A stretch of DNA of 63,920 nucleotides, the filler included, from Reclinomonas americana ATCC 50394 (taxonomy: Eukaryota): NCBI GenBank assembly GCA_048213135.1. It is 28 parts of 28 records of this genome, joined end to end, with 100 filler letters (N's around TTAATTAATTAA, not from the genome) between each part and the next. Parts side by side here need not be neighbours in the genome. Positions count along the whole stretch, not along the records: positions 1 to 3,116 come from AFZH01024709.1; 27 more parts are not named here. One strand, written 5' to 3'. The notes below the pieces were generated by a model that saw only the letters and a list, made by a program, of their open reading frames with translations, was not told the origin of the DNA and made no database searches. This document shows positions 1 through 63,920 of this stretch, in pieces. Within the stretch, counting starts at the first letter, position 1; each line of letters starts with the position of its first letter. The translations under genes and the position numbers were made by a program.

Positions 1-1573
1 TGGCCGTCAGCGACTGGAAGTGCGATGGATCGAGCATGGCGTCGACGCTGAGCGACATCTCCACACTGTCCTCGTACACATCCTGAATGGTCTCCGGTGA
101 CACCAATATGAAGGACGAGGCCAGCGCGAGAATGGCGTTGCGCACGCGGCACACACTCTCGCGCCCCGCCGTCTCGTCCGTCACCGTGCTGGCAGGCGAC
201 AGCCACACGTAGCCGTTGAGGCCGAGAATCATGTCCACGCCCAGCGCGGCGAACGAGTGAAAGTGCTGCTTGCACCGCTTGATGAGATGCGGTTGTACCT
301 CCACCAGCACACCGTTGCCGAGTCGTCCGTAGCGCGATGAACGCGTCTGCAGCGCCATTGAGCCATCCTGCTGATAAAACTGCTGCACCTCGGCGCTGAT
401 CAAGTCGCCCTCGGCGTACATGCTGCGCATGTTCAGCTGGTCCTCGTAGGTTCTTCGCCGCTGAGCGTCGCCCGGCAGTGTCACAGCCGACAGCAGCAGC
501 ACGGCGCTCTGGAACGAGTTCACATCGACCTTCCACCGCTTGTTGCCGACCTGAGCAGCGCGTGGCAAGTGTTGGAAAGACACGCAAACAAAAAAAAAAC
601 AACGAAAACAAAGCAACAACAAACATCGACAATGCGCCCGACCACCACGTCGCCCACGTGGCCTTGGTAGCGCGACTTGAGTGGCACCACCGACACCAGC
701 TGATTGACGCGCTCCACCACCCCGCAAATGGCGGCGTACAGGTGGTTATCGACCGAGTACGTTCCGTGGCCTCTGCGACACAAAAAGTTGTCGTTCAGAC
801 CTCAAACAAAAAAAAAACATTGGAACACTCTCGTCTTTGCGTGTCATCCTTGCACAGGGGCCAAGCTAATCTTCTCTGTATCGTTCCAATTTTTGAGTTT
901 GGCGAAGACCCGAAGGTCTTGCCGACTCCACACATGGTCTCCACCCACACTCATATGCACGCGGCGACACATGCCGCACGATGCATTATGGGACAAGCTG
1001 ATCGAAATCAGCGGCAAGTCTGCAATGGACACCACAGACACGAGAAATGTGCAGAACCCTTCCTCTGCCTCCAACGAGGTGCGCGGAGAATGTGTACAGA
1101 GTGGAGAGAAAGAGAAAGAGTGCAACAAAGTGCAAGAAAGTGTGCTGTTGTGCAGAAGGAGTCAGATGTTGAGTCGGCGGTCATGGCAGAGCCCACACGC
1201 GCACACGCACAACTCGGAGAACACGCACACACACACACACTACCACTGCCACGCTGCAGTTGTTGTGTGCTGCGTGCGCCTGAACGTCGAGAAGAGTGCA
1301 TTCCCCCAGCAATCTGAACACACTCTCTTATCCCTTCATCTCCTCTCCTTCTCCCTCCCTCCCGTCTCTCTTCTTCACACTGCCACCCTCACTCACTTGC
1401 CCACACACACACACACACACTCGACTGAGACCACACAGACACGCAGACACTCACCGCAAGTGACCCGTGTCATCCTCTAGAATCAAATCTCCCGGCGTCA
1501 CCAGGTGCACTCCGCTGTACTCGGTCACGCTCTTCCTCCGCCCACTACTGCCGGAGCCACTGCCACTCGCCAT
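1..1573 (-). CDS. RRP4: Exosome complex component RRP4/EXOSC2, 3'-partial; exons 1573-1455, 772-625, 550-<1
   Basis: Spliced translation MASG...[23 protein letters not shown]...[45 protein letters not shown]...[18 protein letters not shown]...[10 protein letters not shown]...GRLGNG...ILGLNGYVW matches the Rrp4 N-terminal, S1 and KH motifs; GT-AG introns of 682 and 74 nt keep the frame. Confidence 0.95.
813..928 (-). ncRNA. U6: U6 spliceosomal snRNA, inside RRP4 intron 1 on the same strand
   Basis: Minus strand reads GAGTCGGCAAGACC-TTCG-GGTCTTCGCCAAACTCAAAAATTGGAACGATACAGAGAAGATTAGCTTGGCCCCTGTGCAAGGATGACACGCAAAGACGAGAGTGTTCCAATG-T10: 5' UUCG hairpin, ACAGAGA box (873-879), AGC triad, ISL, oligo-U end. 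The 5' end is approximate (923-928). Confidence 0.96.
979..994 (-). promoter_or_regulatory. Putative PSE/USE-like snRNA promoter element for U6
   Basis: GTCCCATAATGCATCG lies about -66 to -51 from the inferred U6 start, where PSE/USE elements sit, and resembles the plant USE RTCCCACATCG. Only a weak TATA-like CATATGA near -30. Inference. Confidence 0.4.
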
Positions 1574-1726
1574 GGCTACACGATTAGATCACAGATCACA
1601 ATCCATCCACCGACACTTCATCAATCGCTTCTCTGTCTTCCGTGTGTCTGCGTGTGCGCCTCTCCCTCGCTCGCTGTGAGTGCATCTCTCTGCGTGTGTG
1701 CAAGTGAGCAGCAAAGGCAAGAATCA

Positions 1727-3116
1727 ATGGAGTACGACAGCGGGCACGGCGACTATGAGCGCGACATGTCGCCACCACCCGTGTCGGGCGGTGCAGCCTC
1801 GTCGCGATCGCGCAGCATTCTGGGCCACCCCGACGACGATGCACGGCTGGACGGGTGGCTGCGCTCGCATCTTGAACCCATGTGCGTGCTCAGTCTGTCT
1901 GTGCTGGTTGGCGACATGTCTGACTTGCAACGCACTCGCAGCTCGGATGCAGAGCCGTCGACGCTGGCCAACCTCGTCAAGGCCCTGTTGAAGCCGGAGC
2001 GCATTGATGATGCAGATCACCGGCGTCGCCTCTCAAACGAGCTCAAGGACTTTGTGTCGGATCCGCATCGTTGCGTCACCCTCCCCGAGCGTAGTGTGTG
2101 TTGCCGGCACTGCATTCTCATGCGGTGGGCGGTGCAGATGCTGATCGGTTTGTGGATGAGCTGGCCGAGGCGATTCACTCGCGGCGTTTCTCGCGCACCG
2201 TCGGTGGTGCGTCTTCGTCGTCGTCGTCGTCATCATCATCGCGACGGCCGTACGTGAGCGAGCGCGACCGGTCGGCAGGGCGACGCGACACCTGGCGGCG
2301 ATCGGAGCGTGGCTCGAGCCGCGAGCGCGACAAGCGACGACGCAGTCCGTCTCCGCAGAACGGCTACGGGCGGGTGAGCGATGACCACGATGCCGGTGCG
2401 CCGTACAAGCGCGCACGCAGTTATCGCAGTCGGTCACGGTCGCCGCCGCCCACCTCGGCTACGCGGCGTGGAGGTGACCAACACGGCGCACCGCCACCAA
2501 GTTGCGTGGCAGAGTTGCTGTTTTTTTTTCCTCAGCATGTCGACAGGGGCTCACTCCACCTGTCCGCAGTCCACGTTGGCGAGTCCGACAAGGACGGCGG
2601 TGGTGACATTGTGCCGTACGATCCCGAGTCGCCGTCCATCGCCGCCGTGTCGCCATCGGCGGGTGAGGGTGGTGCTGCAGCAGGTCATTTGCAGCAGCAA
2701 CAGCAGCAACAGCAGCAGCAACAACAACAACAACACCATGGTGGCCCTCCGCACATGCACCAGCCGGGTGGCACACCGTTTTATGCTGGCCCCCCGGGTG
2801 CGTATCTCGGCGGGCGTCCGCCCGGCTTTGCCCCCATGTACATGCCACGAGGAGGGCTTGAGATGTACAGATATCCGCCTGGCGGCATGATTGGCGTGCA
2901 TCCAGCAGCCGCCTACAGAATGGGACGCAATGGCCCGGCCGATGCCGGTGGTCCCGAGGGCGGACCACCGATGATGAGTGCGCCCGGTGGCGGCATGCTC
3001 ATGGGAGCTCCGCACGGTCCGCCTATGATGTACGCAGGTGGTGGAGGTCGGGGACGCGGGCGCGATGGCATGTGGAATGGATCCATGAGAGGCTCACGGC
3101 GCTCGTCGCAAGGAAA
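1727..3116 (+). CDS. RBM26/RBM27-like RNA-binding protein (PWI domain), spliced, 3'-partial
   Basis: Spliced LDGWLRSHLEPI|SDAEPSTLANLVKALLK...LSNELKDFVSDPH|HADRFVDELAEAI resembles the RBM26/27 PWI domain (WLSKTLEPICDADPSALAKYV). Followed by an RS-rich tract, YDPESPSI (cf. YNPEAPSI) and Pro/Gly/RGG-rich sequence. Introns 1882-1941 and 2070-2137. Confidence 0.7.
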
Positions 3117-3216
3117 NNNNNNNNNNNNNNNNNNNNNNNNNNNNNNNNNNNNNNNNNNNNTTAATTAATTAANNNNNNNNNNNNNNNNNNNNNNNNNNNN
3201 NNNNNNNNNNNNNNNN
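3117..3216. other. Artificial contig linker (first of 27)
   Basis: 44 N + TTAATTAATTAA (stop codons in all six frames) + 44 N. Same linker starts at 5654, 7050, 8918, 12081, 15243, 16480, 17634, 18993, 20867, 23995, 27121, 30242, 33360, 36478, 39585, 40950, 42788, 45890, 48985, 50495, 51997, 55080, 56441, 57693, 60759, 62063. Confidence 0.99.
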
Positions 3217-3766
3217 CTGCGCTCGTGCAGCTCCTCGGCCCCCTGCGACCGTCAGCGCCACCTCCACGCGCCCGCACGACATGCGCGTCATCGGCTCCGG
3301 TGACCGCCGCGGCGTGCGCATCCCGGTCGAGGTCGACACGCAGTACGCGGCGATCGCACGGTTCGAGAGCGGAGCCACGGCGCAGCTAGAGTTCAGCTTC
3401 GACTCGCCGTTCTCCTACGAACCGCTGCTGGAAGTCACGGGAAGCGCCGGCGCGCTGCGGGTCTCCGATCCGAACGCGTTCGACGGCACCCTCCAGGTGT
3501 CGACGTTCGGCGAAGATCCACCGGTGGACGTGACGACGGATGCTGCGGGCAACGGCCGCGGTCTGGGTGTGGTCGACATGGCTCGGGCACTGCGAGCCGG
3601 CGTCGTGCAGCGGGCATCCGGCGAGCTGGCGTTCCACGTGCTCGACATCATGGTCTCGATCGAGGAGGCCGCGGCGAGCGGACAACCCGTCGAGGTCCTG
3701 AGCTCCGTCGAGTCACCGGCAACCCTGCCGACGGATTTCGATCCGCGAGCATCGACTCTGCGCTAA
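3217..3766 (+). CDS. Gfo/Idh/MocA-family oxidoreductase, C-terminal part (actinobacterial)
   Basis: IPVEVDT...FESGATAQLEFSFD...LEVTGSAGALRVSDPNAF...RGLGVVDMARALRAG...RASGELAFHVLDIM; 5' end cut by the linker. Confidence 0.85.
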
Positions 3767-4572
3767 CCGTCCGACGCGCGGAGGAGGCGGAGGATCTCTT
3801 CCGCAACAGCGCGCATTCCGGCCGAGGTCGGATGGAATGGCGCGCCGTCGCCGTTCCGTCGCTCCAGCCCCCGCGTGTACGGCAGGGGGCTGCCCGCGCC
3901 GTGCCCGGGTGCATAGGCAGACGCCGGCACCAGGTCGACATCCGTTCGGGCGGCGGCGGTGGAGAAGGCTGCGGAGAGCCTCGTCCCTACGCCGCGGAAG
4001 TACTGGATCTCGGTCTCGGAGAGCGGCAGTATCCGACCGGGCGCCGCGAACTCGTCGATCACAGGCAGATAGTCGACGAGGATGACGCGTGACCGAGGCG
4101 CACGCGCGCGAGCCTCCCGCACGATCCGTGTGAGACCGTCGGTCGCGACATCTATGGGGAGATCAGCGAGCGGACGCCGAGGCGGAGGCTGCATCCTCGT
4201 CGGAGCACGCAGAAGCGGTGCGCGTCGTGAGGCGCGGGCGTTCCACTGCGCTCGCGCTTGCAGTGCACCGATGTAGTCGAGATCGTTGCCTCCCGCGGTG
4301 AGGAGAACGAGGTCTGCGTGTGGGGAGATCTTCTCGACCTGTGGTGCGAAGCGTCGGACACCGGCGCGCTGCGATCGGCTCAGGATCGTCGCGGTCGTCG
4401 CACCCGACACGGATGCATCGATCAGCTCCGCACCCAGGATGCGGCTGACGATCTGCGCCGCGTTCTGCCGTGATCGTCCCGCGGACCGGTTCGCGATCGG
4501 AGCGATGCCCGGGCCTGCGGCGAACGAGCTGCCCAGTGAGACCACCGTCGAGTACTTCCGACCGGCGGTCAT
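3763..4572 (-). CDS. SGNH/GDSL hydrolase family protein
   Basis: MTAGRKYSTVVSLGSSFAAGPG (block I), SVSGATT (II), TAGGND (III), PFHPT (V); start overlaps the upstream MFS stop (ATGA). Confidence 0.88.
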   Translation of the reverse strand: MTAGRKYSTVVSLGSSFAAGPGIAPIANRSAGRSRQNAAQIVSRILGAELIDASVSGATTATILSRSQRAGVRRFAPQVEKISPHADLVLLTAGGNDLDYIGALQARAQWNARASRRAPLLRAPTRMQPPPRRPLADLPIDVATDGLTRIVREARARAPRSRVILVDYLPVIDEFAAPGRILPLSETEIQYFRGVGTRLSAAFSTAAARTDVDLVPASAYAPGHGAGSPLPYTRGLERRNGDGAPFHPTSAGMRAVAEEILRLLRASDG

Positions 4573-5653
4573 GCCCGAACGCCCGCACTCGACGGACAGC
4601 GGCCGACCATGGTCAGGAGCACCACCGTGGCCAGCCCCATCGCCGATCCCATGACCAGTCCGAGGGGCAGCCAGCTCGTGACCCCGAGCGCTCCGACGAT
4701 CGGCGCGGCGAGACCCGCCAGGCCGAAGTTCGCGGCGCCCAGGAGCGCGGCGGCCGTACCGGCGCGCTCCGCGTTGTCCGCGAGGCCGATGGCGCCGAGG
4801 CAGGGACCGCATGCTCCTGCCAGCGCCAGGAACATCAGCATGAGAACGATCACGGGCAGCAGCCCACCCCACCATCCCGGCAGTACGCAGAGCAGGAAGC
4901 CGACGACGGACATCAGGGGGAGGACCAGCCGGAGCACTGCGACCGCCGACGTCCGCTGGGCGAAGTGCGCGGCGACCTGAGTGCCGATGACGAATGCGAC
5001 GGCGTTGCCCGCCGATACGAGGCCGTACGCCTGTGGGCTGAGCCCGTACTGCTGTTGGAAGGTGAACGAGGAGCCGGAGAGGTACGCGAAGACCGACGAC
5101 ACCATCATCCCGCCGATCAAAGCCACGCCGATGAATCGGCGATCGGTGAGCAGGAGCCGGTAACCCCGCCACACGGCGCCCCGGTCTTGCCGATCGATTC
5201 GGCGTTCCCCGTCGAGCGTCTCCGGAAGCCACCGGACACAGACCGCGAGGATGAGCGCCCCGTAGACCGCGACCACGACGAAGACGCCGCGCCAGTCGAA
5301 GATGCCCATGAGCTGAGCGCCGAGGAATGGTGCGACGACCGGTGCGATGCCGGTGAACAGAGCGACCCGGGCGAGCCCGCGGATCAGCTGCTTCCCTTCG
5401 GCGACGTCCCTCATCATCGCGAGGGCGACGACGCCGCCGCGCCGCACCCATTCCTTGAATGACTCGAAGAATGAGAACCCAAGTGATGTCGGGTGACGCC
5501 GCGATCGCGACACTCGCGACGACGTGCGCGGCAGTCGCGATCAGCAGAGGGCGGCGACGTCCGACGGAGTCGCTCCACGGTCCGATGAGCAACTGACCCA
5601 AGGCGAAGCCGAGCGTCGCTGCGCTCAGAGTCAGCTGAACCTGAGACGGATCG
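4569..5653 (-). CDS. Bcr/CflA-family multidrug MFS transporter, 5'-partial, with a frameshift near 5440
   Basis: QLTLS...GQLLIGPWSDSVGRRRPLL...LRVIQGMGAA in one frame continues as GGVVALAMMRDV...APVVAPFLG...WRGVF...LPET...AGTAAALLG in another. Confidence 0.88.
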
Positions 5654-5811
5654 NNNNNNNNNNNNNNNNNNNNNNNNNNNNNNNNNNNNNNNNNNNNTTA
5701 ATTAATTAANNNNNNNNNNNNNNNNNNNNNNNNNNNNNNNNNNNNNNNNNNNNATTCTTCCGGGCGGCGGGACGGCAACGGCGGCAACTCCTTGGTGGGG
5801 CGATGCGTTAG

Positions 5812-5827
5812 ATGACATCGCTTTCAT
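5812..5827. promoter_or_regulatory. LacI-family operator-like palindrome (distal)
   Basis: ATGACATCGCTTTCAT: imperfect palindrome with central CG, upstream of a sugar ABC operon. Confidence 0.45.
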
Positions 5828-5898
5828 GACCCTGTCAATCGAACGAAAGGCACTGGAAGTTGCATAAAAAAGGGAAATTATCGCCGATGTGAACGCGC

Positions 5899-5927
5899 CT
5901 TGACCGAGAAAATGTAACCGCTATCAT
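5899..5927 (+). promoter_or_regulatory. Sigma70-type promoter overlapped by a LacI-type operator
   Basis: CTTGAC (5899) ... TATCAT (5922); operator ATGTAACCGCTATCAT (5912-5927) resembles TGNAANCGNTTNCA; RBS GGGAGG before ATG 5984. Confidence 0.5.
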
Positions 5928-5983
5928 CGCTATCGAAGCTTGCCCGGAGAGGCGAGGCGCCAGATCATTTCAGGGAGGGCGGC

Positions 5984-7049
5984 ATGGACCGCAGAACACT
6001 CATCAAGAGCGGCCTGGCTGCGGCGGGAACGGTCGCGATGCCGGCCTATCTGCGGGCGCAGTCTAACCGCAAGCTCAGTATCCTGACCTGGAACATCGCC
6101 GACCAGGAGGCGCTGTTCAAAGAGGAGTTCGCCGACTTCAAGGCGCAGAATCCGGGCGTCGAGATCGAATGGCTCGACAAGAAGGGGCCGGAGCTGCCGG
6201 CCTTCTACCAGACGCAGCTCGTCGCCGGCACGGCTCCCGACATCATCGACCTGCAGGGCATGATCTGGGTGGAGTGGGCGGCGAACGGCGCCCTGCTCGA
6301 CCTGACGCCCTATATGCAGAAGGAGCCTGACGTCGCCAAGCTCTACAACCAGGATTACCTGGCGAGCTTCGTCTACGACAAGAAGAACTATGTGGTTCCC
6401 TTCTACATCGCCAAGACGTTGCTGTTCTACAACAAGACGATGTTCAAGGAGGCGGGCCTCGCGGACGCGCCGAAGTCATTCGACGAGATCGTCAATTTCA
6501 GCCAGGCGATGGCGAAGGGCGAGAAGACCGGCTTCCTGACGCTGAACTTCGACTGGCTGTATTGGCCGCTGATGCAGATGAACGGCGTCGAGCTGCTGAA
6601 GCCGGACATGAAGACGCCGGCCTTCAACACGCCGAAGACGATCGAGGTGCTCGAGAAGCTGGCCAAGGCGACGGCCTCGGGCGGGATCAACAAGATCGCC
6701 TGGACCGGGCGCTGGGTCGAGCCAAACGGCGCCTTCGCCTCCGGCAATGTCGGCATGCTGCAGGCCCATTCGGCCTCTTATTTCTTCGTCAAGGGTCAGG
6801 CGCCCTGGGTCAATCCCGATACGCTGGGCGCAGCTCAGAATCCCGGCAACTGGTCGACGCCGACCAATCACGGCTTCGCCATCTCGAAATCGTCGAAGAA
6901 TCCGGACCTCGCCTGGGCCCTGGTCAAGCACATGACCGGCAACAAATGGGCGACCGAGTTTTCGGTGCGCCGACGTATCCTCACCGGCAACCTCGCTGCC
7001 GACAAGGTCGGGCTGGATAAGGTCAAGGCCGAGGATCCGCTGGCCCATG
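5984..7049 (+). CDS. Carbohydrate ABC transporter substrate-binding protein with Tat signal, 3'-partial
   Basis: MDRRTLIK twin-arginine signal; F..QNPGVEIEW, AGTAPDI, LFYNKTMFKEAGL, FASGNVGM, SKNPDLAW motifs. Confidence 0.92.
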
Positions 7050-7149
7050 NNNNNNNNNNNNNNNNNNNNNNNNNNNNNNNNNNNNNNNNNNNNTTAATTA
7101 ATTAANNNNNNNNNNNNNNNNNNNNNNNNNNNNNNNNNNNNNNNNNNNN

Positions 7150-8088
7150 ATGGAAATGGCTATGTCCGCCGCGCCCGAACGGCGGCGTACCTCCTTCCTG
7201 CGTAGGGCGACGACGCGCCAGGCCATCCTGGTCTGGTGCTTCCTCGCGCCGTCGCTGCTGATCTTCCTGCTCTATCGCATCCTGCCGCTGGCCTGGAACA
7301 TCATCCTCTCCTTCCAGGCCTGGTCGCCGCTGAAGCCGGCGGTCTTTATCGGCCTAGAGAACTATGAGGAGATGCTGACCGACGAGGTGTTCTGGCAATC
7401 GCTCTGGAACACGGTCTTCATCATCCTGTCGGCGCCGGTCGGCATCGCGATGGCGCTCGGCCTCGCCTTGCTGGTCAATTCCAACATCAGCGGCCGCAAC
7501 ATCTACCGCACGCTGATCTTCCTGTCCTATCCCCTGATGACGGTCGCGGTCGCGATCATCTGGCGCTGGATGTATGACGAGCGCGTCGGCCTCTTGAACT
7601 ATGTCGCGAGGCTGCTGCACCTCACCGACACGCCGATCCCGTTCCTCAATTCGTTCTTCTGGGCGCTGCCCTCGGTCGTCGTCGCCAATATCTGGCAGAT
7701 GCTCGGCTTCTACATGATCATCCTGCTGACCGGGCTACAGAACATCCCGAGCTCGCTGTTCGAGGCGGCCGAGATCGACGGCGCCACTGCCGGCGACCGC
7801 TTCTGGCGCATCATCCTGCCGCTGCTGCGCCCCTCGATCTTCCTGTGCTTCGTCATCGGCATGCTGAACTCGGTGACCAGCTTCGACCTGGTCTATGTCA
7901 TGACCGGCGGCGGCCCTGGCCGCGCTACCGAGATCCTCGTCACCTACATCTACAAGCTCGGCTTCGTGCAGACGCGCTTCGACTATGCGGCTGCAGTGAC
8001 GGTCGTGTTCTTCGTCTTCCTGATCACGGTCGCCTGGGCGGCGAACCGGCTCTCCGGCGGCAATGCCGGCGCGAGGGACATGGAATGA
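7150..8088 (+). CDS. Carbohydrate ABC transporter permease (UgpA/MalF type)
   Basis: FIGLENY, FWQSLWNT, GLQNIPSSLFEAAEIDGA (EAA loop), MTGGGPGRAT; start may be 7156 or 7162. Confidence 0.95.
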   Translation: MEMAMSAAPERRRTSFLRRATTRQAILVWCFLAPSLLIFLLYRILPLAWNIILSFQAWSPLKPAVFIGLENYEEMLTDEVFWQSLWNTVFIILSAPVGIAMALGLALLVNSNISGRNIYRTLIFLSYPLMTVAVAIIWRWMYDERVGLLNYVARLLHLTDTPIPFLNSFFWALPSVVVANIWQMLGFYMIILLTGLQNIPSSLFEAAEIDGATAGDRFWRIILPLLRPSIFLCFVIGMLNSVTSFDLVYVMTGGGPGRATEILVTYIYKLGFVQTRFDYAAAVTVVFFVFLITVAWAANRLSGGNAGARDME

Positions 8089-8900
8089 TGCGCCGTTCGC
8101 CGACCTGGCCGATCCACCTCGCCCTGATGGCGGTGTGCTTCGTGATGCTGGTGCCCTTCTACTGGGTGCTGAAGACTTCCGTCTCGGGCGAGAACATCTT
8201 CACTTTTCCGCCCAGCATCATCCCGCGCAACCCGCATCTCTTCTATTATGTCGATGTCTGGTACGCGATCCCGTTCGCCCGCTACTTCCTGAACAGCGTC
8301 ATCGTTTCGGTCATCACCATCGCCGCCAATGTGGTCTTCAACGCGATGGCGGGCTATGCGCTGACCCGCGATTTCCGGGGCAAGGGCTTCATCCTGATCC
8401 TGTTCCTGTCCTGCATGATGGTGCCGTTCCAGGCGACGATCATCCCGGCCTATCTGATCACCGGCCAGCTCGGGCTGCTAAATTCCTATGTCGGCCTGGC
8501 CCTGCCGCAGTTCTCGACGATCATCTGCATCTTCGTGTTCAAGGCGAGCTTCGATGCGATCCCGGGCTCGCTGATCGACGCGGCCAAGGTCGACGGCCTG
8601 CCGGAATGGCGCATCGTCTGGACGATCATGCTGCCGCTGGCCAAGTCTGCCATGGCGACGAACGTGATCCTCTCCTTCATCTGGTCCTGGAACAATTTTC
8701 TCTGGCCGCTGATCATGACGCGGACGCCGGAAATGCAGACGCTGCCGCTCGGGCTGGCGCGCTTCCTGTCCTATCAGGAGGATACGACCGGGGCGCTCTA
8801 CGCCTTCTGCATCATGGTGCTCGCACCCGGTATCCTGCTCTTCCTGCTGGCGCAGAAGGAGTTCATCCAAGGCCTCACCTCCGGCGCGACGAAGGGCTAG
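8085..8900 (+). CDS. Carbohydrate ABC transporter permease (UgpE/MalG type)
   Basis: Starts at the ATGA overlap; YFLNSV, IPGSLIDAAKVDG, WSWNNFLWPLI, QTLPLGL, QKEFIQGLTSGATKG. Confidence 0.95.
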   Translation: MMRRSPTWPIHLALMAVCFVMLVPFYWVLKTSVSGENIFTFPPSIIPRNPHLFYYVDVWYAIPFARYFLNSVIVSVITIAANVVFNAMAGYALTRDFRGKGFILILFLSCMMVPFQATIIPAYLITGQLGLLNSYVGLALPQFSTIICIFVFKASFDAIPGSLIDAAKVDGLPEWRIVWTIMLPLAKSAMATNVILSFIWSWNNFLWPLIMTRTPEMQTLPLGLARFLSYQEDTTGALYAFCIMVLAPGILLFLLAQKEFIQGLTSGATKG

Positions 8901-9017
8901 GCGATGGAAGCTTACTCNNNNNNNNNNNNNNNNNNNNNNNNNNNNNNNNNNNNNNNNNNNNTTAATTAATTAANNNNNNNNNNNNNNNNNNNNNNNNNNN
9001 NNNNNNNNNNNNNNNNN

Positions 9018-12000
9018 AATGTCTGCGGCAGCGACAAGCCGACGACGCACTGGCTCGTGAGATTGCTGATGCCCCGATGGAGCTGCGTTTCTCATCCGCA
9101 GACACCAGCGACGATGATGATGCCAGTTGATGGCGTCCTCGAGCGCGTTGCGCCGAAGAGCGATCCGGTGATGATCGACAGTGGCGGCAGTCTCCGTGAG
9201 TCCGCCGCTGCAGCCCCCATGGACGATGATGATGATGAGGAGGAGGAGGAGGAGGAGGATGTGGAGAGTGTTGTGCAAGCGACGGTGTGTTGCTGCGGTT
9301 TCTGCTTCGTGATTGGTTCATTCTCACGTTGTGGGTGATGCAGACTATGTGTGCGTCGAGGAAGAGGCTGAGCCGAGCTCGGACGAGGACGAGGACGAGG
9401 ACCATGATTATGAGGCGTACGCCGCTGACGAGAGTGAGCGAGAGCTTCAGCGCGACCTCAAGCGGGCTGCTGCCGAGCTGGAGGCGTTCACCGACGAGGA
9501 GCATCAGCGCGTTGTGAACATGATTGAGGAATTCACTGCCAAGCAGATGGTACGTGCGCATGTGAGCGTCATCATGCTAATGTTACTACTGGTGATGCGA
9601 GTGCCTGAATTTGCCTGTGCGCACAGAAAGTCATCCCGCCCGACAACCCGTTCGCGCCTGCCAAATCACTCGAACACGCCCTTCTCATGCAATTCATCGA
9701 GCTGGTGAAACTCAGTCACAGCCAACAAGAGCTGCTTTATGCGCTTCTTACGTATCCCCGAGCCAACTTCAACAAGGACACCACCCCGAAGATATCCGAC
9801 TGGCGGTGCAAGTTGAGCACATTTGGGTTTGCGGCGTCGGAGTACGTGGAGAGCGCCACGCACTTCAACGAGCAACCAGGCCACTACATGCGGCTGGAGA
9901 AGGCCATTGCTCGTCAGCTGGCACTGCCTGGTACACTGGATAGCCTCACACCTCGTCACTTGCATGTTGCTGGCAAGGTCAGCGTGTGTGTCGCCCGCTC
10001 CCCGTGACGGCACCTCCGCAGACACCTGGCAGCGTTATTCGTCGCGGGCCCATGACAGGGGCGCGAGTGAAGACGAAGGAGCTCGAGATGCATGCTCTTG
10101 TCACGTATGCGACCCTCGGGAACGGCAAGCGCGTCGCTCTCTGGAAAAACTCTTTTGTGTGCGCTGCTGTTAACGGCGCGGACGTGATTGCCAATTGCAA
10201 GGTGCTGAATTCGTGTGATGTCGTTGAGTTGTTGATCATCATCCACTGTCGTTTGTGCTGGCATGCATCCCGTGTTGCCAACGTGTACACTTGCGCATGT
10301 GGCAGGTGGGGCCCAACGGAGTCAAAAGAACCGTGGTGCAATTGTGGTTGTTTGACAGCCATCCGTATCCCTCAGTTGCGCCGATTCATGTTTGATTGTT
10401 GTCTCCTGCAGTAGCGCTGACAAACAGTGCTTTGCACGGCAGAATAATGTTCGTGTTTGGGGTGAACGAGCAGCAGATGTGGCTCAGCGCTTTGCTTGCC
10501 TCTTGGTGTGGCCGAGACATCCGTCAACGGCGGCTGTTGTGGAAGTCACACTCAATCCCGGGACGGTGCTCGGACGAGTTTCCAGTCCAGTTTTCCGATG
10601 GAGCGAAGTGGACATGCTTTCCGCCGATCGTCCACGCAGCGTCCCATTGCTGTGCGTCATTCCGACAAATGTTGTTGCTGGCGGCAAGATGGCCTTTGTG
10701 CAATGCACCGACGATCAGATTCGCGGCACTGAGAGTGGTGTCGCGCTGACGGTAGGCTGTCGTTGTTCTCGGCTGCTCATTTCGCAGTTTGTTAGACTAA
10801 GAGAGAGAGACTCTCTTGATTGCAGTATGATAACACGATGGAGGTCCGGGCAACAGAGGCCGGCGCGGACGAAGTGGTGGTATTGTTTGTAAAGACAGAC
10901 TATGATGATTTCAAGGGTGAGCGATGTGGACTTTGTTTGTTGCCAGCAGCATGCGTGCACTGACTGTTTTCGTTGTCACGCTGATGCAGAGTCACTGAGC
11001 ACACGCGCGCAGCGACCAACAGGAACATTGCACCTGGCGATTGTCAATCGGCCGGCCGATGAGCTGCGCGCTGGAAAATCCCGCTACTTCCCGTGCGTTG
11101 GTCTAACGCCACCAGGTGCGCATACGCGGGTAGTGATGAGCGGTGTTTACGCTCGAGGTGCTTACGCTCGAGAATGGTCTCGCAGAGACGAGCAACATGT
11201 CAGCATACAAACAGCTCACCATTTCGATGAACCGGCTTCGGAATGGCTTTCTGGCGGAAATCAATGGCCAGAAGTTGTGGGTGGTCGCCGACCTGCTGTT
11301 CCACTCAGCCGACGGCCCTGAGGCGCAGGAGGCTGCTGCGGTCATTCGCCAGCTACACTGCTGGTGGTGCGATGGTGAGTGCGTGTAATGGAGCACTCCC
11401 GTTGTGTTGCATAATCCCCACTTGCGCGGTGGTGCATGCTGGCTACAGGACTGGATCGAATGTTATCCACTGCCCGCAGACTGCCGCACCCTGTCGTTGT
11501 CCGCGACCAATTTGTCGGCGTGCGACCGAAGGTGGTTTGGCGCAATCTAGACCACACACGTGAAGTGGTTGCGAAGAGGAAGATGTCGGTTATACTGGGT
11601 GTGGCAGGTGACAGAAACCCTGCATCGGCGCTCGTCACCGACTTGCCGGACTTTAACGTGCGTGCCTGTGTATGTGTTTGAGATCTTCCCTCGCCCTCAG
11701 AAAACTCACAATCGACACCCCCCGCATGCAGGTTCATCGCGACATCTTGCTGCCCATCGATCTTCACATGGTTGCTGAGGGCATTGCTGTCCGTTTCCGC
11801 GTCACACTCGAGACCTGCTTCCTGCGTCTCGTCGACCAGAAGAGCATCGTCGGCCAGATGATGTCGGACCTGGCCGATTTCATAAGTGCCATGTCTGGCG
11901 ACGATCCGACACTGGCTCGCGTCATTTACTCATTCGCCAACAACTGTGGTTCCTTCCTTGGACGAGACTGGATCGCCGTAACTCATGTCATCATGTTTGC

Positions 12001-12080
12001 ACTTCGAGGTGAGGCCACACATACACACACGCATGCATTCGGAGTTGAGCGTGAGCACTCACTGAGAATGCTCGCCTCAC
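9018..12080 (+). mobile_element. Multi-exon CMC (CACTA/Mirage/Chapaev)-like DDE transposase gene, partial (eukaryote)
   Basis: Spliced motifs in order: LFVKTDYDDFK|ESLSTR...LAIVNRPADELR...CVGLTPP|ETSNMSAYKQLTISMNRLRNGF...ADLLFHSADGPEAQ...HCWWC...LLPIDLHMVAEGI. These parallel the D...NLP..R / L..G / AD.PA...CxxC / DxxH..EG pattern of Transposase_21/Plavaka-type enzymes. Element termini are not in the contig. Confidence 0.55.
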
Positions 12081-12180
12081 NNNNNNNNNNNNNNNNNNNN
12101 NNNNNNNNNNNNNNNNNNNNNNNNTTAATTAATTAANNNNNNNNNNNNNNNNNNNNNNNNNNNNNNNNNNNNNNNNNNNN

Positions 12181-15100
12181 AGGAATCGGGAGAGGGCATT
12201 GGCGGCGTGGAGCAGGATTCATTCACCACACCGACCTCCAAGGGCGGCAATCGCGGCAAGCCTGGGGTTCGTCTTGTTGTGCATAGTGGCGTTCTTCTGT
12301 TCCTTGCATTCATCACAATGATGCATCCGTACGCAGCCCACCAGCGCTGTCGCCAAGGCCGAGCAGCGCAGACAGACGCGTGAGATGTTCAAGGCCAAGT
12401 ACGAGGCCCTGGAGGCACGTCGACCAGGCGAAGAGTTGAGTCCTCTCTTTGTTTGTCAACCAGTTTGTATGGGCGGCAGGGAACTGACACGGTGGTGGCG
12501 CTGCGCAGCTACGAGGATCCACGCGACGCCACAGCCATTGCCTATGCAGAGCGCAACAAGGGCGATTTCAAGCTGAAGGAGGATCCGGCGTATGTGGTGC
12601 CCGAGCATCTGCGTGTGAACGCCGAGAAGAAGCTGCGACAGATGATTCTGCTGGAGGAGAGCATTTACACACTCAAGATGGTACGCTGTGCCTGCCACAT
12701 GTGTGTACGTGTGCATGTTGCTCATGCAGAAATTCGTGCAGGATTTCAATGAGCGCTTCCTGGCGTTGCGTGATCTGAAGGAGCGCATGATCCGACACAT
12801 CCAAGACGACATGAAGGAGATTCAGCGCATCAACGAAGAACTCGGTTTGCCGTCGGATGCTCCGCTGCTGGAGACCACCGAGTCACACGATGATGAGTAT
12901 CCCGAGCGCCGCACCGACTACACGCGCGACGACCTCGTGAAATTCGAGAAGCGCCGTGCTCGTGAACAGAAGGCTGCGGCCCGTGCTGCACGCTCGGGTG
13001 GTGGTCTCGGCCTTGGCGGTGGCGGCGGACACGAGAGTGACGAGGAGGACGACCACGAAGAGGAGCAGGATCAGGCCGGCAAGCCGGGCGCGGCGGCCGC
13101 GGGTGCCGCTGGCACTGCAGGCGCCGGTGCTCCGTCCGTCACTGGCACAGGGCCAGTGGCCTCGATGGCGGGTTCGGCGGCTCAGACGGGCGGCACGGGC
13201 CAGCCACCACCACTGCTCAAGACACTTGGCGATGCCGGATCGATGCTGGGCTCGTCTGCCAGTTTCACACTCAATCGCTGTGCGTAACCACCACCACTGT
13301 GCATGATTCGGCCATCTCGCGTGTGACTTACGCGTGTTCTCTTTGTGTTCTGCAGCGGGTACGCAGCGCAGCTTGCGATCCAACAAAAAGGCCACCACCA
13401 AGAAGGAGATCACGAGGCTGCATAACCTCGAAGCTCTTCGTCGAGAGCGACTGACGCGTGTGGAGACGTCGGAGCTGGAGAAGGTCGAGCGCACCGTGTA
13501 CGTCTCCACCTTGATCAACAAGAAGGAGCGCCTGATTAGCGTTGCGTCTTGTGTGCCTTTTTGCTTGTCACGCTGAGTGCAACTGCGCTCACTTCGGCTG
13601 TGTTTGAATAACAGAAAACCAAGCGCACCATCACCACGTTTGATACGGCGCTCGAGGAGCTGTACGTGGAGAAGCTGAAGTTGGAGGCTGGTACGTAAGC
13701 CACCAGTCGAACGAGATACACACACTCTCGCCCACGAGCACGCACTGACTTGAAGCTTTCTTTTTTGACAGATCTCAAGACGACCGACCTCAAGATCCTC
13801 CTTCTGTACCGCGAGCTGGTGCTGCTGAAGGACCTGGAGAAGAATGACCGCGAGTTGGCCATGTTGTTCGAGAAGCAACGACAGGAGAAGCTCAACCTGA
13901 GCCTCAAGGTGTGTGCTGCTGCCAAAACGATTACAATAGTTCCTCGGTTCTCAAGCCTCTCTCCAGATGGCCGACTGCGACGACCGCCTCATGGACAAGA
14001 AGCGTGAGCTGGAGGACATTTTGTCACGCGAAAAGTCCATCATCTCGGAGATGACTCGGTTGACGGAGAAGGATGCGGAGAGCGAAGGCAGCTTGTCGCT
14101 GTGGAAGATCTTCCGCAAGAAGGTGAAGCGCGTGAAGAAGACCGAGGGTGGCGACGTGGACGAAGAGGAGGACGACGACGACTTTGACTTTGACAACTTT
14201 GACGACTTTGAGGACGAGGACGAGGAGGAAGAGGAGCACTGCCCGGATGGTGTGTCGGAGGAGACGTACCAGCGTGTGCTGCAGCTGCGCGAGCAGAAGC
14301 TCGATGAGGAGGAGCGGCTGGCCGAGTTCTACACGTCGATGCAGGGTCTCAAGCGTGAGCACGACGACTATGTCAAGAGAGACACGGCGGTCGACGCGGC
14401 ACTGCAGGAGACCGAGGCCAAGATCCAAAAATTCCAGACTCAGAAGCAGAAGAAGCTCAACGAGCTTTTTATTACGGTGCGTGTGTGCTGCTTTGTTTTT
14501 GCGTCTTGCCGCTGCTGACACTACTGCTTCCCACATAACAGGTGCCACTGAAGATCGATCAAGTGCAAAATCTGATGGAGGGCAAGTTCCCATCCAAGGA
14601 CCTCAGCACATCGATTGTGTTTACGCGCAATGCCCTGCAGGCACTGCATCAGAGAATACGAGACCTGGTCAAGGTACACCACACACGCTTTGCAATGCTT
14701 CTCCATCATCGCTTCGCTCTCGTACTCACTTGCCTCTCTCTCTCTAACAGGAAAAAGTCGAGTTGATGCGTCTGCAGAAGCGGTTGGTTCGCGAGTACCG
14801 AGCCAACCTCAAGGTGCAGGAGGAGAAGCAGCGTGAAGTCGAAGCGTTGCGTCTCTTTTGTCATGTGTTTCTGTACTCCTGCTCCAATAGTCTGACTGAC
14901 CGCCACCACAGAATCGAAGCCAAGGTGGTAGAGGTACAGCTGATGCGCTTTGGCCAAACTGTGAATCTCGAGGACCTCGACAAGGCCGAGTTGGACAGTG
15001 CGTCGGAGGATCTGCGTGCAGAGATTTCCGAGCTCGAAAAGGCGCAGCAACGGCAGCTGCAAAAGTGGGAGGTGAGTTTTTGATAGACTGGTGTCGGTTG

Positions 15101-15242
15101 TCTGGCGACACAGAGAGATTGACTGATGTGTTGTTGCTGTGCAGGACCACTTGGTGCAAGTGAAGATGGATCTGTCGGAGGTGGTGCGCGAGAACACCAG
15201 CAAGCTGGAACAGCTGGCTGATCTGCAAGGGCAGTTGCAGGC
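12181..15242 (+). CDS. CFAP44: Cilia- and flagella-associated protein 44 (WDR52), internal C-terminal coiled-coil exons
   Basis: RPGED|YEDPRDATAIAYAERNKGDFKLKEDPAYVVPEHLRVNAEKK...FNERFLALRDLK; FDTALEELYVEKLKLEA|DLKTTDLKILLLYRELVLLKDLEK; KIFRKKVKR; CPDG..LREQKLDEEE; FQTQKQKKLNEL; VPLKIDQV; MRFGQTVNLEDLD. Many short GT-AG introns. Confidence 0.9.
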
Positions 15243-15342
15243 NNNNNNNNNNNNNNNNNNNNNNNNNNNNNNNNNNNNNNNNNNNNTTAATTAATTAANN
15301 NNNNNNNNNNNNNNNNNNNNNNNNNNNNNNNNNNNNNNNNNN

Positions 15343-15537
15343 ATCCTGTTCGTCTGGTCGATCACGCACGGCTTCTCGACCATGCTGATCGATGGCCAGC
15401 TCGCACCGCTCGAGATGCAGCCGGGCGGGCGCGAGCGGCTGATTGGGCTCTATTCCGGCCGGCTGATGCAGATGCTGCTCGCTGCTGTCGGGAGTTCGGC
15501 AGCCAAGCCACTCGCAAATCCCGCCAGCCATGGTTAG
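15343..15537 (+). CDS. TetR-family regulator, C-terminal WHG-type domain (partial)
   Basis: ILFVWSITHGFSTMLIDG (W..xHG motif), ending in TAG immediately before the sixA-like ATG. Confidence 0.6.
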   Translation: MLFVWSITHGFSTMLIDGQLAPLEMQPGGRERLIGLYSGRLMQMLLAAVGSSAAKPLANPASHG

Positions 15538-16074
15538 ATGGCGGCCATGCGCCGCCTCATGCTTCTGCGCCACGCCAAATCGGCCTGGCCCGCCAACACC
15601 GCCGATCGCGATCGGCCGCTCGCCACGCGTGGGCGCGAAGCTGCCCCGGTCATGGGCCGCTATCTTGCCGAGGAGCTGCTGCTGCCCGATCTCGTCCTGA
15701 TCTCGCCGGCCAAGCGCACGGTCGAGACCTGGGAACTGGTCAAGCCGATGCTCCCCGAGAAACCGGCGACGCAGTTCGAGGCGCGGATCTACGAGGCCAG
15801 CCGGGAGCGCCTGCTCAAGGTGGTGCAGGAGACCGACCCTGGCGTTCGCACGCTGCTGATGATCGGCCATAATCCCGGCTTCGAGGAGCTCGCCGCCAAG
15901 CTCGCCGGCCATGGCGACCGCTATGCCGCGGCGCGGATGGCGCAAAAATACCCGACCTGCGGCCTCGCCGTGATCGATTTTGCGATCGAGGACTGGCGCG
16001 ATCTTGCGGCGCAGGGCGGCCGGCTCGACCGCTTCGTCACGCCGGCTTCGCTCGGCGAGGGGCCCGACGAATGA
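15538..16074 (+). CDS. SixA-like histidine phosphatase
   Basis: RRLMLLRHAKS, DRDRPLATRG, SPAKRTVET, IGHNPG, YPTCGLAV. Confidence 0.92.
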   Translation: MAAMRRLMLLRHAKSAWPANTADRDRPLATRGREAAPVMGRYLAEELLLPDLVLISPAKRTVETWELVKPMLPEKPATQFEARIYEASRERLLKVVQETDPGVRTLLMIGHNPGFEELAAKLAGHGDRYAAARMAQKYPTCGLAVIDFAIEDWRDLAAQGGRLDRFVTPASLGEGPDE

Positions 16075-16087
16075 GGCGGATCGCCTG

Positions 16088-16479
16088 ATGGCGTCCGGTT
16101 CCTATCTCGACGAGGCGCGCAATGCCGCGCTCGCCTTCGGCGACAGCTTGCTGGGCTTCGCCAGGCCGCGCCTGCGTATCGGCGTCACCGGCCTGTCGCG
16201 CTCAGGGAAAACGGTCTTCACGACAGCGCTGATCCAGAACCTGGTCGAGGGCGCCAGGCTGCCCGTGCTGAAGGCCTCGGCGGAAGGGCGGATCGCCCGG
16301 GTCAGGCTGGTGCCGCAGCCCGATCCCGAGATTCCGCGCTTTCCCTATGAGGCGCATCGCGCGGCGCTGTCCGGTCCGGATCGGCGTTGGCCGGACTCGA
16401 CCCGCCGCATCTCGGAGCTTCGGACCGAGATCGACTACGAGCGCGCCGAGGGCTGGTTCAAGGGGCCGGCGACGCTGAC
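16088..16479 (+). CDS. ycjX: YcjX-family P-loop protein, 3'-partial
   Basis: RLRIGVTGLSRSGKTVFTTAL, PRFPYE, WPDSTRRISELR. Confidence 0.92.
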
Positions 16480-16579
16480 NNNNNNNNNNNNNNNNNNNNN
16501 NNNNNNNNNNNNNNNNNNNNNNNTTAATTAATTAANNNNNNNNNNNNNNNNNNNNNNNNNNNNNNNNNNNNNNNNNNNN

Positions 16580-16870
16580 ATCCCTCTCGGCATCGGCCAG
16601 TTCCTGTTCGGGCTGGGCATGGGCCTCGAGGACCCGAACGAGATGGGCTATCGCCAAGCTGTCGCGCCCGACGAGATGCAGGGCCGGTTGAACGCCTCGA
16701 TCCGCACGGTCAACCGGGTCATGTTCCTCATCGGCGCGCTGATCGCCGGCGGGCTCGCCACCGCCTTCGGGTTCCGCGTCACGATCGGTGTGAGCGTGGT
16801 GATCTTCGTGGTCGCGGCGCTCATCGTGCTCTTGTCACCGCTGCGCACCGCGCGGCACGAAGACCTCTGA
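16580..16870 (+). CDS. MFS transporter, C-terminal part (actinobacterial)
   Basis: YRQAVAPDEMQGRLNASIRTVNR...IGALIAGGLATAFGFR...SPLR. Confidence 0.8.
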   Translation: MPLGIGQFLFGLGMGLEDPNEMGYRQAVAPDEMQGRLNASIRTVNRVMFLIGALIAGGLATAFGFRVTIGVSVVIFVVAALIVLLSPLRTARHEDL

Positions 16871-16883
16871 AGCCGAGCCGGGC

Positions 16884-17633
16884 TCACCGAGCCGAGTCGA
16901 CGCCCGTGCGATGGATGCCGAGATCGGTGCGATCTGCCAGGATGTCGGCGCGGAGAGCTCTCGTGCCGCGATAGTCGCCATCCTGCAGGCGTCGGTAGGG
17001 CCGGAGCTGCGTCTCCGTGCGGATGCCTGCGAGGCGCTGACCGAGGCGGTCGAGTTCCGCGTCGATACCCGTCGCGTCGAGTCCGTCGGCGTCGTGCACG
17101 ACGTGCAGGTCGAGCGGTTCGATGCCGGTGTACCAGAGTGTGCCGTGCGTCACCGGGAAGAGCAGGGAGTCGATGTCTCCGCTGATGCCGCGCGGGCCGA
17201 TCGACCGCTCGTCCTCACCGGCGGTGACGATCACCAGAGCCCGCCGGCCAGCGAGCGGTCCGGCACCGTAGCGAAGCGGCACCCCGGTCTCGGGGTCGAG
17301 AGTGCCGTAAGCGAACCCGTTCGTGAGCACGCGATCGAACCATCCCTTCAGAATGGCGGGCACTCCGTACCACCACAGGGGGAACTGGAACACGAGGAGT
17401 TCGGCTGCGGCGACCTTACGCTGCTCCTCGATCACGTCGTCGGCCAGCTGCCCTGCAGCCTGGGCCTCGCCCATGAGGTCGACCACGTTGCCCGCACGGC
17501 CGAAGGGCTCGCCGAGATCCTTCGCCGACAGCACCGGATCGAAGCTCTGCGCGTAGAGGTCGGAGGTGACCACGTCGTAGTCGGCCGCGAGCTTCCGGGA
17601 TCCCTCATGGAAGAGTCGTGCGTTGAACGAGGT
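16884..17633 (-). CDS. NAD(P)H dehydrogenase (quinone), flavodoxin-like fold, 5'-partial
   Basis: SDLYAQSFDPVL, EQRKVAAAELLVFQFPLWWYGVPAILKGWFDRV, GRRALVIVTAG. Confidence 0.92.
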   Translation of the reverse strand, partial: TSFNARLFHEGSRKLAADYDVVTSDLYAQSFDPVLSAKDLGEPFGRAGNVVDLMGEAQAAGQLADDVIEEQRKVAAAELLVFQFPLWWYGVPAILKGWFDRVLTNGFAYGTLDPETGVPLRYGAGPLAGRRALVIVTAGEDERSIGPRGISGDIDSLLFPVTHGTLWYTGIEPLDLHVVHDADGLDATGIDAELDRLGQRLAGIRTETQLRPYRRLQDGDYRGTRALRADILADRTDLGIHRTGVDSAR

Positions 17634-17733
17634 NNNNNNNNNNNNNNNNNNNNNNNNNNNNNNNNNNNNNNNNNNNNTTAATTAATTAANNNNNNNNNNN
17701 NNNNNNNNNNNNNNNNNNNNNNNNNNNNNNNNN

Positions 17734-18992
17734 GATGGGCACGGCGAGCAGCCGCAGTGGGCTGCGGTGAAGGTGCTTCCCGTGTACACGCGTGGTGCGA
17801 AGATTGGGGTCTGTGGAGACTATGATTGCGTCTTGTTTTCGAGTTCATCAGCGCGCGCTCACACTCTCTCACACACAGATGCGTCCCGAGGACTTTGAGC
17901 GTGAGCGCAAAGCCCTGGATCTGGTGACCCGCAACCCACATGACAACCTGTGCCGCGTATACAAGGTGACAAACCTGCAAGCCAGGCGCGGTTTCAACGG
18001 TGCGCAGACCGAGTATCTTGGTACGTGGCAATCCGTGTGCGCGCGATGTCTAGCAAGTCTTGTCGGTCACTCCCTCTCCCTCTCCAGCCATGGAGTTTTA
18101 CAGTGGCGGTACTCTGGAGAACTTCGTCAAGCAGTATGTGATTGACGAGAGCCTGGCTGTTGCGTCGGTGTGGAGTCGTGACTGGTGACCAATGTTGTCT
18201 GAGATGAAGTTGTATTGTCGTTCGCAGGTGCACTTTACGTGGCAGTTGCTGCGAGGCCTCAATCACTTGCATACCATGCAGCCGGAGCCAATTGTGGTAA
18301 GTGTGTGCCCCTCGCTGCTTTCGTAATGATCGTGTGCGTGTTGTGCTGACCAGACGCACGCACAGCACCGCGACGTGAAAGTAAGCATGCGGAGCACCAG
18401 TGCTGCTGCCTGTCGTGTGGTCTCCTCATTTCCGTTTGTGTTTCGCAGTCGCAAAATGTGCTGCTGCATTATCAGCGTACCTCTGAGAAGCAGACTCGAC
18501 ATGTGGTGCTGAAACTGGTTGATTTTGGTTGCGTATTTCTTTTCTTCCTCTGTTTGTGTCCGCATCTCGTCTCACAACCGTTGGTGTTCAGGCACAAGCA
18601 AGCAAGTGGCCACGGGAGATGAACGACAAACGTACCGCGGCACCCCAGCGTGGATGGCTCCTGGTCTGCTTCTCCCTCTGCTCACTTTGCTTGATTTGCC
18701 TGTTCTCATGCTCCTTCATTTCTCGCTGTACACAGAGGTCACGTGTTAATCGATTGGTGTGAGCTCCTTGTTTTTCCCCGCTTTGTGATGCTGATGGCCA
18801 CCCACAGGTGCAAAACACTCGAGGAGCCACGGTCAAGAGCGACATTTGGTCGCTCGGATTCTTGGTGTTGGAGGTATGAGCGCCTGCTGTCCATCGCTGG
18901 CTTTCACATTGGTGACATGACACTCTCTATCTTCCGCGGCTGCAGATGCTGCTCGGTGGCAGTCAGCAGATTGCCTTGGTGCACGGCACCCC
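17734..18992 (+). CDS. Ser/Thr protein kinase domain, multi-exon, partial (eukaryote)
   Basis: Spliced: FERERKAL...PHDNLCR...MEFYSGGTL...HFTWQLLRGLNHLH...IV|HRDVK|SQNVLL...KLVDF|GTSK...GTPAWMAP|EV...ATVKSDIWSLGFLVLE|ML. Confidence 0.92.
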
Positions 18993-19092
18993 NNNNNNNN
19001 NNNNNNNNNNNNNNNNNNNNNNNNNNNNNNNNNNNNTTAATTAATTAANNNNNNNNNNNNNNNNNNNNNNNNNNNNNNNNNNNNNNNNNNNN

Positions 19093-20866
19093 TATTCGCG
19101 ACTGTTGACATTCTTGCAGCCCTCACCTTCGAGAGGACGTGCTTGCCGCCAAAGTAGACGATCTGTCGCAGGCTCGAACGCTTGTGGAGCCTTTTCAAGC
19201 TTGGCGCACGATGTTCTCGCGAGGTCTGTACTTGCGGCGGAGGGATATCATCGCGCAGCTGGTGGCGTTTTGCAACCCACATGTCGACGGTGGCATGTCG
19301 GTTGACGGGGATGAGCCGATGTCGAGTCAGACAGCGTCTGGCAACAGACTGTGTATCGTGCATGGCGACACGGGTACGGGCAAGACGTTTTTGTTCACCG
19401 ACATTGCCGACAAGTTTCGACTTGCTCACTTTGACCAGACGGACTCGGGTATGGAGGTTCGTGAGCGTCCGTGCACACCCATAGAAGTGTAACCGGCACT
19501 TTCGCTGACCGGACACAGAATATTGCTGATCTCGGCATGCCAATGGAGCGCATCGCTGGGTTTTACTTTGTGCGCCCCGACATCCCGGCGACGCGGCAAG
19601 CTGATCAGTTCGTTCGAACGGTGTCGTCGATGCTGCTCCGTTCGGTTCCGGGGTTTCGCGAGAGCCTCTACAACGTACTGCGAGCAGACGATGATGCCGG
19701 TAGTGTCCAGTTGACTGCAGACTGGGGCTCCCTCGTGCTCGATCCGCTTTCTCGCCTGCCGTGTGACCAGGATAGACCAGTTGAGTAAGTGCTTACTTTT
19801 ACCCGTCGTTGCCTGTGGCTAGTCGCTCACGTATTCCACTCGTCGCAGTCAAACAAGTTGTTCTTCATTGACGGACTGGAGCACGTTGCTGAGTCAGATG
19901 TCGATTTTCGGGCCACACTTCGCTCCATGTTCGTGTTATGTGTGTGTTTGCGTTACGCTTTGCTCGGCTCCCTCGTTGTCCTAACCGAGTTGGTCAGGAT
20001 CGTGGACTTCCCGCCGTGGCTCCACGTTGTGTGCTCGGGGGTCGGCGACAGTGAAGCAGCTGTCGGCAACGTGCAGTACCTGTTGAGGGCATCTGCCCAT
20101 GCACGCGTCGACCCCGTGCAGCTTGAGAGTAAGATGGACACGGTGTGTTTTGATGAACCAGAAGCTTATCGCCGCGTCGCACTCGAGTACGTGCACATGC
20201 GCGCCGAGAGTGAAGAAAGAGTGCGTCACGCGGTGCGGAGATGGGCTCCAGAGGAGGACGCTGGCGGCCAAGATGCTGCTTACATGCGGCTGTGCCACAC
20301 CGCCAACTACAACTTGGCGTATCTGTCGCAATTGCTTGATGTTGTCAGCAAGGGCGGATTGCAGAGTGGCAGTCTTCCCGAGGTGAGTGTTTACACTCTC
20401 CATGTCACCAGGGCGCCACCCATCATAATCTTCGTCTGTGCTTCGTCGCACAGGGACTCCCGGCGTTGTACCAGCAACTCTTCGAAAAGCTCTTTGCTTC
20501 TGACGGGCCTTCGTGGTCGGAGGCGTTGAGCGGGTGTGACGGAATCGACGAGGCTACCAGGGATCAAGTTGCCAACATACTCGATCATTGCAGAGGAGCG
20601 TCAGTTCGGTCGCTCGTTGAAGACTACACTGAGAAGCGGCAGCGGGAGATCCTTAATGGTGCCCTCAGACCATCTGGTTTGGCGCGGCTGGTTGATGCGA
20701 TTGTGCAGAAACTGAAGGCTGTTGAGTCGTCGGCATTTGCAACTGCGACGCCAGCTACTCCATGGTCGCCGACTGCGCTTACCTTTGGCGGCCCCACGTT
20801 CAACGAAGTCAAACCAATTTTGCAAGTGCTTCTCTGTTGCGTCTCGTTTTGAAATCGCGCGCAGCC
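19093..20866 (+). CDS. STAND/NACHT-like P-loop NTPase (TANC/NPHP3-like), multi-exon, partial
   Basis: RRDIIAQL; Walker A IVHGDTGTGKT; IAGFYFVRPD...FVRTVSSMLLRSVPGF; VLDPL; Walker B FFIDGLE; FPPWLHVVCS; NLAYL; LP|GLPALYQQLF. Confidence 0.7.
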
Positions 20867-20966
20867 NNNNNNNNNNNNNNNNNNNNNNNNNNNNNNNNNN
20901 NNNNNNNNNNTTAATTAATTAANNNNNNNNNNNNNNNNNNNNNNNNNNNNNNNNNNNNNNNNNNNN

Positions 20967-21349
20967 CTGAGTGGGTGTCGTCCGTGACCGTTACCCCTGA
21001 CTCTCAGCACATCGTGAGCGGGAGCGGAAACAACACCGTTCGGGTGTGGTCTCTGGCGAGTGGCGAGGAAGTGCGACTGTTGGAGGGTCATGACGGATGG
21101 GTGTCATCCGTGGCCATCTCTCCCGATGGTCAGCATATTGTGAGTGCCGGTGGCCAAGATAAGACGATACGAGTGTGGTCCACACCGCGTGGTCTTGCTC
21201 GTCTCGAACTCGACGCCGCGCGGTCGGCCATGCAGGCTGTGCAGGAGATGCAGGAGGACGAAGAGGAAGTTTATTCGCGCTGTTTGCCAGAGCTGGTTCT
21301 GCGCTGTTTCATCGTCGAGGATGCCGAGGTCGTTCTTTTCCGGTGCTGA
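20967..21349 (+). CDS. WD40-repeat protein, C-terminal repeats plus a conserved non-WD tail
   Basis: Two WD repeats (VSSVTVTPDSQHIVSGS..TVRVW; GHDGWVSSVAISPDGQHIVS...DKTIRVW), then STPRGLARLELD...SRCLPELVLRCFI and TGA at 21347-21349. Confidence 0.88.
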
Positions 21350-23416
21350 GTTGGTGAGTCGAAGGGAAAGAGGGTTGACTGCTGGTGACTGTGAGTTGCT
21401 TTTCGTTTCTTGGGGAAGAGAGGACGACAGAGGAGGAGAGAGATTGCGGTTGATGATGCTGAATTTCTCACCGTGCTTGTTCCCCTTTCATGTGCACGTG
21501 AATGTGATTGTGCGGGCGTGGATCATGTCTCTCTCTGTCTTTCTCACCTTCATTTGTGTGTGCAAGCGGGAGACGGTGGAGAAAGAGAGGAGACTCTGCA
21601 AGGAACAGAAAGGGAGGAACGAAGAGATGCATTCTTTAGAGCCGGAAGGCGAATGAGATGGATTGCTTGGAAATCTGTTGTGCCTTTCTTGTCTCGGTGT
21701 GATGTCTGTTGTGCGTGCATCTTTAGTCGTGCATGTATGTGCCCCAAGAGAGCGAGTCACCGACGATTGTCTCCTCGCGTCTTGCTTTGCACACTTCCTT
21801 GGCGCCACTTTTCTTTCTCCCATTGTGCATGTGCGCCGCGGGCATACTCCTTCCGTCTCTGAAGAATGCATGTCATCCCGCTCTCTCCCTCTCTCTCTCT
21901 CTTCACCATCTTCCTCCTTTGCGCGCTCTTCTGCTTCCCCAGTCATGCGCTCCATCCTTTCTGCACTCGTTTGAAGCCGATTATGCTTACCTGCTCATGA
22001 TGTACCGATTGCCATCCTGTCATCGTGTTGGGCAGTCCATCATGATGAGCATCCCGATACCGATGTGTGTGAGGTGGCGTGACTGCCGACTGAGTCTGCT
22101 CTCTCTCTTCTCTTGTAGGATGGTTGTGTGTGCAGAAGCTTCCGTCGTCTTGCCTCTTTAGCAAATGCGTGTTGGTTTCAGGTGCTGATCGGTGTGTTCG
22201 TCACGTTAGTAGATTTCTCTCCTCTTCCTCCATTCCTTTTGCTCACTGTGCTTCGACATGCAGACACCATGGAAACACATATTGCTCGTTGGTTGTGACG
22301 ATGATAGGCGTGCTATGCATTGCCCATTGCCGGCTGTCACCTCACTCGCTCGATTCTTCACTCGCATCCCACCATGCACGAAGCAGGTGTGTGGCCTTTT
22401 TCGTCGTGATCTCTCTTTCCTCTTTCCTTCCCACTCACCTGATTCATGCAGGCCGTGCATGCCATGAAGAGCGCGGTTGAGTGGGTGTACGCATGCGTGC
22501 CGTGGTGTGCCATGGCGGCCTGGTCGGCGGATCGTTTTTCAATCCCGGGCTGGCAAGTCGGAGCGGATCGATGATGTGCGCGCGCACCTTGGTTGCTGCT
22601 GTCACTGTCGAGTGACGATGGTGGTGGCCAAGTGAGACTGCAGACACGTGCCCGGCAAGCAGCACATGGTGTGTGCGTGTTCTACACCAGTGTTGAGGAA
22701 CAAGTTGGTAAGTCTTGGAGTTGACTGACTCGGTTCGGTGTGTGATCTGAACACAGGCGTGCTGGCAAGAGACTGGCATGCGAAGACACGTGGTTCCGTG
22801 CCTCACAGACCTGCGTGACACGATTCAACCGACCGACTGTGAGTGTGATTGAAGGCACGAGGCATTGACAGTGACCTGGGTGAGAGGAGGCGAGTCTCAC
22901 GACACCGCTGCCTCTTCCATGTGGTCGCTCCTTTCCTGTTCCTTGCGGCTCTCTCTCCTCCCTGTGTCATCATCGTGCCCCTCATCAAGCTCTCTGTGGG
23001 CCGATCCAAGGAGGCTTGAGGTTTCGAAGACTCGGTGCTCCATGGATTCTCGGGTGTGCCATGGCATCAGCACACCAGGGGCACAGCTGCACATGCAAGC
23101 AGCCCGACAGTCCAGTCCTCGTTGAGAGAGAATGCAGGTCAGTCGAAAAGAAGTGTCGCTGGACAGCAGCACGGTGTTGAGCGTGTCACTTTTGCATGTC
23201 CATTCTGCCGATATCGCATCAACGTGTCCCATGTCGGTCTTCAAAAGCCCACTCGCATCATCGGAACCGCATCGCTCACACACTACCGCATGCTGTGTGG
23301 GGTGCTGGTTGCAGCCTGGCGAGGGACGAGGGACGTCTCAGAGCAAGGCGGGAAACGGTGACAATCCAGAGCGAGCAAATCACACACGCACTCACTCACT
23401 CACACGCACACGGAGA

Positions 23417-23994
23417 ATGACAACAAAGGTGTGAATTCGTGCGCACTTTTGCGTGGTTGGTGTCTGTGCGTGCATTCGTGTGCTCGTGCGTGTGCGGTTG
23501 TTGTTTGTGTGTTTGTGCATGTGCGTCTCACCACGAGTGATCGACGCAGATCATTCAGAGTCTCGCAGTAGTGCGGTCCGTCACCATCACTCCAGATGGC
23601 AAGCACATTGTTGGTGGGTGTGAGGACGGCACCGTTCGAGTGTGGTCTCTGGCGAGTGGGGAAGAAGTGCGACGACTGGAGAGAGACACTGGTCCGGTGT
23701 GGTCTGTCGCCGTCACCCCCGATGGCCAGCAGATATTGAGTGGGTGTGGAGACTGTACCGTGCGTGTGTGGTCGCTGGAGAGTGGCGAGGAGGTGCGACG
23801 GTTAGAGGGACACGATGATAAGGTGTGGTCTGTCGCCGTCGCCTTCGATGGCCAGCACATTGTCAGCGGCAGCTACGATAACACAGTGAGAGTGTGGTGT
23901 CTGGCGAGTGGGGAGGAGGTGCGACGGCTGGAAGGACACGCCGATAAGGTGTGGTCAGTCGCTGTCACCCCTGATAGTGAGCACATTGTGAGCG
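23417..23994 (+). CDS. WD40-repeat gene, 5' part; predicted 4-codon first exon (MTTK), intron 23429-23549
   Basis: ATGACAACAAAG|GTGTGA...CGCAG|ATCATT joins in frame to tandem 42-aa repeats V.SVAVTPDGQ.IVSG..D.TVRVWSLASGEEVRRLEGH. The repeats are clear; the first exon is inferred. Confidence 0.75.
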
Positions 23995-24094
23995 NNNNNN
24001 NNNNNNNNNNNNNNNNNNNNNNNNNNNNNNNNNNNNNNTTAATTAATTAANNNNNNNNNNNNNNNNNNNNNNNNNNNNNNNNNNNNNNNNNNNN

Positions 24095-25374
24095 GCTTGA
24101 CACTCGGTTGTCTGCTTGACAGGCGTTCGTCGATATGCCGACGGTGGCCAGTACGAGGGCCAGTGGCTGAGTTGCGTGTGGATGCCTTGCCTCTTGGAGT
24201 TTTGCGCATGCTCAGCTTGAACTTTCTCCACAGACGATCAGAAGCATGGCGAGGGTGTGCGCACGTATGCTAATGGGGTTCGTTACTCGCTCCACTTGGC
24301 GCTGGCTGTGTGTCTCTCCTTTCATTTCCCTCCTGCTGTGCCTCATCTCCGCCCCCGTCGAGTGTGTGCCTCTCTCTTGTGCCTCAATTTTTGTCTGTCT
24401 CTCATGTGACTCTCATGTGTTCGTGCGGTGCTGTTTCGCTTTCTCTGTATGTCTCACTCTGTCTCTCTCTCTCTCTGTTGTATGTGTGTGTGTCTGTCGC
24501 CACATGCCCCTCTCCTCTCTCCTGTTAATTGTCTCTCTCCATGCGTATAGAACCTCTTGCTTCACAATCTCTATGTGTTGCTCTCTCTCCCTCCTTTGTT
24601 TTTTGCCTGACCCTACCCCTCTCCCCTCTCATTCTCTCTGTGTATGTGTGTGCAGGCGCGCTACGAAGGCGTATTCGTCCTCGACAAGAAATGCGGCCAG
24701 GGTTGCTACCGATGGCCCTCCGGCACCATGTACACCGGCAACTGGCTGTTGCGTGCGACTCGCCCGTCTCTTTCTCTTTCGCCTCCTCAGCAATCTCACT
24801 TCTCTTTTAGCGACGACAAACGAAGCGGATACGGCGTGCTGGAGCGCGCCGATGGGTCGGCATACGAAGGTTGCGTAGCGACGGCGTCTGCACTCCCTCT
24901 GTGTGCACTTTGATGTTGAAAAGTCTTTCCGAATGCAGGTCAGTGGGAAGCCGGAGTGCGTCACGGCCAGGGCTACGAGGTGGACGCCGGCTCGTCCATC
25001 AAACGAGCGGTGCGGTACCACTACGGCGAGCTGGTTGAGGAGGATGGCCGGCCAGTGCCCCCGCAGCAGGGCGGGTATCATCATCAGAACGAGGAAATGA
25101 TGCACGGAGGTGACCAAGTGTGCCATTCCTTCCCCTTCTTTCTTCCCTCCCCTCATGCTGCAATCCCGCAGACTACGGTGCCGGGATCTACGGCCCCGAG
25201 ACTGCCACCTCCCCGCGCCACCACGGTTTCGAGCAGCACCCACAGTCGCACCCAGAATCCGCCTCCACACGACCCGACGGCATGCCCTCCGAACCCGGAT
25301 CTCCGCTCCGCGCACGCCCCACTCACCCGCAAGTGCGACCCGTTGGCGGTGGCGGTGACAGCGAAGATAGTTGA
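24095..25374 (+). CDS. MORN-repeat protein, 3' part, multi-exon
   Basis: YADGGQYEGQWL|NDQKHGEG; YEGVFVLDKKCGQG; PSGTMYTGNWL|DDKRSGYG; DGSAYEG|QWEAGVRHGQG. Confidence 0.88.
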
Positions 25375-25660
25375 AGAGAGTGGGGCGATGTACAGACAGA
25401 ACTTTATGCTTCAACAGTGAAACGCGTGTCGCGAATGGCCAGGCTCGTTTGTCGCATGTCGTGTTGCCGGGAATGAACTGAGAAATGTTGTCAGGTGGCT
25501 CACTCTCTTCTTTGGAACACGTGTGTGAGCGAGGGCAAACACTCTCTTAAACTCACAGTTGAATCGTGCGCGCACGCGTGCTCCTCCATGTCCTCTGTGA
25601 AGTGTTCCATTTCTCACACACGCTCTCTCTCTCTCCAATCCGCAGACCCCTGACAACAGC

Positions 25661-27120
25661 ATGTCCGCCTCTGCATCTGCCGCTGATAACGGCAGCAGCA
25701 GCAGCAGCAGCAGCACGCCCGCAGTCACTGAGGGTGAGTGAGTGAGTGAGTTGAGATAGTGGCGGACAAGCCTCATGCATTTTCCGATAATCAATCTCAC
25801 GCAACAACAAACACAGCTGCTGCCGCTGCTCCTCTTCCCCCAGTGTCAAAAGACAATGTGACTCGCATGCAACTGTTCTTGACTGAACGCGCCTCTGCGC
25901 TTCTCTTTGATTCGTTTGTGGAGAGGGCACGCGCTTTTGTGCCCGTGTTGGAGGAGTCGATTGCTGACACGCAAACAAGCTGGAAAGTGGATGACGAGTT
26001 GCGTTGGATGTCTTGTCGCCCTCTGGTGTGACGCATGCGGAAGACTCACTGTTGACCGTCTCAGGCTTCTCAAGTTTGGTTCTGTTGGCCGTGTTGCGTT
26101 CTATGCGTGGCGAAAAGTCGTCAAGTCGGAAGGCGACCACACTGGTGCTCTCACCATGGACGAGTGGGCGGAGGTGGTGGAGAGAGCGGAGCTCGCGGTG
26201 CATGTGCAAGGTCAACAGCGTCAACAGCGAGAGCAGCCGCAGCAGCAGCAGTCACAGCAGCGGAAGAAGCTTGGCATTGTCCAGCTGACAGACAAGGTGC
26301 ACTTGCAGTGCGAGTACTTGAAGAAGCTGGCGGAAACGTCGCCCGCTGGTGATGCACGCCGGCGGCGCATGGACCTCAAGCATCTTTGTAACGTGCTTTG
26401 TGGCATGGCTGTGTGCGAGGGAGGACCGCATCAGCGCAAAGGAAAAGTGAATTTGGCCGAGTGTCGCTTTCGCGCTTTGCTTCGGAATCCTGCGTTGCTG
26501 GACGTGAAGGTTTGTCGCTCTCACAGCCACTCATCGCCCCTTTGTTACATAATGTATTCTAACCCCGCATGGACGTGCAGAAATGCGACATTCTAATGCA
26601 TCCAGGAGCAATCAGTACAGCTGCTGCCAGCGCCGCCGACTCGAGCGACCAGCGACAGCGGCTGGAGCAACTCAAGCTTATCATACAACATCAACAGGCC
26701 TGCAAGCAACTGGTGGATGCGCAGAATGCCATCGTTAGTCACGAGGATCGGGTGACGCGGCATCTGAGTGTCGAGCTGCTTGTTGAGTCGCTCTCAGAGC
26801 TCGGTGTCCAGACTGACGCCGCTCAGCGCGCATGGCGGGAGATCGAGCACGGTGAGTGCTGATGTTCGCCTGCTTCGATGAGCCCCATCACCCGTCGCTT
26901 AGGTTGTCGTCGTGACAGTTGATGTCGCACAACTCTGCGCGTCACCGGCTTTCCTCAAGCACGAATCAAGAGTCATCTGCCGTGCTCTCTGCACCGCGTG
27001 CGACGTCGCGGATCACCATCGACGCTGTGAAGGGTTGCTGGGACAGGTTGCCGCCGTGCGCGACCTGTCGATGCAGGAAGAAGAGGACGACCAGCCGCCC
27101 GCTGTCAGCATACTATGCTC
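25661..27120 (+). CDS. Hypothetical multi-exon eukaryotic protein, 3'-partial
   Basis: ATG at 25661, GTGAGT donors, coding-like segments in successive frames; no family recognised. Confidence 0.55.
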
Positions 27121-27338
27121 NNNNNNNNNNNNNNNNNNNNNNNNNNNNNNNNNNNNNNNNNNNNTTAATTAATTAANNNNNNNNNNNNNNNNNNNNNNNN
27201 NNNNNNNNNNNNNNNNNNNNAGAGAGTGGGAGTGAGAGTGAAAGGTGAGTGAGTCTGCAGCTGTGTTTTTCTGTGTCTGTATGTGTTGTGGTTCATCTTC
27301 TGCGTAAACAAGCAACTCACTCGCATCTCTTTGTGCAG

Positions 27339-30241
27339 CAACTCGGAGCGAGTGACTCGGTATGTTAGCTTGCCTTCGTCATTCTCCTCTCTCTCTCTCT
27401 CCTCTCCTCTCCCTCCCTCCCTCCTTCCTCTTTCTTCACTCCCCCTTCTCCTTTTCATCCTCGTTTCCCCTCCTGCAGAATGATCAACTCGCAGCGCATC
27501 AACATGGCCTTCGAGGCGGTGGAGGAGGCCGTGCGTCTGCGCTGTCAGCGCACACTGGCGCAATTCAGTCGCGATCACCCCGACTTTGATGTGCGCGCGT
27601 GGGTGCCGACATTCACCCCCGCTGGCATGGATACAGCGGCTGTGAAGGTGTGGCGAGAGCGGCATGCTCCGCTCCAAACGGGTCGAGTCGCCCTGTTCAA
27701 GGAGAAGCGGGCTGTGGCACTGGCCTGGCGCGCTGCCTTTGAAGCCGATCCCTCGTCCGACCCCACATGTGACGGTTTCGACACGACGGCACTCACCTCC
27801 ATCATGTTGTACGGTGGCCTTGTGCAAGATGATGGTGGCAAGCTGCTGCTGATTGACGACACTGATGAACGCATGGCGGTGGAGGAGCTGAACGAAGTGA
27901 GAAAGGGATTGGCGCACAAGGACTTGGTGCTTACGGATGCCAGTGTGCAGGAGTACCTTGGTGACGGCGGTGTCTTCCTGTCCATCCTCCTGCTGCTGCA
28001 GGTGACGGCCGACGAGCATGCTCGATTATCAACTCGCATCTACGATGCTCGTCACGTTCAGCTCACCGTCAGCACATTCGAGGAGCGTCTGCATCGACTG
28101 GCTGTGCGTGAAATAGCTTACTATCACGAAGACGAGAGTGTGCGCAAGGACATGCAGATGTATGTGCCACTGCTGTGTTCACGTGATCATGACGGGTCGC
28201 CGAGTGAGACGATGCCGGATCTCTTGTCGGAGGTGGATGTTTTCCTCTCCGACACCAACATCACGCAGCGTGTGCTGGTGCTCTTTGGTAACAGTGGCGC
28301 CGGCAAGACCACCACCATGTCCGTGCTGGCCGAGCGAGCATGGCGACAGTGGCAGACGAGGGAGAGTCGGCGAGTGCCTGTTCGTGTGCCTCTTGGTGCA
28401 CTGCGCAATGCCGATGAGCGACTGTTGGAGGAGGCACTGGAGCGACTGTCACCCGAGTTGGGATTCAGCGAGTCGGATGTGCGACGGTTGAAGGAGGAAC
28501 CTCTGCTACTGCTGCTTGATGGATACGACGAGTTGTACCGTGGTGTGAATCTGTTTTTCAAGAACCAGCTGGATGTGTGTCGGAAAGTGAAGGTGATTAT
28601 CACATGTCGTGAGGATTACGCGTTGACGGCGCTGGGTGGTGTGACGCAGTATCGACGGTATTTTGCGCCGGTGGATGCACGCGGCCAGTTGCGCATGCAG
28701 CAGCTGACGGAGCGGCACATTGCACCATTTGACAAGGAGCAAACTGCGCAGTATTTTGAGCGACTCGTGCAACGAGATGGTGATGATGATGATGATGATG
28801 CCGATGATGAAGTGCGATGGTCGACTGCCGAAGAGTACATGCGTGCATTGAAAAATGTGCGTGGACTGGATGCACTGGTGTCGAATCCGTTCATGCTGTC
28901 GGTGGTGGCTCGCGTGCTACCGCAGTTGGTGGCGAGCGGAGTGCACCGACCGACTCGGTGTGATGTGTTTGACAAGTTTATTCGGCAGTGGATTGCGAGG
29001 GAGCAAGAGAGGCAGACGTGCCTCGGTGCGGAGCGTGTGCCTAATGAGGACACCTGTCTCGCATTCTGTGAGGGGCTGGCACGGTTGATGCACGAGACAA
29101 AGGTGGTTCGCGTATCCGTGACGGAGAATCGATCAGGCGATGAGGAGGATGACTTTGGTGGTGCACCACTTGCCATGCGTCGACGAGTGGAAGAGGGACC
29201 ATTTGACAAGTTCCTCGGTCACAAGAACCAGCATGTGCGAGTGTGCTGTCCGATTGTGCGACGGTATGCGACGACGCAGTGGGGATTCGTGCACCTGTCG
29301 TTGCTGGAGCACTGTGTGGCACGGCATGTATTTGCGTGGGAGACTTGGGATGAGGAGAGGAAGATGACGATGCAAGATGTGCAGCAGCATGTGTTGGCGG
29401 TGCGATTGCTGAATGACCGACCATCCTTGGTGGAGCAGATGGCCGAGGTGGTGCGACGGTCCCCTCGACTGCAAGCGAGATTGTGGGAGGTGATTGAGTT
29501 GTCACGGGAGGTGGACAGTCGGCGAGTTGTGACGGCAGCCGCGAATGCAGCGACGGTGCTGTGCGCAGCGCAAGTGTCGTTCAGTGGGCGCGACTTGTCG
29601 GGAGTGCGAGTGAGGGGTGCGGATTTGAGAGATGCGGTGATGCACAGGACGGTATGGAGAAAGGCAGACCTACGTGAGGTGAATTTGTGCATGGCGTTTG
29701 CAAAGGAGGCGGATTTCAGAGGGGCGGATGTGACGGGAGTGAAGTGGCCGAGGAAGCCGTTGGTGGGGCACAGTGATTCGATCAACTCTGTCGTCGTCTC
29801 GCCAGATGCGCAGCACGTGGTGAGCGCAAGTGAGGATAAGACGGTGCGAGTGTGGTCGCTGGCCAGCGGGCAGGTTGTGCACTTACTGGGAGGACATGCT
29901 GGCGGGGTGCGCGCTGTGACCATTACTTTCGATGGCCAACACATTGTGAGTGGCAGCGAGGACAGCACTGTTCGAGTTTGGTCCGTGGAGAGTGGAAAGG
30001 AGGTGCAACGATTGGAGGGACACACTGCTACTGTGTGCTCTGTTGCCGTCACTCCTGCTGATCAGTTCATTGTCAGTGGAGGTGGCGATAAGACAATACG
30101 ATTGTGGTCATTGGCGACTGGCATGGAGGAGCGACGGCTGGAGGGACACACCGGGTGGGTGTGGTCTGTCGCCGTTACCCCCGATGGTCAGCACGTTGTG
30201 AGTGGAAGTGGTGACAAGACTGTGCGGGTGTGGGCGTTGGC
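27339..30241 (+). CDS. NLR-like NACHT + pentapeptide-repeat + WD40 protein, partial at both ends
   Basis: Intron 27360-27478, then one exon of at least 2.76 kb: MYVPL; Walker A GNSGAGKT; Walker B LLLLDGYDE; KVIITCREDY; IAPFD; NPFML; FVHLSLLEH; AANAATVL; FSGRDLSGVRVRGADLRDA pentapeptides; four WD40 repeats. Confidence 0.92.
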
Positions 30242-30341
30242 NNNNNNNNNNNNNNNNNNNNNNNNNNNNNNNNNNNNNNNNNNNNTTAATTAATTAANNN
30301 NNNNNNNNNNNNNNNNNNNNNNNNNNNNNNNNNNNNNNNNN

Positions 30342-30969
30342 TTGGGCGACAGCGGGTCATTCGGGTACAGGTCGGCGGCACTTGGCGGCACCGAAATCGG
30401 TGTCGGCAGCTCGGCCCGCGGCGGAGTCACTGCCGTGGGCTCGTGCCAGTACGGCTGTGCAGGTGCATATTGCTGCTGCTGCTGCGATTGCTGCTGTGCC
30501 GACTGGTGGTGGTGATCCAGCAAACCGCCGCTGCCACCGCGAAGCTGTGTAACATGTAAGTCGAGTGAAGAGCACAGACGTGAGGGCGATGTGTAACACA
30601 CCTGATGGAATCCTTCGTCACCCGAGTGCATGTCACTGGCCTCGCCGCCAGTGGAGGAGCTGTTACTCCCGGCAGCACTGCTGCTGTGGATGCTGCTGCT
30701 GCTGTTGACACGCTTGGCGGAAGACGGCGCTGCAATGTCGGCCAGGGTCATGAGTGGTGCCAGCATGGGCGCTGCCTCTTGTTGACTGTGTTCCGGCACG
30801 CCGCCAACCCACGGCTTGTTGCCCCACGGCGGCGACGGAGTGCGCGGCATGTGGCTCAGCGGCGCCTCTGGAATGTGGTGCTGAAGATTGCCGAGAGGGT
30901 GGTGATGGTGCTGGTGCTGGTGCTGCTGCAGCTGCTCATGGTGCTGTTGTTGTTGGTGATTGTGGTGAA

Positions 30970-31004
<35 letters not shown>

Positions 31005-32906
31005 ATCATATCTTGGGCACAGCAGCTGCCATCCGCCGCATGACGGTGGTGGTGATGGTGGTGATAGTGCTGCTGGTGGCCCGACGACTGATGCGAGTCG
31101 TGGGAAGAGGCCAGCTTCGAATCGGAGATCAGCGACGGAGGGTGCTGTCCGATACCACCGCCGCTACTGAGAAAACTCGACAAGCCCGAGTATTGCTGTT
31201 GTTGATGCTGCTGCTCGTGATGATGCTCCTGTGAAGCAGGTAAAATTTAGAGTCGTGCAACGACGACGCAGGCGACTGTCAACGACGTTCAACACACAAA
31301 CCATGGTGTCCGAGGTATCCATGGCCGACACAGTGGCACCATTGTTGTGTCTCTTAAGTGGCGGCTCGAACTCGCTTCCAGCCATTGCGCTGCCGCTGCC
31401 ATCGTCGCCCGAGGTGCTCTCCGACGAACTTTTGGAGCGCCTCTTGGCACCCGGCTTGGGTCCGCGCTTCTTGGCATTCTGCGAAATGTCGACGCACTCG
31501 ATGCTGCGCAGGGATTCGAGTCAGAGATCTACGACAAAGTATGGAAACTAGAAGCAGTCGGCGGCACACAAACCCCTTGCGCGTGCAGCGTGGGCACGGT
31601 CGAGTCTCCGAGCAACTGACGTGAGCCTGTCGGCATGGCAAGCAGGCGCACGTGACATTGCGACGTGCGCCGTTCTTAGCCGCCGACTTGCTGCCCTTGC
31701 CGCCAGCTCCCTGCTGGTCGTCGCCACCCATCTGCCCACCGAATGTGGCCACCTGCCCGTGCATGGTGGACAGCGCCGACGAGAAAGTCTCCAAGTCAGA
31801 CGGTGGGACCAGCTGGTGATGCTGGGATTGCTGATGGTGATGGTGATGCTGGTGCTGTGGCATCGCCGAGCGCATCATGCCCGGTCCCTGATGCGCGTGG
31901 TGATGGTGGTGTGACATGTCCATCTGCGACGGATCGAGGTACACCGGGTGCATCTGCATGTGGAACGGCTGACCTGCCTGGCCCACTGGACCATACAACC
32001 ACGGTTGCTGCTGTGGGGTGGATGGGAAACGAACAAGAGATGCGTGAGAGACCGTAAATAAAACAAGGACGAGAGAGATGCTGGCACGCAACATCCATCG
32101 TCACCGGCATGTGCATGTCGGGGCCGCGGAAGAAGACTGTCGGCCCACTGCCAGCTGCGGGGCCACTTTCGCCAGCAGAGTGCTGTCCGCACGAATGTGC
32201 CGGTGGCAGCGCCAGCTGCAGAGAGCCGTGGAGCGGCGGGGGTGGCGTGAGTCGAGACGGTCCTCCCTGCGGCGTCTGCAGCGACGGCAGCAGAAGCGGC
32301 GCGAACGAGAAAGTCGATGCCTGCAGCGACTGCGAATGCTGCGGAACGGACGGGGAAGACGAGGCCGATGAAGGCGCCGATGAGGACGACGACCCAGCCG
32401 CCATCCCCATCATCTCGCCAGGCGCGCTGTGCGGCATCATCGCCAGCGACTGCGGTGCTTCCATCCCGCCCGACGAGGATCCAAACGATCCCACAAACGG
32501 CGACATGAATAGCTGGCTCTGCGAGGGTCACGGAGTGAGCATCGTTCCCCTCATGGTTTCACGACTCACAGTGGACTGTCTGACATACCGATGCGCTATT
32601 TCCGCCGGCCATCGGCGGCAGCCCGTGTCGCATGTGCTGCTGCTGCATCATGTGTTGCTGCTGGTGCTGGTGGTGATGGTGGGAGTGGGAGTGATGCGAG
32701 TGGTGCTGGTCATCGCTTCCTCCGTGACCCATCTCGCCCATCTCCTTGCCCACCAGAGTGGCTGCGCTCAACAGCGACGTGGTCGACGCCGAGGCGGGCG
32801 CACCACTCATGTTCGATGAAAACGGAGGAAGCATGGGTACACCGTCGCGGCCGGGACCAGCCATGCGCTGCTGCTGCTGGAGCATGTGGTGACTGTGATC
32901 ACTCAT
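30342..32906 (-). CDS. Zn(II)2Cys6 binuclear-cluster transcription factor, Gln/His-rich, 3'-partial
   Basis: Spliced ACLPCRQAHVSCSETRPCPRCTRKG|IECVDISQNAKKRGPKPG = Cx2Cx6Cx5Cx2Cx6C plus KKRGPK; polyQ/polyH tracts; likely start MSDHSHH at 32906. Confidence 0.85.
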
Positions 32907-33459
32907 GGCGAATGTGGAGTGGTTGTTGTTGTTGTTGTTGTAATTGACCAGACTGCGCGCACGTGGAGGAGCACCGGCGATTGAGGAGACCGATATACAG
33001 GTAGGAAGACAGAAGAAGGAGGAGGAGAAGAAGAAGAATATTGTTCCTCGCTTTCTTTCTTCTCCGCGCCGAGAAAACAAACAGATGCACACAGAGACCG
33101 TGCAAGTGGAACAACTTTTCTTCTGTTGCAGTTCGCAAGACGACGTAGGATACGAGAAAGAAGTGCAGGTCGGCACGAAGCGGATGTTCTTCGGGTGAAT
33201 GCCATCCTCGCGCACCCTGGCAAGTGCACCAGTCGTGCACGACGACGCACATGAACACAAAAGAGAGAGAGAATGCAAGAAAAGGAAGCACAAAGATGAC
33301 AGAGGACAGAGGACAGAGTGACACAACTCACAATGTGGAGTGCGACAGGCAACGAGATCNNNNNNNNNNNNNNNNNNNNNNNNNNNNNNNNNNNNNNNNN
33401 NNNTTAATTAATTAANNNNNNNNNNNNNNNNNNNNNNNNNNNNNNNNNNNNNNNNNNNN

Positions 33460-36400
33460 TGCGGCAGTGTGGAAATCAGTCTGTTTCAACCCGCGGGTTG
33501 ACTGACGGCTAATGAGGGTGACCGCCACCGGTGTGTTGCCCACCAGCGTGCTCTCTGTGCAACATGTCGGTGATCCATGTCAGTAATCGTGTAGACATCT
33601 GCCGGCAAATCTTCGCAGACAAACTCACCTCCCGAAACCATCACGTAGCCACTGGAATTGTCACGCGGCACCAGCCGCGATCCCACCAGCATGGAACGCA
33701 GCTCCAACGCCTGCACGCGACTATCGCCGCGCACCGTCATCAACACCTGCGAGGTGGCAGCGGCCGCCTCACCGACAGCCACCTCAAAGTTGTCGCTGCG
33801 TGCCGTGCCACTCGGGTCGAGTCGAATGGACCTCACGCCCGTCAGCGCCAGCGCAATCGACGGAATCTCATCAAACCCGAAAGCATGGGCATTCACCATT
33901 TCCTGCTCACACAGCCGCGTGGTTCCAACGAATGAGTCCAGGGACCATGCACAGGCCTGCTCGCATCAACAAACCGTAGTGAAATTCTTGTCGGTGGCCA
34001 GGCTCAGCCACTCATTGGCGGCTTTTTGACGCGGCAATTCGTTGTCGTGGGTGTACGTCGCGGCAGGGTCCGCGTACATGGCGATGAAATCTGCCACGCA
34101 GGTCGTGAGTTTCATGCAAGTGTGCACGAAAACGAAGTCGATCTCACGAAACTAGTGACGAGCGAGTCGAACTGCGCAGTGCCGAGTGCCGAGCACTGCA
34201 CCGTCAGCATAAAATTGGTGACCGACGGCCTCGCGCAGCGAATGTCAGTGTCGCCCTCAATCGTATTGGAGAGAGCGGAGATGCCAAAGAGCACAGTGGG
34301 AATCGCCGGGAACGATTGCACAAAGCGGTGCGTGATCTCCACGGAGCGAGTGCCAGTGCCAGTGCTCATCTGTCGCACAACCAGGAAGCAAACGTCAGCA
34401 TGCAAGCCGTGGACAGCATGCGATCGAAAATGACATGCTATCCGACCCGTTCCTCCGTCACTTCTCTCTGTTTCACACATAAACTCTCTGACTCACTCAC
34501 TCGTAGTTGTTGCTCTCATCAACAGCACCTCAACATTTCCTTTCTGCCTCCCACCTCCTCTCCTCGCACGCACAGTTGACCTTCAAAGTCGACCTCCTCT
34601 ATGTCACTCATCTGTTGAATTCCCAAGCACACACTCCCAAAAGTCTCAGCCATTCCCCTCCTCAAGTCTTCCACTCCTGTCACCCACAACCCGTCCCCTC
34701 ATGCGGTCCATTCACATCGCACAGGGGAACAACTAATCTTTTCCTCTCCCCAGTCGGTCTCTCACTCTCGTAGGACAAGAACAATCTCCACTGATGCACT
34801 TCTCCTTTCTCACTCTCTCCTTCTTACCGTCGTCACACAATACCACAAATATTGACAAATTGTCCTTCCTCTCTTCTCTTTTCAACCTCTCTCTCGCATA
34901 CAGAATCAACCTCCATTGACAGCGCTCGCTTTGTAACCCTCTCAATGGCATCCAATTCACACACTACCACAACGTATGCTATCTCTTTCCCCCTCTGACT
35001 TGCCACACACGCAGCTCCACGACACACTTCTTTTTCTCTCCAATGCATTCTCATCCACACTGTCACAAAGTATCAATTCCCTTCCCACCTCTGATGATCC
35101 TCTCTTACCACACGCACTGCATCCACGCCACACTTCTCACTGTTACTATCTCTACAATGCATTCTCATCCACACTACCATAAGAAGGAATCATTTCCCTT
35201 CCCACGTCTGATGATCCTCCCTTGCCACACACACAAGCAGCCTCCGCAGACATTCTCCTCTTTGTTTCTCTCTCCAATGCATTCCCATGTGTACACCAAC
35301 TACCGCAACCAATCCGTTCCATCCCTCCTCTGTCGATTCTCTCTGTCACACGCATATACTTCCACAGACATTCTTCTCCTCTCCCTTTCATCCATCCACA
35401 CGGTATCTACCAGACAACTCCTTTCCCTCCCCCCTCTGCATTTCTTCGCATGCCAAACGCAATCTCCTCGACCTCACTTTTCTTTGGTTCTCTCTTCCTT
35501 GCATCCATCCACGCACTTTCAACCACAACCAATCCCTTCCATCCCCCGTCCGACGATTCTCTCTTGCCATCCAATCTCCACTGACACACTTCTCTCTGTT
35601 TCTCTCTCCTTCACATTCCTATCCACACTCTCACTGCCACAACCAATCCGTCTCCTTTCCCTCCTTCTCCTTTCCATTCTTGGCATTCTCTCAATCGTTT
35701 GCAACCACATCTACACAATACCACAACCTACTCATCCCCTGACGGTCCTCTCTTGCGCCACAAACACTCCACGGACACACTTCTCTTTGTTACACTCCCC
35801 AACGCGTTCCCATCCACACACTTCCAAAGCCAATCTGTTCCTTTTCTCCCTTCTGCCTTTCCTCTTCAGTAATGCACACAAACTCAACAGACATTCTTCA
35901 GTCTGTTTCTCTCTCCATTGCTTTCTCATCAACACACTTCTACCCACTGTCTCTTCCACGCAAAATGCTTTCACAACCCCCCTTCTCCTTGCCTCACCTC
36001 CCTCCCTCCCCCTTCCCACCTAACCTCTCTTCTCCTCGTCTCACATCCTTCCACATCGCCCATTATCTCCCCCTTCTCCTTGTCTCAACTCCCTCCTCCC
36101 ATTCCCTCTTTTAACCCCTTCCCTCTTTACCTCCCTTCCCTCTTTACCTCCTTCCCTCTTTACCCCCTTTCCTCTTCACCCCCTTCCCTCTTTACACCCT
36201 TCCCTCTCTACCCTCCTTCCCTCTTTCCCCCCTTCCCTCATCACCCCCATTCCCTCTTCACCAATCTTCCCTCTTCACCCGCCTTCCCTCTTCACCTCCC
36301 TTCCCTCTTTCCCCCTTCCCTCCTTACCCCATTCCCTCTTTTCCCCCTTCCCTCTTTACCCCTTCCCTCTTTCCCCCTTCCCTCTTCACCACGCAACGAT

Positions 36401-36477
36401 TGTCCCCGCCTGGTTGGCCACCACCGACGACGTCTGCACCAGCATACCCGAGGTAACACGAATGTCGCTTTTCGACA
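33460..36477 (-). CDS. Multi-exon protein with H-type-lectin-like repeats, partial; includes a ~2 kb intron (36397-34370)
   Basis: GTGTRSVEITHRFVQSFPAIPTVLFGISAL and FGFDEIPSIALALTGV resemble the F..PF...P.V..G...LD core of H-type lectin domains; the upstream exon 36477-36398 is open and joins in phase 0. Confidence 0.5.
34980..36390. repeat. Intronic pyrimidine-rich degenerate repeats and a (CCCCTTCCCTCTTT)n-like tract
   Basis: Recurrent CTCTCCAATGCATTCTCATCCACACT-like units near 35035, 35150 and 35270; almost pure C/T tandem units from about 36090 to 36390. Confidence 0.8.
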
Positions 36478-36577
36478 NNNNNNNNNNNNNNNNNNNNNNN
36501 NNNNNNNNNNNNNNNNNNNNNTTAATTAATTAANNNNNNNNNNNNNNNNNNNNNNNNNNNNNNNNNNNNNNNNNNNN

Positions 36578-39500
36578 TTGTCACCGTTGACCAGTACTTA
36601 TACTGTCTGTTGCAGACAATGTTCCCGTCGTTTGTGATGGAACGGCTCGGAATGTGTTGCTTGCGAACATGACAATCTCCGACGATGCCGTGTCGGGTCC
36701 CGACAGATACGCGTTGGTTGTCGATGACGCTCCTGGAAAGCGATTGACTGGATGGGCTGTGTACGGCATTGCTGGTCAGTGACGGATTAGCCTCAATCCG
36801 AGAGTCCCGTTTCCCTCATTTTATACCTCGTCGACCAGCGCCTTCCATTTCGGTCACCACCCCAGTAGAAGGTACCATTTTGTCGACAAATTCCACTGTC
36901 CCGGTGACATTTACATGCAATCGAGTGGCGATGACCACTGCAACCGTGATACTGCTTGGTTGCGTCTTTGAGGTCTCCGTGTGCATCGCATTTTCTCTGT
37001 TGGTCTCAATCTTCTTGCTGTTTTCTATTCGCAGAGCACTTTTATGTCGTCGACACCTTTGGTGCAATTTTCAACGCGACCAGTGATGTCGATTTCGCAC
37101 AACTTGTTCCGGGTCGCACCACGCGCTCTCTCGACGTGGAAGATGCACGCATTCTGCTTCGTTTCGAGATTCCCGCACGGTGCGGTGCTGGACAGACTGC
37201 CAACATACTACAGTGGATTCCGGATTCGGCCTCGTGAGTGGTTGCGATTGTTGTCATGCAAACTCAATTTAAGTCCTTACATTGTTACGACGTATCCAGG
37301 AATTCTTCGTCGACTGTGGCGGCATCGAGTTCATCCTCATCGCGCGCGGCCACTGACGATGTCACGCAGATAGCGTCCTTGTGGGACGGTCCACGCTTGT
37401 TGCGCGCCTGGGTTTTGGATTTGGCCAACACAGAGTCGCCTCTTGTCGGTGGCAGTGGCCGCTTCCGCCTTGTGCGCACGGTGATGACCAGCAGCGGTGT
37501 GCAGGTCGGCGTCGGCGCCGACTCGGACGTGCAGATCACTGTCGATGGGACTGTGATTGTGGCGACGTCGCCAGAAGAGTTGGTTGGGTCATCGTCTACA
37601 TCCGTAGTTGCCGGTGGCACCTGTGGTGGCTTGTTCTGCTGGATGTGGGTCCTTATCGCGATCACTGTGTCGATTCTCGTCGCGTTGAACGTATTTTGGT
37701 GTGTGTTTTGCTGGCGCCGTCATCAACGTCGCAAGGAAGCGGAGGATCGAGCCAATGCGAACCGTGCGTTTCTTACCCGTGCGCATTCTGTCGTGCGCTC
37801 TGTTTTCCCACTCACATTACTTTTTGCTTTCTTCAGTGGCACAAGAAGTCGCCATCGACTGTGTCACAGAGGTGGAAGTGGCTGACTTTGATGACGACTG
37901 TGGTGTGGGCATTGGTGCGTTGGATCTTACTCCCCAAAAGAGCTCGCTCGCGTGGGTCGATGCGAGACGACGACCCTCTACGCCATTCGCGGAAGCTGAA
38001 CAGTGGTGGTCGCCCACCGTCGCACCGCCGTTCGGAGCTGGTACGGCTTCCTCAATTTCATCTCCGCAAAAGTTGTGTTCTCATATTATGATGCGGGTGT
38101 TGTCTCAGTACCGGAGGTCAGCTTTGTGGATGTGGACGAACTTGAAGCTCCGCTGCGCGATACCGATGAATACGACGGCATGCAACTACCACCTCTGCAG
38201 CAGCTGACACAAACACCGACGCCAGTGCCGCCACCGCCTCTTGCCTTGTCACCGGCGACAATTCGTGCTCGTCTCGGTGCCATTGCTGCGGTGCTGGCCG
38301 CCGCAGAGACGCGACGAGAGGAGCAGCGAGTTCGTGGAAACACACCGACGCAAGCTCCTCCGCGAAGCTGTTGCGTGGACTTCAGTGTTTGTTGTTGTCT
38401 CTTCCCCTCTCGCTCGTGCCTCGCCTCAACCCCACGCACAGTGTCTCGCCTCGCTGCCGATTCAGTCAATGCGCCTCCCCCGTCTCCGACACCGTCGATG
38501 ATCAGCGGTGCGTGGTACCACTGCTGCCTTTTCTCCTCCCGTGTGCCGCAGGTGCTCATGTGTTGCGCAGTCAATCGCCCAGTGGCAAGACCGCGTTCTC
38601 AGCTGTCGATCCCGCCACCACGTGGGCACGAGGACGAGTTCTTGCTTCCACTGCGACAGTTGCTGCAGCGTGTGCGCAACCGCACCGCTCTTCACGGTCA
38701 ACAAGGTTCTCAGAGCCCGTCGCCGGCATCGTCACCCGCCCCGACACACCCTGAATTGCAACGGACTTTGCACCCGGTGGTCGCGGGCGACGACAATCTG
38801 GACGGAGTGGAACAAGTGCGATCGGCGTGGCCACAAGTGATTGACCGCCGTGCGGTGTCCGCTGCTGCTTCTAGAATGCCCTTCCCGTCCTTGCGGGGTT
38901 CGCCGTCACCCACACCCTCGCCCGCGCGCACACCAGTCACGACAGGAGTCTCGCCGTCTTCCGCGACCAGTGCAACGGTGGCTTCCGGTGACATGCGGGC
39001 CACTGATGTGCCATTCCAGCTGGTGAAGACGGCGTGGCCTCAAGTGATTGATCCGCAAATCGCCGCTCAAGTTGCTGCATCTCGAGCTTCTGCACCGCCA
39101 CCGCGATCCATGTCGAGTCTGGCGGCCGCGCTCGCAATGCCGCCGCCGCTGGAATCATTCGGACGGCGACCTGCTACGGCGAGTGAAGAGCTGCGCCATC
39201 CGGTCGGCATGAGTTCCGCCGGTTCGTCGACAGCATGGGGCGAGGATTCCGGAAACGGAACGTCCGCCGCCGCCGCCGCTGCCGATCCACTTGCCAGCAC
39301 AAGACCAGTGCCATTCGCACAACCGCTGCGACAGCCGCAGCGCCGCACGCGGTCTCCGCGCGCACCACGATAACCGCAAGTGAACGATAATGTTGTCTTT
39401 TTGCATTTCTCTCGAACAACAACACCTCCGCGACAGAAAAAATAAGAAAACGCAACACCGACCTAATGTAAAACAAAGAAACAGCCTGCTCATGGGGCAG

Positions 39501-39584
39501 CGGTCCCGCGACCAGCTGCAGGTGCACTGGCAGCATATGCTGGGGCGTAGCCATCTTCGCCGACTTGAGCATACGGTCCGGGAA
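36578..39584 (+). CDS. Single-pass membrane protein, multi-exon, partial (eukaryote)
   Basis: Beta-rich ectodomain segments, TM WMWVLIAITVSILVALNVFWCVFCW followed by RRHQRRK, Pro/Ser-rich tail. Confidence 0.6.
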
Positions 39585-39773
39585 NNNNNNNNNNNNNNNN
39601 NNNNNNNNNNNNNNNNNNNNNNNNNNNNTTAATTAATTAANNNNNNNNNNNNNNNNNNNNNNNNNNNNNNNNNNNNNNNNNNNNGCGGGCGAGGGCGGCA
39701 GCCTTTCGCTCCATCGCACGGCGAGCGCGCAGGGCGACGAACGCGGCGAGGGCCTGACGGGCGAGGCGAGCGA

Positions 39774-40016
39774 TCACGCTGCTGCCCTCCGCATGTCGGC
39801 GCGGAGCCAGTTCATGAGACGCATGCAAAGCGCGCGGCGAGCGGGGCAGCCGAGCTTGTTCGCATAGGTCAGCGCAGTGCGGACGTTCCGGAGGGCGAGC
39901 CCCAGCAGGCCGCGCCAGCTCATCGCCGCGCCAAGCCCCTTGCCGGCGATCTCATCGCGGGCCGATGCGATCCAGAAGTTGAAGCCGCTGAGATAGGTCG
40001 GGTCCATCGGCCTCAC
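39774..40016 (-). CDS. Small phage hypothetical protein
   Basis: 80-aa ORF overlapping its neighbours (GTGA), ending in RRAAA like many phage early ORFs. Confidence 0.6.
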   Translation of the reverse strand: MRPMDPTYLSGFNFWIASARDEIAGKGLGAAMSWRGLLGLALRNVRTALTYANKLGCPARRALCMRLMNWLRADMRRAAA

Positions 40017-40315
40017 TCCGCAGCGATCGAGTAGCGGGTGATGTCATCGCTGGTAGCGATGCGGGCGAGGCTGGCGTCGAGCTTGGCGAGGCAGTCGGCG
40101 AAGAAGGCCGCGCGATCCTCGCTGTCGATCCGAGCGCACTCGGCCATGGCGTGTTGAGCGCGGTCCGCAGTGGTGACGCCCGGCCCGGTCAGCGGGCGGA
40201 TGTCATAGGCTTCCCGCTTGGGACCGAGGGCCTGGTAAAGCCCGGCGCAGAAGCGAGCAGCAGCGCTAAAGAGCTGGTCGTCGGTGAAGGTGGTTGCAGG
40301 CGAGCCGTGATGCAT
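40013..40315 (-). CDS. Phage early (leftward) hypothetical protein
   Basis: 100-aa ORF with RBS GGAGAG, directly downstream of the PL-like promoter; ends IAAE. Confidence 0.7.
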   Translation of the reverse strand: MHHGSPATTFTDDQLFSAAARFCAGLYQALGPKREAYDIRPLTGPGVTTADRAQHAMAECARIDSEDRAAFFADCLAKLDASLARIATSDDITRYSIAAE

Positions 40316-40338
40316 GGCGCTCTCCGTTGATGGAGAGA

Positions 40339-40393
40339 TTTATAGGATTAGTCCTATTCCTATGTCAATAGGGTGGGATAGGATTTTCCCTGC
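40339..40393 (-). promoter_or_regulatory. PL-like promoter with OL-like operators
   Basis: TTGACA (40368-40363) ... TATAAA; perfect-arm palindrome ATAGGA-TTAG-TCCTAT (40342-40357) lies between them; second site ATAGGATTTTCCCTGC (40378-40393). Confidence 0.75.
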
Positions 40394-40407
40394 GGGTTCC
40401 TATCAGC

Positions 40408-41165
40408 TCACATGCGGGAGAATTTGGCGGCGACCCGGCCGATGATATGTGCGTTGTCGTCGAGAATCAGCTCGAACGGTTCATAGCGCGAGTTGAGCGA
40501 CTTGCAGATGATACGAAGCGGATCGGAGCCACGCACCGGCTCAACCTGCTTGACGATGACGCCACTGCCGTCCCAGACGGCGAAGATGGCGCCCTGGCTG
40601 GGATCGCGGTCGGCTCGATCTACAATTACTCGATCGCCCGAGCTGAGCCCGAACTTAGACCCATCGTCCATCGAGTCGCCGCGGACCGAAATGATGTCGG
40701 CAGTGTCGAAGGATAGGTTCAGTTCATTCCGGACATAGGAGGGCGGGAGCGCCCATTGCGCAATGACTTCCTGCGCAGGCTCGCCGCCTTGCTGCCATTC
40801 ACCATCGTCCAGCATGCCGCCGCCGTATGCGCCGCCACCTTTGACCGCGTATTCCTTCAGATAGGGCGGGTTGCTAACTACCATCGTCATGGTTTGCTGC
40901 TGAGCCTGGCGCAATGGCGCGCCTAATAGGTGCTCGTCAAGATAGACCGNNNNNNNNNNNNNNNNNNNNNNNNNNNNNNNNNNNNNNNNNNNNTTAATTA
41001 ATTAANNNNNNNNNNNNNNNNNNNNNNNNNNNNNNNNNNNNNNNNNNNNCGCTTGATGAACTGCTGCATATAAGCGTGATTTTTGCCGAGTTTCTTCGAC
41101 ACGTCGGAGAGGTTCAGCCCTCTATCCGCGATCAACCCTGACAGAAGCTTGCGCACCGAATCCAT
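40408..41165 (-). CDS. CI-like repressor: N-terminal HTH (41165-41050) and S24 peptidase domain (40949-40408), interrupted by the assembly gap
   Basis: MDSVRKLLSGLIADRGLNLSDVSKKLGKNHAYMQQFIK; C-terminal ISVRGDSM (Ser), GDRVIVD, VIVKQV (Lys), SLNSRY, IIGRV. Confidence 0.85.
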
Positions 41166-41189
41166 GCGCGCGGGCATAGCGCGTGGCGC

Positions 41190-41243
41190 GTAGGGACCGC
41201 CAATAGGAAATATCTTGCGCAAAGAGGAATAGTCCTATAGATA
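41190..41243. promoter_or_regulatory. OR-like operator/promoter region between cI and cro
   Basis: ATAGGAAATATCTTGC (41203-41218) and AGAGGAATAGTCCTAT (41223-41238) match the ATAGGA-N4-TCCTAT operator; TTGCGC -35-like box at 41215. Confidence 0.7.
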
Positions 41244-41250
41244 GGGAGAC

Positions 41251-41466
41251 ATGAGCACGCCAGACGCCTTCCGCGCCGAGATCGAGCGATATCTCGCCAT
41301 CACCGGCATGAGCCCCACTCGGTTCGGCATGATGGCCGCAGGAGATCCGCGGTTTGTCTTCGATATCCGCAACCGCAATCGGGAACCGCGTAGCTCAACC
41401 GTGAGGCGGGTTACCGACTTCATGTCGAAGCCGATCGCCAGAACCCAACCCGAGAGGGCAGCCTGA
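41251..41466 (+). CDS. Cro-like small HTH protein
   Basis: FRAEIERYLAITGMSPTRFGMMAAGDPRFVFDIRNRNREPRSSTVRRVTDFM; divergent from cI. Confidence 0.85.
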   Translation: MSTPDAFRAEIERYLAITGMSPTRFGMMAAGDPRFVFDIRNRNREPRSSTVRRVTDFMSKPIARTQPERAA

Positions 41467-42350
41467 TGGGTGTCCGCTCTGACAATGCCGCGTTCATCGA
41501 AACGCGATTGCGCGAACTCGCAAGCAAGGGCTTGACCAGTCACGAAGCCGCGGAGGCTACCGCCTGGGGCTATCACCAAATTCGGTCTTACGCTCGGCGG
41601 TTCGGCATCACATTCGCTAAGACTTACCGAGCAGATGGAAATCCCGAACGGGCCGCGCGTGCCGACGATTTTGCGCGGCGATATCAGGCTGGCGAGACGC
41701 TCGCCTCGATAGGCGAGAGCGCTGGCATTACCCGAGAACGGGTCCGGCAAATCTTGACGCGGACAAGGGGCTTCGATGCCACCGATGGCGGTCAGTTTGT
41801 CAAATGCTCCGAGAAATCGCGGCAACGCGAAGCGCTCCGGGATCGCGATAGCCGTGCTCGATGGGGTTGTTCGTGGGAGGAGCATCAAGCGCTTGCTTCC
41901 ATCGGCCGCGAGATGATGGCGCGGGGTTTCGGACGTGCTCAGACGCCGATCGGAGCCTTCAGCAATCAAAAGGGAAATGCCCGCGCTCGCGGCATCCAAT
42001 GGCGCCTCACGCTCTGGCAGTGGTGGTCGATCTGGCAGCAGTCTGGGCGATGGGAAGATCGCGGCCGAGGCCATGGCTATGTCATGTGTCGAAAGGGCGA
42101 TGCTGGCGCCTATTCTCCAGACAACGTCGTGATAGCGCCGGGACACGCGAACTCCTCGTTCCACGCTCGAAACAAGTCGGGGCTTCCGATCGGTGTTCGT
42201 CAGGCTGGGCGTGGTCGGTTTGCGGCCTGCATCCATGTCGATGGCAAGCGTGTCCATCTCGGAATCTATCCGACATCTGCACAGGCGCATGACGCCTACC
42301 TTAAGGCCGTCGCCGAGGCGATAGGGCATGCAAAGCCGGAGGCTGCTTGA
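41466..42350 (+). CDS. HTH (sigma-70 region 4-like) + HNH-like nuclease + AP2 domain protein
   Basis: TLASIGESAGITRERVRQI; LTLWQWWSIW...GYVMCRKGDAGAYSPDNVVI...N; SGLPIGV...FAACIHVDGKRVHLGIYPTSAQAHDAYLKA. Confidence 0.75.
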   Translation: MGVRSDNAAFIETRLRELASKGLTSHEAAEATAWGYHQIRSYARRFGITFAKTYRADGNPERAARADDFARRYQAGETLASIGESAGITRERVRQILTRTRGFDATDGGQFVKCSEKSRQREALRDRDSRARWGCSWEEHQALASIGREMMARGFGRAQTPIGAFSNQKGNARARGIQWRLTLWQWWSIWQQSGRWEDRGRGHGYVMCRKGDAGAYSPDNVVIAPGHANSSFHARNKSGLPIGVRQAGRGRFAACIHVDGKRVHLGIYPTSAQAHDAYLKAVAEAIGHAKPEAA

Positions 42351-42787
42351 TGTCCGACCTCCAGCTCAAGACCATCATCGAGCGCATTCTCCGGCTTCAC
42401 GCCGAGGAGGACGAGATCAAGGCCGACCGCCGCGAGGTCTACGCCGAGGCGAAGGCGCACGGCTACGACAAGACTGCTCTCGGCGCCGCCGTGTCTCTGA
42501 TCCGCAAGAAGGAGAAGCTGGGCGTCGACGACTTCGACCAGCGCGACGCGATGGTTGCGCTCTACGTCGCCTCCTACGAGGGCCCCGCGCGGGTGCTCAC
42601 GCACACGCTGGCGTATGCCCGCACGCGAGAGGCCGAACAGAATACCTCCCTCGGATCCTTGTCCGCAGCCCAGAGCGAAGGGGCGGCCGGTGCGAACCCG
42701 GAACAAGCGGCACCTGAACGCGCAACCGAGGAGAGGTCTGCCACCCATGCGCAAGGTGCCGAACTCGTCACGCAGGCCGGCAAGGGG
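42350..42787 (+). CDS. GapR/DUF2312 (UPF0335)-like DNA-binding protein with C-terminal extension, 3'-partial
   Basis: QLKTIIERILRLHAEEDEIKADRREVYAEAKAHGYDKTAL parallels GapR [36 protein letters not shown]. Confidence 0.85.
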
Positions 42788-42887
42788 NNNNNNNNNNNNN
42801 NNNNNNNNNNNNNNNNNNNNNNNNNNNNNNNTTAATTAATTAANNNNNNNNNNNNNNNNNNNNNNNNNNNNNNNNNNNNNNNNNNNN

Positions 42888-43760
42888 GGACGCTGGACGA
42901 CATTGAGAAGAATGTCAAGCTCAATCACCAACAGCAGCTCGGACTGCGCTACTACTATGTTGCGTGCACTCACTCTTCGTCGCCCTCCGCCTCCGCCACA
43001 CAGTGTTGGTGAACGTGCACGTACCGGCCACAGGATATTCAGCAGCGCATTCCGCGAGTGGAGGTGGCGGCCATTGAGGCCGTGGTGCGTGAGGCGGCGC
43101 ACAGGGTGCACCCGGAACTCTTGGTGAGCGATGCAATGGTCCTCTTACCACTCCCTCCTCGGCTCACCCGTTTCTGGACTCATGGCAGGCGGTGTGCTGT
43201 GGCTCGTTCCGTCGCGGCAAGGACTCCAGTGGCGACGTGGACATTCTCGTCTCGTTCGACCCCAAGAACGACGACTTTGCGCATGAGCCAGTGGTTGGCA
43301 TTCTCAGTCGCATCCTGGGCGAGCTGCGTCGCATGGAGTTCTTGGTGGGCGACCTCACGGAGCACATTGACGAGAGCGGCGTCTCGGAGACCTACATGGG
43401 CCTGTGTCGGCATCCGGACTACGAAGTCGTGCGCCGACTCGACATCAAGGTGTACCCGCCGTCGGCCTTCCCCTTTGCGCTGCTCTACTTCACCGGCTCC
43501 GGCCACTTCAATCGCTCCATGCGCCTCTACGCCGACCACTCGGGCTTCCGCCTCAACGACAAGGCGCTGCTGCGCGTCGTCCGCGACGCCTCCAACGAAG
43601 TCATTGTCAGCTCCGAATCGGTGCCATGCCGCAGCGAGGAAGATATTTTCCGGTGCGTTCTTCTCTCTGCTCTCTCCTGTCACTGCATGACAAACTGAAC
43701 ACGCGCGCATGCAGGGCCATGAACGCGACATACCGGACGCCGGCGGAAAGGGACATTTGA
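42888..43760 (+). CDS. Family X DNA polymerase (lambda/beta-like), C-terminal exons
   Basis: GLRYYY|DIQQRIPR; CGSFRRGKDSSGDVDIL; YMGLC; RRLDIK; ALLYFTGSGHFNRSMR; SEEDIF; YRTPAERDI*. Confidence 0.93.
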
Positions 43761-43931
43761 CAACCGTGTGTGACGCAGGCAGTGACGGAGAGCGCACACT
43801 GTGGACAGATAGACAGACAGACAGACAGACAGACATCAGCCACAGAGGGGTAAACGAAATCGAGGAGCATGATTCGCGCGTTGTTGCGGAGACCACCGGT
43901 GAGTCATCTTTACACACACACACATACTCCG

Positions 43932-45523
43932 ATGGCCTCTGGAAGCGCCGACGCATCACACGGTGCACTTGCTCCTGTGTCTCCTCTGCCCGCACGCAAG
44001 GTGGTCACTGGCAACGTCTTCTCCTGCTTCGAGGATGCTGTCGGAAACACGCCACTCATTCGTCTCCGGTGCGCCTCCATGCATGCATGCATTCTCTCTC
44101 TCACACACACACAGTGTGTCTGACTCTCTCTGTGCGTGTGTGACCACCAGTCGCGCATCGGAGCTCACTGGGTGTGAGATCTATGGAAAGTGCGAGTTCA
44201 TGAACCCAGGCGGTGAGGGCGTGCGCGTGTGTGAGAGTGGAAATGCCCTCCTCCTTCTCACACACACACGCGCGCGCACACAGGCAGCGTCAAGGACCGC
44301 GCAGCACTGTGGATCATCAAAGACGCAGAGGAGTTTCGTCACACAAAGTCTCTCTTTCTGCTTGCAATCACACTTATGCGCACACACAGACGCGGTTTGT
44401 TGTCACCCGGGCAATGCATTGTCGAGGGCACTGCGGGCAACACGGGCATTGGACTGGCGCTGGTGGCCAACTCGCGCGGCTACAAGACGGTGATTGTGAT
44501 TCCCGACACGCAGTCGCAGGAGAAGAAGGACATGCTGCGCATGGCGGGGGCGCAATTGGTCGAGGTACCGGCGGTGCCGTACAAGGACTACAATAACTAC
44601 ATTCGAGTGTCGGGCCGCTTGGCGCAGGAGCTGGGCGGAGTGTGGGCCAATCAGTTTGATAATCGGGTGAGGCGGAGCGATGGGGGAGAAGGAGAAGGAG
44701 AGAGAGACAGCTGACTTGGTGCGATGCAGGCCAACCGACAAGCGCACATTGAGAGCACCGGTCCGGAGATGTGGGCGCAGCTCGAGGGCAAGATCGACGG
44801 TTTCAGCTGCGCCATTGGCACTGGTGGAACATTGGTGCGTCGTGCCGTGCCGTGCACTCCAGCGAGAAGCCAGGGCTGCTCATGTTTCTCATGACTCCCA
44901 CTCTTTCTCCACTCCCATTCTCCCTCTCTGTTCTGCATTTTTCCGACACGCAGTCGGGCACGGCCGAGTTCCTGCGGTCGAAGAATCCGGCAATCAAGAT
45001 CGGCCTCACGGATCCGCAGGGCGCGGCGCTCTACCGCTACTACCGCGATGGAGAATTGCGCTCCGAGGGCTCCTCCATCACCGAGGGCATTGGACAGGGG
45101 CGCGTCACCGCCAATCTCGAAGGCTTCAAGCCCGACATGACATACGAGGTGCGACGCGTGCATGCTGCTCTTTCCTCGCTTCTCCACATTCTCACGCTGT
45201 GCGCGTAGATTCCGGACGCTGAGGCCCTGGACGTCATCTATGATTTGCTGCAGCACGAGGGCTTGTGCCTCGGCACCTCGTCGGGCATCAATGTGGCGGG
45301 CGCCATTCGCTTTGCGCGCGACATCGGACCCGGCCACACCATTGTCACCATTCTGTGCGACTCGGGCACGCGCTACCAGAGCCGCCTGTTCAACGTGCCC
45401 TTCCTGGCCTCCAAGGATCTGCCACGGCCGACGTGGCTCGAGAGCATCGAGGTCAGCGACGAAGTCAAGGCCGCCGTGCAGCGTGCCATGGCTCCCCCTC
45501 CGGCGGCAGCGCCGCCATCGTGA
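43932..45523 (+). CDS. cysK: Cysteine synthase (O-acetylserine sulfhydrylase), multi-exon, apparently complete
   Basis: VGNTPLIRL|...KCEFMNPG|GSVKDRAA; IVEGTAGNTGIGLA; QSQEK; WANQFDN; STGPE; IGTGGT; SITEGIGQGRVTAN; GTSSGINVAGA; TILCDSGTRY. Confidence 0.93.
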
Positions 45524-45610
45524 CGCTGCTGCTGCGTTGCCAGAAGCACTCCAAACAGGAATGCACACCACACTGCCACAATTTTATCTTCCTCTATTAT
45601 AAAAAATGAA

Positions 45611-45889
45611 TCATAATTGAGGCAGGCCGAGCCATCCTCGCAGTCTCTCGTACACCAAAAACGTAATGGTGGTCTGCGGTGCCAGCCGTGCATAGTTGCT
45701 CGTCCACCCGCGGAAGAAGCGCGGCAGGCCACCCTCACGCCACAGCAACACAGCAGTGTCGACGAGACCGTGCGACGTGCCGCGTCGATTCATCATTAAT
45801 GACTTGACGACGTCGGCGGGCGAGGTGACGGTGCTGCTGATGAAGCCGGCCACCATACTGGCGGCGAGATGCGTCGCAAAGCCATCTTT
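45611..45889 (-). CDS. Mitochondrial carrier family protein (UCP/dicarboxylate type), C-terminal repeat
   Basis: SPADVVKS (PxDxxK), EGGLPRFFRGW, ARLAPQTTITFLVYERLR. Confidence 0.9.
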   Translation of the reverse strand, partial: KDGFATHLAASMVAGFISSTVTSPADVVKSLMMNRRGTSHGLVDTAVLLWREGGLPRFFRGWTSNYARLAPQTTITFLVYERLRGWLGLPQL

Positions 45890-45989
45890 NNNNNNNNNNN
45901 NNNNNNNNNNNNNNNNNNNNNNNNNNNNNNNNNTTAATTAATTAANNNNNNNNNNNNNNNNNNNNNNNNNNNNNNNNNNNNNNNNNNNN

Positions 45990-47136
45990 CAACTTCTCGC
46001 GCGCGTGCGCGTGCACGCGTGTGAGCTGCTCCCACGCGCTCCGCCGGTTCAGGGGAGATGATGGCCTCATCGGCAGGCGCTCGGTGTTGGCGAAGGGCAA
46101 CGCCGCTGGCCTCTGCGGCCGGTGCTGGTCCGCGAGCTCCGGCACGAGGTTGCACAGAACTGCGTAACCAGCGACACGGAGGATGATGAGTAAACGGAGC
46201 ATCATGCAGTCTCGTGGGAATGGTCAAGTATACTAGTCACCTCGCCGCGGCGCGTGCACCGACGTCAGAGGAGTCCGGCGAGGAGTCTCCGGTTGGTTGA
46301 GACAGCAGCAAATCACGCAGGCTAAGAAGGCGCCCAATCGCTGCACTCTGGGTCACGCCTAACGTGGAGACAAGCTCATCGAGCTGTTCCTTGACAGACA
46401 GCTCCAAGCTGACGCAGGCTCTGGGGGCCCTGTTCTGTGATAGCTCCTCCACCGGTTTCCGGGGACGACCTCGCTTGCGCTTGGCCTCGGCTGCGGGGCC
46501 AACGGCATCGTCACCACCGTCAAAGTCGGCGGGCACGGGCACGGCCGCGACCGGCACACCATCGTCGCCGGCTGCGGCGTCTTGCGCTTCGTCTTGCACC
46601 ACAGCAGCCGGTGCGCGATCCCCGTCGGCAGCGGCGACGACTGCTGGCTGTAGGGGGGCAGCTTGCGGCGGTTGCGGTGGCTGTCGCGGAGACGAGGGCG
46701 CTGGGGCTTGCGGCTCGGCAGGTGCCGGCGGTGGTGGTTGCCGTGCCGGTGGCGGTGACATTGCAGACGGTGGGGAAATTGGTGGGGCGGCGCCTCGGCG
46801 GTTCTTCACACTGGCACTGCGCGCACGGGACGATTCCGACACACTGGACCGTGTGGACCCAGTGGTGGTAGCGGTTTGCGCGCGAGACGATGCAGGGCGC
46901 GGCCGCTTCCGCGCAGGAGACGAGGCCGACCGAGATGATGTTGCCTTCGGCGCCGACCGCTCCAGTTGCACTGCGAGTGGCGACAAAGGAGCGCTGGCCT
47001 CACCACCGCGCTCCGCAGACTGTGCCCGCCGTCGCCGCTTGCCCGCCTGCATCCCGACAGGCGACATGACAACATCCGCATTGTGCGTGGAGCTTGATCC
47101 GCGAGGAGGTCGAAATGGCACAGCGTCTTCCTCCAT
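45990..47136 (-). CDS. AT-hook / ribbon-helix-helix-like DNA-binding protein, partial, possibly transposon-encoded
   Basis: Long Pro/Ala/Ser-rich ORF, then KRKRGRPRKP and RACVSLELSVKEQLDELVSTLGVTQSAAIGRLL; start uncertain. Confidence 0.55.
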
Positions 47137-47559
47137 GGGCAGAGCGCGCGCGGCGGCGTTCGTCCGCACGCTTCCGCCGAGTGTGTGGCGCCTCTGTGAC
47201 GGCTGCTGCGGGGGAGAGTGGTGTGTGAGCACACACGACATTTGCATTTCGCGCCATCATGACGCGGATGACGTGTGGGATCAGTGGGTGCAATGTTGTG
47301 ACTCTTTCTGCGTGCACTCCCCAAGCAGAGATGTTGCTCGTGGAGTGCGAGCACGCCGCGCGTGCGTGTGCACACGGAAGTGGGGGGAGTGGGGGCCGCA
47401 ATGGGTGGAAATGACCGCCAAAACGCACCACAGACCCTTCCGCTGATTCGCACGCCGCCAAAAGCGCTTCCAGTCCTTCACCATGATGTACACTCATGTT
47501 GCAGTGAGCGGCGGCGCGCGGCGATGCGTGGAAGTGACTTAGGATTTTTACTGGTAGGC

Positions 47560-47589
47560 ACAGAAAATTTGGTGGAAGCGTCCCTTTAA
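47560..47589 (-). mobile_element. Possible Kolobok-like transposon end with TTAA target site
   Basis: Minus strand TTAA|AGGGACGCTTCCACCAAATTTT; Kolobok ends follow a TTAA-AGG pattern. Only one end is visible. Confidence 0.35.
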
Positions 47590-47600
47590 TATCACGCGCG

Positions 47601-47745
47601 ACGATTCGATTGTGGACAACACAGCGCGGTCGTGCGCGTCGGGAGCTCGAGCTTGATGTGGCGAGGCTAGCGCTGGCGCTGCAGGCCATCAAAGACATGC
47701 AGAGTAAGGATGCGGATTCGCGGTGTCTGCCGGAGATGGTACACA
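47601..47745 (+). pseudogene. Truncated remnant of the WD40-family C-terminus
   Basis: TIRLWTTQRGRARRELELDVARLALALQAIKDMQSKDADSRCLPEMV aligns by eye with 21164-21300 (TIRVWSTPRGLARLELDAARSAMQAVQEMQ...SRCLPELV) but has no WD repeats upstream. Confidence 0.6.
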
Positions 47746-47993
47746 GCCGGCGCCGGCATATCAACCTGACGACGTTTCTTCGATCTGCAATAGGAACCAT
47801 GGCCACGGAGCCAGCATGTTTGCAGCTCCCCTCAACAACGAATGCGGACTTCACTGCTTGGCAAAATTTAAAAGGCCATGATTTACAAGCCGAAAGAATG
47901 AAAGTATTCGAATTCGCTGCGCATGCAGAGGGCGCAACGCAGCGGAATGAAATTAAAAGGAAAGGCATACATCGATGCTGTTTGGATTAGTAA

Positions 47994-48037
47994 AGTAGTA
48001 GTAGTAGTAGTTGTTGTTGTTGTTGTTGTTGTTGTTG
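47994..48037. repeat. Compound microsatellite (GTA)n(GTT)n
   Basis: Directly visible. Confidence 0.9.
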
Positions 48038-49201
48038 CACCTCGAGTCGATTCAAAGGGAGGGAATGACACATCATTGAAACATCAGTGACAAAAACGTG
48101 GTTTCTAGACGAACGGACACCAATGGAAGACTTCGGCGCGAACCCGGTGTTAGTCGCCAGAAGTACTCCCCCCCTGCCAGCCTGTGGATGGCTGAATCGA
48201 CTTCGACGAAGGCCCTTCGTTCGAAGTGATACTGTTGGGACGACTGTCGAATCACCCTGTAACTTGGTTGAATCACCCATGAAAGTGACTGAATCACTCA
48301 GAAAAGTCGGTCATTCGGTGAAGCCACAAGGTCAATGACGGCGAGTCTCTCGTGAATCGAGGCAAAAGATTAACAGCTGCCTCTATCTGTGAAGTTGTAC
48401 TGATACCAGTGAATCGTACATCTGAGAAGCGAGTCTGAAATGTTCATTCTACACATGCGCCACTCCCCACCCGAATGACCACAGACGAGGGCCTCCCGTT
48501 TTGTTCTATATATGTCGGAGGGGAGTACAAAAGGAGCAGGGACGTGCTCTCACATGCACTCCCCTCGTGCGACGCGATGCGCAATAATTATAATCCACTT
48601 GCATTACTGACCGTGGAGAAGAAGAAAGGGTACTGCGCAGGCTGTTGGCTACAGCAGGAAAGAGAGAGAGATCTAGAGGGCCCAGGAGAATGAGGAGCCA
48701 AGAGAAAGGGAGACGATCCGAAGCCATACAAGATGGAGAGTGAGAGAAATATGCAGGTCGCTGTAGACAGAGAGGCAGAGATAATTATAAGTAGGCAGGC
48801 ACAAAAAGACGAACGCATCGTGGAGACGCGAAAGAGGACTCACGGACACAAGAGGCACAGGAGTTTCGGAGAGAGAAACACGGCAATGTGCACAATGAAA
48901 TCGTGCACACTCCGCATGCACGTCTCTCTCACTCTCTCTCACACACACAGTCTCTCTCTCTCATGATCAGTCTCTCTCTCTCTCNNNNNNNNNNNNNNNN
49001 NNNNNNNNNNNNNNNNNNNNNNNNNNNNTTAATTAATTAANNNNNNNNNNNNNNNNNNNNNNNNNNNNNNNNNNNNNNNNNNNNAGACATCGAGTTCCAT
49101 GACCGCCCCCGATGATGGAAAGGCGAGCATGGCGCTCGTTCGTGCGTCGAATCAAGCGAAGCTTACGTTAGGTCGTCAGCTGCTTCCCCGACCCCGACGA
49201 T

Positions 49202-50173
49202 CTACGGCATCGGCTGGTCCAGGAAAGAGGCGATGCTCTGGCGCTGTCGGTTGACGACAAGACGCGTCACGTCCGGGCGCGCGTAATGTCCAGCCTGGTC
49301 GAAGTTCTGCCGTTCGCGCCGGACCTCGCGATGGTCGAGGGTCGCGACCAGAAGCTCCTCGCGTCCAGTCACCGGCTCGACCAGCCAATTGCCGTCGGGC
49401 CCGGTGATACAGGAGCCGCCATCGGCCAGCATGTCGGGGCAGCTTGCCAGCATGGCACCGGCGGGGCTGCCAGCCGGCACATCCTGCCTGCGCATCAGTC
49501 CCGACACCGCCAGGACATAGCTGCGTCCCTCGCGCGCCAGGAAGCGGGTGGTTCCCTCGGTGTTGCGGAGGTTCCCGGGCCAGAGCGCGACGTGTAGGTC
49601 CTCGCCTTGCGCGTAGAGAGCGGCCCGCGACAACGGCATCCAGTTCTCGAAGCAGTTCAGCCCGCCGACCGTGAAGGGGCCGACTCGGTGCACCTGCAGG
49701 CCGTGCCCGTCTCCCGGCGCCCAGCTCAGCCGCTCTTCATAGGTCGGCATCAGTTTGCGGTGGATCGAGGCGATCTTGCCATCCGCACCGATGTGGACAC
49801 GGGAACAGTACACGCTGTGCCCGCCGCGATCGGCTGGACGCTCGATGATCCCGAGCATGACCGCAATGCCGCCTCGCGCCGCCGCCGCACAAACCGGATC
49901 GAGATGGCCGGCCTCCACTTGCACGGCCTGGTCGAGATAGTGCGCGTGGATCTCCTTCTGGAGTGACGATTCGAAACGCGCGCCGTCGGTATGCTCGATC
50001 CAGAAGGGATAGCCTGGCGCCAGCGCTTCCCCGAAGGCGACGAAGCCGCAGCCTGCCTGCGCGGCACGCTCGATCCAGGCGACGACCTTGTCGAGCGTCC
50101 GCGCCCGGTCGAGCCAGACGGGTGCGATCTGGGCGAGGCCCACGGTCAGCCTCTCGGCTGGGGTGTCGTTCAT
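49202..50173 (-). CDS. Nitrilase (carbon-nitrogen hydrolase family)
   Basis: FGEALAPGYP (Glu), HRKLMPTYEER (Lys), GGLNCFENWMPL (Cys), FDQAGHYARPD. Confidence 0.95.
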   Translation of the reverse strand: MNDTPAERLTVGLAQIAPVWLDRARTLDKVVAWIERAAQAGCGFVAFGEALAPGYPFWIEHTDGARFESSLQKEIHAHYLDQAVQVEAGHLDPVCAAAARGGIAVMLGIIERPADRGGHSVYCSRVHIGADGKIASIHRKLMPTYEERLSWAPGDGHGLQVHRVGPFTVGGLNCFENWMPLSRAALYAQGEDLHVALWPGNLRNTEGTTRFLAREGRSYVLAVSGLMRRQDVPAGSPAGAMLASCPDMLADGGSCITGPDGNWLVEPVTGREELLVATLDHREVRRERQNFDQAGHYARPDVTRLVVNRQRQSIASFLDQPMP

Positions 50174-50265
50174 CTCGGTCCAGTCCTCGCTTGAGTCGCA
50201 TGGGCGAGCCGGGGTAGGAACTTGCCGGTTATCAGTCCAATTAATTGATATGATCGGCCAACATC

Positions 50266-50494
50266 ATGTTTCCTAATGTCAGCCTGATCCAGCTGCGCTG
50301 TTTCATCGGCGTGGCGGAGCACGGCGGCTTCACCGCGGCGGCAGACAGGCTGTGCCTGTCGCAATCCGCCGTCAGCCAGGCGATTGGCGGGCTGGAGCGG
50401 GCGCTCGGCACGAAGCTGCTGCTGCTTGGTCGCAACCAGCCAGCCCTGACCGCGGCCGGAAACAGGGCGCTCGTCGAGGCGCGGGCCGCGCTTG
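50266..50494 (+). CDS. LysR-family regulator, N-terminal HTH (partial), divergent from the nitrilase
   Basis: QLRCFIGVAEHGGFTAAADRLCLSQSAVSQAIGGLERALGTKL...LTAAG. Confidence 0.93.
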
Positions 50495-50594
50495 NNNNNN
50501 NNNNNNNNNNNNNNNNNNNNNNNNNNNNNNNNNNNNNNTTAATTAATTAANNNNNNNNNNNNNNNNNNNNNNNNNNNNNNNNNNNNNNNNNNNN

Positions 50595-50806
50595 CCCTGC
50601 CCGGTCAGCAAGCGCAGGGCCTCACTGGCGCAGCGTCGCCCTGCCAGCCATTCGGCGCGACGCCGGGGTGCGGCGCGCGCGATGCGATCCGGCAGGACGA
50701 TACCAGAACCAACTAGGCCGCACCCGCGCGAGAACCGCAGCGCGACGCAACGATAGTCGACGGGCTCGTCCTGCCAGGGATGGAGCAGCTCCGGTTCGCT
50801 CTCCAC
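50595..50806 (-). CDS. entD: 4'-phosphopantetheinyl transferase (EntD-like), 5' part
   Basis: LPDRIARAAPRRRAEWLAGRRCASEALRLL, downstream of entB. Confidence 0.8.
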
Positions 50807-50818
50807 CAGCGCTCCGGC

Positions 50819-51691
50819 TCAAGCCGCCAGGCGGCGCTGCTCGATCAGCGCCCACCAGCCGTTCAGCGTCGGCACGCGGGCGAGATCGTCGAAGCCGACG
50901 GTGACGCCGCGCTCCTTCAATTCGCCGGCGAGCACCATGACCTGCACCGAATCGAGCCCGTAGAAGATCAGGTTCTCGTCAGGATCGAGTTCGGTCTCGT
51001 CCTCGACCAGCTCGAGCACGCGCGCCTGCAGCCATTCGCGCGTCGCCTGCGGACGCTCCGCCACACCCGCAAGACTGTCGGTCGAAACCAGCGCGCCGCA
51101 GCGCGTCGCGACATAGCGCAGCGCCATCAGATGCTCGGCCTCGGAGAAATCGGCGACGGCGTCACCGACCAGAAAGGGCTGGATATCGCTCATGAAGGCG
51201 TCGACCGCCGTCACCATGCAGCCGATATGGGCGTAGACGCCGCCAATCACGAGCTGATCACGACCGAGTATCCGCATCCGCTCCAGCAGGTCGGAGCGCT
51301 TGAAGGCGCTGTAGCGCCATTTGGTCAGGACGATGTCCTCGGGCCCCGGCGCCAGCTCGGCGACAACCTCCTGGAGATCGGGCGCGGCCACGGTGAGGCC
51401 CGGCCCCCACATGTCGTTGAGCAGAGCGCGATCTCCATGCGGCTGTTCATGCGGCTGGGCGGTGTAGACGACCGGCACGCCATTGGCCCGCGCCCAGGCG
51501 CGCAGGCGCACGAGATTGCCGATCAGCTGCGGCAGCAGCCGGCCCTTCGCGTCGTAGAAGCGCAGGAAATAGCGCTGCATGTCGTGGATCAGCAGGACGG
51601 CGCGCTTGGGATCCGGCCGCCATTGCGTGCGGTTGGCCGGAAAGGCGCTCGCCTGCGGCATCGGGTAGTCGGTGATCTGCGGAATGGCCAT
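50819..51691 (-). CDS. entB: Isochorismatase / aryl carrier protein (EntB/DhbB)
   Basis: MAIPQITDYPMP...AVLLIHDMQRYF...DRALLNDMWGPG...KWRYSAF...GVYAHIGC; ArCP motif YGLDSVQVM. Confidence 0.96.
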   Translation of the reverse strand: MAIPQITDYPMPQASAFPANRTQWRPDPKRAVLLIHDMQRYFLRFYDAKGRLLPQLIGNLVRLRAWARANGVPVVYTAQPHEQPHGDRALLNDMWGPGLTVAAPDLQEVVAELAPGPEDIVLTKWRYSAFKRSDLLERMRILGRDQLVIGGVYAHIGCMVTAVDAFMSDIQPFLVGDAVADFSEAEHLMALRYVATRCGALVSTDSLAGVAERPQATREWLQARVLELVEDETELDPDENLIFYGLDSVQVMVLAGELKERGVTVGFDDLARVPTLNGWWALIEQRRLAA

Positions 51692-51719
51692 GTGAACTCT
51701 CGGATGGATGAGAAGGGGA

Positions 51720-51996
51720 TCAGGCGAGTTCGGCGCGCAGGCGCTTCTTGTCGATCTTGCCGACTGGAGTGAGCGGCATCGTCTCGATGAAACGGACGCG
51801 GTCGGGGAGCTTGTATTCGGCGACGCCGAGCTCCAGCAGGTGGCGCCGCAGAGCCGGTCCGCGCAGGGCCGCATCGCGGGCGACGATGAAGGCACAGCTC
51901 TTCTCGCCCAGCAGCACATCCTGCATGGCGACGAGCGCCGCATGCGTCACCTCGGGATGGCGCAGCAAGAGGTTCTTGATCTCCTCGGCCGCAACC
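51720..51996 (-). CDS. entE: 2,3-dihydroxybenzoate-AMP ligase (EntE/DhbE), C-terminal part
   Basis: [13 protein letters not shown]...LGEKSCAF...AEYKLPDRV...[14 protein letters not shown], immediately upstream of entB. Confidence 0.9.
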
Positions 51997-52582
51997 NNNN
52001 NNNNNNNNNNNNNNNNNNNNNNNNNNNNNNNNNNNNNNNNTTAATTAATTAANNNNNNNNNNNNNNNNNNNNNNNNNNNNNNNNNNNNNNNNNNNNTGTT
52101 TGTGAGTGTGTTGGTCGACTGGTCGGAGTGGTGAATGTGCTCGGGCGGCTTCTGCTGCAGCAGCGACTGTCTTGGAGTGCAGCTGAAAAAACCTGCAGCA
52201 TTAGCCTTGGCCACAGGCATTTTTTCATTGCGTGTTTGGTCTTGGAGGTTGTGGATCCAGATATCGATCACGATCTAGATCTGGCCGCGGTCGGTCGCAG
52301 CGCGCTATCGATAATGATGTTGCGGTGCATTTTTGTTGCGTCACACTGCGTGCTGAACCTGGCCATGGCTCTTCAGAGATATGTTTCCATCCGAAGCTCA
52401 TCGCACTCTGCTGCCGTGTACTTTAGTTTTTCGTACCGATCAATCACACGTTCGGCCAACAATCTATTTTTTTATGATGCTTTGCAATCCTTGTCTGCTA
52501 GTGGTTTTATAACATTAATATTCCAAACAATTTACTATCATTACTTTTTCTACCTTGATTATCATCTTAATTATTATTATCA

Positions 52583-55079
52583 TTAGATTGTTGTTGTTGT
52601 CGTTGTCGTCGTCTGCGATGCCTCACCGAAGAACTGGCACTCTAGTCTCCCAAGTACCATGCCATCCCAATCTTGAGCACGCAGCAGACGCTCCAGGTCA
52701 ACCAATCTGCTATCGGCACTTGCAACGCATTCCGAGTCGCCGCGAGCTATTGCATCACGACGCTCCTTCAACAGACGCTTCCGAGCAGTGAAAAACCAGT
52801 TGCCGAGCACATGAGGCGGGCTGGCCGCGACACCAGACGATACGTCGGTGTCGACAGGATTTGCCATCGACACGCCTGCTCCAAATGATGCCCAGTGAGC
52901 AACAGCTGCAACAAGCAAATGGAGAAATGGTTGCCACACTCACTTTCCTTGCAATTGCTGGCTGCCCCGGCGCGAACTGGCATTCGTACAACTGCTGCAG
53001 CGGAAGTCGCAACTCCTCGCGAACCGAGTCGTTTTCTGGAAGACGGCATGTTACGTCGAATACTTGCGGCATCAAGTACCGAAACCAAAGGCCGCGAAAT
53101 AGTGGCCACCACTGCAACCGCCAACAGAATAAGTGCTTATCGACCTGAAGCGGACGGTACAGCGCTGCACTCTGAATGGCACTCACCATCTGCAGCGTCC
53201 ACAGCGCGGCAGCGCTCGACATTCGGGCGCTTCACTTGCGGAGTCGAGCCACCAACGTCAGCCGCCGCGGAACGAGTGGAAAATACTCTCTTGCGAGCCT
53301 GGCGTCGCTTCTTAACAGAGAACGTTGGCATGTTGGTCGTGTTCAGTACCGACGTGAACCCGAGGTCGCGGTCAGCTACAACGGGAGAGTATACAATGTC
53401 AGAGACGGAAGCAAGATCTTGGGCACAAGCAAAGCAATGGACAGGAAAACTACCTGTATCGGCAACAGGTTCAATCGCCAGAGGACTGTGTATTTCGACA
53501 TGGTCCGCTGCAACGGTATGTGTCACCTCGGGTGTGGGTGATGGCGCACAAAGCTGAGCACCAGACGCTTCTCCAGTCAACTCCGCACATGTGCCTGAAT
53601 CACATGCAAGCGGTGTTAACCAAGCAACTGATTCACCACGCCGCACACGCACTCACCCTCACTGATAATCACTACGCGTGAGTCGACAGAGTTCTCGTCT
53701 ATTGTGGCGTCGCGATCGGTCACAGCCTCAACCACAGTTAATTGTTGCACTGGCGTCGGCACGTGGAGCTCGACGGTAGCCGTATCGAAGACCCTTGGAT
53801 GGGAGGCTTCCAGATTACTATCTGAGCAATCCTTTTCTTGGTCAATCTCGGGCGAGGTGCGGAGAGCAACTGACTGATGCCGTGCGAAGTCCAAGAACAA
53901 TGAGAAATCCCTCCAGCGACGTCGACGGAATACCGTGCCAGTCAACGACTCTCCATCAGGAGAACTCGACGCTGCCGCATTCGGCAACCCACTTCCACTG
54001 ACTTCTGTCACAATCGCATTGGTACCACAAGTAGCGTCATCATCGGCGCCAGCTCCATCGCAAGCATCGTCCAGCAGTGCCAAGTGCTCCCTCGGCGATT
54101 CATCTGACGTCACGCGCTGAAGGACTGGAGGAACGACTTCCTCACAATCGTCGGTGCTCAGCCGGCTGTCCGACATGCGAGCACCCACTCGCTGTTCCCA
54201 CGGCGCAAGAGTCGCGAATTCCTCGTCAAGCAGCGAGCGCACACTTGCACGCGCCGGAGCACTAGTTCGCCTCGGAACACGAACGCCCGTCCACGCAAGC
54301 GTAGGCACCAATGGCTCGTCGGCTGCATACGACAAAGCTGGTGTGTCTGGAAGGTTTCGCGTCATCAGCATCCTCAGCAAGCAGATCACGCGCACGCAGA
54401 ACACTCACCAACGTGTAGCACATTGGTCGACAAAACACTACTCGTTTGACTTGCAGGGACAATGTCGCAACAATTGAGAGGATTCGGGGGACCAGAAGAC
54501 ATCAACAATTGCAGCAGATCAGGAAGCAAAGCAATCCCACTTTCCGGCGACACTGACGTTTGCAAAGAAAGCTCGTCAACATCCGGCTTGTCGTGATCTC
54601 CGTCAATCAATCCGTCACCCGATAGTTCATGTGCAATCGGACCTGCCACATCAGGCTGTCCAACCTCTGCACCGGCGGCGCTGACGGCTACTGCCGCAGC
54701 TGGACGTGAAACAACGACACCGTCAACGTCAACAACATCTTCGGTCGGCAACCCACAATCAGAGGTCGCCAACATGCTGCTTGATCCTATCAGCGGACAA
54801 TCGACAATGTTCGCGGGGACCGGTGAGTCCACCACATCAACGAACGTACGTGACCGTAAAGTATCCAGGTAACCGCTGAGACGTTGCTCCCATGGCGCGA
54901 TAGTCGCGAACGTAACTGCGCGCCGCTTGCTTGCACCAGGACGAGGAGCAGTGAGTGGCGGCATCGGCGTATCACCACCAAGCGCAGCAGCCGGCGAGTC
55001 GACGAAAACATGCGACAGAGGAGTGGTGACACCTGCCAAAACACACACGAAACACAATCAACACAAAATGTACCACACA
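52583..55079 (-). CDS. Hypothetical multi-exon eukaryotic protein, 3' part, with an internal repeat
   Basis: Successive minus-strand ORFs separated by GTGAGT...CAG introns; FAT(I/L)APWEQR occurs twice; AT-rich 3' flank at 52460-52585. Confidence 0.5.
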
Positions 55080-55179
55080 NNNNNNNNNNNNNNNNNNNNN
55101 NNNNNNNNNNNNNNNNNNNNNNNTTAATTAATTAANNNNNNNNNNNNNNNNNNNNNNNNNNNNNNNNNNNNNNNNNNNN

Positions 55180-55401
55180 CAACAGCTCGTTCATCGACGC
55201 GCACCCGAACGACCGAGCGAAATCGACATCGGTCGATGCGACTGTCTCCACGACCAGCGCATCGACCACCCGCTGCACGTCGCCCGCCGCGCGAAGCAGC
55301 TCCATCTTCTCGGCATTCGACAGCACTCGAACGGCATCCGCACGCAGTACTCCGCGGACGTCGGGGACGACCCGATCGAAGATCTCCGCGGTGCTGTTCA
55401 T
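55180..55401 (-). CDS. DUF222/HNH (13E12-repeat-type) protein, N-terminus (actinobacterial)
   Basis: LSNAEKMELLRAAGDVQRVVDALVVE...FARSFGCASMNELL resembles Microbacterium DUF222 N-termini. Confidence 0.6.
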
Positions 55402-55554
55402 ACCCCCATTCAACCGAGGGCCACCGACATTCAGACCTCGAAATCTCCCAGTTCAGGGCAATATTCCAGTACTCCCGCAACAGCCAGTTCCCCTCCACAG
55501 AACACCCACCAAGACGGCTCGCTCACACTCCCGCGCCCTCACTAGGGTGGACGG

Positions 55555-56082
55555 ATGACCGCCCCGCTCGAAGTCCGCGACGGCCGCGCCGACGACGCCG
55601 ACGATGTCGCCCGCATCCACGTGCGCTCCTGGCAGACCGCCTAACGCGGACTCATCGATCAGGACGTGCTCGACTCCCTCTCGATCCCGGATCGCGCCGC
55701 CAATTGGAGGAGGTTCATCGCCGAACCGCTGCCCACCGGCCTCGGCATCCTGGTCGCCGTCCGCGATGACCGGATCCTCGGCTGGGCATCGTTCGGCTCA
55801 GGGCGAGACGAGGACGGCTCTGCCGACGGCGAGATCTACGGCATCTACGCCGACCCCGATGCGTGGTCGACCGGCGTCGGCCATGCACTCCTCACGACCG
55901 CAGCGGAGCGGATCATGGATGCCGGCCACACCCGCGCCTACCTGTGGGTGCTCGACGGCAACGACCGCGCCGATGCCTTCTACGAACGCCACGGTTGGGA
56001 GCTCGACGGCGCCACGAAGGTGGACGAGCGGCCGAATCTCACGCTGAAGGAGCACCGGCGGGTCAAGGTACTCGCCGGCTGA
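55555..56082 (+). pseudogene. GNAT acetyltransferase with an in-frame TAA at 55642-55644 (pseudogene or read error)
   Basis: DVARIHVRSWQTA*RGLIDQDVLD (the family has AYRG here), EIYGIYADPDAWSTGVG, LWVLDGNDRADAFYERHGW. Confidence 0.75.
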
Positions 56083-56540
56083 GGCGTTTTCGTCACTTCG
56101 ACCCGATCCACTCGAGCACCGCTGTGCACGCCCGCGCTCCCGTCGCGAAACCGCACCTGAGACAGGCGGAAACTCCTGTCATCTCGCGACCGGAACAGCC
56201 AGAAGGAACCCGCGCCAGCCAACGGGAGCCCGCCCCTGCGACTCACGCTCGATTTGACCCCGCGCCGCCCAGCGCATAAATTACGAATCGGTAACGGTGG
56301 CATCCGGGGGATCGACCGCCGAGTACACCCGCCTCCGGAAGGACCCGTCACGAACTCCCTGCCAACCGAGCCCGCCCAGGGTGCCTCGGAACCAGCCACC
56401 GACATCTCCGACTCGCAGCGCCCGCTGTTGCGCCGTGATCNNNNNNNNNNNNNNNNNNNNNNNNNNNNNNNNNNNNNNNNNNNNTTAATTAATTAANNNN
56501 NNNNNNNNNNNNNNNNNNNNNNNNNNNNNNNNNNNNNNNN

Positions 56541-57692
56541 CCGACCCGAGCACGCGGACGAGCTGCGCCTCGAGCGCACGCCAGGCGCCGAGCTCATACG
56601 ACAGCACGATCAGGATCGGCGAGCTGACGACGATCAGCAGGCACGCCCAGAGCGGCCAGCCGAGCGCAGCGCCGATGATCGCGACAACGGGCAGCGCGAT
56701 CACGGAGATCTGCAGCGGCGAGTTCTTCGGGAACTCCGAGACGAGCCAGGCGTGCAGCAGATACAGCGTGACCATGAACGCGAGCACCGGGAGCGCGATC
56801 GACGAGATCGCCGTCAATGTGCTCACGTGATAGTGCTCGTCGTAGACGTAACCGACCACATGCAGGCCGGCGCCGACCGCGGCGATCGCGGCGAACAGCA
56901 CGATGTGGCCGTATCCCCACACGAGCGCCTTGGAGCGACGCACCGCGAGGATCGGCGCGCTCGGCACCATGAAGTACACCCACCACAGCGCGAACGCCAT
57001 CACGATCCCGAGACCGATCACCGCGATGGACGAGACCGACCAGCCCTCGGCATCCGTCACCGCCTGCGCGGCGACGAGTGTGCCGAACACCGTCTCGCCG
57101 AGCGCGATGATCGCGAGCAGCGCGTAGCGCTCGGCAATGTGATGCGGATGCCACGGGGTGGCGCCTCCGCCATGACGGAAGCCCTTCGTCTCCGCGATGA
57201 TCGGGCTGGCCCAATCGATCGTCGAGACGACGAGTGCGCCGATCAGGAACCCGAACGGATCCAGCGGAAGGAAGATCAGTACGACCCAGCCCACCTGGGC
57301 GATGCCGATGACCATCGCGTAGGTCTTGGCGACGGAGCGATACTTCGGGTTTCCGTGCGCCGCGCGCCACCACTGGGCGATCACCGCGACGCGCATCACC
57401 ACATAGCCGGCGACCATGACCTCGTTCGCGATCTGTTGCCCGCGCTCCAGCGAGGCGAACACCTGAGGAAGCGCGATCGCGAGCACCACGACACCCGCCA
57501 TCTGCACCATCGTCAGCACGCGGAACAGCCAGTCATCGGTGTCGAACGCCGAGGCGAACCACGAGTAGTTGATCCACGCCCACACGATCGCGACCATCGC
57601 GAAGCAGAAGCCGCCGACGCCGGCCGCGATGTCTCCGTGCGCGATCGCCGAGGCGAGCTGGTTGCCGGCGACCCCGAACGCGGCGACGAACG
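56541..57692 (-). CDS. ltrA: Low temperature requirement protein A (LtrA), partial
   Basis: WAWINYSWFASAFDTDD, TPWHPHHIAERYALLAIIALGE, WWVYF, WGYGH. Confidence 0.93.
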
Positions 57693-57792
57693 NNNNNNNN
57701 NNNNNNNNNNNNNNNNNNNNNNNNNNNNNNNNNNNNTTAATTAATTAANNNNNNNNNNNNNNNNNNNNNNNNNNNNNNNNNNNNNNNNNNNN

Positions 57793-60758
57793 ATGCACGC
57801 CACCCGCAATGCTGAATGTCGGCGTCTGTCCCGTGTTGAGATCCACCATACTCAGGGTGCCCACCGTGAACGGCACCGTCGCACTCGAGTACGTCTGCGG
57901 TCCCGACAGCAGAATGTCGCTCGGACCAACGCTCCCTGCACACCTCATTCGTTTAGCTGACACAAGCATACACACTCATTCACACACATGCTTGCATACA
58001 CACATACATACACACAGATGGAGAGAGAGAGAGAGGGAAGAGAGAAAGAATAACAACATGAAAGCAAAAGAAGCAAAGCTCTGATCTCCACACATAAGCA
58101 AACAAGGAAACAACGGCCGAATGCTCCCTGCGCTCTCCCTTACCCCCATTCCTCACCAATGGCGAACGCAGACACCGCCAGATATGTCTTGGCTGGCGCC
58201 CATCGCGTGCACAGTTCGTACGTGCCCACAGCTGCACCCGCCGCCCCAATCGTCAGCGTGATGCTGGTCGCGCTGCCGAATGTGCTGCTGACGCTGGTGC
58301 TGGCCACGGCTGTCGGCGGTGTCGTGGCAGCACAAAGCGGAGTGCCCAACACATATGCCGACGTGTCGGCCGAGGTGTTCACCAGCGCGGTTCCTGTCAG
58401 CGTCACCACTTGGCCAGCCAGTGCCGACACAAAGGTGGCCGACAGAGACGTCACAGTGGGCGCTGCATGCGAGGTAATCAGCATCATCATGCAAGAACAT
58501 CAGGCACAGTCAGAATGGCACGCAACCAGCAATGTTGAGGGTCTGGTCAAACGACATGGCGGGGTTGCCATTGTCGGTCGTCCGCACAATCACCACCAGC
58601 GATGCCGTCACTCCCGCATTCACAAACTGCAGTTGGTTACCAGACGCAATCGTCACCAACGCGCTGCTCGCACCACCAACCACCGAGTACGTGAACGACT
58701 GCTGCGAGTCCACGTCATTCGTGCTCATCGTGCCGATCGCCAGTCCTGCCGTGCTGGGTGGAAAGTACGAGCTCGCACTCAGTGTCACCGCCGTCGGTGC
58801 ATTGTTCACTGTAGGAAGACAAGGTCAGCATCCACGCAGAGAAACACACAACAGTCTCAATCATCCACTCACCCGACGTCACACTGAACGACTTGTCGAC
58901 AAACATCGGTGGAGTGCCATTGTCAAACGAGCGGATCGAGACGGCTAGCGGACTTCCCGACTGTCCCGCCGACGTGATCTGCAACTGCACGCCTCCTCCG
59001 CCCAGGGAGAAGACGCCGCTGTTCGCGCCTCCGATGATGATGTACGTGTACAACTGGCTCCCATCGCCGTCTGTGGTGCTCATCGTACACACGGGCATGT
59101 TGGCCGTCGACGGTGCGACATAGGTGGCAGAGCAGACAATGTCGGTCGGCGTCGAGTTGGAGGTGGTGAATGACATGGTTGACCCGATGAGAGTGCTTGG
59201 CACAGTGGACGAGGAGATGGCACGGAAGTAGTACGTCCAGTTGGCGGCGAGCGATGTGAGCGACAAGGTGAGAGAGGTGCTGGAGGCGACACCGGAGGTG
59301 GCCGGGGTGGCCGAGATGGCAGTGGTGGAGCCGATGGTCAGTCGGCGAATAATAGAATTAGTAAATTCTACGTGCAACAGGGTTAACAGTCAGCATACGA
59401 AAACTGCACTGTCTGCCGGCAACTTCTTACCTCCGATGTATAAGGTGGAAGACGCAGCGTGGTACGCCATGAAATGCTGCGCTCAACAGGACGCGCATGC
59501 CAAACAGTCAAGATCTCAAGCTTCGGGCCAGTACAAGATAGAAAAAGACAAGAGAATGGTCATACCGGCTTACTCAACCGAGCAGTCGTGAGTGGGTTCC
59601 CATCAGCCGACCCACCAGACCCAGCAGTGCCGGCCATGGTAGTCACGACACCCGTGCTGATAACGATCCGCCGGATCGTGTGGTTGTTCATCTGCAGACA
59701 CCACGTGCACGTCGGTAAGCAGACGACAAGTTGCAAAGCATACAATTCAGCACGCAACATCGGCAACGTAAAGAACCCCTCGTGCTCGATCAACCTGGAT
59801 GCCAATTGGTTGGCTGAACAGAGCCGCGGTGCCCGTGGCGTCTGTCGACCCGGCAGCTCCGGTCAGCGAGCCGGCCAGGGTCGACACAGTCATCGCCAGC
59901 ATGTCGATCACACGAAAGACGTGACGAACTCGATCCGCTGTTCACCAACGAATGATCATGAGTACACCTCCTTGCATGGAACGTACATCTACAAACATAC
60001 ATACATACACGTACCGACATACAGCCGGTTGGCAGTCGAATCCAATGCAACACCAGATGGACCACCAAACCGTGCTGTTGTTGCACATGCTCCATCAACG
60101 GTACCCGACGATCCAATCGTGCCGCAGTACGTCGTGACCTCGCCGCCGTATGTGACCTGAAGAGTGACACGTAAGTACTTGATGAGGAAGCACTGTAGTC
60201 AAAGAACGCAAACACCTTTCTTACAGCCGAGTTCGACACGTCTCCAACATACATCACTTTGTTGACCGAGTCAACTACAATGCCATGTGGAGAATAAAAT
60301 CTCGCACTCGACCCGGTGCCATTTGCAGAGCCGGAAGACCCATTGCCAGCCAGAGTCGACACAAAGCCAGAAGGCGTGCTCATACGGATTGTCTGGCTAC
60401 CGTTCTGAAGCGCCTGATAATGAGACCACGAAGCGAGTAGTAGAACGGACTGCTTGGTGGACGACTCAACACTCAACATCAGTATTGTACAGATATCCGG
60501 TGGTCAGGTCGAACGACAAATCGAAGGGCCAGTTGAATCGCGCGGCATTGCCGATTCCATCGACCAGGCCTGCCGCTCCGGCAGTTCCCAGAAACGTCGA
60601 CACCACACCTCCACTTGTCACTCGCCGAATCGTGTGATTGTAGATATCACATACGAATGCAATACCCGAAGCGTCAAACGCAATGCTCTGTCACGTCGAC
60701 GCAAGCGTGTGAGACAGGCTTACGTGGTAATAAGCGCACTCTCATCAGACGAACCGTT
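57793..60758 (-). CDS. Large surface protein with NHL repeats and cadherin-like domains, multi-exon, partial (eukaryote)
   Basis: NHL: VSTLAGNGSSGSANGTGSSARFYSPHGI; YVAD|MNNHTIRRI; VTTMAGTAGSGGSADG. Cadherin-like: NSTPTDI...TMSTTDGDGSQLYTY...IRSFDNGTP; NNAPTAVTLS...GTMSTNDVDSQQSFTYS...VRTTDNGNP; GPSDILLS...GTLSMVD. Confidence 0.8.
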
Positions 60759-60858
60759 NNNNNNNNNNNNNNNNNNNNNNNNNNNNNNNNNNNNNNNNNN
60801 NNTTAATTAATTAANNNNNNNNNNNNNNNNNNNNNNNNNNNNNNNNNNNNNNNNNNNN

Positions 60859-61319
60859 CATGCCGAATACGCCGTCCACCGTCCGCAGGGGCGTGGCGGG
60901 ACTCGCTGCCGGAGCATCCGCGACCGCCGAAGACCTGGCGCTCGTCCGTCGCCTCTTCGAGACCGTCGGCGCGGTCGTCGAGGTGCCCGAGTCGCAGATC
61001 GACGCGCTCGGGGACGATCTCGGGTTCCGGCCCCGCGTACGTGTACCTGCTGATCGAGGAGTTCACCAAGGCGGCCGTCGGGCTCGGCTTCAGCGACGCC
61101 GATGCCCGACTGATGGCCGAGCAGACGTTCATCGGCGCGACAGCGCTGCTCGAGGCGTCAGGAGAGGATCCTGCCGAGCTGCGGCGCCGCGTCACGAGCC
61201 CGAAGGGCACGACCGAGCGCGCGATCGCCGTGCTGCAGGACGCCCGGCTCGACCGCACATTCTCAGATGCGGCCGCGGCGGCTCTCGCCCGCTCCAAGGA
61301 GCTCGCGGCAGGAGCCTGA
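60859..61319 (+). CDS. proC: Pyrroline-5-carboxylate reductase, C-terminal part, with a +1 G frameshift at 61010-61013
   Basis: MPNTP...VPESQIDALG / TISGSGPAYVYL...LRRRVTSPKGTTERA...ARSKEL. Confidence 0.93.
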
Positions 61320-61322
61320 GCG

Positions 61323-61610
61323 ATGCGGCTGCTGATCGCGGGGGAGATCTGGTATTGGCGCGGCCCCGCGCCGTTCCACTTCGTGACCGTGCCGCCCGCC
61401 GAGAGCGAGATGATCCACGAGATCGCTTCGGTCGTCACCTACGGCTGGGGGATGATCCCCGCGACCGTCACGATCGGCGCCACCACCGTGACGACGGCGC
61501 TCTGGCCCAAGGACGGCGGTTACATCGTGCCGATCAAGAAGGCACTGCAGGACCGTGAGGGCGTGACCGTGGAGGACGTCGTCGAGGTCGCCCTCGACAT
61601 CGACGCCTGA
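61323..61610 (+). CDS. DUF1905 domain protein
   Basis: WYWRGPAPFHFVTVP...YGWGMIPATVTIG...TALWPKDGGYIVPIK. Confidence 0.85.
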   Translation: MRLLIAGEIWYWRGPAPFHFVTVPPAESEMIHEIASVVTYGWGMIPATVTIGATTVTTALWPKDGGYIVPIKKALQDREGVTVEDVVEVALDIDA

Positions 61611-61618
61611 CGGCCGGC

Positions 61619-61690
61619 GGAATCAGGCGAACGCGCGGAATCAGGCCGTTTCATGGGGAATCGGCCTGATTCCCCATGATTGCCTGAATC
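61619..61690. repeat. Intergenic palindromic (REP-like) element / bidirectional terminator
   Basis: GGAATCAGGCCG...CGGCCTGATTCC (61637-61673) and TCATGGGGAATC-GGCCT-GATTCCCCATGA (61651-61679) between convergent genes. Confidence 0.6.
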
Positions 61691-61733
61691 GACGAGGCGC
61701 CGCGGGGCCCGGTGTGCGCGACCGGACGCCGGG

Positions 61734-62062
61734 TCAGCGGTCGAGGGCGGCGAAGCGCTCGATGTCGCTGTTGGTTCCCGACACGATGATGAGGTCGTGG
61801 TTGGTGACGATCGTGTTCGCCTCCGCATAGCGGAACGGCTTGCCGGGGCTCTTCACTCCGACGACGGTCACCTTGTACTTCGAGCGCACGCCGGATTCGT
61901 TGAGTCCGACGCCGCGGATGAACTTCGGCGGGTACATCTTGGCCAGCACGAAGTCGTCGTCGAAGCGGATGAAGTCGAGCATCCGGCCGCTCACGAGGTG
62001 CGCGACGCGCTCGCCGGCCTCGCGCTCGGGGTAGATGACGTGGTTCGCGCCGACGCGGGCGA
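61734..62062 (-). CDS. trkA: TrkA/KtrA potassium uptake regulatory subunit, C-terminal part
   Basis: ARVGANHVIYPEREAGERVAHL...RSKYKVTVVGVK...DLIIVSG. Confidence 0.88.
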
Positions 62063-62162
62063 NNNNNNNNNNNNNNNNNNNNNNNNNNNNNNNNNNNNNN
62101 NNNNNNTTAATTAATTAANNNNNNNNNNNNNNNNNNNNNNNNNNNNNNNNNNNNNNNNNNNN

Positions 62163-62588
62163 CACTCCGCCGTGCGCACGCAGAGGGTTGGTGTCTCCGG
62201 CAGCCATCAGCTTGGCCCGCAGTCCGAGCCGCCGGGAGATGAGCATGCCCATGAGCGAGGCGAGCGTCAGCACCCCGAGCGCACCGATGTTGACGCCGAT
62301 GAAGACGACCACGTGGCCGAACGGTGACCAGTAGTTCGCCATGTCGACGGTCGCGAGGCCCGTGACACAGATCGTCGAGACCGCGGTGAAGAGGGCGTCG
62401 CTCAACGGAGTGACCGTGCCGCTCGCCGAGGCGATCGGCAGGGACAGCAGCACGGTGAACACCAGGATGAGCAGAGCGAAGACGACGATCGCGAAGCGCG
62501 ACGGCGACGACGTGACGATGTGCTTGACCCAGTCGGCGACGCCTTCCAGGCGCTCGCGAGGAGACGACGCCGAAGCGATGCCCGACAT
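62163..62588 (-). CDS. TrkH/KtrB potassium transporter, N-terminal part
   Basis: LLSLPIAS...DALFTAVSTICVTGLATVD...WSPFGHVV...GALGVLT; RBS AAGGGGG before ATG 62588. Confidence 0.92.
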
Positions 62589-62691
62589 CGCGTCCCCCTT
62601 CGTCCTGCGCCTGCCCGCTGTGCGGTCACACGGCGCCTTTCGCCGAGCCTTCGTCATGGTACTCCGTGCCGGGGACGACTACCCTGATCTC

Positions 62692-63108
62692 ATGACGGAC
62701 ATCTTCGACGTGATCGCAGACGGTACGAGGCGCGACATCCTCCAGCTCCTGCTGCGACGCACGGCCGAAGGCGAGTCGGGCACGAGCGTGAGCCACATCG
62801 TCGCCGACCTCGGCATCAGTCAGCCCACGGTGTCGAAGCACCTCAAGGTCCTGCGCGACGCCGAGCTGGTCTCGGTGCGCGAAGACGGGCAGCGCCGCTT
62901 CTACAGCCTCTCCGTCGAGCCGCTCGAGGTCGTCGACGACTGGCTGGTGCCTTTCCTCGTCGACGCGTACGGCGACGATGCGCCTGACATCGACTACCCC
63001 GTCATCCCGCTGACCGACAGCGCCGCCCACGCGGCCGAGGTGGTCGGCCGTGCCGCGGCATCCGCCAAGCATGTCGTGACGTCTGCGCTCAAGCGCTTCG
63101 GCGCCTGA
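62692..63108 (+). CDS. ArsR/SmtB-family transcriptional regulator
   Basis: DIFDVIADGTRRDILQLL...LGISQPTVSKHLKVLRDAELV..REDGQRRFYSL; TACCCT -10 box 6 nt before ATG (leaderless). Confidence 0.92.
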   Translation: MTDIFDVIADGTRRDILQLLLRRTAEGESGTSVSHIVADLGISQPTVSKHLKVLRDAELVSVREDGQRRFYSLSVEPLEVVDDWLVPFLVDAYGDDAPDIDYPVIPLTDSAAHAAEVVGRAAASAKHVVTSALKRFGA

Positions 63109-63324
63109 CGGCATCCGCTCGGGCGGTCGCATTCCGCTCCGGACATGACTCGCCCCCGATGACAGGGGGGCATGTCATCAGGGGCGATCCGCGGGCCCCA
63201 GCCCGCGTGGACTCGGCGGTGCCGGCACAAGTCCTGCCGTCACCATCGCAGGTCTGGCTGGGTGGAAGGCCCGCAACAGCTATGCCTCAGCTGGGACTCC
63301 GTCCGTCCTCCGCGGTTCCCGGTG

Positions 63325-63920
63325 TCATCGGCGAGCGGCCTTGCGGCGGAAGAGCCATGCGCCCCACATCACCGCGACAAGAAGGATGAGCAGGCACCAG
63401 CCGATCGCCCACCACGGCTCGTCGTGCAGCGGCGCGTCGGTCAGCAGTCCGCGGATGGTCTCGACGATGGGCGTGATCGGCTGGTTGGCGGCGACGGGCT
63501 GCAACCACGCTGGCATGCTGGCCACGGGGACGAAGGCGCTGGAGAGGTACGGCAGGAACAGCAGCACGAAGCCGTAGCCGTTGGCCCCCTCGGGGCTGCC
63601 CGCGGCGAGACCGATCGCGGCGAACAGGTACGTGATCGCCAGGATGTAGAGCGCGATCAGACCTGTCAGGGCGATCCACTCCAGCAGCGTCGCGCTCGGC
63701 CGGAAGCCGACGAGGATGCCCACCCCGATCACGATCCCCGTCGCGATGAGGTTGCGCAGCACGCTGGCGACGACATGCCCGGTGAGCACGGCTCCGGCCC
63801 GCAGCGGCATCGTGCGGAAGCGGTCGATGATCCCGGTGCGCATGTCGTTCGCGACATACACGGCCGTCGATGATGCGCCGAAGCCCGCGCAGGTGAGGAT
63901 GATCCCCGGGACCACGTAGT
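63325..63920 (-). CDS. ABC-2 type (DrrB-like) exporter permease, 5'-partial
   Basis: VPGI...DMRTGIIDRFRTMP...LSSAFVPVASMPAWLQPVAANQPITPIVETIRGLL. Confidence 0.92.
   Translation of the reverse strand, partial: YVVPGIILTCAGFGASSTAVYVANDMRTGIIDRFRTMPLRAGAVLTGHVVASVLRNLIATGIVIGVGILVGFRPSATLLEWIALTGLIALYILAITYLFAAIGLAAGSPEGANGYGFVLLFLPYLSSAFVPVASMPAWLQPVAANQPITPIVETIRGLLTDAPLHDEPWWAIGWCLLILLVAVMWGAWLFRRKAARR

Follow-up and report, generated by a model that had tools for sequence, protein, structure and literature searches.

A full-length U6 snRNA gene in sense orientation inside RRP4's first intron in a jakobid-like protist, with candidate gene-external promoter elements

U6 is the catalytic RNA of the splicing machinery, and known U6 RNAs retain a 5' triphosphate that is gamma-methyl capped. 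In genes of the yeast SNR6 type, an intragenic A box is combined with a downstream B box, and in the trypanosomatid type a tRNA gene located about 100 bp upstream lends its A and B boxes to U6 as a promoter. Trypanosomatids are the better-studied relatives of the jakobid-like lineage considered here. Intron-encoded snoRNAs are processed from the host pre-mRNA, with box C/D or H/ACA proteins marking out the RNA.

Plant U6 and U3 promoters are described as carrying the USE (RTCCCACATCG) at -70 and a TATA box at -28 to -30 (PMC9845283; PMC8287931), and the USE-TATA spacing given for Arabidopsis is 23-24 bp in the Pol III class and 32-34 bp in the Pol II class (PMC8287931). In Dictyostelium, the DUSE ([AT]CCCA[AT]AA) is reported about 63 bp upstream of ncRNA genes, where it is used by Pol II and Pol III snRNA genes alike (PMC3188802; PMC7919456). 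Pol III genes with promoters of their own are reported to occur in introns in either orientation (PMC6619189), and an arrangement of the kind described for the MIR in mouse Polr3e could give feedback via transcriptional interference (PMC5358760; PMC7328520). The locus presented here, from a protist group with little sampling, is an example of such known gene nesting and not a new mechanism. Phrase searches of open-access text returned no paper on a U6 gene within an intron of an exosome gene or on jakobid snRNA genes, and the term "snRNA" is absent from the Andalucia godoyi genome paper.

The DNA that was analyzed (the window, 63,920 nt in all) consists of 28 small contigs with N/TTAATTAATTAA linkers between them, and the U6/RRP4 locus lies on a single contig of 3,116 nt. 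Feature coordinates are collected in Table 1. Pfam searches of 56 ORFs from other eukaryote-like contigs of the window yielded WD40 and a weak Zn_clus match, and nothing else.

Table 1. Features of the U6/RRP4 contig, with positions counted along the window
Feature	Position	Strand	Remarks
RRP4 exon 1	1455..1573	-	ATG at 1573; 39 residues plus 2 nt; ends within the Arg codon preceding GHGTY
RRP4 intron 1	773..1454	-	682 nt, GTGAGT...CAG, phase 2; houses the U6 unit
USE/PSE-like element	979..994	-	GTCCCATAATGCATCG; -71 to -56 relative to +1 at 923; unique in the window
TATA-like box	951..957	-	CATATGA, weak; -34 to -28; read from the sequence, without a statistical test
U6 snRNA gene	813..923	-	RF00026; RNA body 923-818, then T run
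T10 run	808..817	-	Putative Pol III terminator that would also supply the oligo-U tail of U6; possible intronic T-tract
Branch-point-like CTGAAC	793..798	-	A residues 21-22 nt ahead of the acceptor; read from the sequence
T5 run	782..786	-	Between the branch-point-like motif and AG
RRP4 exon 2	625..772	-	GHGTY...GRIVD; Pfam ECR1_N 17-38 and RRP4_S1 1-15
RRP4 intron 2	551..624	-	74 nt; has T10 at 599-590
RRP4 exon 3	2..550	-	S1 and KH domains; runs off the contig end; Pfam RRP4_S1 17-73 and KH_6
Divergent neighbor gene	1727..3114	+	ATG at 1727; short introns, first at 1882-1941; from the sequence and ORF list

The first-pass annotation had described a full-length U6 nested in sense orientation within RRP4 intron 1 and had proposed an Infernal search with RF00026 as a check. 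When this search was run on the window, the description was borne out by one complete, well-conserved U6, on the RRP4 strand and running from 923 to 813 (cmscan, E 1.3e-20; 86.3 bits, where the gathering score is 44; untruncated, covering model positions 1-105 of 105). The ACAGAGA box and the AGC triad are both intact in the cmscan alignment, and the two positions at which the core (roughly 58 nt) departs from the Rfam consensus lie outside of them. Minimum-free-energy and centroid folds agreed on a stable 5' stem-loop of 9 bp, interrupted by one bulge and capped by a UUCG loop, and in the predicted fold the 3' end of the RNA pairs with the region 5' of ACAGAGA. Other snRNA genes, U4 and U2 included, were absent from the window by Rfam, and prokaryotic genome contigs, scanned for exact matches to the 5' part of this U6, contained none. 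Self-comparison returned two short matches, both within chance: an 11-mer that exon 1 has in common with U6, and 13 nt at the intron start that are complementary to part of U6.

RRP4 is the EXOSC2 homologue, a cap subunit of the exosome. Once spliced, exons 1-3 form an open reading frame in which the domains follow the expected order (PF14382, ECR1_N; PF21266, S1; PF15985, KH) across exons 2 and 3. Exon 2 opens, from its first residue, with the Pfam ECR1_N match (positions 17-38), and across intron 2 RRP4_S1 positions 1-15 meet positions 17-73. The best protein match was from the jakobid Seculamonas ecuadoriensis (63% identical, named exosome complex component RRP4), and the C-terminal end of exon 1, up to the split R, matches VTPGDLIVEDDSGFLR in the Seculamonas protein. 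Exon 1 also aligns with the N-termini of RRP4 from Seculamonas, Balamuthia, and Pythium, at the start of the N-terminal domain. On homology, the host gene is RRP4/EXOSC2, with the Pfam domains and the jakobid alignment joining exactly across intron 1, and exon 1 is shown to code for a conserved part of the protein, a result that speaks to its coding content and not to exon use. The RRP4 start codon is separated from that of the divergent neighbor gene by 153 nt; the neighbor's product is low-complexity, Ser/Arg/Gln-rich, and without Pfam matches.

Intron 1 was recovered as a GT..AG intron (1454-773) across which the coding frame stays open, and its length agrees with the 682 nt of the first-pass annotation. 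That annotation had also put most introns at about 60-120 nt. Besides intron 1, this contig has just two introns that are firmly placed, at 74 nt (RRP4 intron 2) and 60 nt (neighbor gene), and a statement on introns here covers this one contig; one or two further probable introns, read from the sequence, measure about 57-85 and 69 nt. Intron 1 is about ten times as long as its neighbors, a comparison that holds for this contig and a small sample. Five metagenome RRP4 loci (L014, L015, L016, L018, and L019) share the position and phase of intron 1, and because these loci are distant the intron position is taken to be ancient.

A misjoin of a U6 fragment into the RRP4 contig during assembly is barely credible. 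In favor of an artefact of this kind, the assembly is highly fragmented and its contigs are of mixed origin, but intron sequence is present on both flanks of U6, and a chimera is made unlikely because good splice sites join the RRP4 exons in frame at a position that holds an intron in other eukaryotes.

Upstream of U6, the first-pass annotation had reported a USE/PSE-like element at about -66 to -51; the element is present, and its actual place is about 5 nt farther upstream. Apart from 5 additional nt midway along the element, the sequence GTCCCATAATGCATCG corresponds to the plant USE RTCCCACATCG (ungapped score 8/11), and TCCCATAA, at -70 to -63, is an exact match to the DUSE motif. A search for GTCCCATAATGCATCG across the window with up to three mismatches recovered its own site alone. 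Motifs of the DUSE and USE types are rare here; over the 127,840 strand positions of the window, WCCCAWAA was found twice (2.35 expected) and TCCCA-N0-6-CATCG once (1.7 expected). The looser WCCCAYAA gave eight matches where 3.7 were expected, and no RNA-like sequence lay downstream of the other seven. The DUSE and USE comparisons were picked after the sequence had been viewed, and the odds of a chance motif match in a 20-nt slot upstream of a single U6, about 3-4 in 10,000, are post hoc arithmetic. Depending on where the element boundaries are set, 22-27 bp separate the USE-like element from the TATA-like box, a spacing nearer to the Arabidopsis Pol III class than to the Pol II class.

Two other promoter types were considered and rejected. 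The trypanosomatid type was discarded on the lack of a tRNA gene upstream of U6 or anywhere in the window (ARAGORN, zero genes; Rfam, no tRNA at E ≤ 1). The yeast SNR6 type was discarded with neither box matched: no match of at least 9/11 to the A box TRGCNNAGTGG was found inside 813-923, and none of at least 9/11 to the B box GGTTCGANNCC downstream of U6 within 300-812.

It is unlikely that this copy is inactive or redundant, a young pseudogene or silent paralogue lodged in the intron with working U6 made from other loci. Such a copy would accord with the two core positions off consensus, with the weakness of the TATA-like box, and with the setting, a 3.1-kb piece among mixed small contigs that leaves other U6 copies possible; set against these are a full-length match scoring well over the gathering threshold, the intact ACAGAGA and AGC, the retained 5' stem-loop and 5'/3' complementarity, and a promoter-like element at the expected distance. 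Target-site duplications, an A-tail, and truncation are the usual marks of retro-copies, and this copy has none of them. A retro-copy is further argued against because no direct repeats or target-site duplications were found flanking the U6 unit and because the upstream half of the intron is not a repeated element, its 531 nt having no match elsewhere in the window except to low-complexity sequence.

The T10 run at the end of U6 is the first run of at least four Ts on the RRP4 strand within intron 1, with none from the intron start through the U6 end, and is one of three runs of at least eight Ts in the window. It ends 35 nt (807-773) ahead of the 3' splice site, as the first-pass annotation had approximated. 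Two other introns on the contig have T9-T10 runs 39-40 nt ahead of their acceptors without any Pol III gene, and the T10 of RRP4 intron 2 is flanked just as the U6 terminator is (TG-T10-GTTTG). Because such runs sit in two U6-free introns, the T10 alone is no proof of a Pol III terminator. Downstream of it, CTGAAC is a candidate branch point by analogy with the CTGAC that precedes the acceptor by about 22 nt in the neighbor gene's 60-nt intron, and the T5 run could be either a short pyrimidine tract belonging to the intron itself or a reserve stop for Pol III. The earlier suggestion that the terminator doubles as the pyrimidine tract thus gains from the T9-T10 runs in the two other introns and loses from CTGAAC and a separate T5 downstream of the T10; by analogy with those introns, dual use of the T10 as Pol III terminator and intronic T-tract is plausible.

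The locus is probably a working U6 gene that is transcribed autonomously by Pol III, via a gene-external promoter, in sense orientation within the old RRP4 intron 1. The first-pass annotation had left two options, a Pol II gene with a Pol III unit embedded in it or a U6 released from the intron. The embedded unit is the better supported of the two, through the USE/DUSE-like and TATA-like elements at expected distances and the T10, with the promoter elements standing as candidates. We infer the function of the promoter, the choice of polymerase, and the expression of the gene from this arrangement. A SNAPc-type factor would bind the USE/DUSE-like element at -71 to -56 and TBP/TFIIIB the weak TATA-like box around -30, and Pol III would initiate at G923 and halt in the T10, so that the RNA would measure about 106 nt before its U tail. 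Transcription of RRP4 by Pol II would run straight through the U6 unit, and the entire 682-nt intron would then be spliced away. The last 45 nt of the intron (the T10 and the following 35 nt with the branch-point-like motif, T5, and AG) resemble the 3' half of an ordinary short intron on this contig, so the T run may serve both polymerase and spliceosome.

The other option, in which U6 is derived from the host transcript, would have the Pol II-made RRP4 intron spliced and its lariat or debranched form trimmed by exonucleases to a protein-protected U6, much as for a snoRNA. The exosome carries out exonucleolytic trimming of this kind, and the host codes for a subunit of that machine; the U6 is in sense orientation and close to the intron's 3' end, with 35 nt between its last T and the acceptor. 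We nevertheless regard this origin as very unlikely, and no observation demands it. Promoter-like elements at canonical distances argue against dependence on the host, the product would bear a 5' monophosphate unlike that of known U6 RNAs, Rfam detected no snoRNA-type feature in the intron, and phrase searches of open-access text returned no precedent for an intron-processed U6. The absence of U6 from other RRP4 loci, described below, also counts against it.

When the metagenome was scanned with RRP4 exon 3, 19 loci were recovered. The top identity was 74%, for a segment of 46 residues, and among alignments longer than 100 residues it was 59%, with no close relative among the 19. None of these 19 loci contained U6, and the only RNA-gene matches were two to tRNA. 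The functional tie between U6 and the exosome implied by the first-pass annotation therefore finds no support; because U6 is missing from all of these other loci the link looks accidental, and the pairing of U6 with RRP4 is most likely a coincidence. RRP4 may have come to be the host simply through an intron that is old and sits in open chromatin, about 650 bp away from a bidirectional housekeeping promoter. We consider it highly improbable that this is the organism's sole U6 gene with U6 or RRP4 output coupled in cis, either by Pol III/SNAPc throttling Pol II or by rescue of U6 from the spliced intron. If such coupling were true, the supply of the catalytic spliceosome RNA would be tied to the level of an RNA-surveillance subunit, with the shared T10 as the physical link. 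The U6-exosome pairing is probably a coincidence, and little should be read into it.

As an autonomous nested unit, the locus would be a compact case of a Pol II gene with a Pol III gene operating inside it, in which two polymerases and the spliceosome share 45 nt. Should the upstream element be functional, it would show for the first time how snRNA promoters are built in a jakobid-like lineage, and its TCCCA core would be common to plants (USE) and Dictyostelium (DUSE). A functional TCCCA core would favor an ancient SNAPc-type external U6 promoter over the trypanosomatid tRNA-linked arrangement. There is also a lesson for annotation, in that this U6 would hide as RRP4 intronic sequence, as RNU4ATAC is described to have done clinically in CLASP1 (PMC12703291).

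Several described systems share parts of this layout. Intron-encoded snoRNAs likewise lie in sense orientation in an intron of an RNA-processing pathway gene, but they have no promoter of their own and carry C/D or H/ACA boxes, whereas promoter-like elements are present here and Rfam found no such boxes. In the accounts of mouse Polr3e, the MIR SINE in intron 1 is, as here, a first-intron unit in a related pathway, and Pol III occupancy was seen for the MIR; it differs in being antisense with an internal type 2 promoter and in that interference was shown experimentally, whereas the U6 here is in sense with external promoter-like elements (PMC5358760; PMC7328520). The human 17A/GPR51, 38A/KCNIP4, 51A/SORL1, and other units are described as having gene-external PSE/TATA-type Pol III promoters within Pol II introns, similar to the candidate layout here. 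Their RNAs are lineage-specific and reported to affect host splicing, whereas U6 is universal (PMC7328520). Intronic ncRNAs of C. elegans with a PSE-like upstream motif, reported to be expressed independently of the host, resemble the candidate layout of this locus, in a different organism and mostly for other RNA classes (PMC2527325).

For the upstream elements, the Dictyostelium DUSE as described is matched exactly by TCCCATAA in sequence and also agrees in position; the DUSE belongs to Amoebozoa, whereas the lineage here is a different one and the motif is seen at one gene (PMC3188802; PMC7919456). The arrangement here, in which GTCCCA...CATCG spans about -70 to -56 and the weak TATA-like box sits around -30 with a spacing closer to the Pol III class, resembles the published plant U6 and U3 promoters (PMC9845283; PMC8287931). 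Compared with the plant USE, the candidate element here has 5 extra nt (TAATG) in its middle and is paired with a weak TATA, in an organism that is not a plant (PMC9845283). Human RNU4ATAC in CLASP1 intron 2 is, like this U6, an snRNA unit described as lying wholly inside an intron of a protein gene. It is placed on the strand opposite CLASP1 and codes for a minor-spliceosome RNA, whereas the unit here is a U6, probably a Pol III gene, and co-oriented with its host (PMC12703291).

The window proved to be of mixed origin. It is not a single locus: its 63,920 nt are made up of 28 contigs of 1.0-3.1 kb each, separated by 100-nt linkers of the form N...TTAATTAATTAA...N (e.g., 3117-3216 and 5654-5753). 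At least seven contigs were bacterial-like, with uninterrupted ORFs and a GC content of 0.61-0.69, and carried SBP_bac_1, BPD_transp_1, LtrA, ArsR-type HTH, isochorismatase + PP-binding, CN_hydrolase, or MFS/GDSL domains. The remaining ~3-kb contigs (GC 0.53-0.60) gave domain matches to NACHT/WD40 and a weak Zn_clus only. The U6/RRP4 locus is on the first contig (1-3116, GC 0.60), and this contig may account for only a small share of a mixed assembly. Given that it is one contig among many, claims regarding "this genome" reduce to a 3.1-kb contig. Coordinates are collected in the table.

Features of the U6/RRP4 contig and of other contigs in the window (negative positions are counted from G923, +1 of U6)
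Feature	Position	Strand	Details
RRP4 exon 1	1573-1455	minus	ATG 1573; 119 nt; ends ...CTTGCG then GTGAGT at 1455/1454
RRP4 intron 1	1454-773	minus	682 nt; starts GTGAGT, ends ...GTGTCGCAG before 772
RRP4 exon 2	772-625	minus	ECR1_N 17-38 + RRP4_S1 1-15
RRP4 intron 2	624-551	minus	74 nt; firmly placed
RRP4 exon 3	550-2	minus	RRP4_S1 17-73, then KH_6
USE/DUSE-like element	994-979	minus	GTCCCATAATGCATCG; -71..-56; contains TCCCATAA
TATA-like CATATGA	-34..-28		weak
U6 T10	808-817	minus	35 nt before acceptor
RRP4 intron 2 T10	599-590	minus	39 nt before acceptor
Neighbour-gene T9	2521-2529	plus	40 nt before AG; probable 69-nt intron
Neighbour-gene intron	1882-1941		60 nt; firmly placed
Bacterial-type genes (example contigs)	5754-7049, 7150-8917, 56541-57692, 62163-63920
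NACHT-WD40	27369-30239
Fungal-type Zn_clus	31357-32100		weak match

The three exons of RRP4 (exosome cap subunit) were spliced into an open frame, in which the ECR1_N match begins right at the start of exon 2 and the RRP4_S1 match flanks intron 2, with KH_6 following (Pfam). The top match of exon 3 was a protein of the jakobid Seculamonas ecuadoriensis named exosome complex component RRP4 (63% identical, 100% coverage), further full-coverage matches being ≤ 54% identical; placement of the organism relies on this one protein. In a multiple alignment, exon 1 aligned with VTPGDLIVEDDSGFL of Seculamonas RRP4, directly before GHGTY. Based upon these domain joins and this alignment, intron 1 is judged real by homology, with U6 inside in sense orientation, as the first-pass annotation had proposed. 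Its statement that most introns measure about 60-120 nt holds for the two firmly placed ones; other introns of contig 1, to which the comparison applies, look similar in size.

RRP4 and a neighbour gene (1727-3114, plus strand) diverge from a common 153-nt promoter region (1574-1726). The N-terminus of the neighbour product (…LDGWLRSHLEPI SDAEPSTLANLVKALLK…) resembles an RBM26/27-type N-terminal domain; no Pfam match was obtained for the product, which is otherwise low-complexity (poly-Ser, RS-like, poly-Gln).

U6 (RF00026) was the sole Rfam match in the window and was returned at both thresholds used (gathering and E ≤ 1). The covariance hit, 923->813 on the minus strand, covered the complete model (1-105) and scored 86.3 bits (gathering score 44; E 1.3e-20), confirming a full-length U6 in the intron. 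Two positions of the ~58-nt conserved core, to which ACAGAGA and the AGC triad belong, differ from the consensus. When U6 was folded alone, the centroid structure contained a 9-bp 5' stem with one bulge and a UUCG loop, as well as pairing between the segment immediately 5' of ACAGAGA and the U6 3' end. Overall folding energy did not surpass that of shuffled sequences (z -0.96), nothing unusual for U6 by itself. The U6 11-mer AGGATGACACG (minus strand; 840-850) recurs exactly in RRP4 exon 1 (1466-1476), and a 13-nt stretch at 1450-1438, immediately past the 5' splice site, shows 85% complementarity to 845-833 within U6; neither exceeds chance expectation for 1 kb.

In trypanosomatids, the A and B boxes of U6 are supplied by an upstream tRNA gene, and in yeast a downstream B box serves U6. 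The former layout is absent, with zero tRNA genes in the window (ARAGORN, Rfam). The latter was not seen, with no ≥ 9/11 B-box match downstream of U6 and no A-box-like match inside the gene. A gene-external promoter layout appears to fit the unit. The upstream element of the first-pass annotation was present, about 5 nt upstream of the interval first assigned to it (-66 to -51). The Dictyostelium upstream sequence element (DUSE), whose consensus WCCCAWAA (PMC3188802) is matched exactly by TCCCATAA, is used by Pol II and Pol III genes alike (PMC7919456). In plants, a TATA box at -28 to -30 is preceded by the upstream element (USE), RTCCCACATCG, at -70; the GTCCCA and CATCG ends of the 16-mer correspond to the two halves of the USE (PMC9845283). 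The gap between the USE and TATA was 22 bp by the 16-mer and 27 bp by the 11-mer; in Arabidopsis snRNA genes it measures 23-24 bp in the Pol III class and 32-34 bp in the Pol II class (PMC8287931). Both motifs are rare across the window, where WCCCAWAA occurred twice (2.35 expected) and TCCCA-N0-6-CATCG once (1.7 expected); by our own post hoc arithmetic for this single gene, the odds of one falling by chance into the expected 20-nt slot on the expected strand are a few in 10,000.

The sense strand is free of T ≥ 4 runs between the start of intron 1 and the U6 3' end. U6 is not flanked by direct repeats, nor does it show an A-tail or a truncation indicative of retroposition, and the 531 nt of intron upstream of it are not a repeat. 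Because of these observations and the fit of the gene-external layout, we consider it fairly likely that U6, nested in the intron, is transcribed autonomously by Pol III from an external promoter of the SNAPc type. Of the two routes first proposed, the nested unit is thus favoured, and release of U6 from the spliced RRP4 intron is unlikely. The pairing of U6 with an exosome gene is probably coincidental.

The T10 directly follows the U6 RNA, and 35 nt separate its last T from the AG, in agreement with the first reading. Between them lie a branch-point-like CTGAAC (798-793) and a T5 (786-782), from which it was read that the T10 cannot be the pyrimidine tract of the intron; this reading was dropped after homopolymers were counted. 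The 63.9-kb window has only three T ≥ 8 runs on its two strands together, all in contig 1 and all intronic, on the sense strand. Since all three lie 35-40 nt before acceptors, a T run upstream of the likely branch point appears to be a habit of the introns here. Short fungal introns are known to have pyrimidine tracts 5' of the branch point. The final 45 nt of intron 1 resemble the 3' half of a normal short intron, which makes dual use of the T10 plausible. The earlier suggestion of a terminator doubling as pyrimidine tract therefore gains from the two further intronic T9-T10 runs and is weakened by the CTGAAC and T5 below. Alternatively, U6 may simply terminate at a T-tract that the intron already had. 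The U6 and intron 2 runs have identical flanks (TG-T10-GTTTG, 17-nt identity), which could reflect the organism's intronic T-tract habit or mean that the U6 terminator region was duplicated locally. Given T runs in U6-free introns, the T10 by itself is weaker evidence for Pol III.

Used in a metagenome scan, exon 3 yielded 19 RRP4 loci from distant eukaryotes (L001-L019), and the intron 1 junction was assessed in each by tblastn with the spliced RRP4 protein. Eleven were continuous across it (L001, L002, L004-L012; many cDNA-like or intron-poor), three were uninformative (L003, L013, L017), and five were interrupted exactly there (L014, L015, L016, L018, L019, with L016 and L018 near-identical). 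Six loci were inspected base by base: the five interrupted loci have an AG one base ahead of the GGN codon of GHGTY, which matches intron 1 in position and phase (phase 2), and L004 is continuous. As five distant loci share position and phase, the position of this phase-2 intron directly before GHGTY is judged from these alignments to be ancient and common to distant eukaryotes. The intron at this position is ~44 nt in L015; what is special in contig 1 is size and content, not position. U6 was found in 0/19 of the other RRP4 loci, which gave two tRNA matches only. One of these loci, on an unrelated eukaryotic metagenome contig, has a tRNA gene (L015:649-720, plus strand) that precedes the RRP4 start codon by ~175 nt in the same orientation, a second Pol III gene adjoining RRP4 and probably a coincidence.

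Phrase searches of open-access text returned nothing on jakobid snRNA genes and no description of a genuine U6 gene lying in sense orientation within an intron of an exosome-subunit gene (which does not prove that none is in print). Pol III genes that sit in introns under their own promoters, whichever way they face, form a recognised class (PMC6619189). Intronic ncRNAs of C. elegans that have upstream motifs are expressed independently of their hosts (PMC2527325), human type 3 Pol III units lie in introns of GPR51, KCNIP4, SORL1, and others (PMC7328520), and in Polr3e, Pol II is impeded by a first-intron MIR that Pol III occupies (PMC5358760; PMC7328520). The human snRNA gene RNU4ATAC lies antisense in CLASP1 intron 2 (PMC12703291). 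Intronic Pol III genes are thus already known, and the nesting of U6 in RRP4 adds a further case.

Follow-up and report, generated by a model that had tools for sequence, protein, structure and literature searches.

The distance between the cut and the +5G/+6U read by U1 and U6 is treated as fixed; the known cases of an offset register are few and exceptional, each proven singly in human cells. Human 5' splice sites total about 200,000. The standard U1 5' end is ACUUACCUG and the Discoba-type end is ACUCACCUG; to our knowledge, the U1 5' end is otherwise conserved almost universally. U12-type introns have the consensus donor (A/G)TATCCTT and a TCCTTAAC-like branch. According to PMC11613528, U1 5' ends vary within Discoba, and the kinetoplastid consensus is AACUCACCUGCA. 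For human genes, PMC4856993 gives 68 (54 curated) and 51 (36) predicted sites for the "bulge +2/+3" and "+3" registers, respectively (Roca et al. 2012, in Tan et al. 2016), and presents the shifted and bulge +2/+3 registers as proven in human cells. In the shifted register (Roca and Krainer 2009, cited in PMC4856993), the U1 pairs move by one, with +1G opposite C9.

In this study, we have explored a window of 63,920 nucleotides, filler included, made of joined pieces from Reclinomonas americana ATCC 50394, of which 15 are eukaryotic and provide about 42 kb of this genome. As judged from sequence, our analysis confirms GTTGCGT, GTTGAGT and GTTTCGT as a real donor class: GUUGCGU, joined less often by GUUGAGU and GUUUCGU, forms a genuine, major U2-type 5' splice-site class, used by about 1 in 5 introns, in which the first G marks the cut, as it does in GT-AG introns generally, and the G(C/A)GU normally at +3 to +6 is displaced one base intronward behind an extra U. 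The human bulge +2/+3 or +3 sites, as PMC4856993 describes them, share this layout of a GU, an extra U and a RAGU-like tail, with G/U at +6/+7 and the cut at the first GU. However, those human offset sites are very rare and have AAGU or GAGU tails, whereas here about 1 in 5 introns is concerned, the commonest donor is included, the dominant tail is a poorly pairing GCGU and the register is deduced from sequence alone. The human shifted-register sites cited there have no need for a -1 G, matching the -1G depletion seen here, but they form a very small class with a GUCAAGUAU-like tested example, while Reclinomonas has a large class with an invariant U at +3.

The shifted class accounts for 19 of the 83 introns (23%) in a working catalogue built in part with a model rewarding the motif, and it is spread over at least 11 genes in the ~42 kb. 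No other single donor is as common as GTTGCGT (15 of the 83); the ordinary donors are led by GTGCGT (8) and GTGAGT (7). Counted on both strands against an order-2 Markov model, GTTGCGT occurs 24 times (9.2 expected) and GTTGAGT 12 times (5.7 expected). The 15 eukaryotic pieces hold 34 of the 36 GTTG[AC]GT sites of the mixed window, and these are strongly oriented, with 30 sense, 2 antisense and 2 undeterminable (binomial P = 2.5e-7). All 19 class members have a GT 5' end and an AG 3' end, and all combine U at +2/+3 and G/U at +6/+7 with the lack of G at +5. A sequence-only reading of this DNA had proposed that many unrelated genes share one major class of donors, in which the GT moves from +5/+6 to +6/+7. 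This central part of its interpretation is borne out by the catalogue counts and by 11 junctions supported independently of the motif. Of the 82 introns of 45-140 nt that a donor-blind gene model placed in the window, 10 begin with GTTG[AC]GT (0.73 expected; hypergeometric P = 6.8e-10) and 2 with GTTTCGT (0.05 expected), both expectations being derived from all 3040 sense GT sites. The blind and the motif-informed gene models both misplaced several ordinary junctions.

The motif-independent support at 11 of the 19 junctions comes, for nine of them, from tool-based protein colinearity or repeat spacing. Colinearity with homologues places five, all on the plus strand. In CFAP44, once the 74-nt GTTGAGT intron at 12435..12508 is removed, all 20 homologues align with no gap within +-6 residues of the junction; tblastn of P0007 covers residues 207-241 up to this junction and 243-298 beyond it, and the blind model missed the intron. 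The second CFAP44 intron (13541..13614, 74 nt, GTTGCGT), a blind-model pick, is ungapped in 17 of 20 homologues, the three other alignments stopping within the test window, and the third (14846..14911, 66 nt, GTTGCGT) in 20 of 20; in a close relative, the intron-less genomic ORF P0275 runs ...QREVEA-IEAKV..., exactly the predicted 14846 junction. In the family X DNA polymerase, the 75-nt GTTGCGT intron at 42959..43033 (YYY|DIQ) is supported by colinearity with Pol beta and by Pfam: exon A residues 1-22 correspond to 121-143 and exon C residue 2 to 176, the 30-residue exon B fits 145-174 exactly, and the Pfam matches run across the three exons (fingers 24-47, palm 1-25, palm 28-112). In the cysteine synthase, residues 40-54 of PDB 5jis_A align with 18-32 of the ORF and 54-157 with 51-148, the 19 surplus codons being the 57-nt GTTTCGT intron at 44333..44389, also picked by the blind model, whose removal gives ...KDAEERGLL....

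Repeat spacing places three plus-strand GTTGCGT introns in a MORN-repeat gene. Splicing at 24171..24233 (63 nt; stop on read-through) gives YEGQWLNDQKHGEG, with the 14-residue spacing of the wholly exonic repeat YEGVFVLDKKCGQG. The two others were blind-model picks: splicing at 24748..24810 (63 nt) gives YTGNWLDDKRSGYG and keeps the repeat spacing, where read-through adds 21 residues inside a MORN repeat, and splicing at 24870..24938 (69 nt) gives YEGQWEAGVRHGQG, where read-through meets a stop. Kinase or frame logic serves two further plus-strand junctions. The 64-nt GTTGCGT intron at 18528..18591 lies within the G codon of the kinase DFG motif, and the in-frame ...VDFG-TSKQ...GTPAWMAP is obtained only with the GT at 18528, which is the blind-model donor, and the AG at 18591. 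In the STAND/NPHP3_N ATPase gene, the ORFs 19465-19785 (with the Pfam NPHP3_N match on this upstream exon) and 19789-20526 have frames joined solely by a cut at 19780, the start of a 69-nt intron (19780..19848) picked by the blind model; its GTTGAGT overlaps a GTAAGT which, as the sequence-only reading had pointed out, is out of frame while GTTGAGT is in frame. A second intron of the protein kinase gene (18159..18227, plus strand, 69 nt, GTTGCGT) meets a stop on read-through and was picked by the motif-informed model; the blind model chose an in-phase GTGTGG 9 nt downstream, and the preference for 18159 comes solely from what we take to be the kinase helix spacing.

A twelfth junction belongs to an NHL-like repeat protein on the minus strand, where the motif-informed translation across the 67-nt intron at 59692..59758 (GTTGCGT at 59758; blind-model pick) reads LYVAD-MN-NHTIRRI, spaced like FVCD-IY-NHTIRRV, an exonic repeat of this protein. 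The remaining junctions have the blind gene model as their basis. On the plus strand, these are a 68-nt GTTGCGT intron in an RS-rich RBM26-like gene (2070..2137), a 67-nt GTTGCGT intron in the C-terminal part of the MORN-repeat gene (25998..26064) and a 76-nt GTTGCGT intron at 36959..37034, the length of which is not a multiple of 3. Since the length of the 2070 intron is not a multiple of 3 either, its removal unites two open frames; an in-phase GTGTGT 24 nt downstream means that this donor is not unique. On the minus strand, the picks are an 82-nt GTTGCGT intron in a Q/H-rich Zn-cluster protein (32011..32092, donor at 32092) and a 64-nt GTTGCGT intron before the TIG domain of the NHL-like repeat gene (58463..58526, donor at 58526), neither of a length that is a multiple of 3, and a 62-nt GTTTCGT intron at 34091..34152 (donor at 34152). 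A probable 69-nt GTTGCGT intron of the RBM26-like gene (2501..2569, plus strand) was also picked, but it is in frame and stop-free, so that its support comes from signals only, namely a T-run, CTCAC and CAG.

The sites that the sequence-only reading had called firm all carry the heptamer it gave (13 of 13 on the plus strand, 3 of 3 on the minus strand), and the donors at 25998 and 34152 are additional to its list. Its probable sites fared unevenly: GTTGCGT is present on the plus strand at 2501, at 20836, where the contig ends 30 nt downstream, and at 38370, where gene models compete, but at 36397 the plus strand reads CGATTGT and GTTGCGT is found on the minus strand only, where the sole intron model is a 373-nt one from the blind model.

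The class also differs from the ordinary donors in composition. A G at exon position -1 precedes 38 of the 61 ordinary donors but 4 of the 19 shifted donors (Fisher P = 0.003). The shifted heptamer is rigid, with +4 G and +5 C each in 17 of 19, whereas +3 G and +4 C occur in 29 and 19 of 60 ordinary donors. In the tail (GCGT versus GAGT), C outnumbers A by 15:2 in the class and by 8:7 in ordinary donors (P = 0.049), although A pairs better. Ordinary donors favour G/A at +3 and G at -1, as standard U1 predicts. In other respects the two kinds of intron are alike: class introns measure 57-82 nt, as ordinary introns do, and a branch-like CTNAY 8-50 nt before the AG is found in 14 of 19 of them, in 67% of ordinary introns and in 20% of random 41-nt windows, with CTGAC or CTCAC as the motif in the class as in ordinary introns.

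We infer that a genuine class read by offset (shifted or bulged) snRNA pairing is the best explanation, to which we give about an even chance. The snRNA nucleotides that serve the ordinary +5G/+6U, initially those at U1 C4/A3 and later those in the U6 ACAGAGA box, would read +6G/+7U at shifted donors, either because the whole U1 helix moves by one, placing +1G opposite C9, or because the U at +3 is looped out; the cut at the upstream GU would still be set by the catalytic core. The heptamer itself fits this proposal, being GT + T + G(C/A)GT, that is, the commonest ordinary donors with one T added. So does the low -1G, which a shifted helix predicts because +1G fills the place opposite U1 C9. 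Intron lengths and branch-like motifs, which are those of ordinary introns, also speak for offset pairing, as does a canonical U6: an Rfam search of the window, even at E <= 1, returned a U6 snRNA gene as its sole match (813..923, minus strand; RF00026, 86.3 bits, full length 1-105), with the canonical GAUACAGAGAAGAUUAGC (ACAGAGA box), and no U1 gene in the window. Against offset pairing stand the rigidity of the class, the preference for C over A, which simple bulge tolerance does not predict, and weak predicted U1 pairing. The predicted duplex energy averages -2.3 kcal/mol for the class and -5.8 for ordinary donors if the U1 5' end is of human type, and -4.7 and -7.2 kcal/mol, respectively, if it is of kinetoplastid type. 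The routine bulged pairing suggested by the sequence-only reading fits GUUGAGU, for which RNAduplex, run with U1 ends of other organisms, gives the shifted register at 12435 (-4.1 kcal/mol) and 19780 (-7.4 kcal/mol). It does not suit the dominant GUUGCGU, which is predicted to pair very weakly with known U1 5' ends; neither the bare heptamer nor most of the GUUGCGU sites have a useful predicted helix in any register with a human- or kinetoplastid-type end, from which the host's own U1 may differ.

It is possible, though we consider it rather unlikely, that this lineage has re-coded the pairing between U1 and the 5' splice site. A co-evolved U1, or a second U1 paralogue, would then have an ACGCAAC-type 5' end, as the sole U1 or an additional one, with GUUGCGU as its perfectly pairing cognate and true consensus and the ordinary GUNNGU donors pairing with a bulge. 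The near-universal conservation of the U1 5' end, as we know it, argues against this, and the +3 G/A and -1 G of the ordinary donors match standard U1. Nevertheless, a co-evolved U1 would suit a nearly invariant heptamer that is also the commonest donor, the 15:2 preference for C at +5 and the poor pairing of GUUGCGU with known U1 5' ends, and a dispensable -1 G is expected of a strongly pairing donor. The differences between U1 5' ends within Discoba (PMC11613528) also point this way. If true, a re-coded U1 would do in nature, and for a whole genome, what suppressor U1 does in laboratory work, and it would depart in a rare way from a near-invariant 5' end.

We judge it very improbable that there is no class at all, with GTTGCGT lying by chance beside real donors or marking weak ordinary donors of a degenerate GTNNNN consensus. 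Such a view could draw on the 13 of 30 sense GTTG[AC]GT sites that lie outside catalogued donors, at least one of which (12765) is plainly exonic, and on the 4 class sites with a GTNNG in phase no more than 30 nt away; an in-phase GT with +5G is absent from that distance around the other 15 of 19. It is contradicted by the enrichment in the blind model, by the 30:2 sense to antisense ratio and by the junctions of CFAP44, Pol X and cysteine synthase, where colinearity is exact to the residue. Moreover, among the 22 catalogued donors without G at +5, GTTG[AC]GT makes up 17, versus 1.3% of all such GT sites.

A mobile intron family (introners) bringing its own GTTGCGT end could place the same 5' heptamer in unrelated genes, at intron positions that are not the same as in a close relative, but this is hardly credible: class introns diverge right after +7, show no extended similarity to one another in the window, and have intron bodies with a mean local score of 7.99 (max 13) versus 7.96 (max 17) for ordinary ones. 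An assembly artefact or U12-type introns would be just as far-fetched, since the heptamer, which does equal GTGCGT plus one T in a T run, would need homopolymer errors implausibly restricted to donor sites while 60 GTGCGT strings are intact and long ORFs and colinear exons are without indel noise, and since the class, which does recall U12-type introns as a second, more rigid donor class beside a main one, has donors unlike (A/G)TATCCTT and, where U12-type introns have their own branch, the lengths and CTGAC/CTCAC branch-like motifs of ordinary introns.

With offset pairing as the favoured reading, the usual alignment rule of the splicing machinery looks shifted by one base in this genome, as GTTGCGT, very rare in humans, is found in about 1 in 5 introns. 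If an offset donor does serve that share of introns and is the commonest one in use, Reclinomonas would be a natural system in which to study the determinant of the cleavage register, the U1 pairing that is needed and the co-evolution of the U1 5' end. Gene finders trained on +5G mis-call shifted introns, so that such genomes, draft jakobid ones included, need a two-register donor model. The genome is GC-rich and its introns are short, and the rigid shifted class is found side by side with a degenerate normal class (GTNNGT).

In this stretch of 63,920 bases, 28 short pieces of 1.05-3.1 kb each are linked by N44-TTAATTAATTAA-N44 (e.g. 3117-3216 and 12081-12180). Fifteen of them (~42 kb in total) are eukaryotic, with a GC content of 0.53-0.60, weak codon bias and abundant short introns. 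Another 13 look bacterial, their GC being 0.61-0.69 and rising as high as 0.9 at third codon positions, for example 3217-8917, 15343-17633, 49085-51996, 56541-57692 and 60859-63920, and the assembly is therefore a mixture of the protist with at least one bacterium. The main exon of the eukaryotic RRP4 gene (207 residues) is 63% identical to RRP4 of the jakobid Seculamonas ecuadoriensis; the next full-coverage matches reach at most 52%, and a few partial matches (<80% query coverage) lie at 53-64%. By this one protein the eukaryote is probably related to jakobids, a lead more than a firm placement. Metagenome contigs searched with the CFAP44 alignment held nothing nearer than relatives at 34-38%.

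The sequence-only reading had listed 20 donors of a shifted class, in which the intron starts with GTTGCGT, GTTGAGT or GTTTCGT and the GT normally at +5/+6 is displaced to +6/+7, and the heptamer is indeed there at all 20 (36397 being on the minus strand). GTTGCGT occurs 24 times in the window against 9.2 expected. Eukaryotic pieces hold 34 of the 36 GTTG[AC]GT sites, 30 in sense and 2 in antisense orientation with 2 left unassigned (P = 2.5e-7). Five of the sense sites, at 1168 (+), 59578 (-), 20836 (+), 38370 (+) and 36397 (-), are possible donors outside any reliable gene model; the one at 59578 (GTTGAGTAAGCC) is rivalled by GTATGA 13 nt downstream.

A gene model that was blind to the donor used these intron starts far more often than expected by chance. 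This model was self-trained on the eukaryotic pieces and scored coding potential, intron composition, acceptor, branch-like motif and intron length, while giving every GT the same donor score; a first self-trained version, dominated by bacterial contigs, was dropped. Counting only the strand with the higher score in each piece, the model predicted 82 introns of 45-140 nt. Ten of them began with GTTG[AC]GT and 2 with GTTTCGT, where the 3040 GT sites in sense orientation would lead one to expect 0.73 and 0.05 (P = 6.8e-10). Of the sense GTTG[AC]GT sites 37% served as donors in this model, compared with 7% of GTNNGT and 1% of other GT. The donors at 2070 and 2501 are outside this count; they were also picked, but in piece 0 on the strand with the lower score. 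The model is noisy, as 30 of its 82 donors match no motif, and it misplaced the junctions at 12435, 18159, 24171, 43124 and 44213.

Several junctions can be fixed independently of the motif. The CFAP44 fragment, spliced at 12435, 13541 and 14846, was aligned to 20 long homologues of the 150 listed. Over six residues on either side, the alignment is ungapped in 20/20 homologues at 12435 and at 14846, and in 17/20 at 13541, where three alignments stop within the test window. Six of the other seven junctions of this gene are ungapped in 16-20 of the 20 homologues, and 13280, in a low-complexity stretch, in 3 only. P0275, a genomic ORF protein of a close relative, lacks the intron at 14846-14911 and runs continuously through QREVEA-IEAKV, which is exactly the predicted junction. 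It also carries a 17-residue in-frame insert ~20 codons downstream (about 14970), and P0001, the protein of another ORF of this relative, starts with an intron-like read-through within what is a single exon here. These differences in intron position point to recent intron gain or loss. Another protein, P0276, comes from a relative at 95% identity.

In the MORN gene, the 14-residue core spacing (Pfam MORN), which is also seen in one repeat lying entirely within an exon, is preserved only with the junctions at 24171, 24748 and 24870; a search with this ORF gave zero matches. Three exons of the family X polymerase correspond without indels to human Pol beta 121-144, 145-174 and 175 onward, and match Pfam fingers 24-47, palm 1-25 and palm 28-112; this colinearity fixes the junction at 42959. 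A PDB search with the 30-residue exon B of this gene found no match. In the cysteine synthase gene, PDB 5jis_A aligns on either side of a 19-codon insert, which corresponds to an intron of 57 nt that begins at 44333 (GTTTCGT) and ends at 44389. In the STAND gene, the claimed donor at 19780 (GTTGAGT) is the sole start from which the ORFs on its two sides can be joined; a perfect GTAAGT overlaps it at 19785 but shares a frame with none of the AGs nearby. In the kinase gene, VDFG...GTPAWMAP stays in frame with no other pair than GT 18528 and AG 18591, and the usual helix spacing is the sole ground for preferring 18159 to a GTGTGG that lies 9 nt downstream in the same phase. Pfam searches with single kinase exons gave no usable match. 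Within 30 nt on either side, 15 of the 19 shifted-class introns offer no alternative GT that is in phase and has G at +5.

These 19 introns belong to a working catalogue of 83 (~42 kb), obtained from a run rewarding the heptamer with manual corrections from homology. Its donors include 17 GTTG[AC]GT and 2 GTTTCGT; a further 61 carry G at +5, GTNNGT accounting for 41, and 3 are of other kinds. The shifted class thus makes up 23%, a percentage that is partly circular as the catalogue is partly motif-informed. GTTGCGT (15) is the most frequent single donor in it, followed by GTGCGT (8) and GTGAGT (7). The blind model gives a share of 12/82, or 12/52 among donors matching any recognisable motif, and CFAP44, with all ten junctions compared with homologues, gives 3/10.

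The shifted class is rigid, with U at +3 in 19/19, G at +4 in 17/19, C at +5 in 17/19, G at +6 in 19/19 and U at +7 in 19/19. Ordinary donors are degenerate (+3: G 29, A 16, T 13 of 60; +4: A 19, C 19, T 20). Exonic G at -1 is found in 4/19 of the shifted class against 38/61 of ordinary donors (P = 0.003), and C over A at +5 is preferred 15:2 against 8:7 (P = 0.049). Shifted-class introns are 57-82 nt long and similar to ordinary ones in CTNAY branch-like frequency and downstream composition. Their bodies are no more alike than those of other introns (mean similarity 7.99 vs 7.96), which rules out an introner family, and strings complementary to the heptamer show no enrichment within introns (4/19 vs 10/58). 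Most eukaryotes favour a purine at +3. Among ordinary donors here, +3 and +4 are nearly unconstrained and T at +3 is frequent (GTTTGT 6, GTTCGT 4 plus 24278), for example at 624 (-), 12267, 19457, 31573 (-) and 33974 (-). The donor at 24278 opens a 378-nt intron (24278-24655, +) rich in CT/GT microsatellites; other introns are mostly 52-122 nt.

The 5' end of U1 is generally conserved; its standard form is ACUUACCUG, and the Discoba type is ACUCACCUG. An Rfam scan of the window (gathering score and E <= 1) found U6 only and no U1. The U6 gene (813-923, -) is full length and canonical through ACAGAGA and AGC. It lies directly upstream, on the same strand, of the RRP4 exosome-subunit gene (2-801, -), whose one intron is ordinary, with donor GTTTGT at 624. 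Adding a single T to GTGCGT or GTGAGT, both ordinary donors, gives the heptamer, and this T, together with the lost -1G, fits either a U1 register shifted so that +1G faces C9 or a bulge at +3U. Human cells provide proof of both registers, but each covers no more than a few dozen predicted sites there (PMC4856993). In RNAduplex predictions both GUUGAGU donors fall in the shifted register, and GUUGCGU has nearly no predicted pairing with a human-type U1 end, for which the mean duplex energy is -2.3 kcal/mol in the shifted class vs -5.8 in ordinary donors. With the end AACUCACCUGCA, reported for kinetoplastids, another Discoba group (PMC11613528), the means are -4.7 vs -7.2, with little gain for GUUGCGU. 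If the machinery simply tolerated a bulge, this would account neither for how rigid the class is nor for why C outnumbers A at its +5 position. Given these two features and the poor pairing of GUUGCGU, we see about an even chance that standard snRNAs would read the donor one base further in, through a shifted helix or a bulged +3U. A U1 that co-evolved with the donors, or an additional U1, is a more tentative proposal, favoured by the poor pairing of GUUGCGU with both human-type and kinetoplastid-type ends. Protein-assisted recognition, or error, takes the probability that is left.

A shifted or bulged register is already known as a kind; what appears to be new is an organism in which it forms a major, rigid class and supplies the commonest donor. 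Outside supplements, literature searches for the motif strings with splice site or intron returned primers and unrelated papers only, and those on jakobids, Andalucia, Seculamonas and Reclinomonas no description of nuclear donor motifs; a search on shifted registers in protists found nothing relevant. The nuclear genome of the jakobid Andalucia godoyi has few introns, and the 134 checked were all GT...AG, the donor motif not being given in the portion of the report cited here (PMC7050145).

Some of these genes deserve a word of their own. The 3' part of the kinase (18664-18830, +) gave no clean model, as the usual spacing from APE to DIWSLG demands a 2-nt exon between two introns (AG at 18736-18737); failing that, the assembly would be wrong here or the gene a pseudogene. 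The cysteine synthase gene (44151-45520, +) has at least five spliceosomal introns, and its nearest solved structures are 5jis and 5i7w, whose titles say just 'Cysteine synthase'; the match has an E of about 1e-40, and identity is high where the sequences align. If these are bacterial-type, as we take them to be, the gene could be an old transfer that later gained introns. An ORF of 957 residues with NACHT plus WD40 domains (27369-30239, +) is intronless amid an intron-dense genome. A scan of prokaryote genome contigs with this ORF returned nothing but WD40 proteins of bacteria, cyanobacteria among them, at 34-46% identity, and WD40 arrays of its type occur again at 20969-21346 and 23541-23993.
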